From an uncultured Acidobacteriota bacterium (lineage in GTDB: Bacteria > Acidobacteriota > Thermoanaerobaculia > UBA5066 > Gp7-AA6): DNA of 64,000 nt. Numbering within the stretch: the stretch's first letter is position 1; each line of letters starts with the position of its first letter. The notes below the pieces were generated by a model. It was not told the origin of the DNA and made no database searches. It worked only from the letters and a program-made list of their open reading frames with translations. Location of the stretch: contig CAVZNW010000002.1 in NCBI GenBank assembly GCA_963776755.1, positions 163,741 to 227,740 of the forward strand, given 5' to 3'. Of this stretch, positions 1-64,000 are shown one piece after another. The position numbers and the translations under genes are program-made.

Positions 1-3000
1 GAGACGCCGCACGAGGCGCAGCTGCTTTCGGCCTCGCGCCTCTTCCTGATCCTCGCGGTCTTCGTGGTGCTCGCCGCGTACTCGATCTGGAACTCGGACC
101 GTTTCCAGACGCTCCTGCAGGGCGTGTCGGAGCAGCGGCTCTCGGAGCTCCTGAAGCGGCCGGTGACCTTCCGCCGGGTCGACTTCCACGTCTTTCCGCC
201 GTCGATCCAGCTCGCCGACGTGCGCATCGAGAACGATCCGCGGATCGGGGGAGAGCCGCTGTTGTCGGCGGCGGAGCTGACGATCGGCGGCGGCGTGTCC
301 GTCACGGGCCGGGAGCTGCGCCTCGGCCGCGTGCGCGCGGTCTCGCCGCGCATCGCCCTCGTGCAGTTTGCCGACGGGACCTGGAATCTCCCGCCGGGCC
401 TGACCGGGCCCGCGGAGAAGGGCGGTCTCGCCGTCCGCGTCGGCGAGCTCGTCGTGCAGCGGGGCGTGTTCCAGCTCGAGGGCCGGGCCATGGGGATCGA
501 CGGCCGGCTCGACGAGTTCGCGGTGGAGCTCTCGACCCTCGGGTTCGAGCGATACGGCGGCACGCTGGCCTGCCGGCGGGTGCAGCTGCACCTTCCGGCC
601 GCCGAGCCTCTCGTCTTCGGACTCGATCTGCGCTTCCGCCTCGATTCCGCGCGCGGGGCGGCGGTCGAGGCGCTGCGCATCGTCGGAGAGTTCGGCGAGC
701 TGAACGCCTCCGGGGCCGTCGAGAACCTCAAGGACCCGACGATCCTCCTGATGCTGTCGGGTCAGCTTCACGTCGCCGAGGTCGAACGGATCTTCCACTC
801 CGGCCTCGGGTTTGCCGGAGACGCCTCGGTGCGCGCGGACATCCGCATCCCGCCGCGCGGCGGGTTTCGCATCACCGGAAGGGTCGAGTCGGCGAGCATC
901 GATGCCAAGGGCTTTCCCGTCGAGGACATCGAGGCGACGGTCGTCGCCCGACCCGACGCCCTGGTCGCGCGGATCGAGAAGGCGCGGTATGCCGGAGGGC
1001 TGGCGACCGGTCTCTACCGGATCGAAGGCCTCGCCGGGGGAAGGCGGCCGCAGCCGATGACCCTCACGCTCGAGGCCCGGGGCGTGTCCGTCGAGCGCTT
1101 CTTCGGCGACCTGAAGCTTCCGGGGACGGGACTCTCCGGCCAGGCGGCGCTCTCCGTCGCTCTGCGCTGGGCCGAGGGCGGAATCGAGCGCGCCGACGGC
1201 GGCCTGACGGTCGCGATCGAGCCCGGTCCCGCAGTGTCGGCCGTGAAGGGCCGGTACGGCATTCCGACCGGAGGGGGAGGGGCCCTCGCCGTTGTCGACG
1301 GCCGGATCGGCTTTCAGGCGACGACCTTCCGGTTCCCGGCGTCCACGCTCGAGCTGACCGGAGGCATGCGGATCGGGCAGTGGATACCGGATTTCGACTT
1401 CCACCTGCGCTCGCGGGAGCTCGGCGAGGTCGACCGCCTCTTCCAGAACTTCACCGCCGCCAGCGGCGGTCAGCCCGACGCGCTCGGACTCGGGGGCAGC
1501 GGGGAGGCGCAGGGCCACATGACGAAGTCCTGGGGCAACCCCGACGTCACCGCCCGCATCGCCGCGGAGAACACGCGCTATGCCGGCGTTCTCTTCGGAA
1601 GCGTCCGGGGCGCCGCGGACATGAGCGACGGCGCATTCTTCTTCCATCCGCTCCGCGTCTACGACGGCAGCGCGACGGTTTCGCTCGAGGGCACCGCCCG
1701 CTACCGCAGGGACCCCGCGCGGCCCCGGTTCGACCTGACGGCCACCGCCAAGGACTATCCGATCGAGCGGCTGCTCGACTACCTCGACCTCGACTACCCG
1801 GTCACCGGCCGCCTCTCGGGAGCGTTCCCGGTCGCCGGCACGCCCCCCGACGCCGTCTCCGGCGGCGGAATCATGACCCTGGAGGACGCGGTCGTCTGGG
1901 GACAGCCGTTTCCGCTCGTGACCGGGCGCGCGACGCTTTCGCCGGGACGGTTCGAGCTCGACGAGGTGCGGGCGGAGCTTCACGACGGAACGCTCGGGGG
2001 CAGCGGGTCGATCGCGTTCCGCGACAAGACCTTCGAGGTGCGGGCGGCCGGCGACGCCGTCCCGATCGAGGACCTCGTGGCGGTGGCGAAGGCGGACGAC
2101 GAGCTGTCGGGCAAGCTGACGTTCGAGCTGACGGGCTCGGGCACCTTCGACCATCCGGACATGACCGTTTCCGCCGCCCTCACCGGGGCCCGGTTCCACG
2201 GGCGCGAGATCCCGGCGGCCCTGGCGCCGCGTCTCGAGGCGCGGCTGACGAAGGGCGAGCTCTCCGGGACGCTCTCGGCGCCCGGCCACTGGACGCTGAC
2301 GGCGACCGGAGAGCCCCTGGGCTCGCCGGGCCGGATCGATGCCGAGCTCGACGCCCCCGACTTTCCCGTCGTTCGCGCTGTTCACGCCCTTCGAGCTGCC
2401 CGAAGGCGTCGGGGGCGCGGTCGAGGCGCGCGGCCGGTTCGCCTGGCACGACCGGGAGGCACCGGTCTCGGGCGAGGTCCTCGTGACGCGCGCGCGGCTC
2501 GATACGCGCGAGCACCCGGGCCTGCTGACGGTGGCCGATCCCGCGCGGATCCGGATCGCCGAACGGCGCATCACGCTCGAGGGCCTGCGCGCGGTCGGCG
2601 AGGGCATCGACTTCACGGTGCGCGGGGCGCTCGACGCTCCGGCGGCGGCCAGGAAGATCGAGGGCCGGATCGCCGGAACGGCCGACGCGGCGGTTCTCGA
2701 CCTGGTGCGTCCGGCCTTCGGCCTGGCGGGCCGGCTGACGCTCGACGTCGGCGTCAGCGGAACCGTCGACGAGCCCGCCTTCAATGGCTCGGTGCGGATC
2801 GAGGACGGCCGGTACCGCGCGGCGGGATACTCCTTCGAGGACATCGAGGGGACGCTGCGGCTCGTCGGCTCGTCCGGCGAGATCGACGGCCTGCGCGCGC
2901 GCGTCGCCGAAGGCGAGACGTTCGTGGCCGGCAGCTTCCGCCTGGACGGCAGCTCTCTGGCGAGCTATCGGCTGGCGGTCCAGGGCCGGAGGATCTCGGT

Positions 3001-3925
3001 GCGCGCGATCCCGGCGCTGCGCCTGGTCGTCGACGCCGATCTGGTGGTCTCGGGCGATCCGGAGGACCGCGAGATCCGGGGCGAGGTGACGCTGCTTCGC
3101 GGGACGTACACGAAGGACGTCGACCTGACCGTCTCGGACCTCCTGTCGAAGAGCCGCCCGACCGGCGCCCTGGCGTCGCGCGAGCCCTGGAAGGAGCGCA
3201 CCGCGCTCGACGTGCGCATCGTGTCGGCCGCCGCGCTCGAGATTCGGAACAACGTCGCGCGCCTCTCGGGGACCGTCGACCTGACGGCCCGCGGCACCCT
3301 CGCGGATCCGATCCTGCTCGGGCAGGTGCTGCTCGACGAGGGGGGACGGATCGTGTTCTCCGACATCCGCTACGAGATCGAGTCGGGCGCGATCACCTTC
3401 TCCAACACGACGCGGATCGCTCCCTTCGTCGACCTGCGCGCGCGCGCCGACGTCAAGGGATACGACCTGGTCGTCGCGCTCGTCGGGACCTGGCCGCGCG
3501 TGTCGGCGAACTTCACCTCCGACCCGCCGCTGACGAACGACGAGATCCTGGGCCTCATCCTGTCGGGAACTCCGCCCGACACGCGGCAGCAGTCCAAGAC
3601 CACCGACCAGCTCGTGTCGGCGGCGGGCGGCCTCGTCACGGGCGCGGTGACCGGCGGAATCACCCGGGGCGGAAAGGAGATCTTCAAGCTCGACCGGTTC
3701 CAGATCGACCCGGTCTTCGAGGGCAGCAGTCTGACGACGTTCCGGACGACGATCGGAAAGAAGATCACCCAGGACCTGACGGTCACGTCGTCGATCGCGG
3801 TCGACTCGAGCAAGGACCCGATCATCCGAATCGAGTGGCAGGTCAGCGACTCCGTCTTCATCCAGCTCCTGCGGGACGAGGACGGCAACTTCTCGGTGAC
3901 GTTCCGGCGCCGCCAGCGTCTCTGA
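1..3925 (+). CDS. TamB/AsmA-like translocation-and-assembly-module protein (DUF490-type C-terminus). The 5' end is probably at or before the window edge. One apparent frameshift near 2355-2375.
   Basis: Frame 1 is open from nt 1. The N-terminal hydrophobic anchor LFLILAVFVVLAAYSIW lies at about nt 40-90, so the true start is upstream of the GTG at 64. The body is long, beta-rich and repetitive. After ...GRIDAELDAPDFP, frame 1 turns into Arg/Gly junk, while frame 2 continues sensibly (SFALFTPFELPEG...) to ...DPIIRIEWQVSDSVFIQLLRDEDGNFSVTFRRRQRL. The stop TGA 3923-3925 overlaps the next ATG. Confidence 0.65.
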
Positions 3926-6900
3926 TGCGGCGCGCACTCGCGGCGGCCCTGCTCTTCGGAGGCCTCGCGGCCGGGGCGGCCCCCGTCCTCGCGGCGGCCG
4001 CGGGTCCCCCGGACGACGGGAAGGTCGTGGCTTCCGTCTCCTACGTGAGCGACGGCGAAGTCGACCCGGGCGAGGTCGGGGCTCTCATCGCGATCGTCGC
4101 CGGGCGGCCGCTCACCGAGCTGGAAACGGGCTCGACGATCCGAAACCTCTACGGCACACGCCGCTTCTCGAACGTCGCCGTCGAAGCCGAGCCGCTGCCG
4201 GACGGCGAGCTCGCGGTCACCGTCTACCTCTGGCGCGCCTACATCGTCCGGACGGTGGAGTTCGACGGAAAGTTCGCGCCCACGCGCGAGGAGCTGCGCC
4301 GGGTGGTCCCGCTCTCGGCGGGCGACCCGTTCCACGCCGCGGCGATGGAGGCCGGGGCCTCGGCCCTCGAGCGCCGGCTCGCGGCCGAGGGCTACATCCA
4401 GCCGGCCGTCGAGCCGGAGGCGGTCTTCGACCAGAAGGAGTTCACGGTCACGGTCGTCTACCGCATCGCGGCCGGCAAGCGCGCCCGCGTCACCGAGCCG
4501 TTCTTCGACGGCGACACGGCGCCGTTTTCCGCGGCCGGGCTCGAGAAGGAGATGAGGCTCCGCCCGGGGGACGTGTATCGCGAGACGAAGGCCCGCGACG
4601 ACGCCGAGCGCCTGCAGAAGTTCCTGCTCGGCCAGGGCCGTTTTCGGGCCTCGGTCGAGCTGATCGCCACGGAGCCGACGGAGGACGGCCGCATCCGGCC
4701 GGTCTACCGGATCGCCGTGGGGCCGCTCTTCGAGCTCGAGGCCGTCGGGCGTCAAGGACAAGGCGGCCCGCAAGCAGATCCTGGCCCTCCTCGACTCGCA
4801 GCCGTTCGACGAGGACCTCCTGGAGCAGTGGGCGACCGATCGGCGCAGCGAGCTGCAGCGCTCGGGGCGCTATCGCGCCACGGTCGCGGCGACGGCGGCC
4901 GGGACCGACCCGGTCGTCGTCAAGCTCGTCGTCGATCCCGGCGCGAAGTACGCGGTCGAGGCGATCGAGATCGCAGGCGACGCGTCCGTGCCGGAGGACA
5001 CGCTCCGCGATCTCATGGTCACGAGGCCGAAGGGCCTGCCGCTCGTGGCCCCGGGCCACCTGACCGACGAGGACCTGGCCGGAGACGTTTCGACGATCCT
5101 GGGCTACTACCAGACGCGCGGCTGGGTCGACGCGCGGGTGACCTCGAAGGTCACCGACGGCCGGGAGCCCGGGCTTCTCGATGTTCGGATCGAGGTCGCG
5201 GAGGGGCCTCGCGCCTTCGTCGCCGAACGGAGGGTCGAGGGCGCCGAGCACCTGACCCCGGAGGACCTCGCGTCGCTGCTGGCCGTCAGGGTCGGCGACC
5301 CCTTCAACCCCGTCGACGTGCGACGCGACGTCGCCGCGCTCACGAGCCGGTACCGCAACACGGGCTGGCCCACGGCGACGGTGCAGGACCGGTACACGCT
5401 CTCGGAGGACCGGACGAAGGTCGACGTCGAATACCGGGTCGAGGAGGGCCAGCGCGCGTTCTTCGGTCGGACGATCATCCGCGGCAACGCCGTCACCGAG
5501 GTCGAGCGGATCCGCCGGCAGATCGCCTGGAAGGAGGGCGAGCCGTACTCGGAAGGGAAGGTCGCCGACACGCAGCAGAACCTGGCGCGCACGGGGGTCT
5601 TCCGCTCGATCGACGTCCGGCCGCAGCCGACCAATCCCGAGAACCTGACGCGCAACATCGACGTCGAGGTCGCCGAGGCGCGAAGGCTGTCGCTCCTCTA
5701 CGGTTTCGGATACCTCTACGCCGCCGGCGCCGACGTCAACCGCAACGACGTCTTCGGCATCGCCGGCCTGACCTACCGCAACCTCTTCGGCCGGATGCAG
5801 TCGGCCTCGGTCGAGGTGCAGTACGCGCCGATCTCGACCCGCGGCTACCTCTTCGCGCGGTTCCTCGATCCCTACGCTTTCGACTCGACGGTCCCGATCA
5901 GCGTCGTCGGCTTCGCCAGCCGCCTGCCGATCCAGGACGTCAACGTGGACAGCTACGGGGGGTACGTGGAGACCGTCCGCCCGTGGGGCCGGTACCTGCG
6001 GGTCGGACTGCGTTACGAGTACCAGGTTCAGGGGCCTCAAAACCCGGAGGACCTCTCGACGATCGAGGTCGAGCGCTTCCCGAAGACGGCCTTTCCGATC
6101 AAGCAGTCCGCGGCCGGCCCGAGCTTCTTCTACGACCGGCGGGACGACATCCTCGATCCGCACTCCGGCTGGTACTCGACGCTGGCCGGCAAGTACGCCT
6201 TCCCGTTCGCCTCGGCCGACGCCCGGTACGGGAAGGTCTCGGGCCAGGCGGCCTGGTTCAAGACCATCTTCGGAGGCGTGCTCGGGGCCTCTTTCAAGGC
6301 GGGAGGGATCTACCCGTACGGCCAGGGAGCGTATTCGGTTCCGCCCGAAGATCGGGTACCGGTCCCGATCGCCGAGCGCTTCTACTCGGGGGGCTCGTCG
6401 ACGGGACGCGGATTCGCGACGGATCTCGCCGGCATCCCCCGTGTCACCGTCGACTACAACACGCAGGCCGTACCGAAGACGGGAGACGTGGGCACCTGCG
6501 CCGAGCAATACCCGAATCAACCCGACGAAGCACTGCTCGCGCTCTACGACTGCACGCCGGGCCCTCGGATCATCGGCGGGAACGGATTCATGGCCTGGAC
6601 GCTCGAGTATCGGTTTCCCATCCTGGGGAACCTGGGCGTGTCGATCTTCTACGACCTCGCCCAGGTCTGGGCCAAGGCGAGCAACATCAACTTCAAGATC
6701 GAGGGTGAAAACGGACTGCGGCAGTCGATCGGCGCCGGCCTGCACTACATGACGCCCGTCGGGCCGCTGCGCCTCGAATACTCGAGACCGGTCGAGCTGC
6801 GCACGATCGAGTACCAGGTCACGAGGACCGAGGGGCCCGACGGAAAGCCCTGCACTCCGTCGCCCTGCTCCGTGCTGGTCGAGAGTGCGTTCACGAAGGA

Positions 6901-6940
6901 GACGGGAAGGGTCTTCCTGTCGATCGGCTATCCGTTCTGA
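3925..6940 (+). CDS. Omp85/BamA-TamA family outer-membrane protein with multiple POTRA repeats, about 1004 aa. One apparent frameshift near 4745-4752.
   Basis: ATG 3925 forms a TGATG overlap with the upstream stop. Signal peptide MRRALAAALLFGGLAAGAAPVLAAAA. Repeated POTRA-like units. C-terminal barrel ends ...GRVFLSIGYPF (terminal aromatic residue). Frame 1 reads ...PLFELEAVG and frame 2 continues VKDKAARKQILALLDSQPFDEDLL... The span is not a multiple of 3. Confidence 0.8.
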
Positions 6941-6960
6941 GGCTGCGCTAGAATTCGCGC

Positions 6961-7194
6961 ATGCCGCTCTTCGAGTACCGCTGCCGCGACTGCGAGAAGC
7001 GCTTCGAGCAGTTCGTCCTCGGGGATGCGAAGCCCCGCTGTCCGTCCTGCGAGGGGCGGAAGGTCGACAAGCTCCTGTCGGTGTTCGCGGTCGGCGGCGG
7101 CGGCGGCGCGAAGAGTTCCGCGTCGGCGTCCGCCGAAGGCGGCTGCGGATCCTGCGGCGATCCGCGCGGGCCCGGCTCCTGCGCCGTCAACTGA
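6961..7194 (+). CDS. FmdB-family zinc-ribbon protein (CxxC...CxxC)
   Basis: 77 aa. MPLFEYRCRDCEKRFEQF...PRCPSCEG is the characteristic N-terminal zinc ribbon. The tail is Gly/Ser-rich with a second Cys cluster. Confidence 0.8.
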   Translation: MPLFEYRCRDCEKRFEQFVLGDAKPRCPSCEGRKVDKLLSVFAVGGGGGAKSSASASAEGGCGSCGDPRGPGSCAVN

Positions 7195-7218
7195 CGGTCG
7201 GCGGCTCGCTGTGAATTC

Positions 7219-8866
7219 TCACGGACCGTACAGGACGAGCCCGAAGGTCTTCGTCAGGAAGACCGCCATCTGCCCGCGGGTCACCGGGTTGCCGGGGCAG
7301 AAGGAGATCGGCGCCGGAGGCGGCCCCCCCGCGCAACCGCCCGTGACGCCGCGGTTGTAGAGGTCCTCGATGAAGGGCCTGAAGGCGTCGACCGGGACGT
7401 CGTCGAAGATTCCCGTCGCCGCCGGCGGCACGTAGCCCGAGCCGAGGTGCGCCTTCAAGAGGAAGACGGCCATTTGCTTTCGCTGGACCAGCGCTTCCGG
7501 GCAGTAGAGTCCGGGGCCGCAGCCGCCGGTGATGTTGCTGTTGGCGAGGTCCTCGATCCACGGCTCGAACGGGTCGCCAACCGGGACGTCCGTGAAGATG
7601 CCGACGGCCGGCGGCGGGAGGTAGCAGGCGCCGTGCAGCGTCTTCATGAGGAACACCGCCATCTGCTTGCGCAGCGTGGGGTTGGCGGGGCAATACGAGT
7701 CCTGCAGAGCGCATCCGCCGGTGATGCCGGTGTGGAGGAGGATCTCGGCATACTTGTAGAAGAGGCTGCCCGGCGGGACGTCCGCGAAGCTCGGGCCGAC
7801 GTGGAGGCTGCGGGTCCGCGGCTCGGGGGCGGCGCCCGTAGCATCCGCCGTCGCGAGGAGGAGCGGGCGTCTCGTCCAGGGTCGCGTCGCGATGCCCGAA
7901 TCCGGTTCCGTCGATCTTGACCGCGTAGCAATCGCCCGTGGTGCTCGCGCAGTTGGCGCTCGCGCCCCCCGCGATGACGCCGTAGTCCGCGTGGGCGTCG
8001 ACGAGCGTGTACGTGAGGCCGAGGCTGGCGGGCCCGGTCAGGTTGGAGGCCGCCCCGGCGAGCGTGACCTGCGTCGCGCGGGTTTTCCACGTGGGCGCGA
8101 CCGCGACCTCTTCGCCGAGCGTGAGGACGCCGTCACCGGCGGCGTCGACGACGTTCGCGCTCGGAGCGAGGTTGTCCTCCGTCCCGACGACCTGCATGAT
8201 GATGTGCGCCTCCGGAAACCCTTCCTGGGCGAGATCGACGGGCATCGTGGCTCCGCAGTCGGGGTCGTAGAGATAGCTCGGACCCGACTGCGCCGCGGCG
8301 TTGCCGCCGAGGAAAAACACCGCATCGATGGCGTGCCCGTCGGGCACCGCGACTTCGACGACGAGGTCGGATCCGGCGGGCGCCGTCCCCTCGACGGCGA
8401 CGCCCAGGTTCGTCAGCGCCTCGTCCGCCACCGTGACCGTGGCGGTCCCGATGGGGGTCAGCTCCCCGTTGGGGAACGGACAGCCCGAGTTCGTGTAGAG
8501 GTTGACGGTCATCAGCTGTCCGATGCTGCCGTTGGTCGTGGCGAATTCGATGGCGAGGTTGACCTGGCAGACGAAGAACTTCCCGAGCACTCCGTGGTCG
8601 GGCAGGTGGAAGGACCGGTACCAGCTGTTGGCATAGTGGATTCCGGTGTCCAAGTCGGCGCAGGTGACCCCGTTGAAGTCCGTCGGTGAGAGGCTCGACG
8701 ACTGCGTGAACGTATCCGGGCCGCAGTCGGCGACCGGGCTGGCGGCGCCGTGAGGCGCCGAGGGTGCGGCGGGACCATGTCGCCTCGCCCTTTGGGCGAA
8801 TGCCGGCGAAACGGTTGCCAGGGCGAGCAACGCCAGGAGGCACAGAGTCCGTCGCAGTGTCGGCAT
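7219..8866 (-). CDS. Exported protein: N-terminal domain of unknown function plus three C-terminal SLH-like repeats. One apparent frameshift near 7868-7885.
   Basis: AGGAG ribosome-binding site before ATG 8866. Signal peptide MPTLRRTLCLLALLALATVSPAFA. Three C-terminal repeats of the form F.DVP......(W/F)IE.L.....ITGGC......(Y/F)CP...V(T/Q)R.QMAVFL.K. The frame switches between ...HRDATLDETP and ...LLLATADATGAAPEPRTRSLHVGPSFADVPPGSLFYKYAEILLHTGITGGC... Confidence 0.6.
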
Positions 8867-8956
8867 GGAGTTCTCCTCTACTGGTACGCGGATTCCGGGA
8901 CGCTTTCAGGTCAGCCGACAGGCCCGACCCGTGAACAACGGGTGGAGAAACGAGAG

Positions 8957-10251
8957 CTAGCCCCCCAGCCCCGCCGGGGTCTCCGCGAGCCTGGTCTCCT
9001 CGGCGGCGAGAGCGCGCCGCAGGACTTCCGGATCGTCCTGGGTCGAGCCCGAGAGCCCGGTGAACGGCGCCTCGGCCAGGGCCTCGCGGTAGCCGGGGGA
9101 GGGCAGGCCTCCGTCGCGCAGGGCATGAACCAGCTTCAGCGTGCGGAATGCGTCGAACCAGGTGTGGAAATGCCGGAGGATCGTCTTCGGGTCTCCGGAG
9201 GAGCGGGCGATCGCCTCGCGCATCGCGGGGAACGCGCCCATCTTCTCGAGGGACTCGAGGAGGAGCTCGGTGCGGAAGAACGGGTTGCCGCGGGGAAGCT
9301 CCTCGACCGCGAGGTCGACGCGGCCGCCGCTTTCGGCCGCGACCGTCAGGACGCGCAGCCACGCCGCGACGTGCGCGAAGACGGCGGGATGGTAGAGGCG
9401 GAAGCCCGTCAGGGCGCGCTTCTTCGTGACCAGGTCGGTGAGCGCCCGCCCGGTTCCGAAGGGGACGCGGTCGGAGAGGCGCCCTTCGAGGAGCAGGGGT
9501 CGCCCCGCGAGGCGCAGGATCGAGCCGGCCTTGGCGAGCTTGTCGAGCAGGTAGAAGTCCTCGGCCGCGTTCTTCTTCGGAAATCCGCGGACGACGGCGT
9601 AGGCCTCGGGACGGATCGCGATGCAGCTGCCCATCGCCTCGTAGGCGTAGGGGAGCCCGGCCCAGGCCAGGCCGAGCGTGTAGTAGCGAAGCGAGATCTC
9701 GTAGAGCCGCGCGGCCTCGGCGAGCTTCGCGTCCTCGGCCAGGCGGTGCTCGAAGAAGTAGACCGCGGCGGCGTTGCCCGCTTCCGTTTCCGGGAGTCCC
9801 ACCGTCTGGTCGAAGTAGTCGTTCGGCAGCACCGTACGTCGGCGTCGGTGTTGTGGATCCAGGGCGAGGCGACCCGGCCCGCGGCGTGAAGGCGCAACGC
9901 GATGTCGTTGCCGATCTTGCGCGCCAGGCCCACGCCCTGGCCCTTCGGGAGGAAGTGTCCCGGGCTCGCCCGGTCGACCACGAGGATGGTGCCGTTCTCG
10001 ACCCGGAGCGCCGTCGCCGGATGGGGTTCTGTCCGGTCGGAGGCGGCCTTCGCAACGCCCCGCAGGCGCTGCCGGGCCGCCTCGTTGGCCTCGTGGACGG
10101 CCGGCGGCGAGTCCTCCCGGGCGTTCAAGACGACGATGACGAGGGTCTCGCCCTCTGGCCCCTTCGGGACCGAGCCGAGTGTGTCGAAGAGGCTCTGGCC
10201 CTCACCGTAGGCGGGAACGACGAGGACGTGGCCGAGCTCGTCCGTCAGCAC
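8957..10251 (-). CDS. GT-A fold (family-2-like) glycosyltransferase-like protein. One apparent frameshift near 9833-9840.
   Basis: GTG start at 10251. The N-terminus ...HVLVVPAYGEGQSL... resembles a GT2 start. A DxD-like motif (WIHNTDAD) sits at the frame junction. The second frame (GTG 9832) continues VLPNDYFDQTV...AEDFYLLDKLAK... The family assignment is by resemblance only. Confidence 0.45.
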
Positions 10252-10338
10252 GTCGGCGGCGACGGCTTCCGGCTCGGCATGGCGCGCGAGGTACTGGGAG
10301 ACGGGCTTTCGAAGGCATGGGCGGGGGAGTCTACTCGT

Positions 10339-10913
10339 TCAGTAGAGCGCCGAACGCACCGGCAGCTCCGCGACGATCCGCGCCTCGACGACGAGCAGCG
10401 TCGTCGAGCCGCGCCTCGACCTCCGGCCGATCGGAAAGTAGAGGCCCGCCAGGCGCACGTACATCTCCTGGTGCCGTGACCTCGGCGCGCGCGATCTCGC
10501 GGTAGAAGTCGCGGTCCTCTCCCGGAGGCAGGCCCCCGGCGACGAGGCCGAAGCGCTCGCAGCCGCGCGCCTCGGCGATCCCGGCAGAGAGCAGCCGGTC
10601 GAGAAAGTAGGCGTCGCTGCCCTTGCGGAACTCACTGCGACAGCCGCTCCATGTAGGGGCTCCGCGTGTCCGGAGGCAGCGTCAGGCCGCGGGCGTCGAG
10701 CCGCCGCCACACCGCCGAGAAATGCGCGAGCTCCTCCTGCGCGAGGGCGATGCACTCCGAGACGAGCTCCCGCCGGTCGGGGTAGTGCGCGACGAAGGCC
10801 ATCGCGGACGCGGAGGCCTTGCGCTCGCAGCCCGCGTGATCGAGCAGGAAGGCGTCGAAGTCGGCGAGGACCGCGGCGATCCAGCCGGAGGGTGTCGGGG
10901 CCTGGAGACGCAA
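10339..10913 (-). pseudogene. miaE: MiaE-like di-iron tRNA-(ms2io6A)-hydroxylase, interrupted by at least 2 and probably 4 frame switches
   Basis: The segments line up with MiaE motifs across three frames: TPSGWIAAVL..FLLDHAGCERKASASAM...AQEELAHF...SPYMERLS / EFRKGSDAYFLDRLLSAGIAEARGCERFG...DFYREIARAEV / RHQEMYVRLAGLYFP / PEVEARLDD / LLVVEARIVAELPVRSALY. Switches lie near 10630-10640, 10473-10480, 10425-10435 and 10398-10406. Confidence 0.6.
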
Positions 10914-10929
10914 CCTTCGGCCGGTCCGC

Positions 10930-11208
10930 CTACCCGCCGCTGACGGCTGGCAGGATCGCGATCTCGGTGCCGTCCGGCACGCGCGTCGAGAGGCCCGACG
11001 CGTCGCGGATGTTGTCGGGGCCGACGAAGATGTTCACGTGGGGCCGCACCGCGCCGGTCTCGTCGAGGACGCGGCTCGAAAGGCCCGGGTGCACCCGGTC
11101 GAGCTGCCGCAGCGCCTCGGCCACCGTGGCGGGACGTCCGAGGTCGACGCGGCTCGCGCCGCCCGCGAAGGGCTGGAGCGGCCCCGGGACGAGGACGGCG
11201 ACGCTCAT
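10930..11208 (-). CDS. MoaD/ThiS-family beta-grasp (ubiquitin-like sulfur-carrier-type) protein with a C-terminal Gly-Gly
   Basis: 92 aa ending ...GTEIAILPAVSGG. Typical MoaD-like layout (...EALRQL....P.L...VLDE.G.(V/L)R.HVNIFV...). The ATG overlaps the upstream stop (ATGA at 11205-11208). Confidence 0.7.
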   Translation of the reverse strand: MSVAVLVPGPLQPFAGGASRVDLGRPATVAEALRQLDRVHPGLSSRVLDETGAVRPHVNIFVGPDNIRDASGLSTRVPDGTEIAILPAVSGG

Positions 11209-12398
11209 GCCGCGCGGCGGCCCCTCGCGGGACGCGCCTTGCGAGCGGCCTTGCGCACGGGCGCCTCGAGCACCGCGGCCTTGACGCAGACGACGGGCGG
11301 CAGACCTTCACGCACGAGCTCCCAGGAACGGCCCTCGTCCCGCGAGGCGTAGACCTTGCCGCTGCGCGTCCCGAAGTAGACGCCCGCCGGATCGAGCGCG
11401 TCGACGCCCATGCCGTCGCGGACCACGGTCTCCAGGGCGTCCTTCTGCGGGAGCCCGCGGGTCATGGGCTGCCACGAGCGGCCCGCGTCGCTCGTCCGAT
11501 AGACGCGGAGCTTGCCGTCGGGCGTGCAGCGGAAACCGTCGGAATGGAGCGGCACGATGAAGGCGGTGTCGGGGTCGCGCGGGTGGATGCCCATGCAGAA
11601 ACCGAAGTCCGACGGGACGCCGTGGGCGATGTCCGTCCAGGAGTCGCCGCCGTCGTCGCTGCGGTAGAGGCCCCAGTGGTTCTGAAGGAAGAGCCGTCCC
11701 GGCCGGGTCGAGTGGTGAACGATCTTGTGGACGCACTGGCCGAACTCGGGATGCTTGTCGGGAAGGAACTCGGCGCGCACGCCGCGGTTGCGCGCGTTCC
11801 AGGTGACGCCGCCGTCGTCCGAGCGGTAGACGCCGCCGGTCGAGCTGGCGACGGTCAGCCGTTGCGGCCGGTTCGGGTCCACGAGAACGGTGTGCAGGCA
11901 GAGGCCGCCGCCGCCCGGCTTCCACTTCGCCCGGTGCGGGTGGTTCCAGAGGCCGTCGTTCAGGGCCCAGGTCTTCCCGGCGTCGCGCGACTGGAAGAGG
12001 GCCGAGGGCTCGACACCGCAGTAGAGGACGTCCGGTTCCGCGGCGCGGCCCGGGGAGATCTGCCAGATGTTCTTGAGCGACGCCCCCGCGGTCTCGGGGA
12101 AGCGGACGAGCGGCTCGGCGGGGCGCTTCCAGCTCCGGCCGAGGTCGTCGGTCCAGGCGAGCTCGGCGCCCCAGTGCATGCTCGACGGCGCCGCCCAGAT
12201 GCGGCGGCGCCCGGCGCGGCCGTCGAAGGCGGCGCCGTAGACGGAGCTTCCCGGGAAGAAGGGCCCGGCCGCGCGCCAGCGCCGCCGTGCGGGACCGGAC
12301 GAGAAGAGGAAGAGCCCCTTCATCGTTCCGACGAGCAGCACGACGTCTCCGGGGCGGGCGGGAAGGGCGGAAGGCGTCCGGATCTTCTTGGCCGGCAT
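11205..12398 (-). CDS. BNR/Asp-box repeat beta-propeller protein (sialidase-fold-like). Function unknown.
   Basis: 397 aa with at least five Asp-boxes (SRDAGKTW, SDDGGVTW, SDDGGDSW, SDAGRSW, SRDEGRSW). Lys/Arg-rich C-terminal tail. Confidence 0.7.
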   Translation of the reverse strand: MPAKKIRTPSALPARPGDVVLLVGTMKGLFLFSSGPARRRWRAAGPFFPGSSVYGAAFDGRAGRRRIWAAPSSMHWGAELAWTDDLGRSWKRPAEPLVRFPETAGASLKNIWQISPGRAAEPDVLYCGVEPSALFQSRDAGKTWALNDGLWNHPHRAKWKPGGGGLCLHTVLVDPNRPQRLTVASSTGGVYRSDDGGVTWNARNRGVRAEFLPDKHPEFGQCVHKIVHHSTRPGRLFLQNHWGLYRSDDGGDSWTDIAHGVPSDFGFCMGIHPRDPDTAFIVPLHSDGFRCTPDGKLRVYRTSDAGRSWQPMTRGLPQKDALETVVRDGMGVDALDPAGVYFGTRSGKVYASRDEGRSWELVREGLPPVVCVKAAVLEAPVRKAARKARPARGRRAA

Positions 12399-12410
12399 AG
12401 GCGTGCGATC

Positions 12411-13001
12411 TTACGCCGTCCAGCGCCGGAAGAGGTCCGTGACTTTTCGGCGCAGGTCCTCGAGGGTGCCGTTGTTCACGATGACGTCGTCGGCGCGTTC
12501 GCGCGCGATCTCGGCCCGGATCTGGGAGGAGATGCGGCGTCGCGCGTCTTCGGGGTCGCCGCCCCGATCGCCCCAGCGGCGAACGCGCTCCTCCTCGGGC
12601 GCCATGACGAGGACCACCCGGTCGTAGTCGGACTCGGTGCCCGCTTCGAGCAGCTGCGAGGCCTCGACGACGGCGACGCGGGCGCCGGCCTTTTCGGCCT
12701 CGCCGAAGAATCGCTGGCGCTCCGCGGCGACGAGCGGGTGGATCCGCGCCTCCAGGGCGTGGCGCGCCGCCGCGTCCGAGAACACGATGGCCGCGATGCG
12801 GGTCCGGTCGACCCGGCCGTCCGGCCCGAGGACCGAAGCGCCGAAGATGTCCCGGGCGGCGGCCGCGCCGGCCCCGCCCTCGCGGTAGAGCGCGCGGACG
12901 ATCTCGTCCGCGTCGAGGACGGCCGCGCCGAGGTCTTCCAGGATCTCGGCGACCGTGGACTTGCCGGAGGCGAGGCCTCCCGTCAGGCCGACCCGAAGCA
13001 T
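12411..13001 (-). CDS. coaE: Dephospho-CoA kinase
   Basis: MLRVGLTGGLASGKSTVAEIL (P-loop at the N-terminus) with CoaE-like length (196 aa). ATGA overlap with the upstream stop at 13001. Confidence 0.85.
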   Translation of the reverse strand: MLRVGLTGGLASGKSTVAEILEDLGAAVLDADEIVRALYREGGAGAAAARDIFGASVLGPDGRVDRTRIAAIVFSDAAARHALEARIHPLVAAERQRFFGEAEKAGARVAVVEASQLLEAGTESDYDRVVLVMAPEEERVRRWGDRGGDPEDARRRISSQIRAEIARERADDVIVNNGTLEDLRRKVTDLFRRWTA

Positions 13002-14305
13002 CAGGGCGCGGGCGCCTTCACCACCTCGCCGCCCTTCATCACGAAGTCGATGTTCGACAGGGCCGAGACGCCGGCGAGCGGATCGCCCGGCATCGCGACG
13101 AGATCGGCGAAGGCGCCCTTCTCCACCGTGCCGACCAGGCCGGTCATGCCGAGCAGGTCCGCCGCGACGGTCGTGGCGCTGCGGATGGCCTCGATCGGCG
13201 TCATGCCGAGCTTGACCTCGAACTCGAATTCCTTGGCCTGGTTCAGCTCGGTCCAGGGAAAGCCGCCGGCATCGGTGCCGAACGCGATCTTGACGCCCGC
13301 CTTCCGGCAGTTGTCGAAGGACTTCGCATGGACCTTCTCCGTCTCCGCGCACACCGCGCACCCCGCGGCTGCCCGCGGACCGGCGACGTAGTCGGCCACG
13401 GTCAGCGTCGGCACGAGGAAGATGCCGCGGCGCGCCATCTCGGCGGCCGCCTCGGGGCGGATCGAGTCGCCGTGCTCGATCGTGTCGACGCCGGCGGCCA
13501 GTGCGATCCGGAGGCCCGAGTCCGACCGCGCGTGCGCCGCGACGCGGACGCCGTGGGCATGGGCCTCGGAGACGACGGCCTCGATCTCCTCCTTCGTCCA
13601 GTTGGGAGGCGAATCGATGTAGCCGTCGGAGGTCAGCCGGAGCCCCCCGGTGTTCGCATAGATCTTGACCCAGTCGGTCCCGTACGAGAGCTGTTCGCGC
13701 ACCGCCCTGCGGCACCCGTCGGCGCCGTCGCAGACCATGACGCCGCTCGGGAACTTCCAGTCGGGGCGGTAGCGCTGGATCGGGTAGGAGCCCGTCGTCG
13801 AGAGCGCCGGCCCGACGACCTTCAGCCGCGGCCCGGGGACGACGCCCTCGTTGACCGCGTCGCGCAGCGCCACGTCGTCGTAGCCGGCGCCCTCGGTCTC
13901 GAGGTCCCGCATCGTCGTGAAGCCGTGCTCGAGGCCGATCTTCATGGCGCGCACGGCGCGCGCCACCCGGTGGGCCGGGTACTCCTTGAGGATCTGCTCG
14001 TCGTACTCGACGGCCGTCGGATCGCCCTGCAGGAGGATGTGGGTGTGGGCGTCGATCAGGCCCGGCAGCAGCACGCGGTTGCCGAGATCGATGACGCGCG
14101 CGCCGGCCGGCGCCGCGGTTCCCACGCTCTCGATGCGGCCGCCGACCACGACGACGACCGGGCGCTCGACGTAGCGGCCGGTCTTCACGTCGAGCAGGCG
14201 CGCGGCCTTGATGGCGATCGGGGTCGGCGGGGGAGGCTCCGCCGCGAAGACGGCGGCGGCCACGAGGCATCCCAGGGCGGCGGCGAGGGTGAGTCGTTTC
14301 GTCAC
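13001..14305 (-). CDS. Exported metal-dependent amidohydrolase (imidazolonepropionase-like family)
   Basis: GTG 14305 is preceded by AGGAGG. Signal peptide VTKRLTLAAALGCLVAAAVFA. LLPGLIDAHTHIL (HxH metal motif), ...HAHGVRVAAHA..., ...FGTDAG... Confidence 0.8.
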   Translation of the reverse strand: MTKRLTLAAALGCLVAAAVFAAEPPPPTPIAIKAARLLDVKTGRYVERPVVVVVGGRIESVGTAAPAGARVIDLGNRVLLPGLIDAHTHILLQGDPTAVEYDEQILKEYPAHRVARAVRAMKIGLEHGFTTMRDLETEGAGYDDVALRDAVNEGVVPGPRLKVVGPALSTTGSYPIQRYRPDWKFPSGVMVCDGADGCRRAVREQLSYGTDWVKIYANTGGLRLTSDGYIDSPPNWTKEEIEAVVSEAHAHGVRVAAHARSDSGLRIALAAGVDTIEHGDSIRPEAAAEMARRGIFLVPTLTVADYVAGPRAAAGCAVCAETEKVHAKSFDNCRKAGVKIAFGTDAGGFPWTELNQAKEFEFEVKLGMTPIEAIRSATTVAADLLGMTGLVGTVEKGAFADLVAMPGDPLAGVSALSNIDFVMKGGEVVKAPAP

Positions 14306-14381
14306 AGTCCCTCCTGAACGGCTTTCCGGAAGCCTATCGCGGCCGCCGGCGCAACTTTTTTCGCTCTCCCCTAAACAATCG

Positions 14382-14408
14382 ACAGGAGACCGCCGTATGC
14401 TCTCCTGT
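14382..14408. promoter_or_regulatory. Perfect 8-bp inverted repeat ACAGGAGA-N11-TCTCCTGT. Candidate PadR operator in the divergent promoter region.
   Basis: Read directly: ACAGGAGA at 14382-14389 and TCTCCTGT at 14401-14408, 22 nt upstream of the PadR ATG (14430). It sits inside the 124-nt intergenic region between the divergent amidohydrolase and padR genes. Confidence 0.4.
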
Positions 14409-14429
14409 AGAGATCCGAGGGGAGGGCCG

Positions 14430-14762
14430 ATGGCCGCGGAACGAAGCGATTTGCTGCAGGGAACTCTCGACGTCCTGGTCCTGAAGACGCTCGGCAACGG
14501 GCCGATGCACGGCTGGGGGATCGCCGCCCGCATCCAGCAGCTTTCCCAGGACGTGCTGGAGGTCAACCAGGGCTCGCTGTATCCGGCCCTCCACCGGCTG
14601 GAGCAGAAGGGCTGGATCTCGGCCGAGTGGGGCAGCTCCGAGAACAACCGCCGAGCCCGGTTCTACACGCTGACCCGGTCCGGACGCCGGCAGCTCGCCG
14701 ACGAGACCGAGAGCTGGGAGCGCTTTGCCGCCGCGGTCGGGCGAGTGCTCGCGGCGACGTAG
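14430..14762 (+). CDS. PadR-family transcriptional regulator (Acidobacterial PadR type)
   Basis: GGAGGG ribosome-binding site before the start. MAAERSDLLQGTLDVLVLKTLGNGPMHGWGIAARIQQLSQDVLEVNQGSLYPALHRLEQKGWISAEWG...RFYTLTRSGRRQL is a canonical PadR winged helix. Confidence 0.9.
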   Translation: MAAERSDLLQGTLDVLVLKTLGNGPMHGWGIAARIQQLSQDVLEVNQGSLYPALHRLEQKGWISAEWGSSENNRRARFYTLTRSGRRQLADETESWERFAAAVGRVLAAT

Positions 14763-14774
14763 AGGAGAACGACG

Positions 14775-17438
14775 ATGTTCAAGAGACTGTTCGGCAGCGT
14801 CCGGTCCCTCTTCGCGGGCAAGCGCATCGAGCACGAGCTCGACGAAGAGATCGGCTTCCATCTCCAGCGGGAGACGGAGGAGAACGTGCGGCGCGGGATG
14901 GCCCCGGCGGCGGCTCGGACCGAGGCCCTGCGGAAGTTCGGCGGGGTCGAGAAGACCAAGGAGGAGGTCCGCGACGCGGACCGCGCGCGCCTGCTCGAGA
15001 CGGTCCTCCAGGACGTGAAGTACGGCCTGCGCTCGCTGCGCAAGAACCCGGGCTACGCGGCGGCGGCGGTCCTGACGCTGGCCCTCGGGATCGGCGCCAA
15101 CACGGCGATCTTCTCGGTCGTCCACGGCGTCCTGCTGCAGTCCCTGCCGTACGGCGGCGGCGATCGGCTGGTGCGCCTCCAGGTGGATGCGCCCGGCGCG
15201 GGCATCTCGGACGGGCAGTTCTCGCCCCCCGAGGTCGCGGACCTGCAGAACCTGACGCACAGCTTCGACGCCGTGGTCGAGTACCACTCGATGTGGTTCG
15301 TGCTGCTCGGCAAGGAGGAGCCCGAGCGGGTCCAGACGGGCGTGGTCTCCGCCCATTTCTTCGACCTGCTGGGCGTCAAGCCGATCCTCGGCCGCACGTT
15401 CGCGAAGGGCGAGGACCAGCACGGCGCCGAGGCGGTCCTCGTGCTCTCGCACGACTACTGGATGCGGAGCTTCGGCGGCGACCCGAAGGTCGTGGGCCGC
15501 GTCTTCACGATGAACGACCGTCCCCACACCGTGATCGGCGTTCTGCCCGCGATCCCGGGATACCCCGACCAGAACGACGTCTACATGCCGATCTCGGCCT
15601 GCCCGTTCCGGTCGGATCCTTCCATGGAGAACGATCGCGACGGCGGAATGCTGCGCGCCTTCGGCCGCTTGAAGAACGGCACGCCGCTGTCGGCCGCGAA
15701 GAAGGACCTGCACGATGTGGCCACGCGCCTCTCGCAGGACTATCCGAAGAACTACCCCTCGTCCTCCCGTCTCGCCCTGGGAGCGGTGTCGCTGCGCGAA
15801 GAGTTGACGCGGCAGGCCCGTCCCACGTTCCTCATGCTGACGGCGACCGTCGGGCTCGTGCTCCTCATCGCGTGCGCGAACGTGGCGAACCTGACGCTCT
15901 CGCGCCTGGTGCGGCGCGAGCGGGAGATGGCGCTTCGCTCGGCCCTCGGCGCCGGGCGCGGGAGGCTCGCCCGGCAGCTCCTGACCGAGAGCGTCGTCGT
16001 CGCGGTCCTCGGGGGCCTTCTCGGCCTCGCGGTCGCGGCCGCCGGCCGGAAGATGCTCGTCCTCTTCGCCGCCCGCTTCACGCCGCGGGCGGCCGAGATC
16101 GTGGTCGACGGGCCCGTGCTTCTCTTCACGCTCGCCGTCTCGCTCGTCGCCGGAATCGGCCTGGGACTGATCCCGGCGCTGTCGTCGCGGCGCAGCCTCG
16201 TCTCGGCGCTGCAGAACGGCCGCGACCCGGCGGCCACGGTGCCGGGGCGGGTCCGGATGCGCAACGTCCTCATCGTCGGCCAGGTCGCGGTCTCCTTCGT
16301 CCTGCTGGCCGGGGCCGGGCTGATGCTGCGCACCCTCTGGAAGCTGCAGCAGATCGACCCCGGCTACAAGACCGAGCGCGTCCTGACCTCGCGCCTCGAT
16401 CTCAACTTCACGCGGTACCGCGAGCGGGAGAAGCAGCTCGACTTCCTGGAGCGACTGCTGACGAAGCTCTCGGCCGAGCCCGGCGTGGCGTCGGCGGCCC
16501 TCGCCGGCCGGTTCCCCCTGACCGAAAGCGGGCCCGCCAACGGCCGGTTCCGGATCGAGGGCCGCGAGGCCGCGACGCCGGAGGCCCTGCCCCGGGCCGA
16601 CTTCCAGCGGGTCAGCGCCGACTACTTCAAGACCATCGGCGTGCCGATCCTGAAGGGCCGTGCCCTGACGGCCGCCGACCGCACGAATGCGCCCGACTCC
16701 GCCGTCATCAACAAGACGATGGCGAGCCACGTCTTCCCGGGAGAAGACCCGATCGGGCGGCGGATCGGCGTCGACGGCAACGAGCCCGGCGAGGTTCGCT
16801 GGCTGACCATCGTCGGCGTCTCGGGCGACGTCCGGCAGTACGGCCTCGCCAAGCTGCCGATCGACCAGATCTACCTGTCCATCCTGCAGTTCCCGGGTCT
16901 CTCGACCGCGTGTCTCGTCCGGACGACGGCCGAGCCGATGGCGCTGACCAAGACGGTCCGGGAGGCCGTGCACTCGATCGGTCCCGAGCAGCCGGTCGAC
17001 CGGTTCCGGACCCTCGAGGACATGCACGCGAGCGCCCTCGACATGCCGCGCCTGACGGCGGTCCTGCTCGCGGCGTTCGCCAGCCTCGCTCTCGTCATCA
17101 CGGCCACCGGGATCGCCGGCGTCATCGGCTTCACCGTCGGGCAGCGGCGCCAGGAGTTCGGCATCCGCATGGCGCTCGGCGCCCTCCCGGGCGGGGTGGT
17201 GCGGATGGTGCTCGGCCAGGGCATGCGCCTGGTCGCGCTGGGGCTGGCGATCGGCGTCGCGGGCGCCTTCGCGCTCTCGCGCCTCCTGGCGGGACTCCTG
17301 TACGAAACCACGCCGGGCGACCCGCCGACCTACGTGGCCGTCGCGGTCGTGCTCGCCTTCGTCGCCGCGGTCGCCTGCTTCGTGCCGGCCCGCCGCGCGA
17401 CGACGGTCGATCCCATGGTCGCTCTTCGCAACGCCTGA
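14775..17438 (+). CDS. ADOP-type duplicated FtsX/MacB-like ABC permease carrying an N-terminal cytoplasmic 'prefix' extension of about 74 aa
   Basis: 887 aa, starting 12 nt after padR with a GAGGAG ribosome-binding site. The prefix reads ...[47 protein letters not shown]..., followed by [17 protein letters not shown]. Two FtsX-type blocks ([43 protein letters not shown] and [19 protein letters not shown]). C-terminus ...[18 protein letters not shown]. Confidence 0.9.
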
Positions 17439-17452
17439 CACCGGAGGCCTTC

Positions 17453-18433
17453 ATGAAACGGACTGTCCTCGCGATCCTGATCCTGGCTTTCTCCCTCCCG
17501 GCCCTGGCCCTCGGCCCGAAGGAAGGCGGCGAGAAGAACGTCGCCGTGCTGCTCTTCCCCGGCGTCCAGATCATCGACTACACCGGACCCTGGGAAGTGC
17601 TCGGCCACGCCCGTGTCGACGGCAAGAAGGCCTTCCGCATCTACTCGGTCGGCGAGACGACCTCGCCGCTCGAGACGGCGATGGGCATGACGGTGATCCC
17701 GTCCTACGATCTCGCCCGGGCGCCGCGGCCCGACGTGCTCGTGATCCCGGGAGGCAACGTCGGTCCCCAGCTCGACCACGCCGCCCTCATCCGCTGGATC
17801 CAGGACAGCGCGAAGACCGCCGAGGTCGTGCTCTCCGTCTGCAACGGCGCGTTCTTCCTCGCGCAGGCGGGGCTGCTCGACGGTCTCGAGGCCACGACGT
17901 TCGCGGGCATGATCGACGACCTGAAGACGGCGGCGCCGAAGACGAAGGTCGTGCGCGACAAGCGCTTCGTCGACAACGGCAAGATCATCACGGCCGCGGG
18001 GCTCTCCTCGGGCATCGACGGCGCCCTGCACGTCATCGAGAAGCTCTACGGCAAGGGGACGGCCCAGATCGCGGCCGTCGGCATGGAGTACGACTGGCGC
18101 CCGGACTCGGGCTGGGCCCGCGCGAGCCTCGCCGACGAGCACCTCGACGCGGGTTACCAGGTGGCCAACGAGTACCCGCGCACGCTCCTGCGGTACGAGG
18201 GGACGCGGGACCGCTGGGAGGCGAGCTGGAAGATCCGGACCGACGGCGGCGCCGCGGCGTTCCTGGCTCGTCTCGACAAGGCCTTCGCCGACTCGCCCGG
18301 CTGGAAGAAGCAGTCGGCCGGAACCTGGCGATTCGAAGGCGGCGGCGAGGCGTGGACGCAGACGGCGCGGGTCGAGCCGGCCCCCGGCGAACAGGCGCTC
18401 CTCGTCACGCTCGCCGTGGCCCGGTCGAAGTAG
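17453..18433 (+). CDS. Secreted DJ-1/PfpI-family protein with an extra C-terminal domain of about 110 aa
   Basis: Signal peptide [21 protein letters not shown]. The DJ-1/PfpI core has the nucleophile elbow [12 protein letters not shown] and ...[15 protein letters not shown]... The C-terminal part (from about DWRPDSGW...) has no motif I recognise. Confidence 0.75.
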
Positions 18434-18519
18434 CTCGCCCTCGGTTCGGGCCGCTCGTCCGGGTCCGAAACCCTGGAGCGGCTTTCCCGTTTGAACATCC
18501 GGGGGAGGACCGCGCGCGC

Positions 18520-19011
18520 ATGACGACCTACGAGCTCTCCGTCAACGGCCGGAAGCGGAAGGTGGAGGCCGGCAATCCGGAGACGCCGCTCCTCTGGATC
18601 CTCCGCGACGTCCTGGGCCTGACCGGCACGAAATACGGATGCGGCGCCGGGATCTGCGGCGCCTGCACCCTGCACGTGGACGGCCGTGCGGCGCGGTCCT
18701 GCCAGGTCACGCTGGCGGAGGTCGCCGCGGCCGGCAGCCGGGTGACGACGATCGAGGGCCTCTCCGCCGACGGCCGCCATCCCTGCCAGAAGGCGTGGCT
18801 CGCCGAGGACGTCGCGCAGTGCGGCTATTGCCAGCCGGGAATGATCATGGAGGCGGCGGCGCTGCTGCGCGAGAAGCCGCGCCCGGCCGACGCGGACATA
18901 GACGCCGCTCTTTCCGACCACGTCTGCCGGTGCGGCACGTACGCGCGGATCCGGCGGGCGGTCCATGCGGCCGCGTCCGAGCCTCCGGCGGCGCAAGGGG
19001 CCGCCCGATGA
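18520..19011 (+). CDS. (2Fe-2S)-binding small subunit of an aldehyde-oxidase/isoquinoline-oxidoreductase-type molybdoenzyme (IorA-like)
   Basis: GGGGGAGG ribosome-binding site. [28 protein letters not shown] and CRCGTYARI are the two [2Fe-2S] cluster motifs. Confidence 0.85.
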
Positions 19012-21180
19012 GCGCCACCCGCCGGCAGTTTCTGCAGACCGCCGCCGCCGGAGGCGCGGCTCTGCTCGTCGAGGTGCCGCTCTTCGGCAAGGGCGAGGCC
19101 GCGCGCCTCGCGCCGAACCCGTGGCTCTCGATCGGAGCGGACGGCCAGGTCACGCTCGTCGTCGGGCACTCGGAGATGGGGCAGGGCGTGCGGACCTCGC
19201 TCGCCATGATCCTCGCCGAAGAGCTCGAGGCCGACTGGTCCGCCGTGAAGATCGCGCAGGCGTCTCCGGGGCCCGGCTACGAGAACCTGAGCACGGGCGG
19301 AAGCGACAGCGTCGAGGACTCGTGGAAGCCGCTGCGCACGGCCGGGGCCACCGCGCGCGAGATGCTCATCGCGGCGGCGGCGCGGACGCTGGAAGGTCCC
19401 GGCGGCCGAGTGCGCCGCCCGCGACGGCGCCGTGATCCATGCCGCGACCGGGCGCCGCCTGGCGTACGGGAAGCTCGTCGCCGCTGGCGGCCGCGCTCCC
19501 GGTGCCGAAGGAGCCGCGTCTCAAGGACCGCAAGGACTTCCGCCTCGTCGGCACGGCCGTGAAGAGGATCGACGGGCCCGCGATCGTTTCGGGGCGCGCG
19601 GTCTACGGCCTCGACGTCCGGGTGCCCGGAATGCGCTTCGCCGCCGTCGCTCGCTGTCCGGTCCCCGGCGGCAAGCTCGCCCGGTTCGACCGCGCGAAGG
19701 CGATGGCGGTCCCGGGCGTGGAGAAGGTCGTCGAGGTCTCCGACGGGTGTGGCGGTCGTCGCGCGCGACAGCTTCGCGGCGCTCTCCGGGCGCGACGCCC
19801 TCGCGGCCTCCTGGGACGAGGGCGCCAACGCGTCGCTGACGACCGCCGAGCTCGCCCGGCGCCTCGACGACCCGAAGAGCTCGCGCCACGCCGCGCACCG
19901 GACGCGCAACCAGGGCGACGCGGCCGCGGCGCTCGCGACTGCGGCCACGCGGCTGGCGGCGACCTATCGCGACGGCTTTCAGGCCCACGCGACCGTCGAG
20001 CCCCAGAACTGCACGGCGCAGGGTCGCGGGAGGCCGCTGCGAGATCTGGGCGCCGACCCAGAATCCCGGCCGCGTCCAGAAGGAGTGCGCCGAGCTGCTG
20101 AAGCTCGCGCCGGAGAAGGTGACGGTCCACGTGACGCTTCTCGGCGGGGGCTTCGGGCGGCGCCTGCACGCCGACTACGCCACCGAGGCGGTCGAGGTCG
20201 CGCGCGCCGCGGCCGTGCCCGTCCAGGTCGTCTGGTCCCGCGAGGACGATTTCCTCGGGGACTATCTCCATCCGAGCGAGCGCGTCGATCTCGAGGCCGG
20301 GATCGACGCCTCCGGAAAGATCACGGCGTGGACGCACCGCTCGACGTGCTTCCACCTGTCGATGTTCGGCCCGCTCGACCCGGCCGACAGCGAGAACGAC
20401 GTCTCGCCGTGGGGCGGCTACGACACCCCGTACGCCATCGAGAACATCGCGTCCGGATACACCGAGGTCGAGTCGCCGATCCGGACGGGCGCATGGCGGG
20501 CCGTCTACTACCCTCCCAACGTCTTCGCGCGGGAGTCGTTCCTGGACGAGGTCGCCGCGCGCCTCGGGCGAGATCCGCTCGCCCTGCGTCTGGCGCTTCT
20601 CGAAGGGGAGCCGGCGGTCCTCACGCTTCCCAACGGCCGCTGGAAGATCGACCGGCCGCGCCTGGCGGCCGTGGTGAAGCTCGCCGCGGAGAAGGCCGGC
20701 TGGGGCTCGAAGCTCGAGGCCCCCGCGGGACGCCGCGCCGGGCGCGGCATCGCCTGCAACGTGTACCACGCGAGGACGGTGCTCGCGCAGGTCGCGGAAG
20801 TCTCGGTGGGCCCGGCTGGCGACGTGCGCGTCGACCGGATCGTGACCGCGGTCGATGCCGGGCAGATCGTCAACCGTCTGGGCGTCGAGGGCCAGGTCGA
20901 GAGCGGGATCGCCTGGGGGCTGTCCTACGCGTTGAAAGGCGAGATCACGATCCGCGCCGGCCGCGTCGCGGAGACGAGCTACGCGGACTTTCCCGTCCTG
21001 GCCCTGTCGGAGATGCCGCGCGTGGAGACGCACCTGGTCGACGGCGACCGGCCGCCCACCGGCCTCGGCGAGCAGCCGGTGCCGACGGTGGCGCCGGCCG
21101 TCGCCAACGCGATCTTCGCCGCCACGGGCCGGCGGGTGCGCAGCGTGCCGATCCGGCCGGAGCATCTGACGGCGAGCTGA
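19008..21180 (+). pseudogene. Molybdopterin-binding large subunit (IorB-like) with a Tat signal, interrupted by about 4 frame switches within 19370-20025
   Basis: The ATG overlaps the iorA-like stop (ATGA). [20 protein letters not shown] is a twin-arginine signal. The sense reading passes through frames 0>1>2>0>1: ...REMLIAAAA / RWKVPAAECAARDGAVIHAATGRRLAYGKLV / ALPVPKEPRLKDRKDFRLVGTAVKRIDGP...VEKVVEVSDG / VAVVARDSFAAL...HATVEPQNCTA / CEIWAPTQNPGRVQKECAELLKLAPEKVTVHVTLLGGGFGRR... and then stays intact to the stop at 21180. Confidence 0.75.
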
Positions 21181-21215
21181 AGGCGACGAGCGCCTCGCGC
21201 CGACGCGACGCGCCG

Positions 21216-24200
21216 TCAGGACGCGCGCGAGAAGCTCGCGGGGGCTGGGGCCGCGGGCGAGCGCAGGGTCGCGAGCTCCAGGGGGATGCGGAGCCGCACC
21301 TCGGCGCCGCCGCCCGGGGCCGGCGCGAGCTCGAGCCGGTGCCGGCCGGGATACAGGGCCTCGAGGCGCCGGCGGGTGTTGGCGAGGCCGATGCCGCCGG
21401 TGGTGTCGACCGTGCTCGTCCGGGGGCCCGGTCCGTTGTCGCGGACCGTCAGGGCCAGCTCTCCCGTCTCCTCCCGCGCGGTCACCGCGATCCGGCCGCG
21501 TCCCGCGCGTCCGCCGAGGCCGTGCTTGATCGCGTTCTCGACGAGCGGCTGGAGGAGGAAGCTCGGCACCTTCGCCGCGGACACGGCGGGATCGACCGCG
21601 ATCGAGACCTCGAGCCGGTCGCGAAACCGGACCTGCTCGATCGAGAGGTACTTCTCGAGGATCGCGATCTCCTCGTCGAGCGTCACGAGCGGGTTCTCCT
21701 CGGACCGCAGCGAGAGGCGCAGCAGGTCGCCCAGCCGCACGACCATCTGCCGCGCGCGGTCGGGGTCCTTGCCCACGAGCGGCAGGATGCTGTTCAGCGT
21801 GTTGAAGAGGAAGTGCGGGCGGAGCTGGAACTGCAACGCGTCGAGCTGCGCCTCGACGAGCGCGGTGCGCAGGCGTTCGCGGACCTCGAGCCGCCGCACC
21901 CGGCCGCGGTGGAGGGCGACGCCCGCCGCCGCCAGCAGGAGGAGGGCGAGCCCCCGAAACCACCAGGTCTGGTGGACTCGGCGGGCCAGGACGACCTCGC
22001 ACGCGGCGCCGGCCTCGCTCCAGACGCCGTCCTCGTTGGCGGCGCGCACGCGGAAGCGGTAGCGGCCGGGCGGCAGGTTCGTGTAGTACGCCGTGCGCCG
22101 CGTCCCGGCGTCGACCCATTCCTTCTCGAAGCCCTCCAGCCGGTATCGGAACCGGACCGCCCGCGCGTTGCGGAACGTCAGCGCGGTGTAGGCGAGCTCG
22201 AGCTTGCGGGTGCCGGCCGGAAGGGCGACCGTCGGCGGCGAGCGGGATCGCCTGGCCGTCGGCGGTGACCTGCTCGATCACGACGTTCGGCGGAACGGGA
22301 TTGCGTTCGATGCGCGCCGGGTCGGCCATGACGAGGCCCTTGACCGTCGCGAACCAGAGGCGCCCGTCGCGGCTCCTCCAGGCGCCGTGCTGGGCGTTGT
22401 TGCACTCGGCCAGCGTCATCGCGGTGGCGGTCGTAAAGGTCGCCGCGTCCGAAACGCCGCCGGGCGCGCGCGCGGCGGCCGCGAGCTCGGCCTGCGAGAC
22501 GCGGAAGACGCCCCGGTTGCTCGTGACCCAGAGGTATCCGCGTCCGTCCTCGAGCACCCGCTGCGCGGCGTCGTGGAAGACGCCCTCCTTCTGCCGGTAG
22601 GTCGTGAAGCGCCCGTCGCGGTAGCGGGAGAGGCCGCCGCGCGTGGCGAACCAGAAGGTCCCGTCCGAGTCCTGGTACGTGGACATGACGACGTCGTGCG
22701 CCAGGCCGTCCTTCGTCGTGAACGTCTCGAAGCGCCCGCCCGCGTACCGGGTGACGCCGCCGCCGAAGGTCCCGATCCAGAGGCTGCCCTCGCGGTCCTC
22801 GAAGAGCGAGAAGACGGCGTCCGAGCCGAGCACGCCCGGGCCGCGGATAGGACGGAGATCGTCCCGTTCTCGATGCGGTTGACGCCCGACCCCATCGTCC
22901 CGACCCAGACGGCGCCCTGCCGGTCGACGAGCACCGACGAGATCCAGTTGCCCGAGAGGCCCTCGGCCGTCGTGTAGCGCCGCGTCCGGCCGCCCTCGAC
23001 GCGGACGAGTCCGGCGCCGCGCGTTCCCACCCAGAGGCCGCCCGCGGGGTCCTCGGCGATCGCCATGACCGAGGCGCCGAGCTTCGCCACGGGCTCGAAG
23101 CGGTCGCTGCCCGGAGGCATCCGGTTCAGGACGCCCTCGGCCGTGCCGGCCCAGAGGTTGCCGCGGCCGTCCTCGAAGACCGACCACATCCGCGCGTCCG
23201 AGAGCCCCTCCGCTTCGGTGTAGACCGCGACGCGCTGCTCGCGGAGACGGTCGAGCCCGCCGTCGCCGGTGCCGACCCAGAGGCTGCCCTCGCGGTCCTC
23301 GGCGATCGACAGGATGCGGTTGGACGAGAGTCCGTCGGCCTCGCCGTGCCGCGCGAATCGGCCGTCCCGGAAGCGGAAGAGGCCGCCGTCGGTCGCGAGC
23401 CACAGGCTGCCGTCGCGGTCGAGCGCGAGCGCCCGCACCAGGTTGTTGGTCAGTCCGTCCGCGAAGGCCCAGGTCCGGGTCGAGCGGCCGCTCACGTGCG
23501 CGAGCCCGCGGCCCGTTCCGACCCAGAGGCCGCCTTCCGGATCCGCGAGCATCGCGAAACCGCCTCCCGGAAAGCCGTCGCGCACCCGCCACGGCTCGAG
23601 CCGGTCGTTCTCGAGGCGCGCCGCTCCCCAGGCGCCGCCGACCCAGAGGGTGCCGCGCCCGTCCTCGGCGATCGACAGGATCTTGCTCGGGAGGCCCTCG
23701 GGCAGCGGGTAGCTCCGGCTGCGACCGCCCGAGAAGCGCGTGAGTCCGGCGCTCGAGCCGACCCAAACGGATCCGTCGCGCCCCTCGAGGAGGCAGGTCA
23801 CGATCGCGCGGGCGAGGACGCCCTCGACCGGCGGCAGGAACTCGCCGTTTCGCCGCCTCGCCAGACCCGTGACGGTGCCGATCCAGAGCGTGCCGTCGCG
23901 GCTCTCGAGGAGGGCCTGGACCCAGTCGTCGTTGAGCGCCGTCGTGTTGCGCGTGTCGAAGGTCGTGAAGCGCACGCCGTCGAAGCGGACGAGGCCCTCC
24001 TGCGTGCCGAGCCAGAGGTACCCGTCGCGGGACTGGAGGACCGCCGTGATGGAGTTCTGCGGCAGGCCCGAATCGCTGGTCCAGACGTCGTGCCCGAGTT
24101 GCGACAGCGGTGTCGACGGATCGAGGCCCCAGAGCTGGCAGGCGGCGAGCGCCAGCAGCGCGGCGAGTCCGAGTCGGGCCCGGTTCACGCCCCCAGAAAA

Positions 24201-24224
24201 ACCCGAGAAGAGGGGGTGCCGCAA
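21216..24224 (-). CDS. Sensor histidine kinase: periplasmic two-component-regulator beta-propeller repeats, a Y_Y_Y domain, a TM segment and a LytS/YehU-type kinase. Two compensating frameshifts near 22860 and 22240.
   Basis: Repeated ...DG.LW(I/V)GT..GL.R... propeller blades. Y_Y_Y-like segment FRYRLEGFEKEWVDAGTRRTAYYTNLPPGRYRFRVRAANEDGVWSE. TM segment WWFRGLALLLLAAAGVAL. Kinase motifs RPHFLFNTLNSI and LVENAIKHG. TTG start at 24224; a GTG at 24188 (VNRARLGLAALLALAA) is an alternative start. Confidence 0.75.
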
Positions 24225-24291
24225 GCCCGCGCGGATCGTCGATGGCGCGGCGGGGACGGAACGCGGGTTTTCCGGGACGATCAGCCTGGCG

Positions 24292-24738
24292 TCACTTCGC
24301 CCGCCGCCACGTCCACTCCTCGCTCGCGGGCTGGCCCTGGAGCGTGCCCTCGATCCGGGCGTGGAGCGCCCCGTCGCCGCCGAGCCAGTAGAGGATGCGC
24401 GTGGGGAAGTCGTGTTCGGCGTTCTCGAACACCACCCGGTCTTTCGTGCTCTCGATCATGCGGAAGGGCGTCGCGGGCCGGCCCTGGGGGCTGCCCCAGT
24501 ACGTCAGGCCGTCCTTCGAGGCATCGATGCGGAGGAACTCGAAGGACACCGTGCGTCCGCCGGACACGTCGCGGTGGAGGCCGAGCATCGAGCCGCCCTT
24601 CGGGGCGGTCCAGACCTCTTCCATCTCGGTGCCGCCCTGGGTCCCCGCCCAGCTTCCGGTCATCCAGGACAAGGACGCGGCGTCGGACGGCGCGGGCGGA
24701 GCGGCCGAGAGAGCCAGGGCCAGAAGCGTCGCGAGCAT
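24292..24738 (-). CDS. Small exported protein of unknown function
   Basis: 148 aa with an AGGAGG ribosome-binding site. Signal peptide MLATLLALALSAAPPAPS. No catalytic motif recognised. Confidence 0.6.
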   Translation of the reverse strand: MLATLLALALSAAPPAPSDAASLSWMTGSWAGTQGGTEMEEVWTAPKGGSMLGLHRDVSGGRTVSFEFLRIDASKDGLTYWGSPQGRPATPFRMIESTKDRVVFENAEHDFPTRILYWLGGDGALHARIEGTLQGQPASEEWTWRRAK

Positions 24739-24763
24739 CGGACCTCCTTTGTCGACGCGGACT

Positions 24764-25654
24764 CTACGCCGGGCGGGGAGGGCCGTCTTGAACGAATGCG
24801 ACATCGCCCGAGACGCGGCCGGAGAGCAGAGCCTCGAGGCGCGCGGGCGCGATGAAGTAACGCCCGAGCTCCCCGCACGCGGCCTGACCCGAGGCGGGGG
24901 TGACCCCGGCGAGCTCGCGGAACTCGCGCACGAGGTGCGCCTGGTCGGCGTATCCGCAACGGGCGGCGAGGTCCGCCCAGGCCGCCGCGGGATCGCGTCC
25001 CGCCAGCCGCAGAAGATTCTGGAAGCGGATGATGCGCGACAGCGTCTTGGGCGCCACACCCACGCCGGTTCGGAACTCCCGCTCGAGCTGGCGCGGGCTG
25101 CACCCGGCGCGGCGGGCGATTTCGGCGACCGGCAGCCGGCCGCGGCCCGCCAGCACCATCCCGACGGCCGAGGCGAGACGGCGGCCATGCCCGGGAGATC
25201 GCGCGAGCCTCGCCTCGAGGTAGCGCTCGATCGCCGAGCGGCGCGCCGCGTCGTCCCGCGCTTGCCCGACTTCGCTCTCGATCGAACGGCCGCCGGCGCC
25301 GAAGAGATCCGAAACCGATACCGTCTCGTCGGTCAGGAGGTCGATCGGCAGCCCCAGGACCTCGCGCGCGCCCCCCGGCCGGAAGCGGACGCCGAGCGTG
25401 CGGACCGGTCCGGTCGGCGCGATCCGGAGCGGCCGTGTCATCTGCCCGACGACGAAGCTGCGGGGCTGGGGGGAGGGCCGGCCGTCGTCCCCGACGCGCG
25501 CGTAGGGGTCCCGCAGGTGAAAGATCCACTCGATGCAGCCGTCGGGCAGGACCCGTTCGGGCGGCCCGGGCCCGGCCGCGTCGTCCTCCGCGAGCCAGAC
25601 GCACTCGATGCGGGAGGCGAGGGAGGCCCGGACGCCGTGCTCGACGTATCGCAT
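24764..25654 (-). CDS. AraC-family transcriptional regulator
   Basis: 296 aa. C-terminal HTH pair ...VAEIARRAGCSPRQLEREFR...GYADQAHLVREFRELAGVTP. Starts 4 nt after the upstream kinase stop. Confidence 0.8.
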   Translation of the reverse strand: MRYVEHGVRASLASRIECVWLAEDDAAGPGPPERVLPDGCIEWIFHLRDPYARVGDDGRPSPQPRSFVVGQMTRPLRIAPTGPVRTLGVRFRPGGAREVLGLPIDLLTDETVSVSDLFGAGGRSIESEVGQARDDAARRSAIERYLEARLARSPGHGRRLASAVGMVLAGRGRLPVAEIARRAGCSPRQLEREFRTGVGVAPKTLSRIIRFQNLLRLAGRDPAAAWADLAARCGYADQAHLVREFRELAGVTPASGQAACGELGRYFIAPARLEALLSGRVSGDVAFVQDGPPRPA

Positions 25655-25658
25655 GGCG

Positions 25659-26992
25659 TCAGGCCGCCGGCGCGAGCGGGAGCCGCAGGCGCGCGATCGA
25701 GCCGTGGTGGCCGCGGCGGTTCTCGAGCGAGAGGCTGCCGCCGTGGGCCTCCGCGATCTGCCGGCGAGAGCACGAGGCCGATCCCGGAGCCGCCGGGCTT
25801 CGTGGTGAAGAAGGGCACGAAGAGGTTCGTCGTCGTCGGCAGGCCCGGCCCGTCGTCGGCGACCCAGATCTCGAGCTGACGCGCCGCCGCGCTTCCAGCC
25901 GAGGGCGACGCCCCCCTTCGTTTCGAGCGCGGCGTCGGCGGCGTTGCGCACGAGGTTGATCAGCAACTGCTCGAGCTGATCGGCGTCGGCCCGGACGTTG
26001 AGGGCGGGCCCCGGGATGACGCCGACCGGCAGCCGCGTCTCGAGCCGGGCCACCCTCGCGAGGAGGTCGCCGACGTCGACGGGGGCCGGGGAGGGCGGCG
26101 GCAGGCGGGCGAGCTTCGCGTAGGCGGACGTGAAGCGGGAGAGCGCCTCGGCTCGCGAGGCGATCACCGAAAGCCCGTGGCGCAGGTCTTCGCGCCAGTC
26201 GGCCGGGGGCTCGCTCTGGCCCGCCAGGGTCTGGAGGCTCCCGGCGATCGACTGGATCGGCGCGAGCGAGTTGTTGAGCTCGTGGCCCAGCACGCGGATC
26301 AGGCGCTGCCACGCCTGGCGCTCCTCTTCTCGCAGCGGCCGGCTCACGTCCGCGAGCACCAGGAGCCGGTGGGGCGCGCCGCCCTGGCGAAACGCGCTCG
26401 TCCGGATCTCCCACCGGCCCGACCCGCCGGGGAACGCCGCCTCGCGGATCTGGGGCGCGCCCTCCTCGAGAAACGCCGCCAGGCCGACTTCCTCGGCGCG
26501 CCGCCCGCGCAGCCGCGGCTCGGGCTGGCCGAGCAGCGTCTCGCCGAACCGGTTGACGAGCTGGAGCTCGCCCCTCTCGTCGAAGGCGAAGACCGCGACG
26601 TCGATCTCGGCCATGACCTTGGACAGCAGGGCGGTGGCCTCGAGCGCTCCGAGCCGCTGCTCGCGCAGCGTCGCCGCCAGGGCGTTGACCTCGAGCAGCA
26701 CCTCGCCGAGCGGGTCGTCCGCGCGGGCCCCCCGCGCGCGGATCGAGAAGTCCTCCTCGCGCATCGCGGCGAGGAGGTTGGAGACGGTCTGCAGCGGGCG
26801 GACGATCCGCTCGCGCATCGCCTGCGTGAAGGCGAGAAAGGCGAGGAGGAGAACGGACGTCAATGTCCACCGCAGCTTCGGCGTGAAGTCGCCCGTCCAG
26901 AGCAGGACGAGCGCCGTCGTCATCGCGGGCAGCGCCGCCAGGAACGCGAGGAGGAGAACCCGCCGGTCGTGCGTCAGCGCGCGGGCGGCCAT
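25659..26992 (-). CDS. Sensor histidine kinase (NtrB/AtoS-like: 2 TM segments, HAMP, HisKA, HATPase). Two apparent frameshifts in the ATPase domain near 25881 and 25763.
   Basis: H-box LGHELNNSLAPIQ and N-box LLINLVRNAADA. The reading then passes through two more frames: QLEIWVADDGPGLP...LFVPFFTTKPGGSGIGLVLS / RQIAEAHGGSLSLENRRGHHGSIARLRLPL. Stop at 25659-25661. Confidence 0.75.
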
Positions 26993-26996
26993 GACC

Positions 26997-28353
26997 TCAT
27001 TGTCCGTGTTTCTCGAGACGGCGGTAGAGGGCGCTGCGCGAGAGGCCGAGGGCCCTGGCCGCCTGGCTGACGTTGCCGCCGAAGCGGTCCATGGCCTTGC
27101 GCACGAGGAGGCTCTCGACTTCCTCGAGGGAGAGGTCCTCCAGGCGCGTCGCATCGCCGCCGCGCTTCAAGCCCAGGTCCCCGGCGCGGATCGCTCCGCC
27201 CGCGGACATGAGGACGGCGCGCTCGATCGCGTGGTCGAGCTCGCGCACGTTGCCCGGCCAGGGGTGCGCCAGGAGCGCCTCCATCGCGGCGGGCTCGAAG
27301 CCCGCGACCTTCTTGCGGTAGCGCTCGGCGTGGCTCTGCAGGAACTGCCGGGCGAGCAGCGGGATGTCGTCACGCCGCTCGGTCAGCGACGGCACGTGGA
27401 TCTCGATCGTGTTGAGGCGGAAGAGCAGGTCCTGGCGGAACCTCCCGGCCGCGACTTCGGCGGCCAGGTTCGCGTTGGTGGCCGAGAGGATCCGGACGTC
27501 GCAGCGCCGGGTCCTCGACGAGCCGACGCGCTCGAACTCGCCCGTCTCGAGGACGCGCAGCAGCTTGCCCTGCTGGGACATGGGCACGTTGCCGATCTCG
27601 TCGAGAAAGAGCGTGCCGCCGTCGGCGAGCTCGAAGCGTCCGACCCGATCCGACCGCGCGTCGGTGAAGGCCCCCTTGACGTGGCCGAAGAGCTCGCTCT
27701 CGAAGACGCCTTCGGAGATCCCGCCGGCGTTCAGGGTCAGGAAGGGGCGCGAGGCCCGGGGCGAGGCGGCGTGGAGCGCGCGGGCGACGAGCGTCTTGCC
27801 GGTGCCGTTGTCGCCGGTGATGAGCACGTTGGCGTCCGACGGGCCGACCCGGGCGATGACGTCGAGGACCGGGCGCATCGCGGGGGAGGCGGCGACGAAG
27901 GCGGGGGCGCCTTCGTGCCGGAGGATGCGGTTCTCCGCCTCCAGGCGCTGGCCCGACCCGCAGGGCCTGCCCGAGCGCGATCTGCGTGCGCAGCGTCGTC
28001 AGCAGCCGCGCGTTGTCCCACGGCTTCTGCACGAAGTCGCGGGCGCCGTGGCGCATCGCCTCGACGGCGAGGTCGACGGTGCCCCAGGCGGTCATGACGA
28101 TCACCGGAAGCGTCGGGTCGATCTCCTGGATCTTCGCCAGCAGGTCGAGGCCCTCCCGGCCCGAGGTCGTGTCGCGGGTGTAGTTCAGGTCGATCAGGGC
28201 GGCGTCGCGTTCCTTCGCCTCCACGGCCGCGAGGACTCCCGACGGCGAGCTCGCGGTCTCGCACTCGAGGCCCTCGCCCTTCAACAGCAGGCGCAGGGCC
28301 TCCAGAACGTCGCGCTGGTCGTCGGCGATCAGGACGCGCGGCGGGCGGTTCAC
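26997..28353 (-). CDS. Sigma-54-dependent response regulator (NtrC family: REC, AAA+, Fis-type HTH). One apparent frameshift near 27955.
   Basis: REC domain: VLIADDQRDVLEAL...DAALIDLNY...VIVMTAWG. AAA+ domain: ITGDNGTGKTLVARALH, GHVKGAFTDA (GAFTGA-type sigma-54 contact loop), FRQDLLFRLN. HTH: NVSQAARALGLSRSALYRRL. The GTG start overlaps the ACT gene stop (GTGA). Confidence 0.85.
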
Positions 28354-28742
28354 GGCTTGTGCTCGAAGAAGCGGTGGCCCGCGGCGGTCAGTGCGTCCAC
28401 GGCGCGCGGCAGCCTGTCCTCCGGAACGAGAACGTAATCGGTGTCGTGCGTCGAAAGCGCGAAGATCGGGACGCCGGCCTCGGCGAGCGGCGCCGCGAGC
28501 GAGGCGAGGATCCCGGTGAGCGCGAAATCCAGAGGGCCGGCCACGCGCATGGCCCGCCAGCCCCGGCTCGCGGCCGCCTCCGGCGGGACGGCGTCCCCGA
28601 CGCAGACGATCGAGAGCTCGTCTCCGGTGCGCGTCACCGAGAGCAGGCCGCCGGCGCCGGCCCAGCGGGGCACGGGCGCCGAGGCGTCCAGCCGCGCGAT
28701 GGCGAAGGATTCGGGCAGAATCGAGAGGGAGAGCAGCCGCAA
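28350..28742 (-). CDS. ACT-domain protein (small ligand-binding domain). TTG start.
   Basis: 130 aa. (M)RLLSLSILPESFAIARLD...GPLDFALTGILASLAAPLAEAGVPIFALSTHDTDYVLV is typical of stand-alone ACT proteins. Starts 4 nt after the msrB stop. Confidence 0.6.
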   Translation of the reverse strand: MRLLSLSILPESFAIARLDASAPVPRWAGAGGLLSVTRTGDELSIVCVGDAVPPEAAASRGWRAMRVAGPLDFALTGILASLAAPLAEAGVPIFALSTHDTDYVLVPEDRLPRAVDALTAAGHRFFEHKP

Positions 28743-28746
28743 GCGG

Positions 28747-29154
28747 TCACCGCGGCCGGAAGTCGAGCGCGGCGGAGTTCATGCAGTACCGCAGGCCCGT
28801 CGGCTCCGGCCCGTCGTCGAAGACGTGGCCGAGGTGCGAGTCGCAGCGGCGGCAGAGGACCTCCGTCCGGGAGAGAAACAGGCTGGCGTCCTCGCGGGTC
28901 TTGACGCTCGCGGGCGAGGACGGCGTGGCGAAGCTCGGCCACCCGGTGCCCGACTCGAACTTCGCCTGCGAGTCGAAGAGCGGGTTCCCGCAGGCGGCGC
29001 AGGCGTAGGTCCCGTTCCCGTGGTGGTTCCAGTACTTGCCCGTGAAGGCGCGCTCGGTGCCCTTCTCGCGCAGGATCCGGTACTGCTCCGGAGTCAGTGC
29101 CGCGCGCCACTCGTCGGGAGTCTTCTCGACGCGGCCGGGTTCCTCGTCGACCAC
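28747..29154 (-). CDS. msrB: Peptide-methionine (R)-S-oxide reductase
   Basis: YACAACGNPLF..., GWPSF, LCRRCDSHLGHVFDDGP and GLRYCMNS are the canonical MsrB zinc and catalytic motifs. Confidence 0.9.
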   Translation of the reverse strand: MVDEEPGRVEKTPDEWRAALTPEQYRILREKGTERAFTGKYWNHHGNGTYACAACGNPLFDSQAKFESGTGWPSFATPSSPASVKTREDASLFLSRTEVLCRRCDSHLGHVFDDGPEPTGLRYCMNSAALDFRPR

Positions 29155-29180
29155 GGCGGGAATCTACCACCGGCCCGAGG

Positions 29181-31670
29181 CTACTCGCTCCGGAGCGCCG
29201 TCGTCGGGTCGACCCGGCTCGCCTTCCTCGCCGGGAAGAAGCAGGCCGCCAGGGCCACGGACGCCAGCACGGCCGGCACCGACGCGAAGGTCCACGGGTC
29301 GCGCGGGGAGACGCCGTAGAGCAGGGCCGCCATCGCCCGGGTCAGCAGGAACGCGCCGGCGAGGCCGAGCGCGACGCCGAGCGCGGCGAGCCGGCCCCCC
29401 TCGAGCAGGAGCATCCGCTTCACGTCGACCGGACGGGCCCCGAGCGCCATGCGGATCCCGATCTCGCGGGTCCGCTGCGAGACGCCGTAGGCGATGACGC
29501 CATAGACCCCGACGGCCGAGAGCAGCAGAGCCGCGGCGGCGAAGAGGGCCAGCAGCTGCATCGCGAATCGGCGCTCGGCCACGGTCGAGGCCATCGCCTC
29601 GTCCATCGTGCGGACGGCGAAGACCGGCAGCTCCGGATCGAGCGCCCGGACCGCCGCGTCGAGCTGCGGCCCCAGCACCGGGGGCGGCGCCGTGCCGCGG
29701 ACGACGAACGTGAAGAAGGCGCTGGCCCCCTGCAGGAGCGGGCGGTAGAAGGCCGGCTGGTCGTCGAGGGCGAGAGACTCCGACTTCACGTTGCCGACGA
29801 CCCCGACGATCGTCATCCACGGAGGCGGCGCGGCCCCGCCCACGACCTGCCGCTGCAGCGGGCGGCCCGGGAAGCGCAGGCGCCGCCCGATCGGGTCCTC
29901 GCCGGGGAACGCGCGACGGGCGAAGGACTCGCTGACGATGATGACCGGCTCGCCGCCCTCGACGTCCCGGTCGTCGAAGTCGCGCCCGGCCTTGACCGGG
30001 ATGCCGAGTGTCGCGAAGTAGCGCGTCGAGGCGCCCGATCCCAGGGCCACGACCGTGCCGTCGCGCTCGGGGTCGCGGCCCTCGATCTGGAGTCGGGTGG
30101 TGAAGCGGGCCGTGTTGAACGGCACGCGGGTCGCGCCCGCGGCCTCGGTCACTCCGGGCAGCGCCCGGATGCGCTCGAGGGCCTTGCGATAGAAGGCGGC
30201 CTGCGCCGAGTTCTCGTTGTAGCGCCCGTTCTCCCGGATGTCGGGCTGCGGGAGCCAGAGGCTCGCCGTCGTCACGTTCTTCGGGTCGAAGCCGACGTCG
30301 ACCTGCTGCAGCCGCCAGAGCGTGCGCACGAGCAGGCCGGCGCCGACGAGCAGCACGAGCGCCAGGGCGAACTCGGCGACGACGAGCAGGGACCGGACGC
30401 GCTTGCCGCGACGGCCGGAGGCCCCGCGGGAGCCCTCGTTGAGCGCCTCGCCCAGCGCGGGGCCGGAGCCCTGAAGCGCGGGAGCGATTCCGAAGACGAC
30501 TCCCGTCAGGATCGACGCTCCCAGCGTGAAGAGCAGGACGGCGCGGTCGATCCGCACCTCCGGGAGCCGCAGCAGGCTCGCGGGCGAGAGCCGCATGAGC
30601 AGGTCGACGCCGAAGGACGCCACGGCGAGCCCCAGCGCGCCGCCCGCGAGTCCGACGACCAGGCTCTCCGTCAGCAGCTGCCGCACCAGGCGCGCGCGGG
30701 AGGCGCCGAGCGCCTGCCGCACCCCGATCTCGCGCCGCCGCGCCGAGGCCCGCGCGAGCTGCAGGTTCGCGACGTTGGCGCAGCCGATCAGGAGCACGAG
30801 ACCGACGGCCGCCAGCAGAACGACGAGCGCCGGGCGCACGGCGCCGACGAGGTCGTCCTGGAGTGCGTAGAGGCGCGGCGTCCAGCCGTCGTTCTCGGGA
30901 TAGTCGCCGGGAAATTCGCGGCGCAGCTCCGCCGCCACGGCGTCGAGTCGCGCCTGCGCCGCGGCCGGCGTGACGCCCGGCTTGAGGCGCGCCAGCGCTC
31001 CCTGGAGGAAATACGCCCGGCGGTTCGGCCCCTGGAACGGAGGGCCGAGCCAGCCCGAGGGCGCCCAGACCTCGACGTCGGTCTCGATCACCCTTCCGGG
31101 ATGGCGGAAGCCCGGAGGCAGGACGCCGACGATCGTGCACAGGTCGTCGTCGATGCGCAGCGGCTTGCCGATGACGTTCGGGTCGCCTCCGAACCGGCGC
31201 CGCCAGAAGCCGTCCGAGAGGACGACGAAGTCGGCGATGCCGGGGTCGTAGTCCTTCTTCTCGAAGAGCCGCCCGACCTGGGCCTTGACCCCGAGGATGT
31301 CGAAGTACTCGACGTCGACGAGCAGCGTCTCGACGCGCTCGGGCCGGTCGCCGCCGGTGACGTTGGCCGTGATGGGGTAGAGCCCCGACATGGACGAGAA
31401 GACGCCGGCCCGCTCCCGGTAGTCGAAGAGCTCGGGCGCCGAGAGGCCGACGTCGGCGGCGCCGCGGCGCGAGAAGTCCGAGGTGACGCGGACGAGCTCG
31501 CCGGCGCGCTCGAAGGGCAGGGGCTTCAGGAGCACCGCGTTCACCACCGAGAAGATGGCGGCGTTGGCGCCGATCCCGAGGGCGAGCGTCGCGATCGCGA
31601 CGGCCGCGAAGCCCGGGCTCTTGCGCAGGGTCCGGAGGGCGTAGCGCAGGTCCTGTCCGAGGGTCGTCAT
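29181..31670 (-). CDS. ADOP-type duplicated FtsX/MacB-like permease (array member 11, last)
   Basis: MTTLGQDLRYALRTLRKSPGF. FtsX blocks LIGCANVANLQLARASARRREIGVRQALGASRARLVRQLLTES and [27 protein letters not shown]-terminus FPARKASRVDPTTALRSE. I prefer ATG 31670 (GGGAG ribosome-binding site, 13-nt gap) over the longer ORF start at 31703. Confidence 0.9.
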   Translation of the reverse strand: MTTLGQDLRYALRTLRKSPGFAAVAIATLALGIGANAAIFSVVNAVLLKPLPFERAGELVRVTSDFSRRGAADVGLSAPELFDYRERAGVFSSMSGLYPITANVTGGDRPERVETLLVDVEYFDILGVKAQVGRLFEKKDYDPGIADFVVLSDGFWRRRFGGDPNVIGKPLRIDDDLCTIVGVLPPGFRHPGRVIETDVEVWAPSGWLGPPFQGPNRRAYFLQGALARLKPGVTPAAAQARLDAVAAELRREFPGDYPENDGWTPRLYALQDDLVGAVRPALVVLLAAVGLVLLIGCANVANLQLARASARRREIGVRQALGASRARLVRQLLTESLVVGLAGGALGLAVASFGVDLLMRLSPASLLRLPEVRIDRAVLLFTLGASILTGVVFGIAPALQGSGPALGEALNEGSRGASGRRGKRVRSLLVVAEFALALVLLVGAGLLVRTLWRLQQVDVGFDPKNVTTASLWLPQPDIRENGRYNENSAQAAFYRKALERIRALPGVTEAAGATRVPFNTARFTTRLQIEGRDPERDGTVVALGSGASTRYFATLGIPVKAGRDFDDRDVEGGEPVIIVSESFARRAFPGEDPIGRRLRFPGRPLQRQVVGGAAPPPWMTIVGVVGNVKSESLALDDQPAFYRPLLQGASAFFTFVVRGTAPPPVLGPQLDAAVRALDPELPVFAVRTMDEAMASTVAERRFAMQLLALFAAAALLLSAVGVYGVIAYGVSQRTREIGIRMALGARPVDVKRMLLLEGGRLAALGVALGLAGAFLLTRAMAALLYGVSPRDPWTFASVPAVLASVALAACFFPARKASRVDPTTALRSE

Positions 31671-31683
31671 GGCCGTTCTCCCT

Positions 31684-34191
31684 TCAGTCGCCCCGGAGGG
31701 CATCGAGCGGATCGATCCGGGCGGCCCGCCGGGCCGGCAGGTAACCGGCGGCGAGCGCGACCGCGGCCATCAGCGCGATGCCGCCGGCGAAAACGAGCGG
31801 GTCCGAGGCCTTCACTCCGAAGAGGATCGACTCGATGACCCGCGCCAGCGCCCAGGCCGCGGGCAGCCCGATCGCCGCCCCGATCGCGAGGAAGCGCCCG
31901 ACCTCGGAGAGGACGAGGCGGCGCACCGCGGACGGGTCCGCCCCGAGCGCCATCCGCACGCCGATCTCGCGCCGCCGCTCCGCGACCGAGAACGCGAGGA
32001 CGCCGTAGATGCCGATCGCGGCGAGCAGCGCCGCGAGCCCGCCGAAGGCGACCGACAGCAGGAACACGAGCCGCTCGGTCAGGAGCGACTCGCGGATCTG
32101 CGTCGTGAGCGTCTTGACGTCGAAGACGGGCAGCTGGGAGTCGAGCGCGGCGACGGTGCTGCGGGCCGCGGGCGCGAGCCGGTCGGGCGGCAGCTCGCCG
32201 CGGAGGTAGAAGGTGAGCGAGCCCAGGTTCGGGTCCTGCAGGTAGGGCGTGAAGGCGAAGGGATGCTGCGGCTCGCCGACCTGCCCGCCCTTGCTGTCCC
32301 GGACGACGCCGACGATCTCGACGTCGGGCGCCCCCTCGCCCCGGCCGATGCCGAGACGCTCGCCGATGGCGGAGCGCCCGGGGAAGAATTTGCGCGCCAT
32401 CGTCTCGTTGACGATCGCGACCGGGGTCGAGCGCAGGTCGTCCTCGAACCGGAACTCCCGGCCGGCGGAAAGCGGGACGCCGAGCGTCGAGAAGAACGCC
32501 GGGCCGACGTGGTTGCGCCAGACCTGGAGGCCCTTGGTCTGCTCGTTGTCGGGACCGGAGGTGCGCACGTTGGTCGTCTCGTCGCTCCCGGTCATCGGCG
32601 CGACCTCGGCGGCCGAGACCGATCGAACGCCCGGCGAAGCGGAGAGCGTCTCGGTCAGGCGGCGGACGAACGCCGCGGTCCGCTCCGGGGAATAGCCGTT
32701 GGACTCCGGCGCGACCGAGAAGGACAGGACGTTGTCGGGCTTGAGTCCCAGGTCGACGCGGCCGAGGTTGGCGAGGCTCTTCGTGAAGAGACCGGCGGCG
32801 ACGAGCAGCACGAGCGTCAGGGCGACCTGGGCCGTGACGAGCCATCCGCGCATGCGGATCGCCTCGCGTCCGGCGCTCGCGCCGCGGCTCTGGCCGCGGA
32901 GCGTCCGGGCCGGGTCGAGGCGCGACGCGCGGTAGGCGGGACCCACGCCGAAGAGGATGCCCGCGACGAGCGCCAGGACGGCCGTGAAACCGACCACCCG
33001 CGGGTCGATCGAGACGGCGACCTGCCGCAGGTCGGCGTCCGGCGGAAACGCCGAGAGCAGGGCCGTCAGCGTCCAGGCGGCCAGGGCCAGGCCGAGGGCT
33101 CCGCCGGCGACGGAAAAGGTCAGGCATTCGACGACGGACTGGCGCAGCAGCTGCCGGGGGCTCGCGCCGATCGCGAGGCGGATGCCGTATTCGCGCTGAC
33201 GGGCGACCCCGCGTGCGGCGAGCAGCCCCGCGAGGTTCGAGCAGGCGATCAGGAGCACGAGGCCGACCATCCCCATCAGCGAGAGCAGCGGCGTGCCGAG
33301 GCCCTGGCGAATGTTGGCGCGGCCGACGCCGCCCGGCGGGAGCTCGATCCGTCGGTTGAGGAACTCCTTCTTGCGCGTGTCGTCCCAGTTGTTCATCTGA
33401 GGCAGCAGGACCTCGAGGAGCGGTCGGTACGTCGCCGCCAGCGAAGCCTCCGCCGCCTTCCGCGAGAGTCCGGGCTTCAACCGCCCGATCATCTGGAGCC
33501 AGTAGTCCTTGGGGCTTTCCAGCGTCTCCTGGAACGGAGTCATGCCGGCCTTCATCGCGAGCGGGACGAAGAGGTCCGCGCGGCGCCCCGGCTGGACGCC
33601 CGAGAACACCGGAGACGCCACGCCGACGACCGTCAGCGACTGCCCGTTGACGACGATCGTCTTGTTGAGGATCGACGGGTCGCTGCCGAACCGCCGGACC
33701 CAGTAGCCGTGCGACAGGACGGCCAGGGGATGCGCGCCGGGGGCCCGGTCGTCGTCGGGTGAAAGGACCCGGCCGAGGGACGGCGGCACGCCGAGGACGC
33801 CGAAGTAGTTGCCCGAGACGAGCTCCCCGGACGCCCGTTCGGTCGCGCCGCGGGCCGCCACGCTCGCCGCGAACGGATACACCCCGAGGAGGCCCGCGAA
33901 CACCTCGTTCTTGTCGCGCAGGTCGCGGTACATCGGGTAGGAGAACGAGAAGGCGTCGTCGCCGTCGCTCCAGGTGTGGCCCTGCCGGGGGCCGGGCGAG
34001 CGCAGGAGAACGAGCTCTCGCGGCTCGCGAACCGGCAGCAGCCGGAGCATCACCCGGTCGACGAGCGCGAAGATCGCGGCGTTGGCGCCGATCCCGAGCG
34101 CGAGCGTCGCGATCGCGGCGGCGGCGAAAGCCGGGCTCTTGCGAAGGGAACGCAGCGCGTAGCGCAGGTCCTGGAGCAGGGCGTTCATCAT
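31684..34191 (-). CDS. ADOP-type duplicated FtsX/MacB-like permease (array member 10)
   Basis: MMNALLQDLRYALRSLRKSPAF. LIACSNLAGLLAARGVARQREYGIRLAIGA and IGIYGVLAFSVAERRREIGVRMALGA. C-terminus LPARRAARIDPLDALRGD. ATGA overlap with the upstream stop (34188-34191). Confidence 0.9.
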   Translation of the reverse strand: MMNALLQDLRYALRSLRKSPAFAAAAIATLALGIGANAAIFALVDRVMLRLLPVREPRELVLLRSPGPRQGHTWSDGDDAFSFSYPMYRDLRDKNEVFAGLLGVYPFAASVAARGATERASGELVSGNYFGVLGVPPSLGRVLSPDDDRAPGAHPLAVLSHGYWVRRFGSDPSILNKTIVVNGQSLTVVGVASPVFSGVQPGRRADLFVPLAMKAGMTPFQETLESPKDYWLQMIGRLKPGLSRKAAEASLAATYRPLLEVLLPQMNNWDDTRKKEFLNRRIELPPGGVGRANIRQGLGTPLLSLMGMVGLVLLIACSNLAGLLAARGVARQREYGIRLAIGASPRQLLRQSVVECLTFSVAGGALGLALAAWTLTALLSAFPPDADLRQVAVSIDPRVVGFTAVLALVAGILFGVGPAYRASRLDPARTLRGQSRGASAGREAIRMRGWLVTAQVALTLVLLVAAGLFTKSLANLGRVDLGLKPDNVLSFSVAPESNGYSPERTAAFVRRLTETLSASPGVRSVSAAEVAPMTGSDETTNVRTSGPDNEQTKGLQVWRNHVGPAFFSTLGVPLSAGREFRFEDDLRSTPVAIVNETMARKFFPGRSAIGERLGIGRGEGAPDVEIVGVVRDSKGGQVGEPQHPFAFTPYLQDPNLGSLTFYLRGELPPDRLAPAARSTVAALDSQLPVFDVKTLTTQIRESLLTERLVFLLSVAFGGLAALLAAIGIYGVLAFSVAERRREIGVRMALGADPSAVRRLVLSEVGRFLAIGAAIGLPAAWALARVIESILFGVKASDPLVFAGGIALMAAVALAAGYLPARRAARIDPLDALRGD

Positions 34192-36647
34192 TCGCTCCTC
34201 AGGGCGGCCATCGGCTCCACGCGAGCGGCGCGCTCGGCGGGCACGGCGCTGGCGGCGAGCACCGCGGCGGCGAGGATGGAGGCGGCGGCGGCGTACGAAA
34301 GCGGATCGAGAGGGGAAACGCCGAAGAGAAGTTGAGCGGCCAGGCGCGAGGCGGCGGCGGCGGCGGCAAGGCCCGCGGCCAGGCCGAGGATCGCGATCCG
34401 GGAGCCGCGCCGGAGGACGAGGCCTCGCACGTGCGCCTTCTGCGCCCCGAGGGCCATCCGGATTCCGAACTCGCGCGTGCGCGCCTGGGTCGCGTACGAG
34501 ACGACGCCGTAGAGCCCGGTCGCCGAGAGCAGCAGAGCCAGCAGGCCGAAGGCGCCGACGAGGAGCGCGATCAGCCGGCTCTGCCCCAGGGCGAGGCCGA
34601 GCTTCTCCTCCAGCGTGCGGACGTGGAAGAGCGGAAGTCCCGAATCCAGACCGGCGACGGCCTGCGCCAGGGGTCCCGCCAGGGCGGCGGCATCGGTCTT
34701 CGCGTCGAGGAGGATCGTCATCCGGGGCATGTAGAACTGGGACAGCGGGACGTAGACCGTGGGATCCGGCGCCCGGCGCAGGCTGCGGAAGCGGACGTCG
34801 CGCACGACGCCGATCACTTCGCCGCCGACCCCGGGAGGCCCGAGGTTCATGATGCGGCGGCCGACCGGATCGACGCCCGGCCAGAACTTGCGCGCCATCG
34901 CCTCGCTGACGATCGCGACCGCGGGGCCGTCGGCCCTGTCGCGCGCGTCGAAGTCGCGGCCGGCCACCAGTCGCGCGCCGAGCGCGGAAAAGAAACCGGG
35001 CGTGACGATGTTGAGGTCCGCCTGCGGGATCTCGTCGGGAGCGGGCGTGTACCCGTCGCTCTCGATGGAGGTCCGCATGCCCGCGCTCTGCACGGGCGTC
35101 GTCCGGGCGAGGGCCGCGGAGCCGACGCCGGGGATCGCGCGCACGCGCTCGAGCAGCTCCGCGAACAGGGCGGAGCCCCGAGCGCGGTCGTAGCCCTGGC
35201 GGGCCAGGTCGAGCGACGCCTCGAGCCGCCCGGCGGGATCGAAGCCCGGATCGACGGCGGCCTCGCGCGCCAGCGTGTGCGCCGTCAGGCCGGCGCCGAC
35301 GAGGAGAACGGCCGTCAGCGCGATCTGGCCGACGACGAGCGCGTCGCGCAGGCCGAACCGCGGCCGGCCGGCCTGCGGCCCCGAGCCCTTGATCGAGGTC
35401 AGCACGTCGATCCGGCCTCCGCGCAGGGCCGGCACGAGCCCGGAGAGGACGGCGCACGCGAACGCCGCGGCCGCCGCGAAGGCGAGCGCGCGCAGGTCGA
35501 GCACGGAGGTCGCCGCGCCCATCGGGAGCGCGAACTCGGGAGGCACGAGCGCCGCGAGCAGGTCGCCGCCCCAGATCGCGAAGACGAGGCCGGTCCCGGC
35601 CGCCAGCGTCGCGAGCAGCAGACTCTCGACGAAGAGCTGCCGCGCGATCTGCCGGCGGGAGGCGCCGAGGGCGACCCGAACGCCGATCTCCCGCCGGCGC
35701 CGCTCGGCGCGCAGGAGCAGGAGGCCCGCGGCGTCCGCGCAGGCGATCAGGAGCACGAGACCGGCCATCCCCACGAGGAGCCAGGACAGGCGGCGCGCCT
35801 CGTCGCGGGAACTCGGGCCGACGGCGAAGTCGCCGGCCGGGAGGACCTTCGCCATGGGGTCCTGATGGTCCTTCGCCTGGCCCAGCGCCCGGCGCTTCGC
35901 AATCGTGTCGAGCTCGGCCTGCGCGGTGGCGGCGGACACGCCGGGCTTCAACCGCGCGACGACGTCGAGCCAGGAGAGGTTGCGGCCGGTCAGGACCTTG
36001 TCGTCGGCGAACTCGGGCAACGCGCGCTCGACCATCGCGATCGGCACCCACACGTCCGGAAGGCTGTCGAGGCTGACGCCCGTGAACTCGGGGCGCGCCA
36101 CGCCGACGACGACGTACGGGTGGCCGTTCAGATGGACCGTCGAGCCGACGATTCGCTCGTCCGACCCGAAGCGTCGGGCCCAGAGGCGGTGACTGACGAC
36201 GGCGACGGGGCTCGCGCCCGGCGCGGCGTCGTCGGAAGCGGAGAGCAGCCGGCCGCGTTCCGGTCGCGCGCCGAGCAGCTCGAAGAAGCTCCCGCTGACG
36301 AGGGCCCCCGTCACCCGCTCGGGCTTCCCGCCGGTCGACAGGTGGAAGGCCTCGGAATCGTCGAAGGCCGCCATCCCGGCGAACGCCGACGCGCCGTCGC
36401 GGTAGTCCGTGAAGACCGGATACGAGTGGTTGTAGAGCTCCTGCCCCTTCTCGTCGGTCGCCCAGATCCGGACGAGCGAGGCCGGGTCGCGCACGGCGAG
36501 CGGCCGGAAGAGGACCGCGTCGACCGCCGAGAAGATGGCGACGTTGACGCCGATCCCAAGGGCGAGCGTCAGGATCGCGAGGGCCGCGAAGCCGGGGCTC
36601 TTCTTCAGCGTGCGGGCGGCGAAGCGGAGGTCCTGGAGCAGACTCAT
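34188..36647 (-). CDS. ADOP-type duplicated FtsX/MacB-like permease (array member 9)
   Basis: 819 aa. MSLLQDLRFAARTLKKSPGF. LIACADAAGLLLLRAERRRREIGVRVALGA and [27 protein letters not shown]-terminus VPAERAARVEPMAALRSE. Confidence 0.9.
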   Translation of the reverse strand: MSLLQDLRFAARTLKKSPGFAALAILTLALGIGVNVAIFSAVDAVLFRPLAVRDPASLVRIWATDEKGQELYNHSYPVFTDYRDGASAFAGMAAFDDSEAFHLSTGGKPERVTGALVSGSFFELLGARPERGRLLSASDDAAPGASPVAVVSHRLWARRFGSDERIVGSTVHLNGHPYVVVGVARPEFTGVSLDSLPDVWVPIAMVERALPEFADDKVLTGRNLSWLDVVARLKPGVSAATAQAELDTIAKRRALGQAKDHQDPMAKVLPAGDFAVGPSSRDEARRLSWLLVGMAGLVLLIACADAAGLLLLRAERRRREIGVRVALGASRRQIARQLFVESLLLATLAAGTGLVFAIWGGDLLAALVPPEFALPMGAATSVLDLRALAFAAAAAFACAVLSGLVPALRGGRIDVLTSIKGSGPQAGRPRFGLRDALVVGQIALTAVLLVGAGLTAHTLAREAAVDPGFDPAGRLEASLDLARQGYDRARGSALFAELLERVRAIPGVGSAALARTTPVQSAGMRTSIESDGYTPAPDEIPQADLNIVTPGFFSALGARLVAGRDFDARDRADGPAVAIVSEAMARKFWPGVDPVGRRIMNLGPPGVGGEVIGVVRDVRFRSLRRAPDPTVYVPLSQFYMPRMTILLDAKTDAAALAGPLAQAVAGLDSGLPLFHVRTLEEKLGLALGQSRLIALLVGAFGLLALLLSATGLYGVVSYATQARTREFGIRMALGAQKAHVRGLVLRRGSRIAILGLAAGLAAAAAASRLAAQLLFGVSPLDPLSYAAAASILAAAVLAASAVPAERAARVEPMAALRSE

Positions 36648-36656
36648 CTCGTCACC

Positions 36657-39086
36657 TCACTCCGACTTGAGAGCCACGACGGGATCGATGCGGGCGGCGC
36701 GCCGCGCCGGCAGCCAGTGCGCGGCGAGCGCGACGAGGGCGAGCACGGCGGCGGCGCCGCCGATCGCGAGCGGGTCGCTCGGACTGACCTCGTAGAGAAC
36801 CGACCGGATCAGGCGCATCAGGACGACGGCCGCCGCCGCGCCGGCCACGAGGCCGGCGGCCACGGTCCCGGCTCCACTCGAGAGAACGAGGCGCGTCACG
36901 TCCCGTGGGGTGGCGCCGAGGGCGACGCGAATTCCGATCTCTCGGGTCCGCTGCGCGGCGGCATGCGCGACCACGCCGTAAAGGCCGATCGCCGCGAGCA
37001 GCAGCGCGGCGGCCGCAAACGCCGCCAGCAGTCGCATCACGAATCGCCGCGGCGCGGCCGATCGGTCGACGAGGGAGCTCATGGTCGCGATGCTGTCGAT
37101 CGCCACGCTCGGGTCGACCTCCCGGATCGCCGCCCGGAGGGGCCCGGCGAGCGTCTCCGGGTCCGATGTCCGCGTCCGGACGGCCAGGGTCAGGGCCCCG
37201 TCGGTCACCTGCGCCTGCGGCAGGTACATCTGGGGCGTCGGGGCCGATGCCACGTCGGTGTGACGGACGTCGCCGGCGATGCCGACGACGGTGCGCCACG
37301 GGCCGTTGTTGCCGCCGATGCGCACGCGCTCACCGAGCGGGTCGATCCCCGGCCAGAGCGATCGAGCCGTCGTCTCGGACACGACCATGACCGGAACGGA
37401 GCCGGCGTCGTCGGCGTCGGCGAAGAGGCGCCCGCGGACGAGCGGGATCCCCATCGCGCGGAAGTAGTCCGGCGTGACGGAGTACCGTTCGACGGAGGGA
37501 TCCTCGGCGACGTTCGCCTTCATACGGCCTTCGATGTGAAAGCCCATCGAGTCGCCGTTGCCGCCGAGCGGGATCTGGCCCGCGAAGCCGGCGGCTTCGA
37601 CTTCCGGAAGCGAGCGCGCGCGCTCGAGCGCCCGGTTCTGGAAAGCCACGCAGGCCGCGTCCTGCGCATAGGCGTCGCCGCTCAGCGTCACCGCCATCGT
37701 CAGCACGCGCTCGGGAGCGAAGCCCAGGGGCGTATCCAGCAGGCGCGCCACGCTCCGGAGCATCAGGAACGCTCCGGCGACGAGGACGACCGCGAGGGCG
37801 AGCTCCACGACGGTCAGGACGCGGCGCGCTCGGGACGAGGCGGCGCCGGCGCTTCCGCGCGTCCGCGAGGCCAGAGACTCCGTGAGCCGGGCCGCCGAGG
37901 CGCGCACCGCCGGGAGAAGCCCCGACAGCAGCGCCGCGGCGGTCGAGATCAGCGCGGCGAACGCCACGACCCGAAGGTCGACGCCGACGCGGTCGAGCCG
38001 CGGCGCGCCGACCGGCGCGAGCCGGATCAGCGTCGTCTGCAGCGCCGAAGCCAGCGCCAGGCCGAGGGCGCCCCCGGCGGCGCAGAGGACGAAGCTCTCG
38101 GCCAGGACGTGCTGGATGAGCCGGTAGCGGCTGGCGCCGAGGGCTCCCCGCACGGCCATCTCGTGGGAACGCTGAAGGGATCGCGTGAGCGTGAGGTTCG
38201 CGACGTTCGCGCAGGCGATCAGGAGCACGAATCCGACCGCGCCCGCGAGGACCAGCAGCGGCGCGGACACCCCGGCCGTCAGCTCCCGGGACAGGGGCAC
38301 GACCGCCATCGAGCCGCTCGGATAGCTCGTCGGGTACTCGGCAGCGAGGCGCTTCCGGATGCCGTCGAGGTCGGCGCGGGCCGAATCGAGCGTCGCCCCC
38401 GGTGCGAGCCGCGCGATCGCCTTCAGGTGCTGGCAGTCGCGGCACGCGTACGGCAGGCCCTTCGCGTAACCCACCGGCGCCCAGAGCTCGGCCTTCGCGT
38501 AGTAACGCGCCGAGACGAGCTCCCGAAAGTCGCGAGGCATCACGCCGACGACCCGAAAATCCATGTCGTTCAACCGGATCACTCGGCCCACGACCGAAGG
38601 GTCCGCGCCGAAGCTCCGGCGCCACAGTCCGTCCGAGAGGACGACGACGCGCCAGGTGTCGGGGCGATCCTCTTCCGGCAGGAAGCCGCGGCCAAGTGCG
38701 GGTGAGACGCCCAGGAGCGGAAAGAAGCCCGAGGTCACCCGCATCGCCGGGATGCGCTCGGCCTGACCATCCGCGGAAAGCGTCGGGTTCCAGTTCCGCA
38801 CGGCCGCCATCGCTTCGAAGCTCCGGCTCGAGTCCCGGAGATCCTCGTACGTCGCATACCCGACGTTGTTGGCCGAGGCGCCGTCCGGCGTCCGGTCGCC
38901 GAGCATGACCAGCCGCTCGCCCTCGCGGTAGGGCAGCGGCTGCAGCAGAACCGCGTCGACGACGCTGAAGATCGCGGCGTTGGCGCCGATGCCGAGGGCG
39001 AGCGTCACGAGAGCGACCGCGGTGAACCCGGGCGTCGCGGCGAGGCGCCGGACGGCGAAGCGAAGATCCTGCAGCCAGGAAGACAT
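36657..39086 (-). CDS. ADOP-type duplicated FtsX/MacB-like permease (array member 8, first after the second ATPase)
   Basis: 809 aa. [51 protein letters not shown] and IGLYGVVAHAAAQRTREIGIRVALGA. C-terminus LPARRAARIDPVVALKSE. GAGGA ribosome-binding site in the 15-nt gap. Confidence 0.9.
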   Translation of the reverse strand: MSSWLQDLRFAVRRLAATPGFTAVALVTLALGIGANAAIFSVVDAVLLQPLPYREGERLVMLGDRTPDGASANNVGYATYEDLRDSSRSFEAMAAVRNWNPTLSADGQAERIPAMRVTSGFFPLLGVSPALGRGFLPEEDRPDTWRVVVLSDGLWRRSFGADPSVVGRVIRLNDMDFRVVGVMPRDFRELVSARYYAKAELWAPVGYAKGLPYACRDCQHLKAIARLAPGATLDSARADLDGIRKRLAAEYPTSYPSGSMAVVPLSRELTAGVSAPLLVLAGAVGFVLLIACANVANLTLTRSLQRSHEMAVRGALGASRYRLIQHVLAESFVLCAAGGALGLALASALQTTLIRLAPVGAPRLDRVGVDLRVVAFAALISTAAALLSGLLPAVRASAARLTESLASRTRGSAGAASSRARRVLTVVELALAVVLVAGAFLMLRSVARLLDTPLGFAPERVLTMAVTLSGDAYAQDAACVAFQNRALERARSLPEVEAAGFAGQIPLGGNGDSMGFHIEGRMKANVAEDPSVERYSVTPDYFRAMGIPLVRGRLFADADDAGSVPVMVVSETTARSLWPGIDPLGERVRIGGNNGPWRTVVGIAGDVRHTDVASAPTPQMYLPQAQVTDGALTLAVRTRTSDPETLAGPLRAAIREVDPSVAIDSIATMSSLVDRSAAPRRFVMRLLAAFAAAALLLAAIGLYGVVAHAAAQRTREIGIRVALGATPRDVTRLVLSSGAGTVAAGLVAGAAAAVVLMRLIRSVLYEVSPSDPLAIGGAAAVLALVALAAHWLPARRAARIDPVVALKSE

Positions 39087-39101
39087 CGTGATCCTCGATC
39101 C

Positions 39102-39776
39102 TCAGTCGTTCACGATCCAGCCGTCGCGCAGCCGGACGACGCGGTTCCCGAACGTGGCGTTCTCCTCGGAGTGCGTCACCTGGACGATGGTCGTGCCCTC
39201 GTCGTTCAGCTTCTTGAAGAGCCGCATGATTTCGCGGCCCTGGTCCGAGTGGAGGTTGCCGGTCGGCTCGTCGGCCAGGAGCAGCTTCGGCTTCGCGATG
39301 AGCGCCCGCGCCACGCCGACGAGCTGCTGCTGTCCGCCGGAGAGCTGGTTGGGGAAGAGGTCCTTCTTGCCGACGATCTGGAAGCGGTCGAGCGTGTCGG
39401 CCACGATCGAGGCGCGCTCCGAGCCCTTCACGTTGCGGTAGGAGAGCGGGATGTCGAGGTTCTCGGCGACCGTGAGGTTGTCGAGCAGGTGGTACTGCTG
39501 GAAGACGAAGCCGACGTACTTCTTGTTGAGCTCGATGCGCTCGCGGGGCTTAAGCGAATGGACCTCGTGCTCGAGCAGGCGGTATCCGCCGCTCCAGTCG
39601 TGGTCGAGCATCCCGAGGATCGAGAGCAGCGTCGACTTGCCGGCGCCCGAGGGGCCCATGATCGTCACGAACTCGCCCTGGGCGATCGAGAGGTCGATGC
39701 GGCGCAGCAGGAAGGTCTGGCCGGCGCGGGTCGCGACGGCTTTCTCGACGCTGGTCAGCTGGATCATGTTGTTCAT
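39102..39776 (-). CDS. ABC transporter ATP-binding protein, MacB/LolD type (second ATPase, embedded mid-array)
   Basis: 224 aa. Walker A GPSGAGKST, Q-loop VGFVFQQYHLL, signature LSGGQQQL, Walker B LLLADEPTGNLH, H-loop VTHS. The ATG overlaps the upstream permease stop (ATGA 39773-39776). Confidence 0.9.
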   Translation of the reverse strand: MNNMIQLTSVEKAVATRAGQTFLLRRIDLSIAQGEFVTIMGPSGAGKSTLLSILGMLDHDWSGGYRLLEHEVHSLKPRERIELNKKYVGFVFQQYHLLDNLTVAENLDIPLSYRNVKGSERASIVADTLDRFQIVGKKDLFPNQLSGGQQQLVGVARALIAKPKLLLADEPTGNLHSDQGREIMRLFKKLNDEGTTIVQVTHSEENATFGNRVVRLRDGWIVND

Positions 39777-42217
39777 TCGCCTTTCAACACTTCGCTGGGG
39801 GAGATGCGGGCGGCGCGCCGTGCCGGCAGGCCGCTCGCCAGGAACATCACGGCCCCGAGGGCCAGGGCGGCCGCCGCGAGGGTCGCGGGGTCGGTCGCGG
39901 CGACGCCGAAGAGGACGCGCGAGAGAAGCGGGGCCAGAGCGAGCGCGCCGGCGAGTCCCAGGGCGATTCCTCCGAGCGCCAGCCGCGCCGTCTCCGCGAG
40001 CACGGTGCCGAGCACCTGCGGCGACCGGGCGCCGAGCGCGATCCGGATGCCGAGCTCGCGGCGGCGCAGCCCGACGACGTAGGAAAGCAGCCCGTAGACG
40101 CCGACCATCGCGAGACCCACGGCGAGACCTCCGAAGGTCAGCATGAGCTGCATGTTCAAGCGCGAGGGCGCCAGGGCCTCGGCGTAGACGCCCGTCATCG
40201 TCGAAACGCCCTGGATCGGAAGGGCCGGGTCCAGGTCGTGGAACGCCCTGCGCAGGTCCGGCGCGGACGCGGAGCCCCGGACGACGAGCTGCATGTCCTC
40301 GATCGGGAACTGGCGGACCGAGAGGTAGTAGGCGGGCGCGGTCTCCTTGTCGAGGCCCAGGAACTTCTCGTCGGCCGCGATGCCGACGATCTCGAAGCGG
40401 GTCGGCAGGCCCTCGCCCCACCAGGAGACGCCGTCGCCGGACTCCAGGAAGCGCCCCAGGGCGCGGCCGTCCCGGAAGTTCGCGCGGGCGAAGGCCCGGT
40501 TGACGATCGCGACCGCCGGGTGCCGCGCGTCATCGGTAGGGGAGAAGTCGCGCCCCTCGAGAAGCGACACGCCGACCGAGCGAAAGTAGCCGTCGCTGAC
40601 GGCTCGAAACCAGGACGGAGACCGTTCGCCGCCGGGATCGCCGGTGCCCGGCTCGGCCTCGCCGCCGCCGATCCACTGGGCCTCGAGCGGATGGTTGTAG
40701 GCCAGGGCGGCCGAGGAGACTCCGGGCAGGGCCCGCGCTCTCGAGAGCAGAGCGTCCTCGAAGCGGGCGACGTCGCCCCAGGTCTCGTAGCGCGAGCGCG
40801 GCAGGGAAAATCGCGCGACCGTGACGTTGGCGGCGCGGAACCCCGGGTCGACCCGAGAGAGCCGCAGGAAGCTCTGCGTCAGCAGCAGCGCGCCCGAGGC
40901 GAGCAGCACGGCGACCGCGGTTTCGCCGAGAACCAGCAGGCGCAGGGAGCGTCGCGCTCCGCGAGTGCCGGTCGCGCCCCGGCCCACCTCGGACAGCCCG
41001 CGCGCGGCGCCCCGGCGCGCCGCGGTCAGCGCCGGCACGAGGCCGGAGAGCACGCCCACCACCAGCGAGACGGCGACCGCGAAGGCCAGGACCCCCTGGT
41101 GGACCCGCACCTGCCCGAGCCGCGGGACGTCCGGGGGCACCAGGGTGACGAGCAGCGGCAGCCCCCAGTACGTGAGGAGGACTCCCAGGGCGCCGGCCGC
41201 CGCGGAGAGAACGAGCGCCTCGACCAGGAATTGGGCGGCGATCCGTCCGCGTCCGGCGCCGAGGGCCGAGCGGACCGCGATTTCCCGCCCGCGGGCCTCG
41301 GCCCGCGCGAGCTGGAGGCTCGCCACGTTGGCGCAGCCGATCGCGAGCACGAAGATCACCGCTCCGAAGAGGAGCCAGAGAGCGGGCCGCATCGCACCCT
41401 GCGTCTCGAGATCGAGCGGCGCAAGCCGCGTGTCCGCGCCCCGGTTGCTCGAGTCCTCGGCCGCGAGTCTCCGGGCGAGCGCGGTCATCTCCTGCCGGGC
41501 CGCCGCCAGGGTCACGCCCGGCTTCAAGCGCCCGAGGACGCCGAGCACGTAGCTGCGGCCCCGCGGCGCTCCTGCGCCCTCGAGCGCGGCGGGAGCGAAG
41601 AACTCCGGCCCTCCTGGAGCGAAGGCGATGCGGCCGATCGTCAGGGCCGCGGTCGGGTAAGGTGCGGGCGGCATCACGCCGACGATGGTCCGGGGCGTGC
41701 CCTCGAGTGTCACCGTGCGGCCGAGGATTCCGGGGTCCGCGCCGAAGCGCGAGACCCAGAGCTCGTGCCCGAGAAGGACGACCGGCGCGGCGCCCGATTT
41801 CGCTTCCTCCGGCCGGAAGGCGCGGCCGAGGACTGGAAGAACGCCGAGAAGATCGAAGTATTCGGGCGTGACCCGGCTGCCATGGAGCGAGACCGGCTCG
41901 CCCTCGCCCGTCAGCGTCCATGTCGCGCCCTGGAAGGCGGCGAGGCTCTCGAAGGAGCGGGCATGCTCGCGCCACGCGCGATAGGAGGTCGGTGCCGGGC
42001 GCCAGAGCCGGCCGTCCGGCCCGACTTCCCAGAGGACCGTCAGCCGTTCGGGTTCGCGGTAGGGGAGCGGCGCGAGAACGACCGTGTGGAGGAGCGAGAA
42101 GATGGTCGTCGTCGCGGCGATTCCGAGGGCGAGGGTCCCGATCGCCGCGGCCGAGAAGCCAGGGCTCTTTCGGAGCGACCGAAGCGTGTAGCGAATCTGG
42201 CGGGCGAGGCTGTTCAT
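39773..42217 (-). CDS. ADOP-type duplicated FtsX/MacB-like permease (array member 7)
   Basis: 814 aa. MNSLARQIRYTLRSLRKSPGF. AIGCANVASLQLARAEARGREIAVRSALGA and VGVYGLLSYVVGLRRRELGIRIALGA. C-terminus LPARRAARISPSEVLKGE. Confidence 0.9.
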   Translation of the reverse strand: MNSLARQIRYTLRSLRKSPGFSAAAIGTLALGIAATTTIFSLLHTVVLAPLPYREPERLTVLWEVGPDGRLWRPAPTSYRAWREHARSFESLAAFQGATWTLTGEGEPVSLHGSRVTPEYFDLLGVLPVLGRAFRPEEAKSGAAPVVLLGHELWVSRFGADPGILGRTVTLEGTPRTIVGVMPPAPYPTAALTIGRIAFAPGGPEFFAPAALEGAGAPRGRSYVLGVLGRLKPGVTLAAARQEMTALARRLAAEDSSNRGADTRLAPLDLETQGAMRPALWLLFGAVIFVLAIGCANVASLQLARAEARGREIAVRSALGAGRGRIAAQFLVEALVLSAAAGALGVLLTYWGLPLLVTLVPPDVPRLGQVRVHQGVLAFAVAVSLVVGVLSGLVPALTAARRGAARGLSEVGRGATGTRGARRSLRLLVLGETAVAVLLASGALLLTQSFLRLSRVDPGFRAANVTVARFSLPRSRYETWGDVARFEDALLSRARALPGVSSAALAYNHPLEAQWIGGGEAEPGTGDPGGERSPSWFRAVSDGYFRSVGVSLLEGRDFSPTDDARHPAVAIVNRAFARANFRDGRALGRFLESGDGVSWWGEGLPTRFEIVGIAADEKFLGLDKETAPAYYLSVRQFPIEDMQLVVRGSASAPDLRRAFHDLDPALPIQGVSTMTGVYAEALAPSRLNMQLMLTFGGLAVGLAMVGVYGLLSYVVGLRRRELGIRIALGARSPQVLGTVLAETARLALGGIALGLAGALALAPLLSRVLFGVAATDPATLAAAALALGAVMFLASGLPARRAARISPSEVLKGE

Positions 42218-42222
42218 CCCGC

Positions 42223-44640
42223 TCACTCCGACCTCAGCGCCGCCATCGGCTCCACCCGCGAGGCCCGGCGCGCCGGGATCCAGCAGGCGGCGAGCGCGAC
42301 GGCGATAAGGATCAACGATACGCCCGCATGCGTCGCCGGGTCGGCGGGCTGAACCTCGAAGAGAAGTCCCGTCAGGAGCCGCGATGCGCCGAGCGCTCCG
42401 GCGACGCCCACGACGAGCCCCCCGAGCACCAGCCGCATTCCGTCGGCGAGCACGAGACGGCGGACCTCGACCCGGTCCGCCCCGAGCGCCATGCGGATGC
42501 CGATCTCCCGCGTCCGCTGCGCGACCGCGAAGGCGATTACGCCGTAGATGCCGACGGCCGACAGGGCGAGCGCCATCCCGGCAAAGAGCAGGAGGAGCCG
42601 CGCCGTGAAGCGCGGCCGCGCCACCGAGCGCGACACGATCTCTCCGAGGCTCGAGAGGCCGTTGACGACGAGGTCCGGATCGAGGCGCCGGACCTCGGAC
42701 CGCACCGCGTCGGCGAGCCTCCCCGGGGGCCCGGCGGTTCGAATCGCGACGTGGAAGAACGATGTCGGCGCCTGCGCCAGCGAGGCGTAGAACTCGGGCA
42801 CCGGGCCCACGCCGAGCTCGTCGTCGCGCACGTCGCCGACGATCCCGACGATCTCGCCTTCGATCCGCGTCTCGCCCGGTCTCGCTCCGAATCGGACGCG
42901 CCTTCCGAGCGCGTTGCCCTGCGGCCAGAGCTTCTTCGCGCCGGACGCGCTCACCAGGATCGCGTGCGGCGCTCCGGAACGGTCCTCGGGCCCGAAGATC
43001 CGCCCGGCCAAGAGCGGAATGCCGAGGGTCCGGAAGTAGTCGGCGCTCGCCACGCGCAGCTGCGCGGAAGGCTCGTCCGACCCTTCGGGAGCGCCGTCGA
43101 TCCGCATGCTGCTGCTGAAGGACATTCCCGTCAGCGGCAGACCGAAGACGGCGCCGGCCGACCGTGTCCCGGGAAGCGCGCGCATTCGCGCGAGGAGGAG
43201 CTCCGTGAATTGCGCCTGCCGGGCCTCGTCCGGGTACCGCTTTTCGGGGAGCGTGACGTCGAAGGCGAGGACGTTCTCGGCCCGAAACCCCGGATCCACG
43301 GCCGAGAGGCGCGTGAGGCTCTTGACGAGAAGGCCGGCGCCGACGAGGAGCACCAGCGCGATCGCGACCTGGCCGGCCACGAGGACGCGGCGCAGCCTCA
43401 CGGCTCCTCGGCCGGATGCGGCGTCGGCGCCCGTGGCGCGCAGTCCGCGCATCGGGCCCGACCGGACCGCCGAAAGCGCGGGCGCGAGGCCGAATACGAC
43501 GGCGGCCGCGAGCGTCCAGGCGGCGGTGAAGGCGAGCACCCCTGCGTCGATCCGCACCTCCGAGAGTCGAGGGACGTTGGCCGGGGCAAGGCGCAGGACG
43601 AGGTCGAGCGAGCCGGACGCGAGGGCGAGCCCCGCCGCGGCCCCCGCGAGGGCGAGCACGAGGCTCTCGGTCAGGAGCTGCCGGGCCAGTCGCAGGCGGC
43701 CGGCGCCGAGAGCGGTCCGGATCGCCATCTCGGCGCCCCGGCGGGAGGCCCGGATGAGGAGCAGGTTGGCGACGTTGGCGCAGGCGATGAGGGTCACCAG
43801 TCCCACGGCGGCAAGCAGGATCAGGAGCGCCGGCCGGACGTCGCCGACGAGGGTTTCGGAAAGCGGGGTCACGACCGCCGTGTAGCCCTCGTTCGATCTC
43901 GGATACCGGGCGCGCAGCCGGTCGGCGATCGACCGGATCTCGGCACGGGCCTCTCCGAGCGGCGCGTCGCTGCGCCGCCGCGCGACGACGTTCAGGTAGT
44001 GGGCGCCGCGCTGCGTCGAGAGCTCCGGGCCGAAGGCGAGAGGCGCCCACAGATCCGCCCCATCCTCGGGGAAACGGAACCCCGGCGGCATCACGCCGAG
44101 CACCGTGTGCGGCTCACCGTCGAGCTGGATCGCGCCGCCGACGATTCCGGGATCGCCGCCGAAGCGGCGCATCCACAGACCGTGCGAAAGGACCACGGCG
44201 CGCTCGTTGCCGCGGACGGTCTCGGCCTCGCCGAACGCGCGGCCGAGCTGCGGCGCCACGGCCAGAGCCGGGAAGAAGCCGGCGGTGGCCACCGTGGCGT
44301 TCAGCTGCTCGGGCTCTCCGCGTCCGGTCAGCGTGGCCGCGGTCGTCGTGTAGGCGCCCATGGCCGAGAACGACCGACTCTCGGACTGCCAGTCGAAGAA
44401 GTTCGGCGGGGAGGCCGTGATCGTGCCCCAGCCCTTCTCCCGGTTCGACTCGGCGATCGCCACGAGGCGCTCCGGTTCGGGGAACGGGAGGGGCCGCAGA
44501 AGGACGCCGCGGACGAGGCTGAACACGGCGGCATTGGCCCCGATCCCCAGGGCCAGAGTCGCGATCGCCGCCGCGGCGAAGCCGGGGCTCTTCCGCAGGG
44601 ACCGGAACGCGTAACGGACGTCCTGGAACAGGGTGTTCAT
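42223..44640 (-). CDS. ADOP-type duplicated FtsX/MacB-like permease (array member 6)
   Basis: 805 aa. [51 protein letters not shown] and [27 protein letters not shown]-terminus IPARRASRVEPMAALRSE. Confidence 0.9.
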   Translation of the reverse strand: MNTLFQDVRYAFRSLRKSPGFAAAAIATLALGIGANAAVFSLVRGVLLRPLPFPEPERLVAIAESNREKGWGTITASPPNFFDWQSESRSFSAMGAYTTTAATLTGRGEPEQLNATVATAGFFPALAVAPQLGRAFGEAETVRGNERAVVLSHGLWMRRFGGDPGIVGGAIQLDGEPHTVLGVMPPGFRFPEDGADLWAPLAFGPELSTQRGAHYLNVVARRRSDAPLGEARAEIRSIADRLRARYPRSNEGYTAVVTPLSETLVGDVRPALLILLAAVGLVTLIACANVANLLLIRASRRGAEMAIRTALGAGRLRLARQLLTESLVLALAGAAAGLALASGSLDLVLRLAPANVPRLSEVRIDAGVLAFTAAWTLAAAVVFGLAPALSAVRSGPMRGLRATGADAASGRGAVRLRRVLVAGQVAIALVLLVGAGLLVKSLTRLSAVDPGFRAENVLAFDVTLPEKRYPDEARQAQFTELLLARMRALPGTRSAGAVFGLPLTGMSFSSSMRIDGAPEGSDEPSAQLRVASADYFRTLGIPLLAGRIFGPEDRSGAPHAILVSASGAKKLWPQGNALGRRVRFGARPGETRIEGEIVGIVGDVRDDELGVGPVPEFYASLAQAPTSFFHVAIRTAGPPGRLADAVRSEVRRLDPDLVVNGLSSLGEIVSRSVARPRFTARLLLLFAGMALALSAVGIYGVIAFAVAQRTREIGIRMALGADRVEVRRLVLADGMRLVLGGLVVGVAGALGASRLLTGLLFEVQPADPATHAGVSLILIAVALAACWIPARRASRVEPMAALRSE

Positions 44641-44648
44641 CGCAGACC

Positions 44649-47063
44649 TCACTCCGATCGCAGCGCCTGCATGGGGTCGATGCGCGCCGCGCGCCGCGCG
44701 GGAAGGTACGAGGCCGCGATCGACACGGCCGCGAGCGTGGCGGCCACGCCGACGAGGACCGCCGCGTCGGAGGGGCGCACGCCGTAGAGCAGCCCCGCCA
44801 GGAGCCGGGTCGCCCCGAGCGAGCCCGCAATGCCGACGGCCAGTCCCGCCAGGGAGCGCCCGAGCCCTTCCCTGAGGACCATCCAGGTCAGGTCGGCGCG
44901 CCCGGCCCCGAGGGCCGCGCGGATCCCGATCTCGCGCGTGCGGCGGGCGACCGAGTAGGCGAGCAGGCCGTAGAGACCGAGCGCCGCGAGCAGGAGCGCC
45001 GTTGTCCCGAAGATCGAAAGGAGCGTCGTCTGGAAACGCGGCGCACCGACCGAGCGTGCGAGCAGCTGTTCGGCGGTGCTCACGCGATAGAGCGCCACGT
45101 CCGGGTCGGCCGCGCGGATCGCCTCGCGCAGGCCCGGAGCAAGCGCCGCCGGGTCGCCCGCGGCCCGGGCGACGACGCAGAGGCCGCTGATCGGGACCTG
45201 GAGGATCGACGGGTACACCGCCGGCTCCGCCTCGCGTGCGAGTCCGCGGAAGCGGACGTTGCCCACGACGCCGACGATCCGGCGCGAGAGCCCCCAGAAG
45301 GAGAGCGAGCGGCCGACCGGATCGACGCCGGGGAAGTACTTTTTCGCCAGGGCCTGGTTGATGACGACCACGTGCGGCGCTCCCTGCCGGTCGCGCTCGT
45401 CGAGCGCCCGCCCGGAGAGGACGGGGGAGCCCACGATGCGGAAGTAGCCGGGGCCGACGCCGCGGATCCGTACCTCGTCGCGCTCGCCCGGGGCCTGGGG
45501 CCGGCCGTCGATCTCGATCTGCGAGGTCCAGCCGGCCTTCATCGGATGGTTCATGGCGAGGGTGGCTCCGGAGGACCCCGGCAGCGCCGCCAGCCTCGGC
45601 AGGACGTCGTCGTAGAAGCGCAGGACTTCCGGCCACTTGTAGAAGTCCTCGCGGGACGGCTCGGGATACGTCGAGCGCGGCAGCGACAGCTCGGCCGTGA
45701 GGAGGCCGGACGCGCGAAAGCCCGGGTCCACGTCCAGCAGGCGGCGCAGGCTCTTGAGGAGCAGGCCGGCGCCCGTGACCAGAATGCAGGCCAGCGCCAC
45801 CTGCGCGACGACGAGGGCCCCGCGCGCCCGGGCGCGAGACGCCGTGCGGGTGTCCTCTTCGCGCAGCGCGACGCCGATGCCGCGCCGGGCCGAGAGCGCC
45901 GGCGCCAGGCCGGCGAGGACGCCGCTTCCGGCGGCGAGGGCGAACGAGAACGCGAGGACGGGAAGGTGCAGGCCCGCGCCCGCGGCGCCGGGCAGCATGT
46001 CCGGCTGGAGCGCGAGCAGCGCGTCGGTTCCCCAGGCGGCGATCCCGAGGCCGGCCGCGCCGCCTCCGATCGCCAGCACCAGGCTCTCGGTCAGGAACTG
46101 CCGCACGAGCCGCCAGCCTCCGGCGCCCATCGCCCGGCGGATGGCGACCTCGCGCGCCCGTGCCGTGGCCCGCGCGAGCAGGAGACCCGAGACGTTCGCA
46201 CAGGCGATGAGGGTCAACAGCGCCGCGGCGCCCAGCAGGATGAAGAGCGCCGGGCGCACGTCGCCGACCAGGGCGTCGCGCAGGTCCTGGACGCGGGCGC
46301 CGCGCCCGGCGTTGTCGTCCGGGAACTGGCGCGCGAGGCCCGCCGCGATCGCATCCATCTCCGCGCCCGCCCGTTCGAGCGTGACGCCGTCGTGGAGCCG
46401 CCCGTAGACGCCGAGATCGTGCACGCCGCGCACGTCGCGAAACGCTCCCAGATTGGGCTCGAGCGCGAGCCACGCTTCGGAGCGGTCGGGAAAGTCGAAG
46501 CCCGGGGCCATGACCCCGACGATGACGGCGGGCTTGCCGTCCAGGGCGATCGGTCGGCCGAGGGCCGCCGGATCGGCTCCGAAGCGGCCCCGCCAGAGGC
46601 CGTCGGAGAGGATCACCGTTCCGGTAGCGCCGATCCGGTCGTCTTCGGCCCGGAAGCTTCGTCCCAGGCGCGGCGCCGCGCCGAGCATCGGGAAGAGGTC
46701 GTGCGAGATCGCACTCGCCGAGATCCGCAGGGGCTCCCGGCCGGCCTCCGTCAGGTTGAGCTGGAGGTTCCGCGAGGCGGCGAGGCTCGAGAACGAGCGC
46801 GCCTGCGCCTTCCAGTCGCGGAAGTCCGGCGCCGAGACGCCTTCCTCGAACGAGGCGTTGTGCGGGTCGGTCTCCCACACGACCGCGAGACGCTCCGGCG
46901 CGGCGAAGGGAAGGGGCTGCCAGAGGACCGAGTGAGCGACCGAGAAAATCGCGGTGGTCGCGCCGATGCCGAGCGCGAAGGTGGCGAAGGCCGCGGCCGT
47001 GAAGCCGGGGCTCTTCGCGAGCGAGCGCAGCGCGTAGCGGAGGTCCTGCGTCAATGCCGCCAT
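44649..47063 (-). CDS. ADOP-type duplicated FtsX/MacB-like permease (array member 5)
   Basis: 804 aa. MAALTQDLRYALRSLAKSPGF. LIACANVSGLLLARATARAREVAIRRAMGA and LGLYGLLAYSVARRTREIGIRAALGA. C-terminus LPARRAARIDPMQALRSE. GGAGG ribosome-binding site in the 11-nt gap. Confidence 0.9.
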   Translation of the reverse strand: MAALTQDLRYALRSLAKSPGFTAAAFATFALGIGATTAIFSVAHSVLWQPLPFAAPERLAVVWETDPHNASFEEGVSAPDFRDWKAQARSFSSLAASRNLQLNLTEAGREPLRISASAISHDLFPMLGAAPRLGRSFRAEDDRIGATGTVILSDGLWRGRFGADPAALGRPIALDGKPAVIVGVMAPGFDFPDRSEAWLALEPNLGAFRDVRGVHDLGVYGRLHDGVTLERAGAEMDAIAAGLARQFPDDNAGRGARVQDLRDALVGDVRPALFILLGAAALLTLIACANVSGLLLARATARAREVAIRRAMGAGGWRLVRQFLTESLVLAIGGGAAGLGIAAWGTDALLALQPDMLPGAAGAGLHLPVLAFSFALAAGSGVLAGLAPALSARRGIGVALREEDTRTASRARARGALVVAQVALACILVTGAGLLLKSLRRLLDVDPGFRASGLLTAELSLPRSTYPEPSREDFYKWPEVLRFYDDVLPRLAALPGSSGATLAMNHPMKAGWTSQIEIDGRPQAPGERDEVRIRGVGPGYFRIVGSPVLSGRALDERDRQGAPHVVVINQALAKKYFPGVDPVGRSLSFWGLSRRIVGVVGNVRFRGLAREAEPAVYPSILQVPISGLCVVARAAGDPAALAPGLREAIRAADPDVALYRVSTAEQLLARSVGAPRFQTTLLSIFGTTALLLAALGLYGLLAYSVARRTREIGIRAALGAGRADLTWMVLREGLGRSLAGLAVGIAGSLGATRLLAGLLYGVRPSDAAVLVGVAATLAAVSIAASYLPARRAARIDPMQALRSE

Positions 47064-47074
47064 GCCGGGTCCTC

Positions 47075-49504
47075 CTACTCCGCCCTCAGGGACGTCATGG
47101 GATCGATGCGCGAGGCGCGGCGCGCCGGAAGCCAGGTCGCCGCGAGGGCGATCGCCGCGACGACCGCGGCCACGCCGGCGAAGGTCACCGGGTCGGTGGA
47201 AGACACGCCGGGGAGCTGGCTCGAGAGGAGCCTCGACACCGCGAACGCGCCGGCGAGGCCGAGGGCGACGCCGGCCACCGCCAGGCGCATCCCCTCCTCG
47301 AGGAAGCTCCTCAGGATCTCGGCCGGGCTCGCCCCGAGAGCCATGCGCAGGCCGATCTCGCGCCGCCGCTCGGCGGCGGCCTGGGCCGCCACACCGTAGA
47401 GGCCGACTCCGGCGATCGACGCGGCCAGGAGGCCGAGGAGTCCGAGCAGGTTCGAGCCGATGCGTTGCGCGATCAGCGCCTCGAGGATGTGCTCCTCCAT
47501 CGTCTGCGCTTCGCCGATCGGGAGGTTGGGATCGAGCCGCTTGAGGATCCCCCGCACGCTCGGAAGCAGCGACCCCGGATCGCCCGAGGATCGGAGGAGC
47601 AGGACGAGCGACGGCTTGTAGACCTGAGCGACGGGAACGTAGGCGTAGGCCATCGGGCGCTCGGAGAAACTCTGGTACTTGCCCGTGCGGGCCACGCCGA
47701 CGATGGTCCGCGCCTCGCCCAGAAACGTGAACGTCGATCCGAGAGCGTCACGGTTCGGGAAGTACCGACGGGCGAACGTCTCGTTGACGATGGCGACTCC
47801 GGGGGCGTCCTTGTGGTCGGAGGGTTCGAACTCGCGCCCGCGCAGGCCGATCTCGAGCGTCGAGAAGTAGCCGGGCGCAACGGTGTTGTACTGGACCATC
47901 AGCTCTTCGCCGGGGGCTGGCGTGTATCCGTCGAGCTCGAACGAGCTGGAGCTCGATCCCGAAAAGCCCAGGGGCACGCGGCGCGCCACCGATGCCGATG
48001 CGACTCCGGGCAGTGCGCGGGCCTGCTCGGTGAGGGCGTCGAACAGGGTGCGCCCCCGCTCCGGGGAGTAGCCCAGCGGGAAGACGTCGATTCCGACGAT
48101 CAGGACGCTCTTCGCGCCGAACCCCGGGTCCAGGCGCTGCGCGGCCGCGAAGCTCCGCAGAAAGAGCCCGGCCGCAACGAGGAGAATCAGCGAGAGCGCC
48201 ACCTGGGCCGCCACCAGGCCGCGCCTCAGGCGGGCCCGCCGGCGGGCTCCGCCGATCGATCCGGACCCTCCGACGAGATCCGCGGCAATCGACGAGCGCG
48301 AGGCGCGCAACGCCGGAACGAGCCCGAAGAGGAGGCTCGAGGCGGCCGCCGCGGCGAACGCGAAGGCCAGGACGCGGCCGTCCACGGCGAGATCGAGGCG
48401 GATGGGGCGACCGGACGGCGGGATGAACGACATGAGGAGCCCGGACGTCCAGAACGTCAGAAGGACGGCGGCGAGTCCCCCGAGGGCGGCGAGCAGGAGA
48501 CTTTCGGTCAAAAGCTGACGGACGAGCCTCCCGCGCCCGGCGCCGAGCGCCAGCCGCACCGCGACCTCGCGCCGCCGGCCGAACGCGCGCGAGAGCAGGA
48601 GCGCGGAGACGTTGGCGCACGCCACGAGCAGGACGAGCCCGACGAGCCCGAGAAGCGCCAGCAGGACGGGACGCAGGACGCGCGGGCCTCCCCACGGGCT
48701 CTTCGACAGGGGAGCGACGAGGAAGCCGTGACCCTTGTACGAGCTCGACTCGCGCGCGATCCGGGACGCCTCTGCTGCGAGGACCTGGTTCGCGCGCGCG
48801 TCGTCGACTCCCGGCGCCAGGCGCGCCACGCACATGAGCCAGCGATCGCCGCGCTGGCCGAGCCGGTCGTCGCCCGGTTCCAGGCGCGGCGTCTGCGCGA
48901 GGGGCGCCCACAGGTCGACCCCGAGGCCGAGGAGGCTTCCGAGAAACGCGGCCGGCGCCACGCCGACGACGGTGAAGGGCGTGCCGTTGACCGGGATGCT
49001 CTTGCCGACGATCGCCGGGTCCGACCCGAAGTCGCGGGACCAGAGGGACTCGGACAGCACGACGACGGGCGGCGAGCCGGGCCCCGCGTCCTCCTCCGGT
49101 CGGAAGAAGCGCCCCAACCGCGGGCGGACTCCGAGCACCTCGAAGGAGTTGCCGGAGACGAGAGACCCCCAGAGCCTCTGCGGCGCCTCTCCGGTCCGCG
49201 CGCCGAGAGCGACCGCGATCGCGCGCTGGGCCACGAGGCCGGAAAAGACGTCGGTTCGTGCGGCGAGCTCAAGGTAGACCGGGTAGGACAGGCTCACCGA
49301 GTCCTCGGACGGGCTCGTGCCGTAGAGCACCCGGAGGCGGTCGGGCTGCGCGGCCCCGGGGATCGGGTCGAGCAGGACCGCGTTCACCCACGAGAAGACG
49401 GTCGTGTTGGCGCCGACGCCGAGCGCCAGCGTCAGGACGGCGGCCGCGGTCCATCCCGGGCTGCGGGCGAGGCTGCGCAGGGCGTACTTCAGATCGTTGA
49501 TCAT
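47075..49504 (-). CDS. ADOP-type duplicated FtsX/MacB-like permease (array member 4)
   Basis: 809 aa. MINDLKYALRSLARSPGW. LVACANVSALLLSRAFGRRREVAVRLALGA and VGLYGVAAQAAAERRREIGLRMALGA. C-terminus LPARRASRIDPMTSLRAE. ATGA overlap at 49501-49504. Confidence 0.9.
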   Translation of the reverse strand: MINDLKYALRSLARSPGWTAAAVLTLALGVGANTTVFSWVNAVLLDPIPGAAQPDRLRVLYGTSPSEDSVSLSYPVYLELAARTDVFSGLVAQRAIAVALGARTGEAPQRLWGSLVSGNSFEVLGVRPRLGRFFRPEEDAGPGSPPVVVLSESLWSRDFGSDPAIVGKSIPVNGTPFTVVGVAPAAFLGSLLGLGVDLWAPLAQTPRLEPGDDRLGQRGDRWLMCVARLAPGVDDARANQVLAAEASRIARESSSYKGHGFLVAPLSKSPWGGPRVLRPVLLALLGLVGLVLLVACANVSALLLSRAFGRRREVAVRLALGAGRGRLVRQLLTESLLLAALGGLAAVLLTFWTSGLLMSFIPPSGRPIRLDLAVDGRVLAFAFAAAAASSLLFGLVPALRASRSSIAADLVGGSGSIGGARRRARLRRGLVAAQVALSLILLVAAGLFLRSFAAAQRLDPGFGAKSVLIVGIDVFPLGYSPERGRTLFDALTEQARALPGVASASVARRVPLGFSGSSSSSFELDGYTPAPGEELMVQYNTVAPGYFSTLEIGLRGREFEPSDHKDAPGVAIVNETFARRYFPNRDALGSTFTFLGEARTIVGVARTGKYQSFSERPMAYAYVPVAQVYKPSLVLLLRSSGDPGSLLPSVRGILKRLDPNLPIGEAQTMEEHILEALIAQRIGSNLLGLLGLLAASIAGVGLYGVAAQAAAERRREIGLRMALGASPAEILRSFLEEGMRLAVAGVALGLAGAFAVSRLLSSQLPGVSSTDPVTFAGVAAVVAAIALAATWLPARRASRIDPMTSLRAE

Positions 49505-51933
49505 TCGCTCCTCAGGGCGGTCATGGGATCGATCCGGGACGCTCGGCGCGCCGGCAGGTACGCGGCGCCGAGGGCGCAGAGGAGAAGCAGCGCCGTCACG
49601 GCGAAGAAGGTCACCGGGTCCGAGGGAGAGATGCCGAACAGGAATCCCCGCAGGAGACGCGCGACCACGGCGCCGAGAGCGACGCCCACAACGAGACCAA
49701 TGGCGACGGGGCGGGCGCTCTGCGCGACGACGAGGGCGCGCACGTCGGAGGACCGCGCGCCGAGGGCCATGCGGATCCCGATCTCGCGCGTGCGCCCCGC
49801 CACGGCGTACGAGATCACGGCGTAGATGCCGATGGCCGCGAGGGCGAGCGCGAGGAGCCCGAAGACGCCGAGAAACGCCGAGCCGAGGCGCTGGGGCACG
49901 AGCTGGCCGCCGATCTCCGCCTCGTAGGTCCCGGTGGCGGCGACGGGAAGGCTCGGATCGAGCCTCCGGATCTCCGCCCGCACGATCGAGGCGACGTCCG
50001 TCCGCGCGGACTGGCCGCGGGCGACGAGAGTCACGAGGCCCGCGTTCTCCGCGCCCTGCGCCAGAGGGAAGTAGACCTGGGGAACGGGGCCGTCGCGAAG
50101 CGACCCGGTGCGGAAGTTCCGTGCGACGCCGACGACCGTCCGCTGCGCGCCCGCGATGTCGATGCGGTGCCCGAGCGCGCTTTCGCCGGGCCAGACGCGC
50201 CGGGCCATGGCTTCATTGACGACGGCGACCATGTTCGATCCCGCCCGATCGAGGCGGTCGTCGAACTCGCGGCCCTCCACCATGGGGACTTCCATCGTCC
50301 GGAAGAAGTCCGCGCCAAGGAGGTTGATCTCGGCCTCTTCCGGCCGATCCGGGGGCGCCGGCCGGCCCGGAACCGAGAACGATTCCGTCCACTGGCCTCC
50401 GGACAGCGGAACGAGCCCCGCCCAGCTCGCCGCGCGCACGCCGGGCGAGGCGGCGACGCGCTCGCGCAGGTCCCGAAAGAAGGCCTCCGCTCTGGCGCCG
50501 TCGTAGCGCTGGAGCCCGGGATCCACGGACGCGAGCGTGAGCCCGCGCGGCTCGAAGCCGAGGTCGGTCGCGAGCGCGCGCTGGAGGCTTCGGGCGAGCA
50601 GTCCCGCAGCGACGAGCAGCAGCAGACACAGCGAAATCTGGGCGGCCACCAGCACGCCGCGGGCGGCCGACCGCGGCGAGGCCGTCGAGGCGGAGGCCTT
50701 GAGGACCGAACCCACGGAACGGCCGGACGCCTGCAGCGCCGGGAGGAGGCCGAAGGCGAGGCCGGTCGCGACCGAGAGCAGGAAGGCGAAGCCGAGGGCG
50801 CGCAGGTCGAGCGCCGGCGCAAAGACCGCCAGCGAGAAATCGCCGGGCAGCGGCATCTTCACCACGAAGGCGAGCGACCAGGTCGCGACGAGCAGTCCCG
50901 CGGCCCCGCCCAGGACGGAGAGCGTGACGCTCTCGGTCAGGAGCTGGTGAACGAGGCGCGACCGGCTCGCGCCGATCGCCTGGCGGACCGCGATCTCCTT
51001 CCGGCGCGCGGCCGCCCGCGCCAGGAGCAGGTTGGCGAGGTTGGCGCACGCGATCGCGAGCGACACCGCGACGGCGCCGACGAGGAGCGCCAGGAAGGAC
51101 ACGGGGTCGCCTTCCTGCCCGAAGCCGGCGGCCGCCCGAAGCGTCGGACGGAGAGTGAAATGCGAATCGGCGCCGAGGTCGTCCGGGAATGCGGCCGCCT
51201 CCTGGCGGGTGGCGACTTCGACGGCCGCCTGCGCCTGCGGGATCGAGACGCCGGGCTCGAGGCGTCCGACAGCGGAGAGCCAGCCCCAGCCTCGCCTCTG
51301 AAGGTCGAGTCGCTGAAACTGTCCGGTCGCCAGCCGCGGCCAGACGCCGATCGAGACCCACAGGTCCGGGGCCGCCCCGAAGGCGGTTCCGCGAAACCCC
51401 TCGGGCGCCACGCCGATCACCGTGAACGGAGCGCCGTTCAACCGGATGGCCTTCCCGACGATCGCGGGGTCCGAGCCGAACCGGCTCCTCCACAGGCGTG
51501 CGGCGAGCACGACGTTGGCCTCGCCCGACTCTTCGTCGGCCGGCGCGAGGAGACGGCCGGATGCCGGCCGTGCGCCGAGCAGGTCGAAGTAGTTTCCGGA
51601 AACGATGCCGCCGCGGATCCTCTCGGCGACGGCGCCGACCGACAGGCTCATCGATCGCTCCCGCCATGCCGCGAGGCCGTCGAGGCTTCCCGCCGTGGCG
51701 TCGCGCAGCGAGCGGTACGACGGGTAGGAAAGGGTCGGTCCGGACAGGTCCACGAGCGCCTCGGGCCGCGCCACGCCCGGGAGCGGATGCAGGACCACCG
51801 CGTCGACGAGGCTGAAGATCGCCGTGTTCGCGCCGATGCCGAGCGCCAGGATCAGGACGGCCGCGGCCGTGAAGCCGGGGCTGCGGCCGAGCGTCCGGAG
51901 GGCGTAGCGGAGGTCCCGGAAGAATGTGCTCAT
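49501..51933 (-). CDS. ADOP-type duplicated FtsX/MacB-like permease (array member 3)
   Basis: Start taken at ATG 51933 (MSTFFRDLRYALRTLGRSPGF); the longer ORF start at 52059 would overlap the upstream gene. AIACANLANLLLARAAARRKEIAVRQAIGA and [27 protein letters not shown]-terminus LPARRASRIDPMTALRSE. Confidence 0.9.
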   Translation of the reverse strand: MSTFFRDLRYALRTLGRSPGFTAAAVLILALGIGANTAIFSLVDAVVLHPLPGVARPEALVDLSGPTLSYPSYRSLRDATAGSLDGLAAWRERSMSLSVGAVAERIRGGIVSGNYFDLLGARPASGRLLAPADEESGEANVVLAARLWRSRFGSDPAIVGKAIRLNGAPFTVIGVAPEGFRGTAFGAAPDLWVSIGVWPRLATGQFQRLDLQRRGWGWLSAVGRLEPGVSIPQAQAAVEVATRQEAAAFPDDLGADSHFTLRPTLRAAAGFGQEGDPVSFLALLVGAVAVSLAIACANLANLLLARAAARRKEIAVRQAIGASRSRLVHQLLTESVTLSVLGGAAGLLVATWSLAFVVKMPLPGDFSLAVFAPALDLRALGFAFLLSVATGLAFGLLPALQASGRSVGSVLKASASTASPRSAARGVLVAAQISLCLLLLVAAGLLARSLQRALATDLGFEPRGLTLASVDPGLQRYDGARAEAFFRDLRERVAASPGVRAASWAGLVPLSGGQWTESFSVPGRPAPPDRPEEAEINLLGADFFRTMEVPMVEGREFDDRLDRAGSNMVAVVNEAMARRVWPGESALGHRIDIAGAQRTVVGVARNFRTGSLRDGPVPQVYFPLAQGAENAGLVTLVARGQSARTDVASIVRAEIRRLDPSLPVAATGTYEAEIGGQLVPQRLGSAFLGVFGLLALALAAIGIYAVISYAVAGRTREIGIRMALGARSSDVRALVVAQSARPVAIGLVVGVALGAVVARLLRGFLFGISPSDPVTFFAVTALLLLCALGAAYLPARRASRIDPMTALRSE

Positions 51934-51940
51934 GGCGTCC

Positions 51941-54419
51941 TCACTCGTTCCGCAGGGCGATGGCCGGATCGATGCGCGTGGCCCGGCGCGCAGGCAGCCA
52001 GCAGGCCACCGCCGCCACGGCGAAAAGAAGGAGCGAAACGGCCCCGTACGTTCCTGCATCGCTCGCGCCCACGCCGAAGAGCAGGCTCGCGAGCAACCGC
52101 GACAGCGCGAAGGCCGCGCCGAGACCGGCGGCGACGCCGATACCCGCCAGCGTCAGGCCGCGCTGGAGCACGCCGCGGAGGATGTCGCCCGGCCTCGCGC
52201 CGAGAGCCATGCGCAGGCCGATCTCGCGCGTGCGGGCGGAGACCGTCTCCGCCACGAGCCCGTAGATTCCGACGGACGCGAGAAAGAGCGCGATGCCGGC
52301 GAGCAGCCCCAGGAGGCCCGCGCCGAAGCGCTCGCGCGAGAAAGTCCGGGCGACGCGCCGTTCCATCGTTGCGACGTCGAAGACGGGCATGTTCGGCGCG
52401 AGCGCCTTGATCTCCCGGCGAATCGCGGGCGCCAGCGCCGCCGGGTCCCCGGAGGTGCGGACGAAGAGCGTCGCCCACTTCAACCCCCCCTGGAAGGACG
52501 GGTAGTAGAGGTCGAGCCCCTGCGGCTCCCCGGGGCGCCCGTAGAGCACGTCGCCGGCAACGCCGACCACTTCGGCGGTCTGGCCGTCGGCGAAGAAGGA
52601 GGTCGTGGCCGCCAGCCGCCGCCCGATCGGGTCCTGGCCGGGCCAGAGGCGGCGCGCCGTCGTCTCGGACACGACGACGACCTTCGGCGAGCCCTCGCGA
52701 TCCTCGGGACGGAAGGCGCGACCCCGGCGGATCGGGATCGAGAGCGCGCGGAAGTAGTCCGGGCTCACGTCGTGGATCCCGATCTGCACCGCGCCCCGAT
52801 CGACGCCGAGCTGCCGGTCGTCCACCTGGCGCACGACGGCGACCATGTTGCGCGAGGAGACGGGGGCAGTCCGGCCGGTCGAGGCCGCGACGACGCCCGG
52901 CACCGCCGCGAGGCGCTCGAGCAGCGCCCGGCGGAAGACGATCGCCTGCGAGCGATCCCCCTCGAGCACTCCGGTCGGGTCGAACTTCATGGTCAGGACG
53001 CCGTCGGGCCGGAAGCCGGACTGATAGCCGGAGAGGCGCGCGAGGCTGCGCGCGAGGAGGCCGGCGCCCACGAGGAGCACGAGCGCGAGCGCGACCTGCA
53101 CGGGGACGAGCAGTCCGCGCGCGGACAGGCGCCGGCGTCCGCTCCCGGCGACGGGAGCCGCCCTCCTTCAGGACCACGGCGAGATCTCCGCGCGAGGCCT
53201 GGAGCGCCGGGGCCATGCCGAAGAGGAGTCCCGTCGCGAGCGAGAGGGCGAGCGCGAAGGCGAGGACGCGCCCGTCGAGATCGATGGCGGCAAAACGGAA
53301 GAGGAAGGAAGGATCGCCGACGCCCGACAGGCGTTCGAGCCGGGACAGCGCCTCGACGCCCCAGAGGGACAGAAGGACGCCGGCCACGCCTCCGGCGACG
53401 GCGAGGACGACGCTCTCGGTCAGCAGCTGGCGCACGATGCGCCGGCGGCCGGCGCCGATGGCCAGGCGGATCGCGACCTCGCGGCGGCGCGAGCCCGCGC
53501 GGGCGAGCAGCAGCGCGGCGACGTTGGCGCACGCGATGAGGAGCACGAAGGTCACGGCGCCGAAGAGGACGAGGACCGAGCGCCGCAGCGCCGGGTCCAC
53601 GCGGCTGTCGTTCAACGGTGCCGCCGTGGCGCTCCAGACCGCCCCGGAGACCTCCATCGGATGCTCGTCGGCGACCTGCTTGCCGACGACCGCCATCTCG
53701 GCCTCGGCCGTCGCGGCGGCGACCCCGGCCCGCCGCCGGGCGACGACGTTGTGCCAGTGATTCCCGTCCTCCGTGAGGATCTCGGGGTAGATGAAGGTCG
53801 GCGCCGTCGCCATCGAGACCCAGATCTGGGCCTCTCCGCTCAAGCCGGCGAACCGCTCCGGCAGCACGCCGACGACCGTCAATGGCACGCGGTTGACCTG
53901 GATCACTCGGCCGAGGATCGACGGGGCGCCCCCGAAGCGGACCTTCCAGAGGCCGTGCGAGATCAGCGCGACGTTCGAGCCCGCAGACCCGTCCTCCTCG
54001 GGCGCGAACGTGCGCCCGAGCTCCGCGGAGACGCCGAGCACCGGGAAGTACGCGGCGGAGACGATCTCTCCCGCCAGCCGCTCGGGCTCGGCGACGCCCG
54101 TGAGGTTCAGGTCGAGCGTCGAGTGGGCCGCGACGGCCTCGAAGGACCGCGCGTGGCGCCGCAGGCTCTCGAACTTGGGATACGACCAGGCGAAGGGCTC
54201 GGCGGGGGTGTTGCTCTCCTGGTGCGTGATCGAAACCGTCATGAGGGCGTCCGAGTCGCGGTAGGGCAGCGGGCGCAGCACCGCGGCGTCGAGGATGGAG
54301 AAGATCGTCGTCACCGTGCCGATGCCGAGCGCGAGCGTGAGGATCGCCACGGCCGCGAAGCCCGGGTTGCGCGCGAGCCAGCGGAAGGCGTACCGGAGAT
54401 CCTGGGCGAAAGTCGTCAT
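51941..54419 (-). CDS. ADOP-type duplicated FtsX/MacB-like permease (array member 2). One apparent +1 frameshift near 53155-53165, between the two halves.
   Basis: MTTFAQDLRYAFRWLARNPGF...[30 protein letters not shown]...DLAVVLKEGG, then junk in that frame. The other frame continues AAPVAGSGRRRLSARGLLVPVQVALALVLLVGAGLL...VGIYGLVAETVSARTREIGLRMALGA...LPARRATRIDPAIALRNE. The span is 3n+1. Confidence 0.85.
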
Positions 54420-54428
54420 GGCGCTCCT

Positions 54429-56855
54429 TCAGTCGTTGCGCAAGACCAGGGCCGGATCGATTCGCGCGGCGCGTCGCGCCGGCAGGGCGCTCGCCGCGAG
54501 CGCGACGGCGGCGAGGAGGGCCGACACCCCGGCGAGCGTCGTGACGTCGAGCGGCGTGACGCCGAAGAGCATGCTCGAGAGCAGCCGGGTGATCGCCGAA
54601 GCGAAGACCAGCCCGATCGCGACGCCGATCCCGGCCAGCCGGGTCCCCCGGCCCACGAACAGCGAGACGATGTCGCGGCGGGCTGCTCCGAGCGCGATGC
54701 GGATGCCGATCTCCCGGCGGCGCTCGCCGACCGCGAAGGCGACGACGCCGTAGAGCCCGACGGCCGCGAGCAGAAGCGCGAGCGCCCCGAAGCCGGCCAG
54801 CAGAAGCGTTCCCTGCCGGCGGCCGGCGGTGGTGCGGCGCAACGCCTCCTCGAGGGTCTCCGCCTGGAAGAGCGGCATCGTCGGGTCGAGGCTGCGGGCG
54901 GCGGCCCGCACCGCGCCCGAGAGCTCCTTCCCGCCGGAGCCCCGAACGAGAAGGATGTTCTCGTTCAGGTGCGCGCCCTGAGCCAGCGCGAAGTACGCGA
55001 ACGGCCGCGCCGGTTCCGTGAGGCTCAGATACTTGCCGTCCTGGGTGACCCCGACCACCTCGAAGCCCTCGCCGGGGCGATCGACGGTCGCGAAGCGCCG
55101 GCCGAGCGGGCTGACGCCGGGCCAGAAGCGCCGGGCGAGCGTCTCGTTGACGACCGCGACGGCCGGCGCGCCCGAGCGATCCGCCGGCGTGAAGTCGCGT
55201 CCCGCGACGAGCGGGATGCCGAGCGTCGCGAAGTAGCCGGGAGAGACCGTGGTGAAGAAGATCTGCTCGCGCGCTTCGGCCCCCCCGCCCTCGGGTGCGA
55301 AGTCGTCGGCGACGGCGCGGTTGGAGAGCGGCAGGAGCTCGGTGAGGGCGGCGGCGCGCACGCCGGGCAGGCTCTTCGCCCGCTCGAGCATCGCCTCGCG
55401 AAAACCCTGGGCGCGCTCGGGCGGGTATCCCTGCGTCACCGGGTCGAACGACAGCGTCACGACGTCTCCCGCCGATGCGCGGTCGAATCCCGCGGGGACC
55501 GCGGCCGCCTTGGCGAGACTCCGCAGGAGCAGGCCGCCGGCGGCGAGCAGCACGAGCGAGAGCGCGACCTGGACGACCACGAGGGAGCCCTGCAGTCGCT
55601 GCCCGGGTCGCCCGGAGCCGCTCGCATCGCCCTTCAGGGCGGCAAAGACGTCGGGGCGAGCCGCGCTCCAGGCCGGGGCGAGGCCGAAGAGGATCCCGGT
55701 CGCGAGCGCGACGGCGGCTCCGTAGGCGAGCAGTCGCCAGTCCACGACCGGCTGGAGCAGCTGCGGGACGTCGAATCGGGAAAGCAGCAGGTCGAGAGCC
55801 CACGACGACAGGAGCAGGCCCGCGGCCGTGCCCAGACCGGCGAGCAGCACGCTCTCGGTCAGGAGCTGGCGAAGAAGGCGCCAGCGGGATGCGCCGATGG
55901 CGACGCGGATTCCCATTTCCCGCCGTCGACGCGCGGCCCGACCGAGCAGGAGATTGGCGACGTTGGCCGAGGCGATCAGCAGCACGAGGCCGGTCGCCGC
56001 GAGCGCCAGCCCCGCCATCGGCAGGATCTCGTACATGTGCCCCGGCGGAACCCAGCCCCGCGGTGTCTCGACCGAAGCCGTCGTGTTCCGCAGGTCGGCC
56101 GGCCGGAGGGAGGCATTGGCTGCCGCCGTCGCCTTCACGGCGGCTTCGGCCTGCGCAGGGGAGACCCCGGGCGCCAGGCGGGCGAGGACGCGGAAGCGGG
56201 CCGACGCGCGGGACGCGAGGCTGCCGGCGCGGTCCGTGCCCGAGAGCCAGGTCTCCAGCGGAAGAAAAACGTCCGGGGGCGAATCGAGGTCGAGGCCGGC
56301 GAATCCCGCCGGTGCGACGCCGAGAACCGTGAAGGGGCGGCCGCTGACGGTCACAGACCGGCCGACCGCGCCGGGATCGGCGCCGAAGCGCCGGCGCCAC
56401 AGCCCGGCCGATATCACGGCGACGGGGCGGCGAGCGCGGTCGTCCTCGGCGGTGAAGAAGGTCCCGGCGGCGGGTACGAGTCCCAGGACCCGGAAGTAGT
56501 CTCCGCCGGCGATCTGAGCCTCGAGGCGGTCCGTCGCGTCGGGGGTGGCGACGTGCACCGGGACGTTGTCGACCGCGGCGACTCCGGCGAACACGTCGGC
56601 ATGTTTCCCGTAGTCCACGACGTCCGGGTACGAGACGCGGGCGGCTCGACCGTCCTCGATGTGCGTGATCCAGAGGAGCCGTGCGGGATCGGCCACCCCC
56701 GGCATCGGCCGGAGAATCATCGCGTTCAGCATCGAGAAGATCGCGGCATTCGCGCCGATGCCGAGCGCGAGCGTCAGGACGGCGACGGCCGTGAAGCCGG
56801 GGTTGCGGGCGATCCCGCGCAGGGCGTAGCGGAGATCCTGCGTGAGCGTCCGCAT
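54429..56855 (-). CDS. ADOP-type duplicated FtsX/MacB-like permease (array member 1)
   Basis: 808 aa. MRTLTQDLRYALRGIARNPGF. LIASANVANLLLGRAARRRREMGIRVAIGA and VGLYGVVAFAVGERRREIGIRIALGA. C-terminus LPARRAARIDPALVLRND. The ATG shares one nt with the ATPase stop (TGATG at 56853-56857). Confidence 0.9.
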   Translation of the reverse strand: MRTLTQDLRYALRGIARNPGFTAVAVLTLALGIGANAAIFSMLNAMILRPMPGVADPARLLWITHIEDGRAARVSYPDVVDYGKHADVFAGVAAVDNVPVHVATPDATDRLEAQIAGGDYFRVLGLVPAAGTFFTAEDDRARRPVAVISAGLWRRRFGADPGAVGRSVTVSGRPFTVLGVAPAGFAGLDLDSPPDVFLPLETWLSGTDRAGSLASRASARFRVLARLAPGVSPAQAEAAVKATAAANASLRPADLRNTTASVETPRGWVPPGHMYEILPMAGLALAATGLVLLIASANVANLLLGRAARRRREMGIRVAIGASRWRLLRQLLTESVLLAGLGTAAGLLLSSWALDLLLSRFDVPQLLQPVVDWRLLAYGAAVALATGILFGLAPAWSAARPDVFAALKGDASGSGRPGQRLQGSLVVVQVALSLVLLAAGGLLLRSLAKAAAVPAGFDRASAGDVVTLSFDPVTQGYPPERAQGFREAMLERAKSLPGVRAAALTELLPLSNRAVADDFAPEGGGAEAREQIFFTTVSPGYFATLGIPLVAGRDFTPADRSGAPAVAVVNETLARRFWPGVSPLGRRFATVDRPGEGFEVVGVTQDGKYLSLTEPARPFAYFALAQGAHLNENILLVRGSGGKELSGAVRAAARSLDPTMPLFQAETLEEALRRTTAGRRQGTLLLAGFGALALLLAAVGLYGVVAFAVGERRREIGIRIALGAARRDIVSLFVGRGTRLAGIGVAIGLVFASAITRLLSSMLFGVTPLDVTTLAGVSALLAAVALAASALPARRAARIDPALVLRND

Positions 56856-57604
56856 CAGTTCATCCGGTAGCCGCTTTCCTTGAGCTCTTCCTCGCTGTGC
56901 GCCCGCTCCTCGCCCTTCTCTTCTTCCACCACGCGGCCGTCGAAGAGGTGGATCGTGCGTCCCGCGTGCTTGGCGAAGCGGGGGTCGTGCGTGACCATGC
57001 AGATCGTCGCGCCGGCGCGGTGCAGGTCCTGGAGCAGGTTCATGACCGCCTCGCCGTTGACCGAGTCGAGGTTGCCCGTGGGCTCGTCGGCGAGGAGGAT
57101 GAGGGGCGAGCCCGCGATGGCGCGCGCCACGGCGACGCGCTGCTGCTGACCGCCCGAGAGCTGCGAGGGGAAGTGCTTCATGCGGTGCGCCATGCCGACC
57201 TTCTCGAGGGACTCCTGCACGCGCTTCTTGCGCTCGTGCGAGGGCATGCCCCGGTAGGTCAGCGGCAGCTCGACGTTCTCGTAGACCGAGAGATCGCCGA
57301 TCAGGTTGAACGACTGGAAGATGAAGCCGATCTCCCGGTTGCGGATGCGCGCCCGCTCGGAGAGCGTCAGCGACTCCGCGGGCTTGCCGTTCAAGGAGTA
57401 CTTGCCCTCGGTCGGCGAGTCGAGCAGGCCGAGCAGCGACAGCAGCGTCGACTTGCCGCAGCCCGACGGCCCGGCGATCGACACGTACTCGCCGTGCGCG
57501 ATCTCCAGGTGCACGCCCGAGAGCGCGTGCGTTTCGACTTCGTCGGTGAAGAAGACCTTCGTGACGCCGTCGAGCTTGATGACCGGATGTCCGTTGGAGC
57601 TCAT
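56855..57604 (-). CDS. ABC transporter ATP-binding protein, MacB/LolD type (first ATPase)
   Basis: 249 aa. Walker A GPSGCGKST, Q-loop IGFIFQSFNL, signature LSGGQQQR, Walker B/D-loop ILLADEPTGNLD, H-loop VTHD. Acidic C-terminal tail of about 25 aa. GGGGA ribosome-binding site in the 10-nt gap after the MFP gene. Confidence 0.9.
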   Translation of the reverse strand: MSSNGHPVIKLDGVTKVFFTDEVETHALSGVHLEIAHGEYVSIAGPSGCGKSTLLSLLGLLDSPTEGKYSLNGKPAESLTLSERARIRNREIGFIFQSFNLIGDLSVYENVELPLTYRGMPSHERKKRVQESLEKVGMAHRMKHFPSQLSGGQQQRVAVARAIAGSPLILLADEPTGNLDSVNGEAVMNLLQDLHRAGATICMVTHDPRFAKHAGRTIHLFDGRVVEEEKGEERAHSEEELKESGYRMN

Positions 57605-57614
57605 GCCTGTCCCC

Positions 57615-58874
57615 CTACTTCAAACGTACGCGGTCGTGAGCGTCCCATGCGCTCATGTCCGAAAGAATCACCTTGTCGCCCGGCTTGAGACCCTCGAGGA
57701 TCTCGACCGTGTTGACCGAGCTCTTGCCGAGCTTGACCTTGACCCGCACGGCCTCGTCGCCGTCCTCCTCGAGCCGGAAGAGCCCGACCAGGCTCTTCTC
57801 CTGGCCGAACGCCGGCCGGCCGACGTAGAGGACGTCCTTCAGGCGGTCGAGCTCGATCGTCCCGTCGACCGAGAGGTCCGGGCGCGCGCCCTGGGGCAGC
57901 TCGCCCTCGAGCGCGACGTCGACCGTGACCGTCCCGTTCTGCGAGGACGGGTCGACGCGCGAGACCTTGCCGGGGACGATCCCGTTGCGCGTGTCGATCG
58001 AGGCCGGCTGGCCGATCGCGATGTCCTTGGCCTGGGTCTCGGCGATCTTCAGCTGCGCCTTGAGCTTGTTGGGCTGCACCACCTTGGCGAGCATCGTTCC
58101 CGGCGTGACGCGCTGGCCGACCTGGATCGGGATCTCCTGCAGGACGCCCGGAATCCCGGCGCGGACGTTGAGGGCGTCCATCTGCGAGCGCCGGAGGTCC
58201 GCCTGGACCTTGAGCTGCTGGAGGTGCGCCTGGGCCGCCTCGATCTGCGCCTTCGCGGAGTCTTCCGCGATCGCCATGCGTTCCTTTTCGAGGGCGTTGC
58301 GCGTCTTGAGCTCGTCGGCGCGCACCTGCGAGAGCTTGAGCGTCAGGGAGGCGACGATGCCTTCCTTGTAGAGGCCCTCGTTGGTCTGCGACTGGAGCTC
58401 CGCCTGGTGGTAGTCCGACTCCACCGTGGCCGCCGCGGCCTTCTGGTCGAGGGTCTCCCGCATCACCCGGATGCGGGTGTTCGCCATCTCGGCCTGCCCG
58501 GCTTTCAGGGCCTGCTCGGCGTCGAGCGCGTCTCTTTGAAGTTCGGGGTTGGACATCTCGAGGATCACCGTATCCGGCTGCACGACGGCGCCGGGCTCGA
58601 GAAGGAGACGCTCGACGCGGCCGTCGGTTGCGGAGGAAAGCACGCGGATCCCGGAGGACTCGACGACGAGCGATCCCGGACCCCGCACCTGGCGCAGCAT
58701 CGGCCCGCGCTTGACCGTGTCCATCCAGACGGTCGACTTCTCGACCGTCGGCGCGGCCGGCTTCAGTTTCGAAAGTCCCAGGGTGATCAGCAGGATCGCC
58801 GCGGCCCCGGCGGCCGCCATCACGATCCGCTTCTTGCGCTTCTTCTCGGAGATGTCCTCGCGGATGATGTCCAC
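57615..58874 (-). CDS. Periplasmic adaptor / membrane-fusion protein (HlyD/MacA-like)
   Basis: 419 aa. N-terminal KKRKKR followed by TM segment AAAGAAAILLITLGL. A long coiled-coil segment, then beta-barrel/lipoyl-like motifs (...VRAGIPGVLQEIPIQVGQRVTPGTMLAKVV...GKVSRVDPSSQNGTVTVDV...). GTG start at 58874; the internal ATG at 58820 is an alternative. Confidence 0.85.
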   Translation of the reverse strand: MDIIREDISEKKRKKRIVMAAAGAAAILLITLGLSKLKPAAPTVEKSTVWMDTVKRGPMLRQVRGPGSLVVESSGIRVLSSATDGRVERLLLEPGAVVQPDTVILEMSNPELQRDALDAEQALKAGQAEMANTRIRVMRETLDQKAAAATVESDYHQAELQSQTNEGLYKEGIVASLTLKLSQVRADELKTRNALEKERMAIAEDSAKAQIEAAQAHLQQLKVQADLRRSQMDALNVRAGIPGVLQEIPIQVGQRVTPGTMLAKVVQPNKLKAQLKIAETQAKDIAIGQPASIDTRNGIVPGKVSRVDPSSQNGTVTVDVALEGELPQGARPDLSVDGTIELDRLKDVLYVGRPAFGQEKSLVGLFRLEEDGDEAVRVKVKLGKSSVNTVEILEGLKPGDKVILSDMSAWDAHDRVRLK

Positions 58875-58888
58875 GGCCCCGTGCAGAG

Positions 58889-58904
58889 GCGAGAAGCGTG
58901 CCAG
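58889..58904 (-). promoter_or_regulatory. Candidate sigma-54 (-24/-12) promoter upstream of the MFP gene
   Basis: The minus strand reads 5'-CTGGCACGCTTCTCGC-3', i.e. TGGCACG-N4-TCGC against the consensus TGGCACG-N4-TTGC, with correct GG-N10-GC spacing. Caveat: the -12 GC is only 15 nt from GTG 58874, so either the mRNA is nearly leaderless or the real start is ATG 58820. Confidence 0.3.
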
Positions 58905-59049
58905 GGCCGCGAGGGCTCAACTCGTTGAAAACACGCGCGGATGGCACCACCGGTCCCGGCCCGGCTGCTCGTCCGCGGGACCCGACTGTCCGATTCCGGA
59001 CGGTGGGGTATTCTGGCCGGGCATCCCAGTTCGGACAGGGGGAGCCGTC

Positions 59050-60381
59050 GTGCGACGCCCGTGGTGGCCGTGGGTCCTATTTCTGCTCGCCGCCTGCGCG
59101 GTCGGCGTCTACCTGCGTTTGTGGGTCGGCGCGCCGTTCGTTCGAACCGATTCACCGAGCTACATGGCCGTCGCCCGGCAGCTGGCGAACGGCGGATTGC
59201 GCGGGCCGCAGTTCCGCACGCCGGGATACCCGATCCTGCTCGCCGCCACCGGTGCCGTCCTGCAAGGGACCCCGGCGCTCTTTCTCGCGCAGCTCCTTCT
59301 CCAGATCGGTGCGGTGTTCCTGATGTGCGCGGCCCTGCGCCGCGCGGGCGCCTCGCAGGGGCTCACACTCGCGGCCGGCCTGACGGGGCTTCTTCCGCCG
59401 TTTGTCCAGTCCTCGGCCTCCGTCCTCACGGAAAGTCTGACGCAGTTCTGTCTCGTCCTCGCGGTTGTCTGCCTCCAGCGATTCCTCGACGGCGGAGGCC
59501 GCGCGTGGCTCTTCGCGGCGTCGGCGGCCTTCGGCTACGCGGCCCTGACGCGCCCGACGTTCCAGATCGCGGCTGTCGCCGTCGCCGTGCTCCTCATGCT
59601 GCTGACGCGGCGCGGCCCACGTCCGGGCTTCCGGCTGCCCGAGGCGGTGTGGCTGGTCGCGGGGACGTTGATCCTGGCCGGCGGGTACGCCTTCTACAGT
59701 CAGGCCCGATTCGGCGGGTCCCGGTCGACGCTGGGCTTCAATCTCGCCAACCGGTGCCCGGAGCTCTACGAGGCCATTCCCGATCCCGTCACGCGGCGGA
59801 TCCTCGTCGAGGCGCGCAACGAGGCCTACGTGAGCGGGCGATCCGTGGACTGGGCCCACTTCACGGCGCAGGACCGGCTGAAGGCCGAGCTCGGGATCTC
59901 GCAGGAGCAGCTGGAGCCGTGGTACCGGCAGCAGTTTTCCCGCGCGATCCTCTCGCACCCGGTCGAATACGCGGAGATCGTCGCCGGGTCTTTCGCGCGA
60001 TTCTGGTTTCCGGCCACGGGATCGCTCCCGCTGCTCGCCGAACGGCCGCTGAAGTTTCTCTGGTACGGCGTCCACTTCGTGCTGATCGCCGCCCTGGCTC
60101 TCCAGGCGGCGCTCTTCGGCGGCTGGGTGCTCGCCGGCGCGGCCCTCCCGAGGGACGCGAGGACGGACGGCGCCTGGACGGTCTGGGGAATCTGCGCGAC
60201 GCTCATCCTGGCCAATGCCGCGGTCTCCTGTCTCCTGGAGACGGGCGAGACGCGCTATCGGACGTCGACCGAGCTGCTGCTGGTGCTGGCCGCTGCGGCC
60301 GGCGTCATCGCCGTGCGCGGACTTCGCAACACCTTCCAGGCGGCGGCTCGCAAGCTCGAGACCCGGCCGGGCTCGGCATGA
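59050..60381 (+). CDS. Polytopic membrane protein, GT-C (ArnT/PMT_2)-like putative glycosyltransferase
   Basis: GTG 59050 with a GGGGGAG ribosome-binding site. About 443 aa with many hydrophobic helices. The N-terminal loop ...FVRTDSPSYMAVARQLANGG... resembles the acidic first-loop motif of GT-C enzymes. Assignment is tentative. Confidence 0.45.
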   Translation: MRRPWWPWVLFLLAACAVGVYLRLWVGAPFVRTDSPSYMAVARQLANGGLRGPQFRTPGYPILLAATGAVLQGTPALFLAQLLLQIGAVFLMCAALRRAGASQGLTLAAGLTGLLPPFVQSSASVLTESLTQFCLVLAVVCLQRFLDGGGRAWLFAASAAFGYAALTRPTFQIAAVAVAVLLMLLTRRGPRPGFRLPEAVWLVAGTLILAGGYAFYSQARFGGSRSTLGFNLANRCPELYEAIPDPVTRRILVEARNEAYVSGRSVDWAHFTAQDRLKAELGISQEQLEPWYRQQFSRAILSHPVEYAEIVAGSFARFWFPATGSLPLLAERPLKFLWYGVHFVLIAALALQAALFGGWVLAGAALPRDARTDGAWTVWGICATLILANAAVSCLLETGETRYRTSTELLLVLAAAAGVIAVRGLRNTFQAAARKLETRPGSA

Positions 60382-61430
60382 CCGCGCCGGGCGCCCGGGT
60401 CCTCATCACGGGCGGCGCAGGATTTCTCGGAATCAACCTGTCCCGCTTTCTGCACGGCCGGGGGTATGCCGTGCGCAGCCTGGATCTTGCCGAGTTCGAC
60501 TATGCCGACATGCGCCCGTTCGTCGACGCCATCCGGGGGGACGTGCGGGATCCGGAGGCCGTCGAGCGAGCCGTCGATGGAACCGACTTCGTGGTGCATG
60601 CGGCCGCGGCCCTTCCGCTCTATTCGGCGGAGGACATCTTCTCGACGGACGTCGAGGGCACGCGGACGGTGCTGGCGGCGGCGGCGCGGCACCAGGTCCG
60701 GCGCTTCGTCCACATCTCGTCGACGGCGGTCTACGGCATCGCGAATCCCCCGCCGATCCGCGAGAGCGACCGGCTCGAGGGGGTGGGGCCCTACGGCGAG
60801 GCCAAGATCCAGGCCGAGGCGCGATGCCTGGAGGGGCGCGAGGGCGGCATGATCGTGTCGATCCTCCGGCCGGCCACGTTCGTCGGCCCGGAGCGCCTTG
60901 GCGTCTTCGACATCCTCTTCGACTGGGCGCTCGATCGCCGGCACTTTCCCATGCTCGGCAGCGGCGAAAACCGGGTCCAAATGCTCCACGTGGCCGACCT
61001 GTGCCGGACGATCGAGCGGTGCCTGACCCTGCCCGCGGACTCCGTCAACGACACGTTCAACGTCGGCGCGAAAGACTTCGGCACGATGAAGTCCGACTAC
61101 CAGGCGGTCCTCGACGAAGCCGGATTCGGCAGGCGGATCGTGCCGCTGCCGGCCGCCCCGGCGGTGGCGGCGCTGCGGATCCTCGACCGAATGGGGCTGT
61201 CCCCCATCTACCGATGGGTCTACGAAACGGCGGTGCGCGACCGCGTCTTCTCGATCGACAAGGCGGAGCGGAACCTCCGGTTCGTGCCGGAGCACAGCAA
61301 TCGCGACGCCCTCGTCGCCAACTTCCGGTGGTATCGGGAGATGAAACCGCAGTTTGCCGCGAAGTCCGGCGTGTCGCACCGCGTACCATGGAAGCAGGGT
61401 GCGATCGGGCTCGTCAAGCACCTGTTTTGA
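60378..61430 (+). CDS. NAD-dependent epimerase/dehydratase (extended SDR)
   Basis: The ATG overlaps the upstream stop (ATGA). Rossmann motif VLITGGAGFLG and catalytic YGEAK. 350 aa. Confidence 0.85.
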   Translation: MTAPGARVLITGGAGFLGINLSRFLHGRGYAVRSLDLAEFDYADMRPFVDAIRGDVRDPEAVERAVDGTDFVVHAAAALPLYSAEDIFSTDVEGTRTVLAAAARHQVRRFVHISSTAVYGIANPPPIRESDRLEGVGPYGEAKIQAEARCLEGREGGMIVSILRPATFVGPERLGVFDILFDWALDRRHFPMLGSGENRVQMLHVADLCRTIERCLTLPADSVNDTFNVGAKDFGTMKSDYQAVLDEAGFGRRIVPLPAAPAVAALRILDRMGLSPIYRWVYETAVRDRVFSIDKAERNLRFVPEHSNRDALVANFRWYREMKPQFAAKSGVSHRVPWKQGAIGLVKHLF

Positions 61431-61435
61431 CGACG

Positions 61436-63154
61436 ATGCGGCGTTCGCCGTCGGGTTCCCGCGCAGGCTTCGCGTTCGCGTTCGTCGCGCTGACGGCGCT
61501 CGGCGCCGCGCGAATCGCGATGACCGTGACGAAGTCCTTCCAGACCCACGACGAGCCCTTTCACGTCGGCTGCGGCGCCCTCTGGTTTGCGGGGGAGTAT
61601 CCATACGCGTGCCTCGACCAGCCGCCGCTGGCGCGGATCGCCTCGGCCCTGCCGCTCGTTCTGGCCGGCGTGTCGGCGCCCCACTTCTCCCCGCGCGCCT
61701 ACCTCGAGGGCAGCGCCCTGCTGCGCGCGGGCGGTGCATACGAGCGCAACCTCGCGCTGGCCCGTCTGGGAATTCTTCCGTTCTTCGTGTTGGCCTCCGT
61801 CGTGGTCTGGATCTGGACGCGGCGGCTCTACGGCGACGGCCCCGCTCTGGCGGCGGTGTTCCTCTTCCAGGGCCTTCCGTCGGTTCTGACCTTCTCGGGG
61901 ATCGTGATGACCGACATGGCTCTGGCGGCGACGCTGGTGGCGGCGCTGTACCTCTTCGTCCGGTGGCTGGAGGAGCCCGCCTGGAAGACGACCGCGCTCT
62001 GGGGAGCCGCCGTCGGAGGCGCGATCCTCTCGAAACACTCGGCGATCCCGTTTCTGGTGGTCGGTTCGGTTCCGATCCTCGTGGCTCGGGCCATCGAGCA
62101 GTGGCGGATTCCGGATCGCCCGCGCCACGCGCTGCGCCGTGTCGGCCAGGCGGCCGTGGCCGCCGCGGTGGCCGCCGCGATCGTTTTCGCCGGCTATCGT
62201 TTCCACCGCACGCCGCTGGCCCAGCCGGAGGACCGTCCCCATCGGATCGGTCGCCTCGTGGGGGTCGAGCGCTGGCCGGTTCCGGCGCTGCGGGAGGCGT
62301 TCCTGCGAATCGTCGAGCTCCCGGTGCCGGCCGGCGATCTCCTCCACGGGATCGCGATCGTGAAGAACCACGACGCCGAAGGGCACACGGTCTTCTTCCG
62401 CGGAGCCGTCCGAACCCATGGGAGCCGGGACTTCTTTCCCACCCTGTTCGCCGTCAAGACGCCGATCCCGTTTCTCCTGCTCCTGGCGGGCGGCTGTGGC
62501 CTCGCCCTCCGCTGGCGCCGTTCCGGGCCGCCTCCGGTCTGGCCGAGGCTCGCTCCCGTTCTCGCCGCGCTCGGGATCTTTCTCTTTGCGATGACCTCCA
62601 GGATCAACCTCGGCCTGCGCCACGTGCTCCCCGTGTTCCCGCTGCTGGCGATCGAGGCCGGGCTCGGCCTGGCGGCTCTGGCGACCGCGCGCCGGTGGAG
62701 GCCGGCCGGGGGAGTCGTCGCCGGCGCGCTCGCCCTCTGGTTTGCCGTCGCGGGGTGGAGGGCCCACCCGGACTACCTTTCGTACTTCAACGAGCTCGTC
62801 ACCGACCCGACCGAGATCGTCGTGGATTCGGATTTCGAGCTCGGCCAGGACATCAAGCCGCTGCTCGCCGAGGCCGCGCGTCGTGGAGCCGTGGAGCTCC
62901 ACTACTGGTGCCGCGACTGCCTCTTCCTGGGCATCCCGGGGCTGCCGCCGCTTCCGGACAGTCCGGCTTCGCTCTCCGAGCTCGTTCCGTACGAGCCCGT
63001 GACGGGATGGGTGGGCGTGAGCGAGTCGACCTTTCGCCTCGACGACGTGGTGCTGCGGCGGCCCGGACGCGCGGATGGACCGTTCGACTGGCTTGCGGGG
63101 CGGCCGTTCACCCGGATCGGCCGGACGATGCGTCTCTACCGGATCGAACCTTAA
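61436..63154 (+). CDS. Glycosyltransferase family 39 / ArnT-like GT-C membrane glycosyltransferase
   Basis: 572 aa. First periplasmic loop ...QTHDEPFHVGCG...LDQPPLARI... (DE-type GT-C motif), multiple TM helices, soluble C-terminal domain. Stop TAA at 63152-63154. Confidence 0.6.
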   Translation: MRRSPSGSRAGFAFAFVALTALGAARIAMTVTKSFQTHDEPFHVGCGALWFAGEYPYACLDQPPLARIASALPLVLAGVSAPHFSPRAYLEGSALLRAGGAYERNLALARLGILPFFVLASVVVWIWTRRLYGDGPALAAVFLFQGLPSVLTFSGIVMTDMALAATLVAALYLFVRWLEEPAWKTTALWGAAVGGAILSKHSAIPFLVVGSVPILVARAIEQWRIPDRPRHALRRVGQAAVAAAVAAAIVFAGYRFHRTPLAQPEDRPHRIGRLVGVERWPVPALREAFLRIVELPVPAGDLLHGIAIVKNHDAEGHTVFFRGAVRTHGSRDFFPTLFAVKTPIPFLLLLAGGCGLALRWRRSGPPPVWPRLAPVLAALGIFLFAMTSRINLGLRHVLPVFPLLAIEAGLGLAALATARRWRPAGGVVAGALALWFAVAGWRAHPDYLSYFNELVTDPTEIVVDSDFELGQDIKPLLAEAARRGAVELHYWCRDCLFLGIPGLPPLPDSPASLSELVPYEPVTGWVGVSESTFRLDDVVLRRPGRADGPFDWLAGRPFTRIGRTMRLYRIEP

Positions 63155-63188
63155 TAAATTAGGTAAAAGCTGACAAATTCCTAATTTA
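63155..63188. repeat. AT-rich perfect 9-bp inverted repeat (TAAATTAGG-N16-CCTAATTTA) filling the gap between convergent genes. Possible bidirectional terminator or protein-binding site.
   Basis: Read directly: TAAATTAGG at 63155-63163 and CCTAATTTA at 63180-63188, with loop TAAAAGCTGACAAATT. It is flanked by TAA stops of both convergent genes (63152-63154 on the plus strand, 63190-63192 on the minus strand). This is the only strongly AT-rich stretch I noticed in the window. Confidence 0.5.
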
Positions 63189-63189
63189 G

Positions 63190-64000
63190 TTAGGGGTTCT
63201 GCAGCCTGGATGCCTTCAGCGTGTTTTCCAGGAGCATGGCCACGGTGAGCGGGCCGACGCCTCCCGGGACGGGCGTGAGCCATCCGGCGACCCGGGAGAC
63301 CTCGTCGAAATCGACGTCGCCGACCAGAGCCCGGCCCCTGGCTTCGAGCGCGAGGCGGATCCGCTCGGATCGGCGCAGGCCCTCGCCGAGGCCGTCGAGA
63401 GACTCGATGCGGTTGATGCCGACGTCGATGACGGTGGCGCCCTCGCGGACGAAGTCTCTGGTGACGAATCCGGGCCGACCGATCGCGGCCACGAGGATGT
63501 CCGCCTCGCGGCAGACCGCCGGCAGGTTCCGCGTCTTCGAATGGCAGAGCGTGACCGTGGCGTCCCGCGCGGTCAGCAGGGCCGCCATCGGTTTCCCGAC
63601 GATGTCGCTCCTTCCGAGGACGACGGCGCGGCGGCCGCCGACCGGGATGTCGTATGCGGCGAGGAGCTCGAGGATCCCGGCGGGAGTGCAGGGAACGAAC
63701 CGGGGCCGGCCCTGGTGGAGCAGGCCGACGTTCTCCGGATGGAAGCCGTCCACGTCCTTCAGCGGAGCGAGAGAGTCGAGCACCGCCGCCGGCTCGTGCC
63801 CCGCGGGCAGAGGGAGCTGGACGAGGATGCCGTGCACCGCCGGATCCGCGTTGGCCCGGGCCACTTCGGCGAGAAGGTCTCTCTGCGTGAGCGTGCCCGG
63901 CAGGCGCAGCGTTTCGGCGTGGATCCCCGCTTCTCCCGCCGCCTTCGTCTTCGATCCGACGTACGAGAGCGAGGCGGGATTTTCGCCGACGAGGAGGACG
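63190..64000 (-). CDS. folD: Bifunctional methylenetetrahydrofolate dehydrogenase/cyclohydrolase. The N-terminus runs off the window.
   Basis: ...VLLVGENPASLSYVGSKTKAA...HGILVQLPLP...DVDGFHP.N.G...F.PCTP.G...GRSDIVGKPMA...TPVPGGVGPLTVAML. The frame stays open to nt 64000. Confidence 0.9.
   Translation of the reverse strand, partial: VLLVGENPASLSYVGSKTKAAGEAGIHAETLRLPGTLTQRDLLAEVARANADPAVHGILVQLPLPAGHEPAAVLDSLAPLKDVDGFHPENVGLLHQGRPRFVPCTPAGILELLAAYDIPVGGRRAVVLGRSDIVGKPMAALLTARDATVTLCHSKTRNLPAVCREADILVAAIGRPGFVTRDFVREGATVIDVGINRIESLDGLGEGLRRSERIRLALEARGRALVGDVDFDEVSRVAGWLTPVPGGVGPLTVAMLLENTLKASRLQNP

Follow-up and report, generated by a model that had tools for sequence, protein, structure and literature searches.

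We describe here an operon of ~32 kb, from the genome of a soil member of the Acidobacteriota, in which eleven ADOP genes, all on the minus strand between positions 29181 and 56855 of the 64,000-nt stretch of DNA analysed (the window), are set in a frame of genes that recurs in related loci. The order is a sigma-54-like promoter, an HlyD-type adaptor, an ABC ATPase (ATPup), seven ADOPs, a second ABC ATPase (ATPmid), four ADOPs, MsrB, an ACT-domain protein, an NtrC-type regulator and a probable kinase (Table 1). The best explanation of this arrangement, to which we assign a probability of about 0.6, is a conserved operon that encodes a MacAB-like (type VII ABC) machine for envelope efflux or extraction and carries the array as variable cargo. 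ADOP stands for 'acidobacterial duplicated orphan permease', and both the name and the original description stress the missing adjacent ATPases. The array departs from this definition of an orphan, as its operon contains two ABC ATPase genes, one of them inside the array. The locus and its relatives name candidate partners for ADOPs, namely one adaptor, two ATPases and one sigma-54 two-component switch, and identify permease number as the variable part of a conserved frame, which makes the question of how ADOPs are powered and controlled a testable one.

Table 1. Features of the operon and of the separate PadR-linked ADOP, with window coordinates; L numbers denote related loci.
Feature	Coordinates	Strand	Evidence and remarks
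Sigma-54-type -24/-12 promoter-like element, TGGCACG-N4-TCGC	58889..58903	-	14 nt upstream of adaptor start codon
Periplasmic adaptor (membrane fusion protein, HlyD/RND_mfp type), 419 aa, GTG start	57615..58874	-	HlyD_3, HlyD_D23
ABC ATPase 1 (ATPup), 249 aa, MacB/LolD/DarD-like	56855..57604	-	PF00005; top NCBIfam: DarD, MacB NBD, LolD
ADOP permease P1, 808 aa	54429..56855	-	TIGR03434 835.8 bits; 2x MacB_PCD, 2x FtsX
ADOP permease P2, frameshifted near 53153	51941..54419	-	Repaired protein: TIGR03434 899 bits
ADOP permease P3, 810 aa	49501..51933	-	TIGR03434 855 bits; orthologues in L001, L003, L008, L006
ADOP permease P4, 809 aa	47075..49504	-	TIGR03434 878 bits
ADOP permease P5, 804 aa	44649..47063	-	TIGR03434 903 bits
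ADOP permease P6, 805 aa	42223..44640	-	TIGR03434 965 bits; copy chosen for structure model
ADOP permease P7, 814 aa	39773..42217	-	TIGR03434 816 bits; identity 99% (L001), 70-88% (L002-L005, L008)
ABC ATPase 2 (ATPmid), 224 aa, within array	39102..39776	-	PF00005; DarD- and MacB-NBD-like
ADOP permease P8, 809 aa	36657..39086	-	TIGR03434 920 bits; L001 orthologue 99% identity
ADOP permease P9, 819 aa	34188..36647	-	TIGR03434 871 bits; L001 orthologue 98% identity
ADOP permease P10, 835 aa	31684..34191	-	TIGR03434 914 bits; orthologues 64-89% in L001, L003, L005, L006, L008
ADOP permease P11, 829 aa from ATG 31670	29181..31670	-	TIGR03434 961 bits
MsrB (peptide-methionine (R)-S-oxide reductase)	28747..29154	-	PF01641, TIGR00357 above cutoff; 26 nt after P11
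Small ACT-domain protein	28350..28742	-	PF13840, PF21631
NtrC-type response regulator (REC + sigma-54 AAA+ + Fis HTH)	26997..28353	-	Split over two frames near 27930
Probable sensor histidine kinase, C-terminal part out of frame	25900..27154	-	Weak NCBIfam matches (PnpS, AtoS, PhoR)
PadR regulator preceding P12	14412-14762	+	PF03551
Twelfth ADOP (P12), N-terminal 'permease prefix' domain	14775-17438	+	TIGR03434 920 bits; NF038403

The initial annotation had described eleven consecutive open reading frames of identical architecture. Eleven ADOPs are indeed present, but the run is broken between the seventh and eighth permeases by the ATPmid gene, and one of the frames (51930-54419) encodes an ADOP in its first ~420 codons only. 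All eleven proteins, P2 after repair of its frameshift, match TIGR03434 over its full length (profile positions 1-803) with 816-965 bits, against a curated cutoff of 622.3 bits, and a Pfam scan finds in each two PF12704 (MacB_PCD) and two PF02687 (FtsX) domains without a fused NBD. The family placement in the initial annotation is thus borne out, and the sequence motifs that it listed are present in the consensus of the eleven sequences. The ATGA overlaps reported at 34188-34191, 39773-39776 and 49501-49504, and the TGATG at 56853-56857, are likewise exact, and the junction gaps range from -4 to +15 nt; the overlap at 39773 is a permease/ATPase junction, and that at 56853 joins the stop of ATPup to the start of P1. 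An SD-like motif precedes every ADOP start in the array, including the ATG of P11 at 31670 (GGAG 7 nt upstream), for which an alternative start at 31703 would give 840 aa. The tight junctions and SD-like motifs are consistent with the single transcription unit that had been proposed. Scans for sigma-70 promoters and intrinsic terminators inside the operon returned nothing exceeding shuffled expectation. The PadR gene and P12, by contrast with the array, form the usual solitary arrangement outside the operon, and P12 fits the orphan pattern.

The frame of P2 shifts near 53153, and neither the second FtsX block nor the PARRA C-terminus is therefore present in the literal translation of open reading frame 51930-54419 ('829 aa'); the true C-terminal half lies in another frame and ends at 51941, and removal of one base yields a protein of 825 aa. 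The orthologue in L001 is intact and the window is 5 nt shorter there, so a simple homopolymer error is unsupported. The window assembly is indel-rich and contains many split genes. Since so many other genes are split, an assembly error is favoured for P2. It should be emphasized that in this assembly one permease, the NtrC-type regulator and the probable kinase are all frameshifted, which counts against the reading of the locus as a MacAB-like efflux operon. It could also be argued from the split genes and the frameshifted ADOP that the array is an artefact or debris, arising through assembly stutter, recent amplification or the decay of pseudogenes. This explanation is essentially refuted. 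Pairwise amino-acid identity among the eleven paralogues is 35-46%, the longest exact DNA word common to array copies is 30 nt, and a neighbour-joining tree shows that the paralogues are not each other's closest relatives; recent tandem amplification is ruled out by these data. The reading frames of 10 of the 11 ADOPs are intact, with all family-invariant residues present, and the seven paralogues that have positional orthologues in other MAGs are under purifying selection (dN/dS 0.09-0.36). Furthermore, at least ten ADOPs surround the same ATPase in independent short-read assemblies of four samples. Thus, the array is not an assembly artefact. The initial annotation had argued from diverged copies without long identical repeats against both recent amplification and assembly stutter, and on each count the identity matrix, the phylogeny and the related loci sustain its argument.

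The frame of the operon is more constant than its permeases. The module, in which an adaptor, a first ATPase, n ADOPs, a second ATPase, m ADOPs, a regulator and a kinase follow one another, recurs across dozens of contigs, n and m each taking values from 0 to at least 5, and the number of ADOPs per module varies across genomes from 0 to at least 10. Modules with variable permeases were found in Acidobacteriota MAGs, in short-read contigs and in 32 longer metagenome loci; the closest loci are Acidobacteriota MAGs, and homologues of ATPmid are named as Thermoanaerobaculia. The ATPases and the adaptor are more conserved than the permeases (adaptor orthologues show 93% identity in L005 and 74% in L006). 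No orthologue of P4 or P5 was found in the sampled loci. The paralogues are ancient, and the array is a recombination mosaic. The ADOP family itself reaches beyond Acidobacteriota, to Psychroflexus torquis, Dyadobacter and a Woeseiaceae-binned contig. ADOP-like permeases form 74,016 clusters at 50% identity (E<=1e-30), and soil Acidobacteriota and Bacteroidota carry dozens of copies per genome.

With respect to the fold of these proteins, an AlphaFold2 model of P6 (pLDDT 83, pTM 0.75) has as its best full-length match E. coli YbbP (9GE6; Foldseek E 1.8e-20), followed by MacB, LolE and BceB; Foldseek also returns Spr0695, LolC, YtrF and HrtB. Each half of an ADOP aligns with the membrane and periplasmic domains of MacB. 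Together with the hydropathy profile, the model predicts a fused pseudo-dimer of eight TM helices, with two MacB-type domains in the periplasm and a pair of coupling-helix motifs. The modelled FtsX-type four-TM bundle, in which TM1 and TM2 are separated by a periplasmic domain, identifies the predicted fold as that of a type VII ABC (MacB superfamily) permease. Divergence is distributed unevenly along the proteins and peaks in the periplasmic domains, whereas cytoplasmic and membrane parts are conserved: the N-terminal helix and TM1, the coupling helices and the C-terminus retain 58-65% identity among paralogues, against 33% in the periplasmic domains, where omega is also higher in orthologue pairs. 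As YbbP belongs to a lipid-extracting hydrolase complex, and LolE/LolC follow it among the fold matches, the ADOPs might be mechanotransducers or extractors similar to FtsEX, LolCDE and YbbAP, each serving a different periplasmic partner (hydrolases, chaperones, lipid-handling enzymes), rather than efflux pumps. This proposal, which would also fit the lack of an outer-membrane duct gene among the window genes scanned, appears quite improbable to us: an HlyD-type adaptor stands at the operon head, in L076 the module is directly preceded by a TolC-like OEP gene, and the run of permease genes is not interspersed with genes for candidate periplasmic partners.

The adaptor scores 109 bits against TIGR01730, above the cutoff, and gives a weak full-length match to DarC. 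Membership of the darobactin exporter DarBCD was rejected, as the scores fall below the curated cutoffs of NF038008, NF038010 and NF038007 (DarD-like, 247-249 bits against 375; DarC-like, 67 against 450; DarB-like, at most 28 against 700). Both ATPases are closest to the MacB NBD and Spr0694, share 43% identity and have intact Walker A, Q-loop, Walker B with the catalytic Glu, signature and H-loop. ATPup displays the canonical motifs LSGGQQQR and DEPTGNLD. In ATPmid, whose gene lies between the seventh and eighth permeases, Leu replaces the Arg after the signature and His the Asp of the D-loop; these sequences, LSGGQQQ-L and DEPTGNL-H, do not vary among 120 orthologue clusters or in any of the loci. 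In solved homologues the two positions are occupied by R and D.

These features bear on whether the two ATPases act together. The operon could represent two transporters placed head to tail, in which an ATPup homodimer with the adaptor serves P1-P7 and an ATPmid homodimer serves P8-P11, with neither a heterodimer nor sharing between the blocks. Consistent with this view, each ATPase gene directly precedes a permease block and is translationally coupled to its neighbours, most type VII systems have homodimeric NBDs (PMC12646458), and in some loci ATPmid occurs without ATPup. Indeed, ATPmid is solitary in L024, and ATPup is missing from several loci in which the upstream sequence extends over 10 kb; the idea of an obligate adjacent pair is weakened by these loci, and since ATPmid is not always accompanied by ATPup a heterodimer, if formed, need not be obligate. 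We nevertheless consider two separate transporters unlikely. Minimal units comprising adaptor, ATPup, ATPmid, regulator and kinase with no ADOP exist among the metagenome loci, where both ATPases are adjacent and accompanied by a single adaptor; the invariant D-loop His and signature-flanking Leu of ATPmid would be unusual in a self-sufficient homodimer; and block membership is not conserved, since many loci have no ADOP after ATPmid or none between the ATPases.

The genes at the two ends of the operon suggest how it may be regulated. The sigma-54-like element upstream of the adaptor is the sole match in the window, although a single match is not significant alone. The same element and spacing are kept in L005 and L006 despite differing flanks, and 8 of 18 loci have a match of at least 9/11 ahead of the adaptor gene, compared with 1.6% of random 120-nt segments, a 28-fold enrichment. 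Three observations count against the favoured reading: the element is missing or weak in approximately half of the loci; at just 14 nt from the start codon, it would leave the mRNA almost without a leader; and the sigma-54 contact loop of the regulator reads GAFTDA where GAFTGA is expected. The regulator is represented by open reading frames 27370-28353, with Response_reg, and 26997-27878, with Sigma54_activat (2.5e-62) and HTH_8. The same regulator is downstream of the array in L003, L005, L008, L009 and most metagenome loci, and MsrB likewise comes after the array in L003 and L008. The neighbouring protein has no Pfam match, and its assignment as a probable kinase is weak, which also counts against the favoured reading; it has two TM helices separated by a loop of ~10 residues and an H-box (LGHELNN) read from the sequence; its orthologues show 74% identity in L008 and 56% in L009.

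The adjacency of ATPmid, regulator and kinase is the most conserved junction among the metagenome loci. It could be argued from this junction, from the short loop between the two TM helices of the kinase and from the seemingly degenerate residues of ATPmid that this ATPase mainly has a signalling function, reporting transporter activity, together with the regulator and the kinase, to the two-component system as in Bce-type flux sensing, while ATPup alone powers transport. This, too, we view as improbable: Walker A, Walker B with its catalytic Glu, the Q-loop and the H-loop of ATPmid are all preserved, and ATPmid is separated from the regulator by ADOP genes, both in the window and in close relatives of it. 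No ABC ATPase is known to act as a signalling component in such a manner.

Returning to the favoured reading, that of a conserved efflux or extraction operon with variable cargo, each ADOP would bind two ATPase subunits, by analogy with YbbP and its two YbbA subunits, and ATPup and ATPmid may work as an asymmetric heterodimer. All eleven ADOPs would draw on a common ATPase pool and a common adaptor, a sharing that we infer from gene order and conservation only, and solitary ADOPs, such as the PadR-linked one, probably use them too. A common engine would create a family of pumps differing only in the periplasmic, substrate-selecting part. The two-component system would turn the operon on through sigma-54 upon encountering an envelope-active compound. 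The likely substrates are antimicrobial or amphipathic molecules of diverse kinds, which the pumps would remove from the periplasm or outer leaflet via an outer-membrane duct encoded elsewhere; that none of the window genes scanned encodes an outer-membrane factor counts against this reading. The most far-reaching form of the proposal is that ADOPs are not orphans at all, but that a dedicated, conserved and asymmetric ATPup/ATPmid pair and one adaptor constitute the engine for array-borne ADOPs and for those dispersed over the genome behind PadR regulators alike, a sigma-54-induced, combinatorial repertoire of efflux pumps whose permease cassettes would be gained, lost and exchanged by recombination between strains; this we advance tentatively, as a possibility with the odds against it. 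Key to the mechanism are several features that the initial annotation had missed: the adaptor and the two distinct ATPases, the sigma-54 promoter together with the NtrC-type two-component system, and the P2 frameshift. If the engine is indeed shared, this would represent a new principle in the organisation of exporter-type ABC systems, and could help to explain how abundant soil bacteria withstand chemically diverse antagonists.

The initial annotation knew of no comparable system, a view that does not hold, as equivalent arrays are frequent in metagenomes and a 42-kb cluster of ten ADOP paralogues with ATP-binding transporters has been described in genomic island 43 of Psychroflexus torquis, where it is highly translated and its function was left unexplained by the authors (Feng et al. 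2014, PMC3914696). The likeness extends to the same family end to end and to many paralogues beside transporter genes, including ATP-binding ones; unlike that cluster, the Acidobacteriota array is one tight operon with a widely conserved frame of adaptor, two distinct ATPases and sigma-54/NtrC system. Our search of the literature on ADOP, TIGR03434, DUF214 and COG0577 found no functional study. This study suggests how orphan permeases are powered, while similar arrays are common in public data. The best structural match of the ADOPs is the type VII system YbbAP(-TesA) of E. coli (PDB 9GE6-9GE8), whose fused pseudo-symmetric permease has two coupling helices and combines with two ATPase subunits (PMC12646458). 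YbbP, however, has 10 TM helices, is encoded by the only permease gene of its operon, works with one type of ATPase and has TesA as a partner, in contrast to the predicted eight TM helices, two MacB-type periplasmic domains and accompanying adaptor of the ADOPs. MacAB-TolC resembles the array in that ADOP halves align with MacB, the adaptor is MacA-like, the ATPases are near the MacB NBD and, in L076, a TolC-like gene is upstream. MacB, however, homodimerises, its NBD is fused to four TM helices, and a single permease gene encodes it, while the array has separate NBDs of two kinds and a fused eight-TM pseudo-dimer permease in eleven alternatives. The BceAB-BceRS modules of Firmicutes are similar in having a type VII permease with a large extracytoplasmic domain and an adjacent two-component system whose two-TM kinase is nearly devoid of an external loop, but they have just one permease, a regulator of the OmpR type and no adaptor, in contrast to the sigma-54 activator and multiple permeases of the array. 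In group II ECF transporters one EcfAA'T energising module is common to many S components, some of them encoded elsewhere, and this sharing is experimentally established. The resemblance is one of analogy only, a heterodimeric ATPase set serving interchangeable substrate-specific membrane subunits, with sharing established in the one and proposed in the other, and ECF transporters have an unrelated fold and, as importers, the opposite direction of transport. Should the engine of the array prove to be shared, the operon would be the type VII counterpart of these shared-module transporters.

At the 70-75% G+C of the window mechanical open reading frames are unreliable, and genes were therefore placed by third-position GC phase together with homology. 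The ADOP (acidobacterial duplicated orphan permease) array defined in this way comprises eleven genes of 804-835 codons, designated P1-P11 in transcription order. All eleven proteins match the NCBIfam profile TIGR03434 (ADOP family duplicated permease) from position 1-2 to 802-803, with scores of 816-965 bits where the curated cutoff is 622.3, and each contains two MacB_PCD and two FtsX stretches by Pfam, which bears out the family placement made in the initial annotation. The sequence motifs it described are seen in the consensus of the eleven-protein alignment, and its junction coordinates are exact. The same annotation, however, had envisaged eleven consecutive and similar permease ORFs. 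The family likeness stands, but the run is broken by a 224-aa ABC ATPase gene (ATPase 2), and the '829-aa' ORF taken as P2 (51930-54419) is ADOP in its first half only. A tblastn search with P1 and the GC-phase plot agree on a frame switch near 53153, with the true end of the C-terminal half at 51941; deletion of one base yields an 825-aa protein that scores 899 bits on TIGR03434.

Features of the window and their coordinates
Feature	Position	Strand	Remark
TamB	1-2376 / 2330-3925		split, two pieces
Omp85/POTRA protein	3922-4779 / 4694-6937		split, two pieces
PadR gene, then twelfth ADOP (P12)	14412-17438	+	outside array
Molybdo-hydroxylase large subunit; Reg_prop/Y_Y_Y histidine kinase	within 18990-24200		three pieces each
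DUF6265 protein	24292-25188	-	after AraC-type regulator gene
Kinase C-terminus	~25900		out of frame / split
NtrC-type response regulator	26997-28353		out of frame / split
ADOP permeases P1-P11	29181-56855	-	eleven genes
ABC ATPase 2	39102-39776	-	interrupts permease run
ABC ATPase 1	56855-57604	-	directly upstream of P1, 1-nt overlap
HlyD/RND_mfp-type periplasmic adaptor	57615-58874	-	upstream of ATPase 1; GTG start
Two PMT_2-type (ArnT-like) membrane glycosyltransferase genes, NAD-dependent epimerase gene between	59395-63154	+	divergent from operon
FolD	63190-63954	-

From ATPase 1 to P11 the intergenic gaps are -4 to +15 nt, and scans for a sigma-70-like promoter or a terminator inside the operon revealed none that stood out. 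Every ADOP gene starts with ATG, preceded at 3-8 nt by a GGAG/GAGG motif that the gene before it supplies through its conserved C-terminal L-R-S-E codons (for example 49505-49515 and 34192-34202). As this Shine-Dalgarno-like sequence lies within the coding region of the upstream permease, the ADOP C-terminal motif appears to double as a ribosome-binding site in arrays.

Besides P2, six genes in the window are split across frames, encoding TamB, the Omp85 protein, the molybdo-hydroxylase, the Reg_prop kinase, the NtrC regulator and the kinase that follows it. With so many genes divided over two or three frames, an assembly rich in indels, probably one from long reads, is a better explanation than mass pseudogenization, and the P2 frameshift may thus be an assembly error. 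Counting against this view, the P2 region is 5 nt shorter than its intact orthologue in the nearest genome (L001), which does not fit a simple homopolymer slip. The genomes nearest to the window are Microflora Danica MAGs. In the minus-strand segment 24292-25600, which also holds the DUF6265 gene, an AraC-type regulator with DUF6597 shares its open frame with the frameshifted kinase, giving a mechanical 796-aa ORF that fuses two unrelated genes.

It could be argued that in such an assembly the array is itself a stutter, or that it reflects recent amplification. The initial annotation had argued against both, and the data agree. P1-P11 display pairwise amino-acid identities of 35-46%, and no exact DNA word longer than 30 nt is common to any two copies. 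Ten loci, mostly labelled Acidobacteriota MAGs, came from a scan of GTDB species representatives, and the array was found again in such loci with its orientation unchanged. The copies are not each other's nearest relatives where this could be judged: seven permeases (P2, P3, P6, P7, P8, P9 and P10) have positional orthologues (49-99% identity), any paralogue being far more distant, and the dN/dS of orthologue pairs is 0.09-0.36. ATPase 2 is matched at 100% identity by a database entry from a contig of 2.74 Mb, and orthologues at 87-97% identity fall into >120 clusters, several of them named Thermoanaerobaculia. One ATPase 2 orthologue is found on contigs that megahit assembled from the short reads of four ENA samples, flanked on either side by at least five ADOP genes within 10 kb, the array passing both ends of the fetched stretch. 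Thus, the divergence of the paralogues, the existence of orthologues with low dN/dS elsewhere and the independent short-read contigs rule out both assembly stutter and recent amplification.

Against L001, nucleotide identity is 97-99% over P7-P9 and falls abruptly at gene junctions, to 73-82% in P6 and 82-90% in P10-P11 (step region 34176-42175). ATPase 2 has a dS of 0.32, against 0.03 for both flanking genes. These steps, like the gene-sized patch of lower identity over ATPase 2, suggest that genes within the array have undergone recombination or cassette exchange. As L001 also has one unrelated ADOP in place of P4 and P5, the array is, judged from these alignments, a recombination mosaic with gene-sized turnover.

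The frame around the permeases is conserved. Eighty metagenome loci were fetched with ATPase 2 as the anchor, and in the 32 that extend over at least 9 kb the adaptor and ATPase 1 come first, then (ADOP)n, ATPase 2 and (ADOP)m, and last the NtrC regulator and kinase; n and m can each be 0 and reach at least 4. No ADOP is present in three loci, which consist of adaptor-ATPase 1-ATPase 2-regulator-kinase. Across genomes the ATPases and the adaptor are better conserved than the permeases. In one minimal module that lacks an ADOP gene (L076), a gene for a TolC-like outer-membrane efflux protein (OEP, PF02321; 5004-6551 of that locus) lies directly upstream of the adaptor. Three ADOPs, ATPase 2, the NtrC regulator and the kinase, sharing 56-71% of their amino acids with the window proteins, are also encoded on L009, a contig whose bin is assigned to Woeseiaceae, Gammaproteobacteria; either the module was transferred horizontally between phyla or the contig is mis-binned. 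On a further contig (L024, 58% G+C) a solitary ATPase 2 orthologue, 74% identical, occupies 10007-10669, with a DUF2278 gene on one side and genes for amino-acid permeases on the other. Neither the 10 kb upstream nor the ~4.4 kb that the contig extends downstream contains an ADOP, an adaptor or a second ATPase, which makes this gene an 'orphan ATPase', the counterpart to orphan permeases.

On the 3' side of P11 follow, in order, MsrB, a small ACT-domain protein, an NtrC-type response regulator (REC, sigma-54 AAA+ and Fis HTH domains) and a probable histidine kinase whose two TM helices lie about ten residues apart. A sigma-54 -24/-12 type element, TGGCACG-N4-TCGC, lies 14 nt upstream of the adaptor GTG. 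This single match in the window is not significant alone, but the element is kept at the same distance in two related loci (L005 and L006) with different flanks, and an element that matches at 9 or more of 11 positions, GG/GC being mandatory, precedes the adaptor gene in 8 of 18 loci compared with 1.6% of random 120-nt segments. The two-component system may induce the operon through sigma-54. The contact loop of the enhancer-binding protein (26997-27878, minus strand) reads GAFTDA; the usual sigma-54 contact loop is GAFTGA.

The PDB contains no ADOP structure. The two halves of an ADOP can each be aligned to MacB over its membrane and periplasmic domains, and the AlphaFold2 model of P6 (pLDDT 83, pTM 0.75) shows eight long helices together with a pair of alpha/beta periplasmic domains. 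The best full-length match of the model is E. coli YbbP (9GE6, E 1.8e-20), followed by MacB, Spr0695, LolE/C, BceB, YtrF and HrtB, all type VII ABC transporters. In YbbAP two ATPase subunits engage one fused pseudo-symmetric permease via two coupling helices (PMC12646458). Among the eleven paralogues mean pairwise identity is 58-65% in the N-terminal amphipathic helix and TM1, the two R-x-x-E-I-x-I/V-R-x-A-L-G-A coupling regions and the C-terminus, and 33% in the periplasmic domains, where omega between orthologues is 0.14-0.44 versus 0.08-0.27 in the remaining protein. Each ADOP would be a complete membrane unit docking two ATPase subunits, and the eleven would share the operon's ATPases and adaptor, their periplasmic domains differing in what is selected. 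A less likely alternative is that the permeases act in non-efflux roles, as extractors or mechanotransducers.

The two ATPases are 43% identical. ATPase 1 has canonical motifs, whereas ATPase 2 contains LSGGQQQ-L and a D-loop DEPTGNL-H, with Leu and His at positions where ABC ATPases normally have Arg and Asp, as do the solved homologues. Both residues are invariant in 120 of 120 orthologue clusters and in every fetched locus. A heterodimer of ATPase 1 and ATPase 2 is an attractive but unproven explanation; rival readings, less probable than a shared set of ATPases, are two homodimeric systems, or an ATPase 2 that takes part in signalling with the kinase.

The twelfth, plus-strand ADOP has a ~75-residue N-terminal 'permease prefix domain 1' (NF038403), which is present in none of the eleven array copies; database homologues fall into two length classes, ~800 aa and ~880 aa.

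The initial annotation knew of no comparable system and in this respect overrated the locus, as multi-ADOP clusters are already described. Psychroflexus torquis has a 42-kb island in which ten ADOP paralogues, highly translated and of unknown function, lie beside ATP-binding transporter genes (PMC3914696), and Dyadobacter genomes contain 28-33 ADOP copies (PMC11573002). The family is huge, and multi-ADOP clusters are abundant in public assemblies. A literature search found no published description of a conserved frame in which an adaptor and two distinct ATPases accompany a sigma-54 two-component system, of the invariant non-canonical ATPase 2, or of a permease cargo varying from 0 to at least 10 with mosaic turnover. 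P1-P11 are bona fide members of the ADOP family but, unlike its eponymous 'orphans', are not orphans in this operon, and the locus provides a concrete and testable proposal for how ADOP permeases are energized.

Follow-up and report, generated by a model that had tools for sequence, protein, structure and literature searches.

A MacAB-like operon of Acidobacteriota with eleven duplicated 'orphan' permeases, two ABC-type ATPases and a single periplasmic adaptor

Among Type VII ABC systems, MacAB-TolC (E. coli, A. baumannii and A. actinomycetemcomitans; PDB 5nik, 5lil and 5gko) is built on MacB, a homodimer whose chains each carry an N-terminally fused nucleotide-binding domain (NBD). In LolCDE, a dedicated single-copy lipoprotein extractor, the NBD is encoded separately: LolD is a homodimer that serves two non-identical permease halves, LolC and LolE, which are the products of separate genes, and there is no adaptor. 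YbbAP(-TesA) of E. coli (PDB 9ge6-9ge8; PMC12646458) stands alone among solved Type VII systems in that a single chain comprises both permease halves along with two periplasmic domains. YbbP has 10 transmembrane (TM) helices, including the linking pair TM5/6 (PMC12646458, PMC5985334); it binds two separately encoded NBDs as a YbbA homodimer, with the hydrolase TesA as partner, no adaptor and one permease per operon. The darobactin exporter DarBCD (NCBIfam NF038007/8/10) brings together a permease of the duplicated type (DarB, a 777-position profile), an adaptor (DarC) and an ATPase (DarD), a single permease and a single ATPase inside a RiPP biosynthetic cluster. The use of one energising module by many membrane components is familiar from the group II ECF transporters, with their shared EcfAA'T, and from the multitask ATPases MsiK and MsmK; EcfA/A' is a heterodimer of two related ATPases. 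These are importers with unrelated folds, in which sharing is demonstrated; they offer only a functional analogy to the operon described here, for which it is inferred.

In Acidobacteriota and related soil phyla, where a genome has tens of them, acidobacterial duplicated orphan permeases (ADOP; TIGR03434) are among the largest paralogous families. To our knowledge, the original description of TIGR03434 calls ADOPs 'orphan', that is, neither fused nor adjacent to an ABC ATP-binding gene. The name of the family asserts that there is no ATPase; as shown below, ADOP arrays are accompanied by a conserved adaptor and by ATPases of two conserved orthologue groups. In 2024, ADOPs were still annotated as being of 'unknown function' (PMC11573002). 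A search of the full-text literature found no paper that analyses a link between ADOPs and ATPases; a Psychroflexus ADOP cluster was listed in 2014 among transporters 'with ATP-binding regions', in a remark only (PMC3914696).

The DNA considered here is a 64-kb stretch of an acidobacterial genome (the window). Its minus strand carries, at 29181-58874, one tightly packed 29.7-kb operon (Table 1): an adaptor (MFP), ATPase-1, seven ADOPs, ATPase-2 and four further ADOPs, with no permease of any other kind. The first-pass annotation, drawn on the interval 39102-58874, had described an array headed by a HlyD/MacA-like adaptor and a LolD/MacB-type ATPase, with a second ATPase after the seventh permease and a ratio of 11 permeases to 2 ATPases to 1 adaptor. 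These genes lie where it placed them and the ratio is confirmed by counting, the frameshifted ADOP 2 included; only the interval was too short, the operon extending to 29181 with the 4 ADOPs (29181-39086) that follow ATPase-2. Gaps at all 13 junctions between the 14 genes range from -4 to +15 nt, and a Shine-Dalgarno-like GGAG/GAGG precedes every start codon, a layout that fits a single transcript with translational coupling. The 11:2:1 ratio could in principle be offset if the ATPase and adaptor genes had the stronger Shine-Dalgarno sequences, but all genes have similar GGAG/GAGG sequences and the comparison is uninformative. An assembly artefact as the source of the array is ruled out by the same layout in independent assemblies (L001, L002 and L163).

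Table 1. Genes of the ADOP operon, in operon order, and of the PadR-headed unit elsewhere in the window
Feature	Position	Strand	Basis
MFP, periplasmic adaptor, 419 aa, first gene of the operon	57615-58874	-	TIGR01730 RND_mfp, Pfam HlyD_3 + HlyD_D23
ATPase-1, 249 aa, canonical MacB/LolD-type ABC nucleotide-binding protein	56855-57604	-	NCBIfam and motifs
ADOP 1, 808 aa	54429-56855	-	TIGR03434, 835.8 bits
ADOP 2, broken by +1 frameshift	51930-54419	-	tblastn match in two frames
ADOP 3, 810 aa	49501-51933	-	TIGR03434, 855.3 bits
ADOP 4, 809 aa	47075-49504	-	TIGR03434, 878 bits
ADOP 5, 804 aa	44649-47063	-	TIGR03434, 903.2 bits
ADOP 6, 805 aa	42223-44640	-	TIGR03434, 965.2 bits
ADOP 7, 814 aa	39773-42217	-	TIGR03434, 816.2 bits
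ATPase-2, 224 aa, second, distinct ABC nucleotide-binding protein	39102-39776	-	MacB/LolD/DarD-type
ADOP 8, 809 aa, modelled with AF2	36657-39086	-	TIGR03434, 920.4 bits
ADOP 9, 819 aa	34188-36647	-	TIGR03434, 871.5 bits
ADOP 10, 834 aa	31684-34188	-	TIGR03434, 913.6 bits; weak DarB match
ADOP 11, 829 aa, last gene of the array	29181-31670	-	TIGR03434, 961 bits
PadR regulator	14454-14762	+	TIGR03433 padR_acidobact, 158.9 bits (cut-off 101.8)
Twelfth ADOP, singleton, with N-terminal permease-prefix domain	14775-17438	+	TIGR03434, 920.4 bits; NF038403 perm_prefix_1, 51 bits

The 10 intact ADOPs of the operon match TIGR03434 over their full length at 816-965 bits, all above its curated cut-off of 622.3 bits, and their Pfam architecture (from a scan of the same or near-identical proteins) is MacB_PCD-FtsX-MacB_PCD-FtsX. 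The AF2 model of ADOP 8 (pLDDT 82, pTM 0.75) shows 8 TM helices, with two periplasmic domains of alpha/beta type. Its top Foldseek match, over the full length, is YbbAP (9ge6; E 4e-19, TM-score 0.47); MacB, Spr0695 and LolC/E come next, each over the halves, and in a sequence search of the PDB an ADOP matches MacB at E 4e-16. The double Pfam architecture and the AF2/Foldseek matches support the proposal, already made at first reading, that each ADOP is a fused pair of MacB/LolC-LolE-like halves. A BLAST comparison of the N-half and C-half of one ADOP finds no significant similarity outside a 25-residue stretch at the coupling helix (E 0.05), and the duplication within the chain is ancient. The conserved motif at that helix is R-x-R-E-x-G-x-R-x-A-L-G-A, and in each of the 12 ADOPs of the window, the PadR-headed singleton included, both halves keep the MacB-type coupling-helix motifs without variation.

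The ADOP paralogues of the window are 35-46% identical and roughly equidistant from each other; they are 40-51% identical to ADOPs of other phyla. Close counterparts are confined to near relatives (L001, L002 and L163), ADOP 1 being 92% identical to its counterpart in L001. A comparison of ADOPs between arrays for positional orthology shows that their order is not conserved and gives no hint that any of them arose by recent tandem duplication. Conservation among the paralogues is 0.62 at the N-terminus and TM1, 0.54-0.57 in the coupling regions and 0.33 in the periplasmic domains. That the cytoplasm-facing parts are better conserved than the periplasmic ones may be taken as weak evidence for ATPase sharing, weak because this is typical of all MacB-type families.

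ATPase-1 has the motifs GPSGCGKST, LSGGQQQRV, ADEPTGNLDS and VTHD, and its best NCBIfam matches are DarD (249 bits), the MacB NBD, LolD and FtsE, all under their equivalog cut-offs. ATPase-2, which is 43% identical to it, has an intact Walker A, Q-loop, Walker B Glu and H-loop, with NLHS as its D-loop and LSGGQQQLV as its signature region; the substituted residues are His176 and Leu152 of the window protein. The two substitutions, Asp→His in the D-loop and Arg→Leu/Ile after LSGGQQQ, are present in 10/10 aligned ATPase-2 sequences (the window and nine loci); at these positions the solved MacB and Spr0694 NBDs have the canonical Asp and Arg. Orthologues of ATPase-1 are 69-80% identical across Acidobacteriota, Verrucomicrobiota and metagenomes, and those of ATPase-2 61-73%; between phyla, the identity of ATPase-1 is ~75%, as against ~40% for ADOPs. 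Judged by sequence, the two ATPases belong to distinct, deeply conserved orthologue groups and are not interchangeable copies.

The number of ADOPs ahead of ATPase-2 varies with the locus (0, 1, 3 or 7), so that it is not tied to a downstream subset of ADOPs, and in four loci (L010, L028, L095 and L136) the ATPase-1 and ATPase-2 genes adjoin. Among the fully visible ADOP clusters examined, no ATPase-2 was found without ATPase-1, which suggests a heterodimer; an ATPase-1/ATPase-2 pair seems more likely than two copies of either. The first-pass annotation had assigned to each ADOP two copies of one ATPase or of the other. Against this stand the separate orthologue groups, the dimer-interface changes specific to ATPase-2 and its variable position. 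Small complete MFP-ATPase-1-ADOP clusters without ATPase-2 do exist (L151, also L043 and L033), which makes it plausible that ATPase-1 is also used as a homodimer; it is probably able to work in that form, and the heterodimer would then not be obligatory.

The adaptor gene lies 10 nt upstream of ATPase-1. Its product scores 109.4 bits against TIGR01730 RND_mfp (cut-off 94.9) and has >8000 database homologues; Thermoanaerobaculia and Acidobacteriota MAGs supply the named ones at 74-76% identity. The adaptor chain has a TM helix at its N-terminus and, further on, a long alpha-hairpin. The AF2 model (mean pLDDT 61) is reliable in the hairpin only, where two helices of ~60 residues each (110-170 and 176-235) have pLDDT >90. 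A two-helix hairpin is the feature by which adaptors such as MacA and EmrA reach an outer-membrane factor (OMF). A Pfam scan of essentially all coding segments of the window, with a few ORFs left without any family match, found no member of the OEP/TolC family. The absence of a TolC-like gene from the window, noted at first reading, appears well supported on this evidence, if not absolute. As a point of distinction it carries little weight: there is no OMF gene upstream of the adaptor in six related loci either (L006, L008, L010, L043, L054 and L068), whose upstream context is not conserved, and E. coli macAB likewise has no adjacent tolC, as is normal for macAB-type operons. Thus, the missing gene is unremarkable. 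With genes for TamB and Omp85 at 64-6940 of the window, the organism is diderm, which, like the hairpin of the adaptor, speaks for the use of an OMF.

The ADOPs of this operon are not orphans: they are part of a MacAB-like operon with an adaptor, as the first reading had it, and with two PF00005-type ATPase genes whose start and stop codons overlap neighbouring ADOPs. The 'orphan' trait is descriptive and does not form part of the TIGR03434 HMM, and the membership of these permeases in the ADOP family stands. Nor is the linkage special to this genome. In two surveys, ADOP-seeded and by ATPase type, both confined to 10-kb flanks and biased towards query-like sequences, ATPases of these types recur beside ADOPs. 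The ADOP-seeded sample (80 loci, each from a different GTDB species) has an ATPase-1/2-type ATPase on the same strand in 17 loci; the same ATPases accompany 14 of the 28 arrays (at least three ADOPs), and 7 of those 14 also have the adaptor. Singletons differ, with such an ATPase in only 2/42 and a PadR gene immediately upstream in 15/42. Starting from the ATPases, an ADOP is found within 1 kb of 20/27 ATPase-2-type genes, and 21/25 ATPase-1-type genes adjoin an ADOP or ATPase-2, with an MFP gene immediately upstream in 17/25. The patterns M-1-P(n)-2, M-1-2-P(n) and M-P-1-2-P(n) (M, MFP; 1 and 2, the ATPases; P, permease) recur in Acidobacteriota, Opitutaceae/Opitutus and many metagenome contigs, and the ADOP family together with the full operon type is also found in Opitutaceae, Gemmatimonadota and others; in one locus (L136), MFP-ATPase-1-ATPase-2 stands by itself, the 10 kb flanking it on each side being free of permease genes. 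An ATPase-linked layout is common, not exceptional, and what had been supposed when the operon was first described is largely refuted on its own terms. The general label 'orphan' fails for half of the arrays but remains apt for singletons.

Compared with the systems described at the outset, each ADOP half has the MacB fold of 4 TM helices and a periplasmic domain, and shares the conserved coupling-helix motif; a long-hairpin adaptor heads the operon, and tolC is outside it. The NBDs nearest to ATPase-1 and ATPase-2 are those of MacB, Spr0694 and MJ0796. In contrast to MacB, the NBD of the ADOP operon is a separate polypeptide and the permease halves are fused as one 8-TM chain; in contrast to MacAB, one adaptor goes with NBD genes of two different kinds and with eleven permeases as alternatives. 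With its separate NBD genes, its fused pseudo-dimeric permease and a score of only 72-126 bits for ADOPs against the MacB equivalog model NF007826 (cut-off 966), the system is, on sequence grounds, best regarded as MacB-like, not MacB. YbbAP resembles it in binding two separately encoded NBDs, as is proposed for ADOP, but ADOP has 8 TM helices and a short cytoplasmic linker, the sequence identity between ADOP and YbbP is 15%, and the homodimeric NBD, the TesA partner, the single permease and the lack of an adaptor all set the YbbAP operon apart; the operon ATPases reach 204 and 158 bits against the YbbA equivalog NF007879 (cut-off 336). DarBCD consists of the same trio, and DarD is the best NCBIfam match of both ATPases (249 and 247 bits; cut-off 375); DarC matches the adaptor weakly (67 bits; cut-off 450), DarB matches ADOP 10 only (27.8 bits; cut-off 700), and there is no RiPP cluster here. 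To LolC and LolE the likeness of the ADOP halves is structural.

The gene content, the structure of the operon, the architecture of its protein domains, the division of the ATPases into two orthologue groups and the conservation of synteny are all observed, and they lead us to favour, with some reserve, a MacAB-like Type VII ABC system for envelope efflux or extraction, in which alternative fused 8-TM ADOPs share the ATPases and the long-hairpin adaptor. Its physical complexes, heterodimer, direction of transport, substrates and use of an OMF we infer as follows. Each ADOP would make up the whole transmembrane module by itself, as a direct fusion of two MacB-like halves with 4 TM helices and a periplasmic domain apiece, and would require two cytoplasmic NBDs, supplied in trans by the operon ATPases, most likely as the ATPase-1/ATPase-2 heterodimer; a heterodimeric pair would match the asymmetric permease. 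ATP-driven movement would be passed to the periplasmic domains (mechanotransmission), and substrate drawn from the periplasm, or else from the inner membrane's outer leaflet, would be pushed into the tube of the single adaptor, which would dock to a TolC-like channel encoded elsewhere. The eleven ADOPs, most divergent in their periplasmic domains, would be substrate-diversified alternatives that compete for the same conserved engine and the same adaptor. The 11:2:1 ratio is most simply explained if the ATPases and adaptor are shared, and two further observations speak for sharing in trans: L136, with no permease near its engine genes, and the higher identity of ATPase-1 than of ADOPs between phyla. 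In this the initial suggestion of interchangeable ADOPs with common subunits holds up, but the ATPases themselves are not interchangeable copies. One adaptor must fit eleven divergent periplasmic domains, a requirement that counts against the sharing model.

The operon might instead encode two independent pump sets, ATPase-1 homodimers serving the 7 ADOPs that follow and ATPase-2 homodimers the next 4, with no heterodimer. Both ATPases do keep their Walker A, Q-loop, Walker B Glu and H-loop, clusters with ATPase-1 only exist (the three named above), and ATPase-2 in the window precedes a block of four ADOPs. This last arrangement does not hold elsewhere, however: ATPase-2 is the last gene of its cluster, with nothing downstream, in L092, L099, L138, L023, L096, L097 and L148, and it adjoins ATPase-1 ahead of all permeases in L095, L136, L010 and L028. 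Since, in addition, it is never without ATPase-1 in the complete ADOP clusters examined, and both of its invariant substitutions replace residues that homodimeric MacB-type NBDs keep in canonical form, we think two separate sets unlikely. Another alternative makes the system a TolC-independent extractor or mechanotransducer like YbbAP-TesA, LolCDE or FtsEX: ADOPs would either strip hydrophobic molecules or proteins from the inner membrane or switch on partners in the periplasm, with the adaptor acting independently of TolC as in the Gram-positive YknXYZ. YbbAP, the best full-length structural match, is indeed an extractor of lipids and hydrophobic compounds with a 2:1 ATPase:permease ratio (PMC12646458), the non-efflux roles of the MacB family are very diverse (PMC5985334), and an OMF gene is absent from the window and from beside six related operons. 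We nevertheless regard it as distinctly improbable: the operon of the window, like many related clusters, opens with an adaptor gene, the adaptor's hairpin of ~60 residues per helix is the feature by which adaptors reach an OMF, ADOP has 8 TM helices to the 10 of YbbP, and the Pfam scan of the window places no gene for a TesA-like hydrolase or a LolA-like chaperone beside the array.

Hardest to credit is the notion that adjacency is functionally meaningless, ADOPs being true orphans that work independently of ATP (as sensors, for example, or driven by PMF) while the ATPases and adaptor serve another permease. Most singletons and some fully visible small arrays, which are headed by PadR instead and have no ATPase within 10 kb, could be cited in its favour; it was on such genes that the name 'orphan' was first founded. 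The operon, however, has no other permease to serve, its synteny is kept across phyla with ATPase and ADOP start and stop codons overlapping, and none of the twelve ADOPs departs from the MacB-type coupling-helix motifs in either half.

The shared-engine reading can be taken further. The unit at 14454-17438 of the window, a PadR gene and then a singleton ADOP, is a 'classical orphan'. It is conceivable, and we propose it only tentatively, that ATPase-1, ATPase-2 and the adaptor constitute a universal trans-acting engine for the ADOP family as a whole, in which one heterodimeric NBD pair, slow to evolve, and one adaptor would serve all ADOPs of a genome, dispersed PadR-regulated 'orphans' that are switched on individually included. 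If so, Type VII efflux would have a modular platform with diversified substrates, matching on the export side what the group II ECF transporters are for import, and it would be the first Type VII ABC system to combine two different NBDs with a directly fused 8-TM permease. Were the engine shared in trans, two ATPase genes would be enough to equip an abundant soil bacterium with dozens of envelope pumps, which would help to explain how such bacteria afford them. The topology defined here, 4+4 TM helices in a direct fusion and NBDs of two distinct kinds, does not appear in published surveys of Type VII ABC architecture (PMC5985334). The linkage of ADOP, ATPase and adaptor offers a concrete, testable mechanism for the family and identifies the proteins to co-express.

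ADOP 2 has one extra base near 53155 relative to the 89%-identical contig L001. Its N-half is in the frame of 54419 and its C-half in that of the ORF 51941-53101; the match to TIGR03434 in a single frame (458 bits) covers the N-half only. Either the gene is broken, as a pseudogene or a split gene, or the extra base is a sequencing error. At the other end of the array, msrB (SelR) lies 26 nt downstream of ADOP 11.

The window has a G+C content of 72% and long spurious ORFs are plentiful; genes were therefore placed by third-position G+C, by tblastn of one permease against the window and by family models. The first-pass annotation had noticed an ADOP array with an adaptor and two ATPases. All of these genes lie where it put them and match their family models, but the span that it gave takes in only the upstream two thirds of the operon. 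The order on the minus strand, from 58874 to 29181, is adaptor (MFP), ATPase-1, seven ADOPs, ATPase-2, four ADOPs, a single operon of 29.7 kb with all junctions within -4 to +15 nt and a Shine-Dalgarno-like GGAG/GAGG before every start. Against TIGR03434 (cut-off 622.3), the ten permeases of the array that are intact reach 816-965 bits.

Features of the ADOP operon and of the PadR-linked singleton in the window
Feature	Coordinates	Strand	Remark
PadR regulator	14454-14762	+	TIGR03433 padR_acidobact; precedes singleton ADOP
Singleton ADOP	14775-17438	+	N-terminal permease-prefix domain NF038403
Membrane-fusion adaptor	57615-58874	-	passes TIGR01730
ATPase-1	56855-57604	-	MacB/LolD/FtsE/DarD-type NBD
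ADOP 1 of array	54429-56855	-	
ADOP 2 of array	51930-54419	-	frameshifted
ADOP 3 of array	49501-51933	-	
ADOP 4 of array	47075-49504	-	
ADOP 5 of array	44649-47063	-	
ADOP 6 of array	42223-44640	-	
ADOP 7 of array	39773-42217	-	
ATPase-2	39102-39776	-	MacB/LolD/FtsE/DarD-type NBD
ADOP 8 of array	36657-39086	-	
ADOP 9 of array	34188-36647	-	
ADOP 10 of array	31684-34188	-	
ADOP 11 of array	29181-31670	-	

Where the ADOPs end in their conserved …A-L-R-S-E, the codons include a GAGGAG that acts as Shine-Dalgarno sequence for the next gene (at 49504, 34188 and 47075, for example), so that protein conservation and translational coupling are entangled. ADOP 2 is one base longer near 53155 than its counterpart in L001, a contig with 89% identity. 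The resulting frameshift falls in the cytoplasmic linker that joins the two permease halves; the C-half is still an open frame (ORF 51941-53101), and its codon bias is normal. The gene may have been split into two half-permeases or be a young pseudogene, or the base may be a sequencing error. Further frameshifts are possible at 7187-10251 (minus strand), where the coding-frame signal alternates between two frames of that strand and several long ORFs match neither Pfam nor NCBIfam families.

Near-identical proteins of public contigs have the Pfam architecture MacB_PCD-FtsX-MacB_PCD-FtsX. Hydropathy and an AF2 model (pLDDT 82, pTM 0.75) give the ADOP eight TM helices, two alpha/beta periplasmic domains and a short cytoplasmic linker. 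The sole full-length Foldseek match of this model in the PDB is E. coli YbbAP (E 4e-19); MacB, Spr0695, LolC/E, HrtB and BceB match one half each, and MacB and Spr0695 are the only solved relatives by sequence. In YbbP and BceB the fused halves are joined through two additional linking helices, for 10 TM in total (PMC12646458, PMC5985334); the ADOP halves are fused directly, 4+4, a layout that those papers do not list. Each YbbP binds two YbbA, through one coupling helix per half; there is thus structural precedent for a requirement of two NBDs by a single fused permease.

The window ADOP paralogues are 35-46% identical, which is no more than they share with ADOPs of other phyla. This makes the array an old, diversified one rather than the product of recent amplification. 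Array content varies among 86-89%-identical relatives. From the adaptor through ATPase-1 to the second ADOP, L001 has 89% DNA identity to the window, and it carries an additional ADOP (15668-18097) between the counterparts of ADOPs 2 and 3 (window 49501-54419); another contig, L002, has no DNA-level match to the window past the second ADOP.

ADOPs occur in two genomic modes, both present in the window: PadR-headed singletons or small clusters with no ATPase nearby, and large arrays with adaptor and ATPase at their head. With an alignment of the window ADOPs as seed, a scan of GTDB species, each represented by one genome, kept 80 loci with flanks of up to 10 kb on each side; these were probed by tblastn with the window's adaptor, both ATPases and one ADOP. 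Of the 28 arrays (at least three same-strand ADOPs), 14 have an ATPase with 59-78% identity to ATPase-1 or ATPase-2, and seven of these have an adaptor too (50-58% identical); most of the remaining 14 are truncated by a locus or contig edge. Small, fully visible arrays that lack an ATPase also occur (L009, L072 and L073, which are PadR-headed, and L082). Only 2 of 42 singleton loci have an ATPase-1/2-type gene, and PadR lies directly upstream in 15 of 42 singletons vs 4 of 28 arrays. In metagenome contigs scanned with ATPase-2 as seed, an ADOP lies within 1 kb of 20 of 27 ATPase-2-type genes, while 21 of 25 ATPase-1-type genes adjoin an ADOP or ATPase-2 and 17 of 25 have an adaptor immediately upstream. 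The permease-prefix domain is found on the PadR singleton and not on the array ADOPs; together with the PadR counts, this points to a class of ADOPs under separate regulation.

The 'orphan' in the name of TIGR03434 denotes the lack of a neighbouring ABC ATP-binding gene. The window permeases are members of that family by score, but the attribute fails for arrays, in which ADOPs are commonly next to ATPase and MFP genes; the rarity that the first-pass annotation ascribed to such linkage is gone. At the gene level the pattern is firmly established and widespread. In the full-text literature we found no published analysis of ADOP-ATPase linkage, apart from a brief mention for a Psychroflexus ADOP cluster (PMC3914696). 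A further six loci (L101, L104, L105, L110, L113, L122) carry ATPases with 54-62% identity to ATPase-1 or ATPase-2; the tandem permeases around them share only ~20-26% identity with ADOP. They resemble a sister class of MacB-like arrays, with several permeases each, that falls outside TIGR03434. More than 8000 adaptor homologues are in databases; the names on those with 74-76% identity, Thermoanaerobaculia or Acidobacteriota, make an acidobacterial origin of the window probable.

By sequence, ATPase-1 and ATPase-2 (43% identical) are two separate orthologue groups, with orthologues (69-80% and 61-73% identical, respectively) in Acidobacteriota, Opitutaceae and many metagenome contigs. Both keep Walker A, Q-loop, Walker B Glu and H-loop. 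In every aligned ATPase-2 orthologue, His replaces the D-loop Asp (NLHS) and Leu or Ile the Arg after LSGGQQQ; the solved MacB and Spr0694 NBDs have Asp and Arg at these positions. In the light of what ABC heterodimers show, such D-loop asymmetry would fit an ATPase-1/ATPase-2 heterodimer on the asymmetric ADOP. None of the complete ADOP clusters surveyed has ATPase-2 without ATPase-1, but small complete clusters of adaptor, ATPase-1 and ADOP without ATPase-2 exist (L151, L043, L033), which counts against an obligate heterodimer. At L033 (6052-8046) the ATPase-1 orthologue continues in frame, with no stop, into the N-half of the next ADOP as a MacB-like NBD-permease fusion, the remainder of that ADOP being in a separate piece; this may be a MAG error or genuine. 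With M for adaptor, 1 and 2 for the ATPases and P for ADOP, the window reads M-1-P7-2-P4 and other clusters M-1-P(n)-2 (L092, L099, L138, L023), often with ATPase-2 as the final gene, M-1-2-P(n) (L095), M-P-1-2-P(n) (L010) and M-1-P-2-PPP (L163). Its position thus varying, ATPase-2 is not tied to a downstream permease subset.

We infer that one shared heterodimeric engine of ATPase-1 and ATPase-2 would drive alternative ADOP permeases, with substrate efflux passing through an outer-membrane factor (OMF). Among the twelve window ADOPs, mean pairwise identity is 0.62 for the N-terminus plus TM1, 0.54-0.57 for the two coupling regions and 0.33 for the periplasmic domains, and the coupling motif R-x-R-E-x-A/G-V/I-R-x-A-L-G-A is invariant in both halves of 12/12, the PadR singleton included. 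Conserved cytoplasm-facing regions are expected with shared cytoplasmic partners, but are also typical of MacB relatives generally. Two stronger hints of sharing are the rate contrast in between-phyla identity (ATPase-1 ~75%, adaptor 50-58%, ADOPs ~40%) and an adaptor-ATPase-1-ATPase-2 module on a metagenome contig (L136, JADMIO010897303.1, 8032-10696) whose flanks lack a permease for 10 kb in both directions. Divergently upstream of that module are a sigma-54 response regulator and a histidine kinase; the window has a sigma-54 activator at 26997-27998, ~1.2 kb past the array end.

The system would work most like MacAB-TolC. It is nevertheless distinct from MacB, with an equivalog score far under the cut-off, a separate NBD and a permease that is a fused pseudo-dimer. 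With YbbAP it has in common a one-chain permease and separate NBDs; the differences lie in the number of TM helices, the presence of an adaptor and the two kinds of NBD. DarBCD is alike in composition, but all scores are below its cut-offs. A large, uncharacterised transporter family gains a concrete candidate engine, with a testable mechanism.

The AF2 model of the adaptor is poor overall (pLDDT 61), but its hairpin helices 110-170 and 176-235 exceed pLDDT 90. Two ~60-residue helices would span roughly 90 Å, and such hairpins let adaptors reach TolC-like channels; an OMF encoded elsewhere is therefore to be expected. No OEP/TolC family member turned up when essentially every other coding segment of the window was scanned with Pfam. 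This absence, already remarked on in the first-pass annotation, is unsurprising: six related operons also have no OMF gene upstream, and E. coli macAB is likewise not known to have an adjacent tolC. A TAM-type pair for outer-membrane assembly, TamB-like (DUF748/TamB) and POTRA/Omp85, is encoded at 64-6940 (plus strand), which shows the organism to be a diderm.
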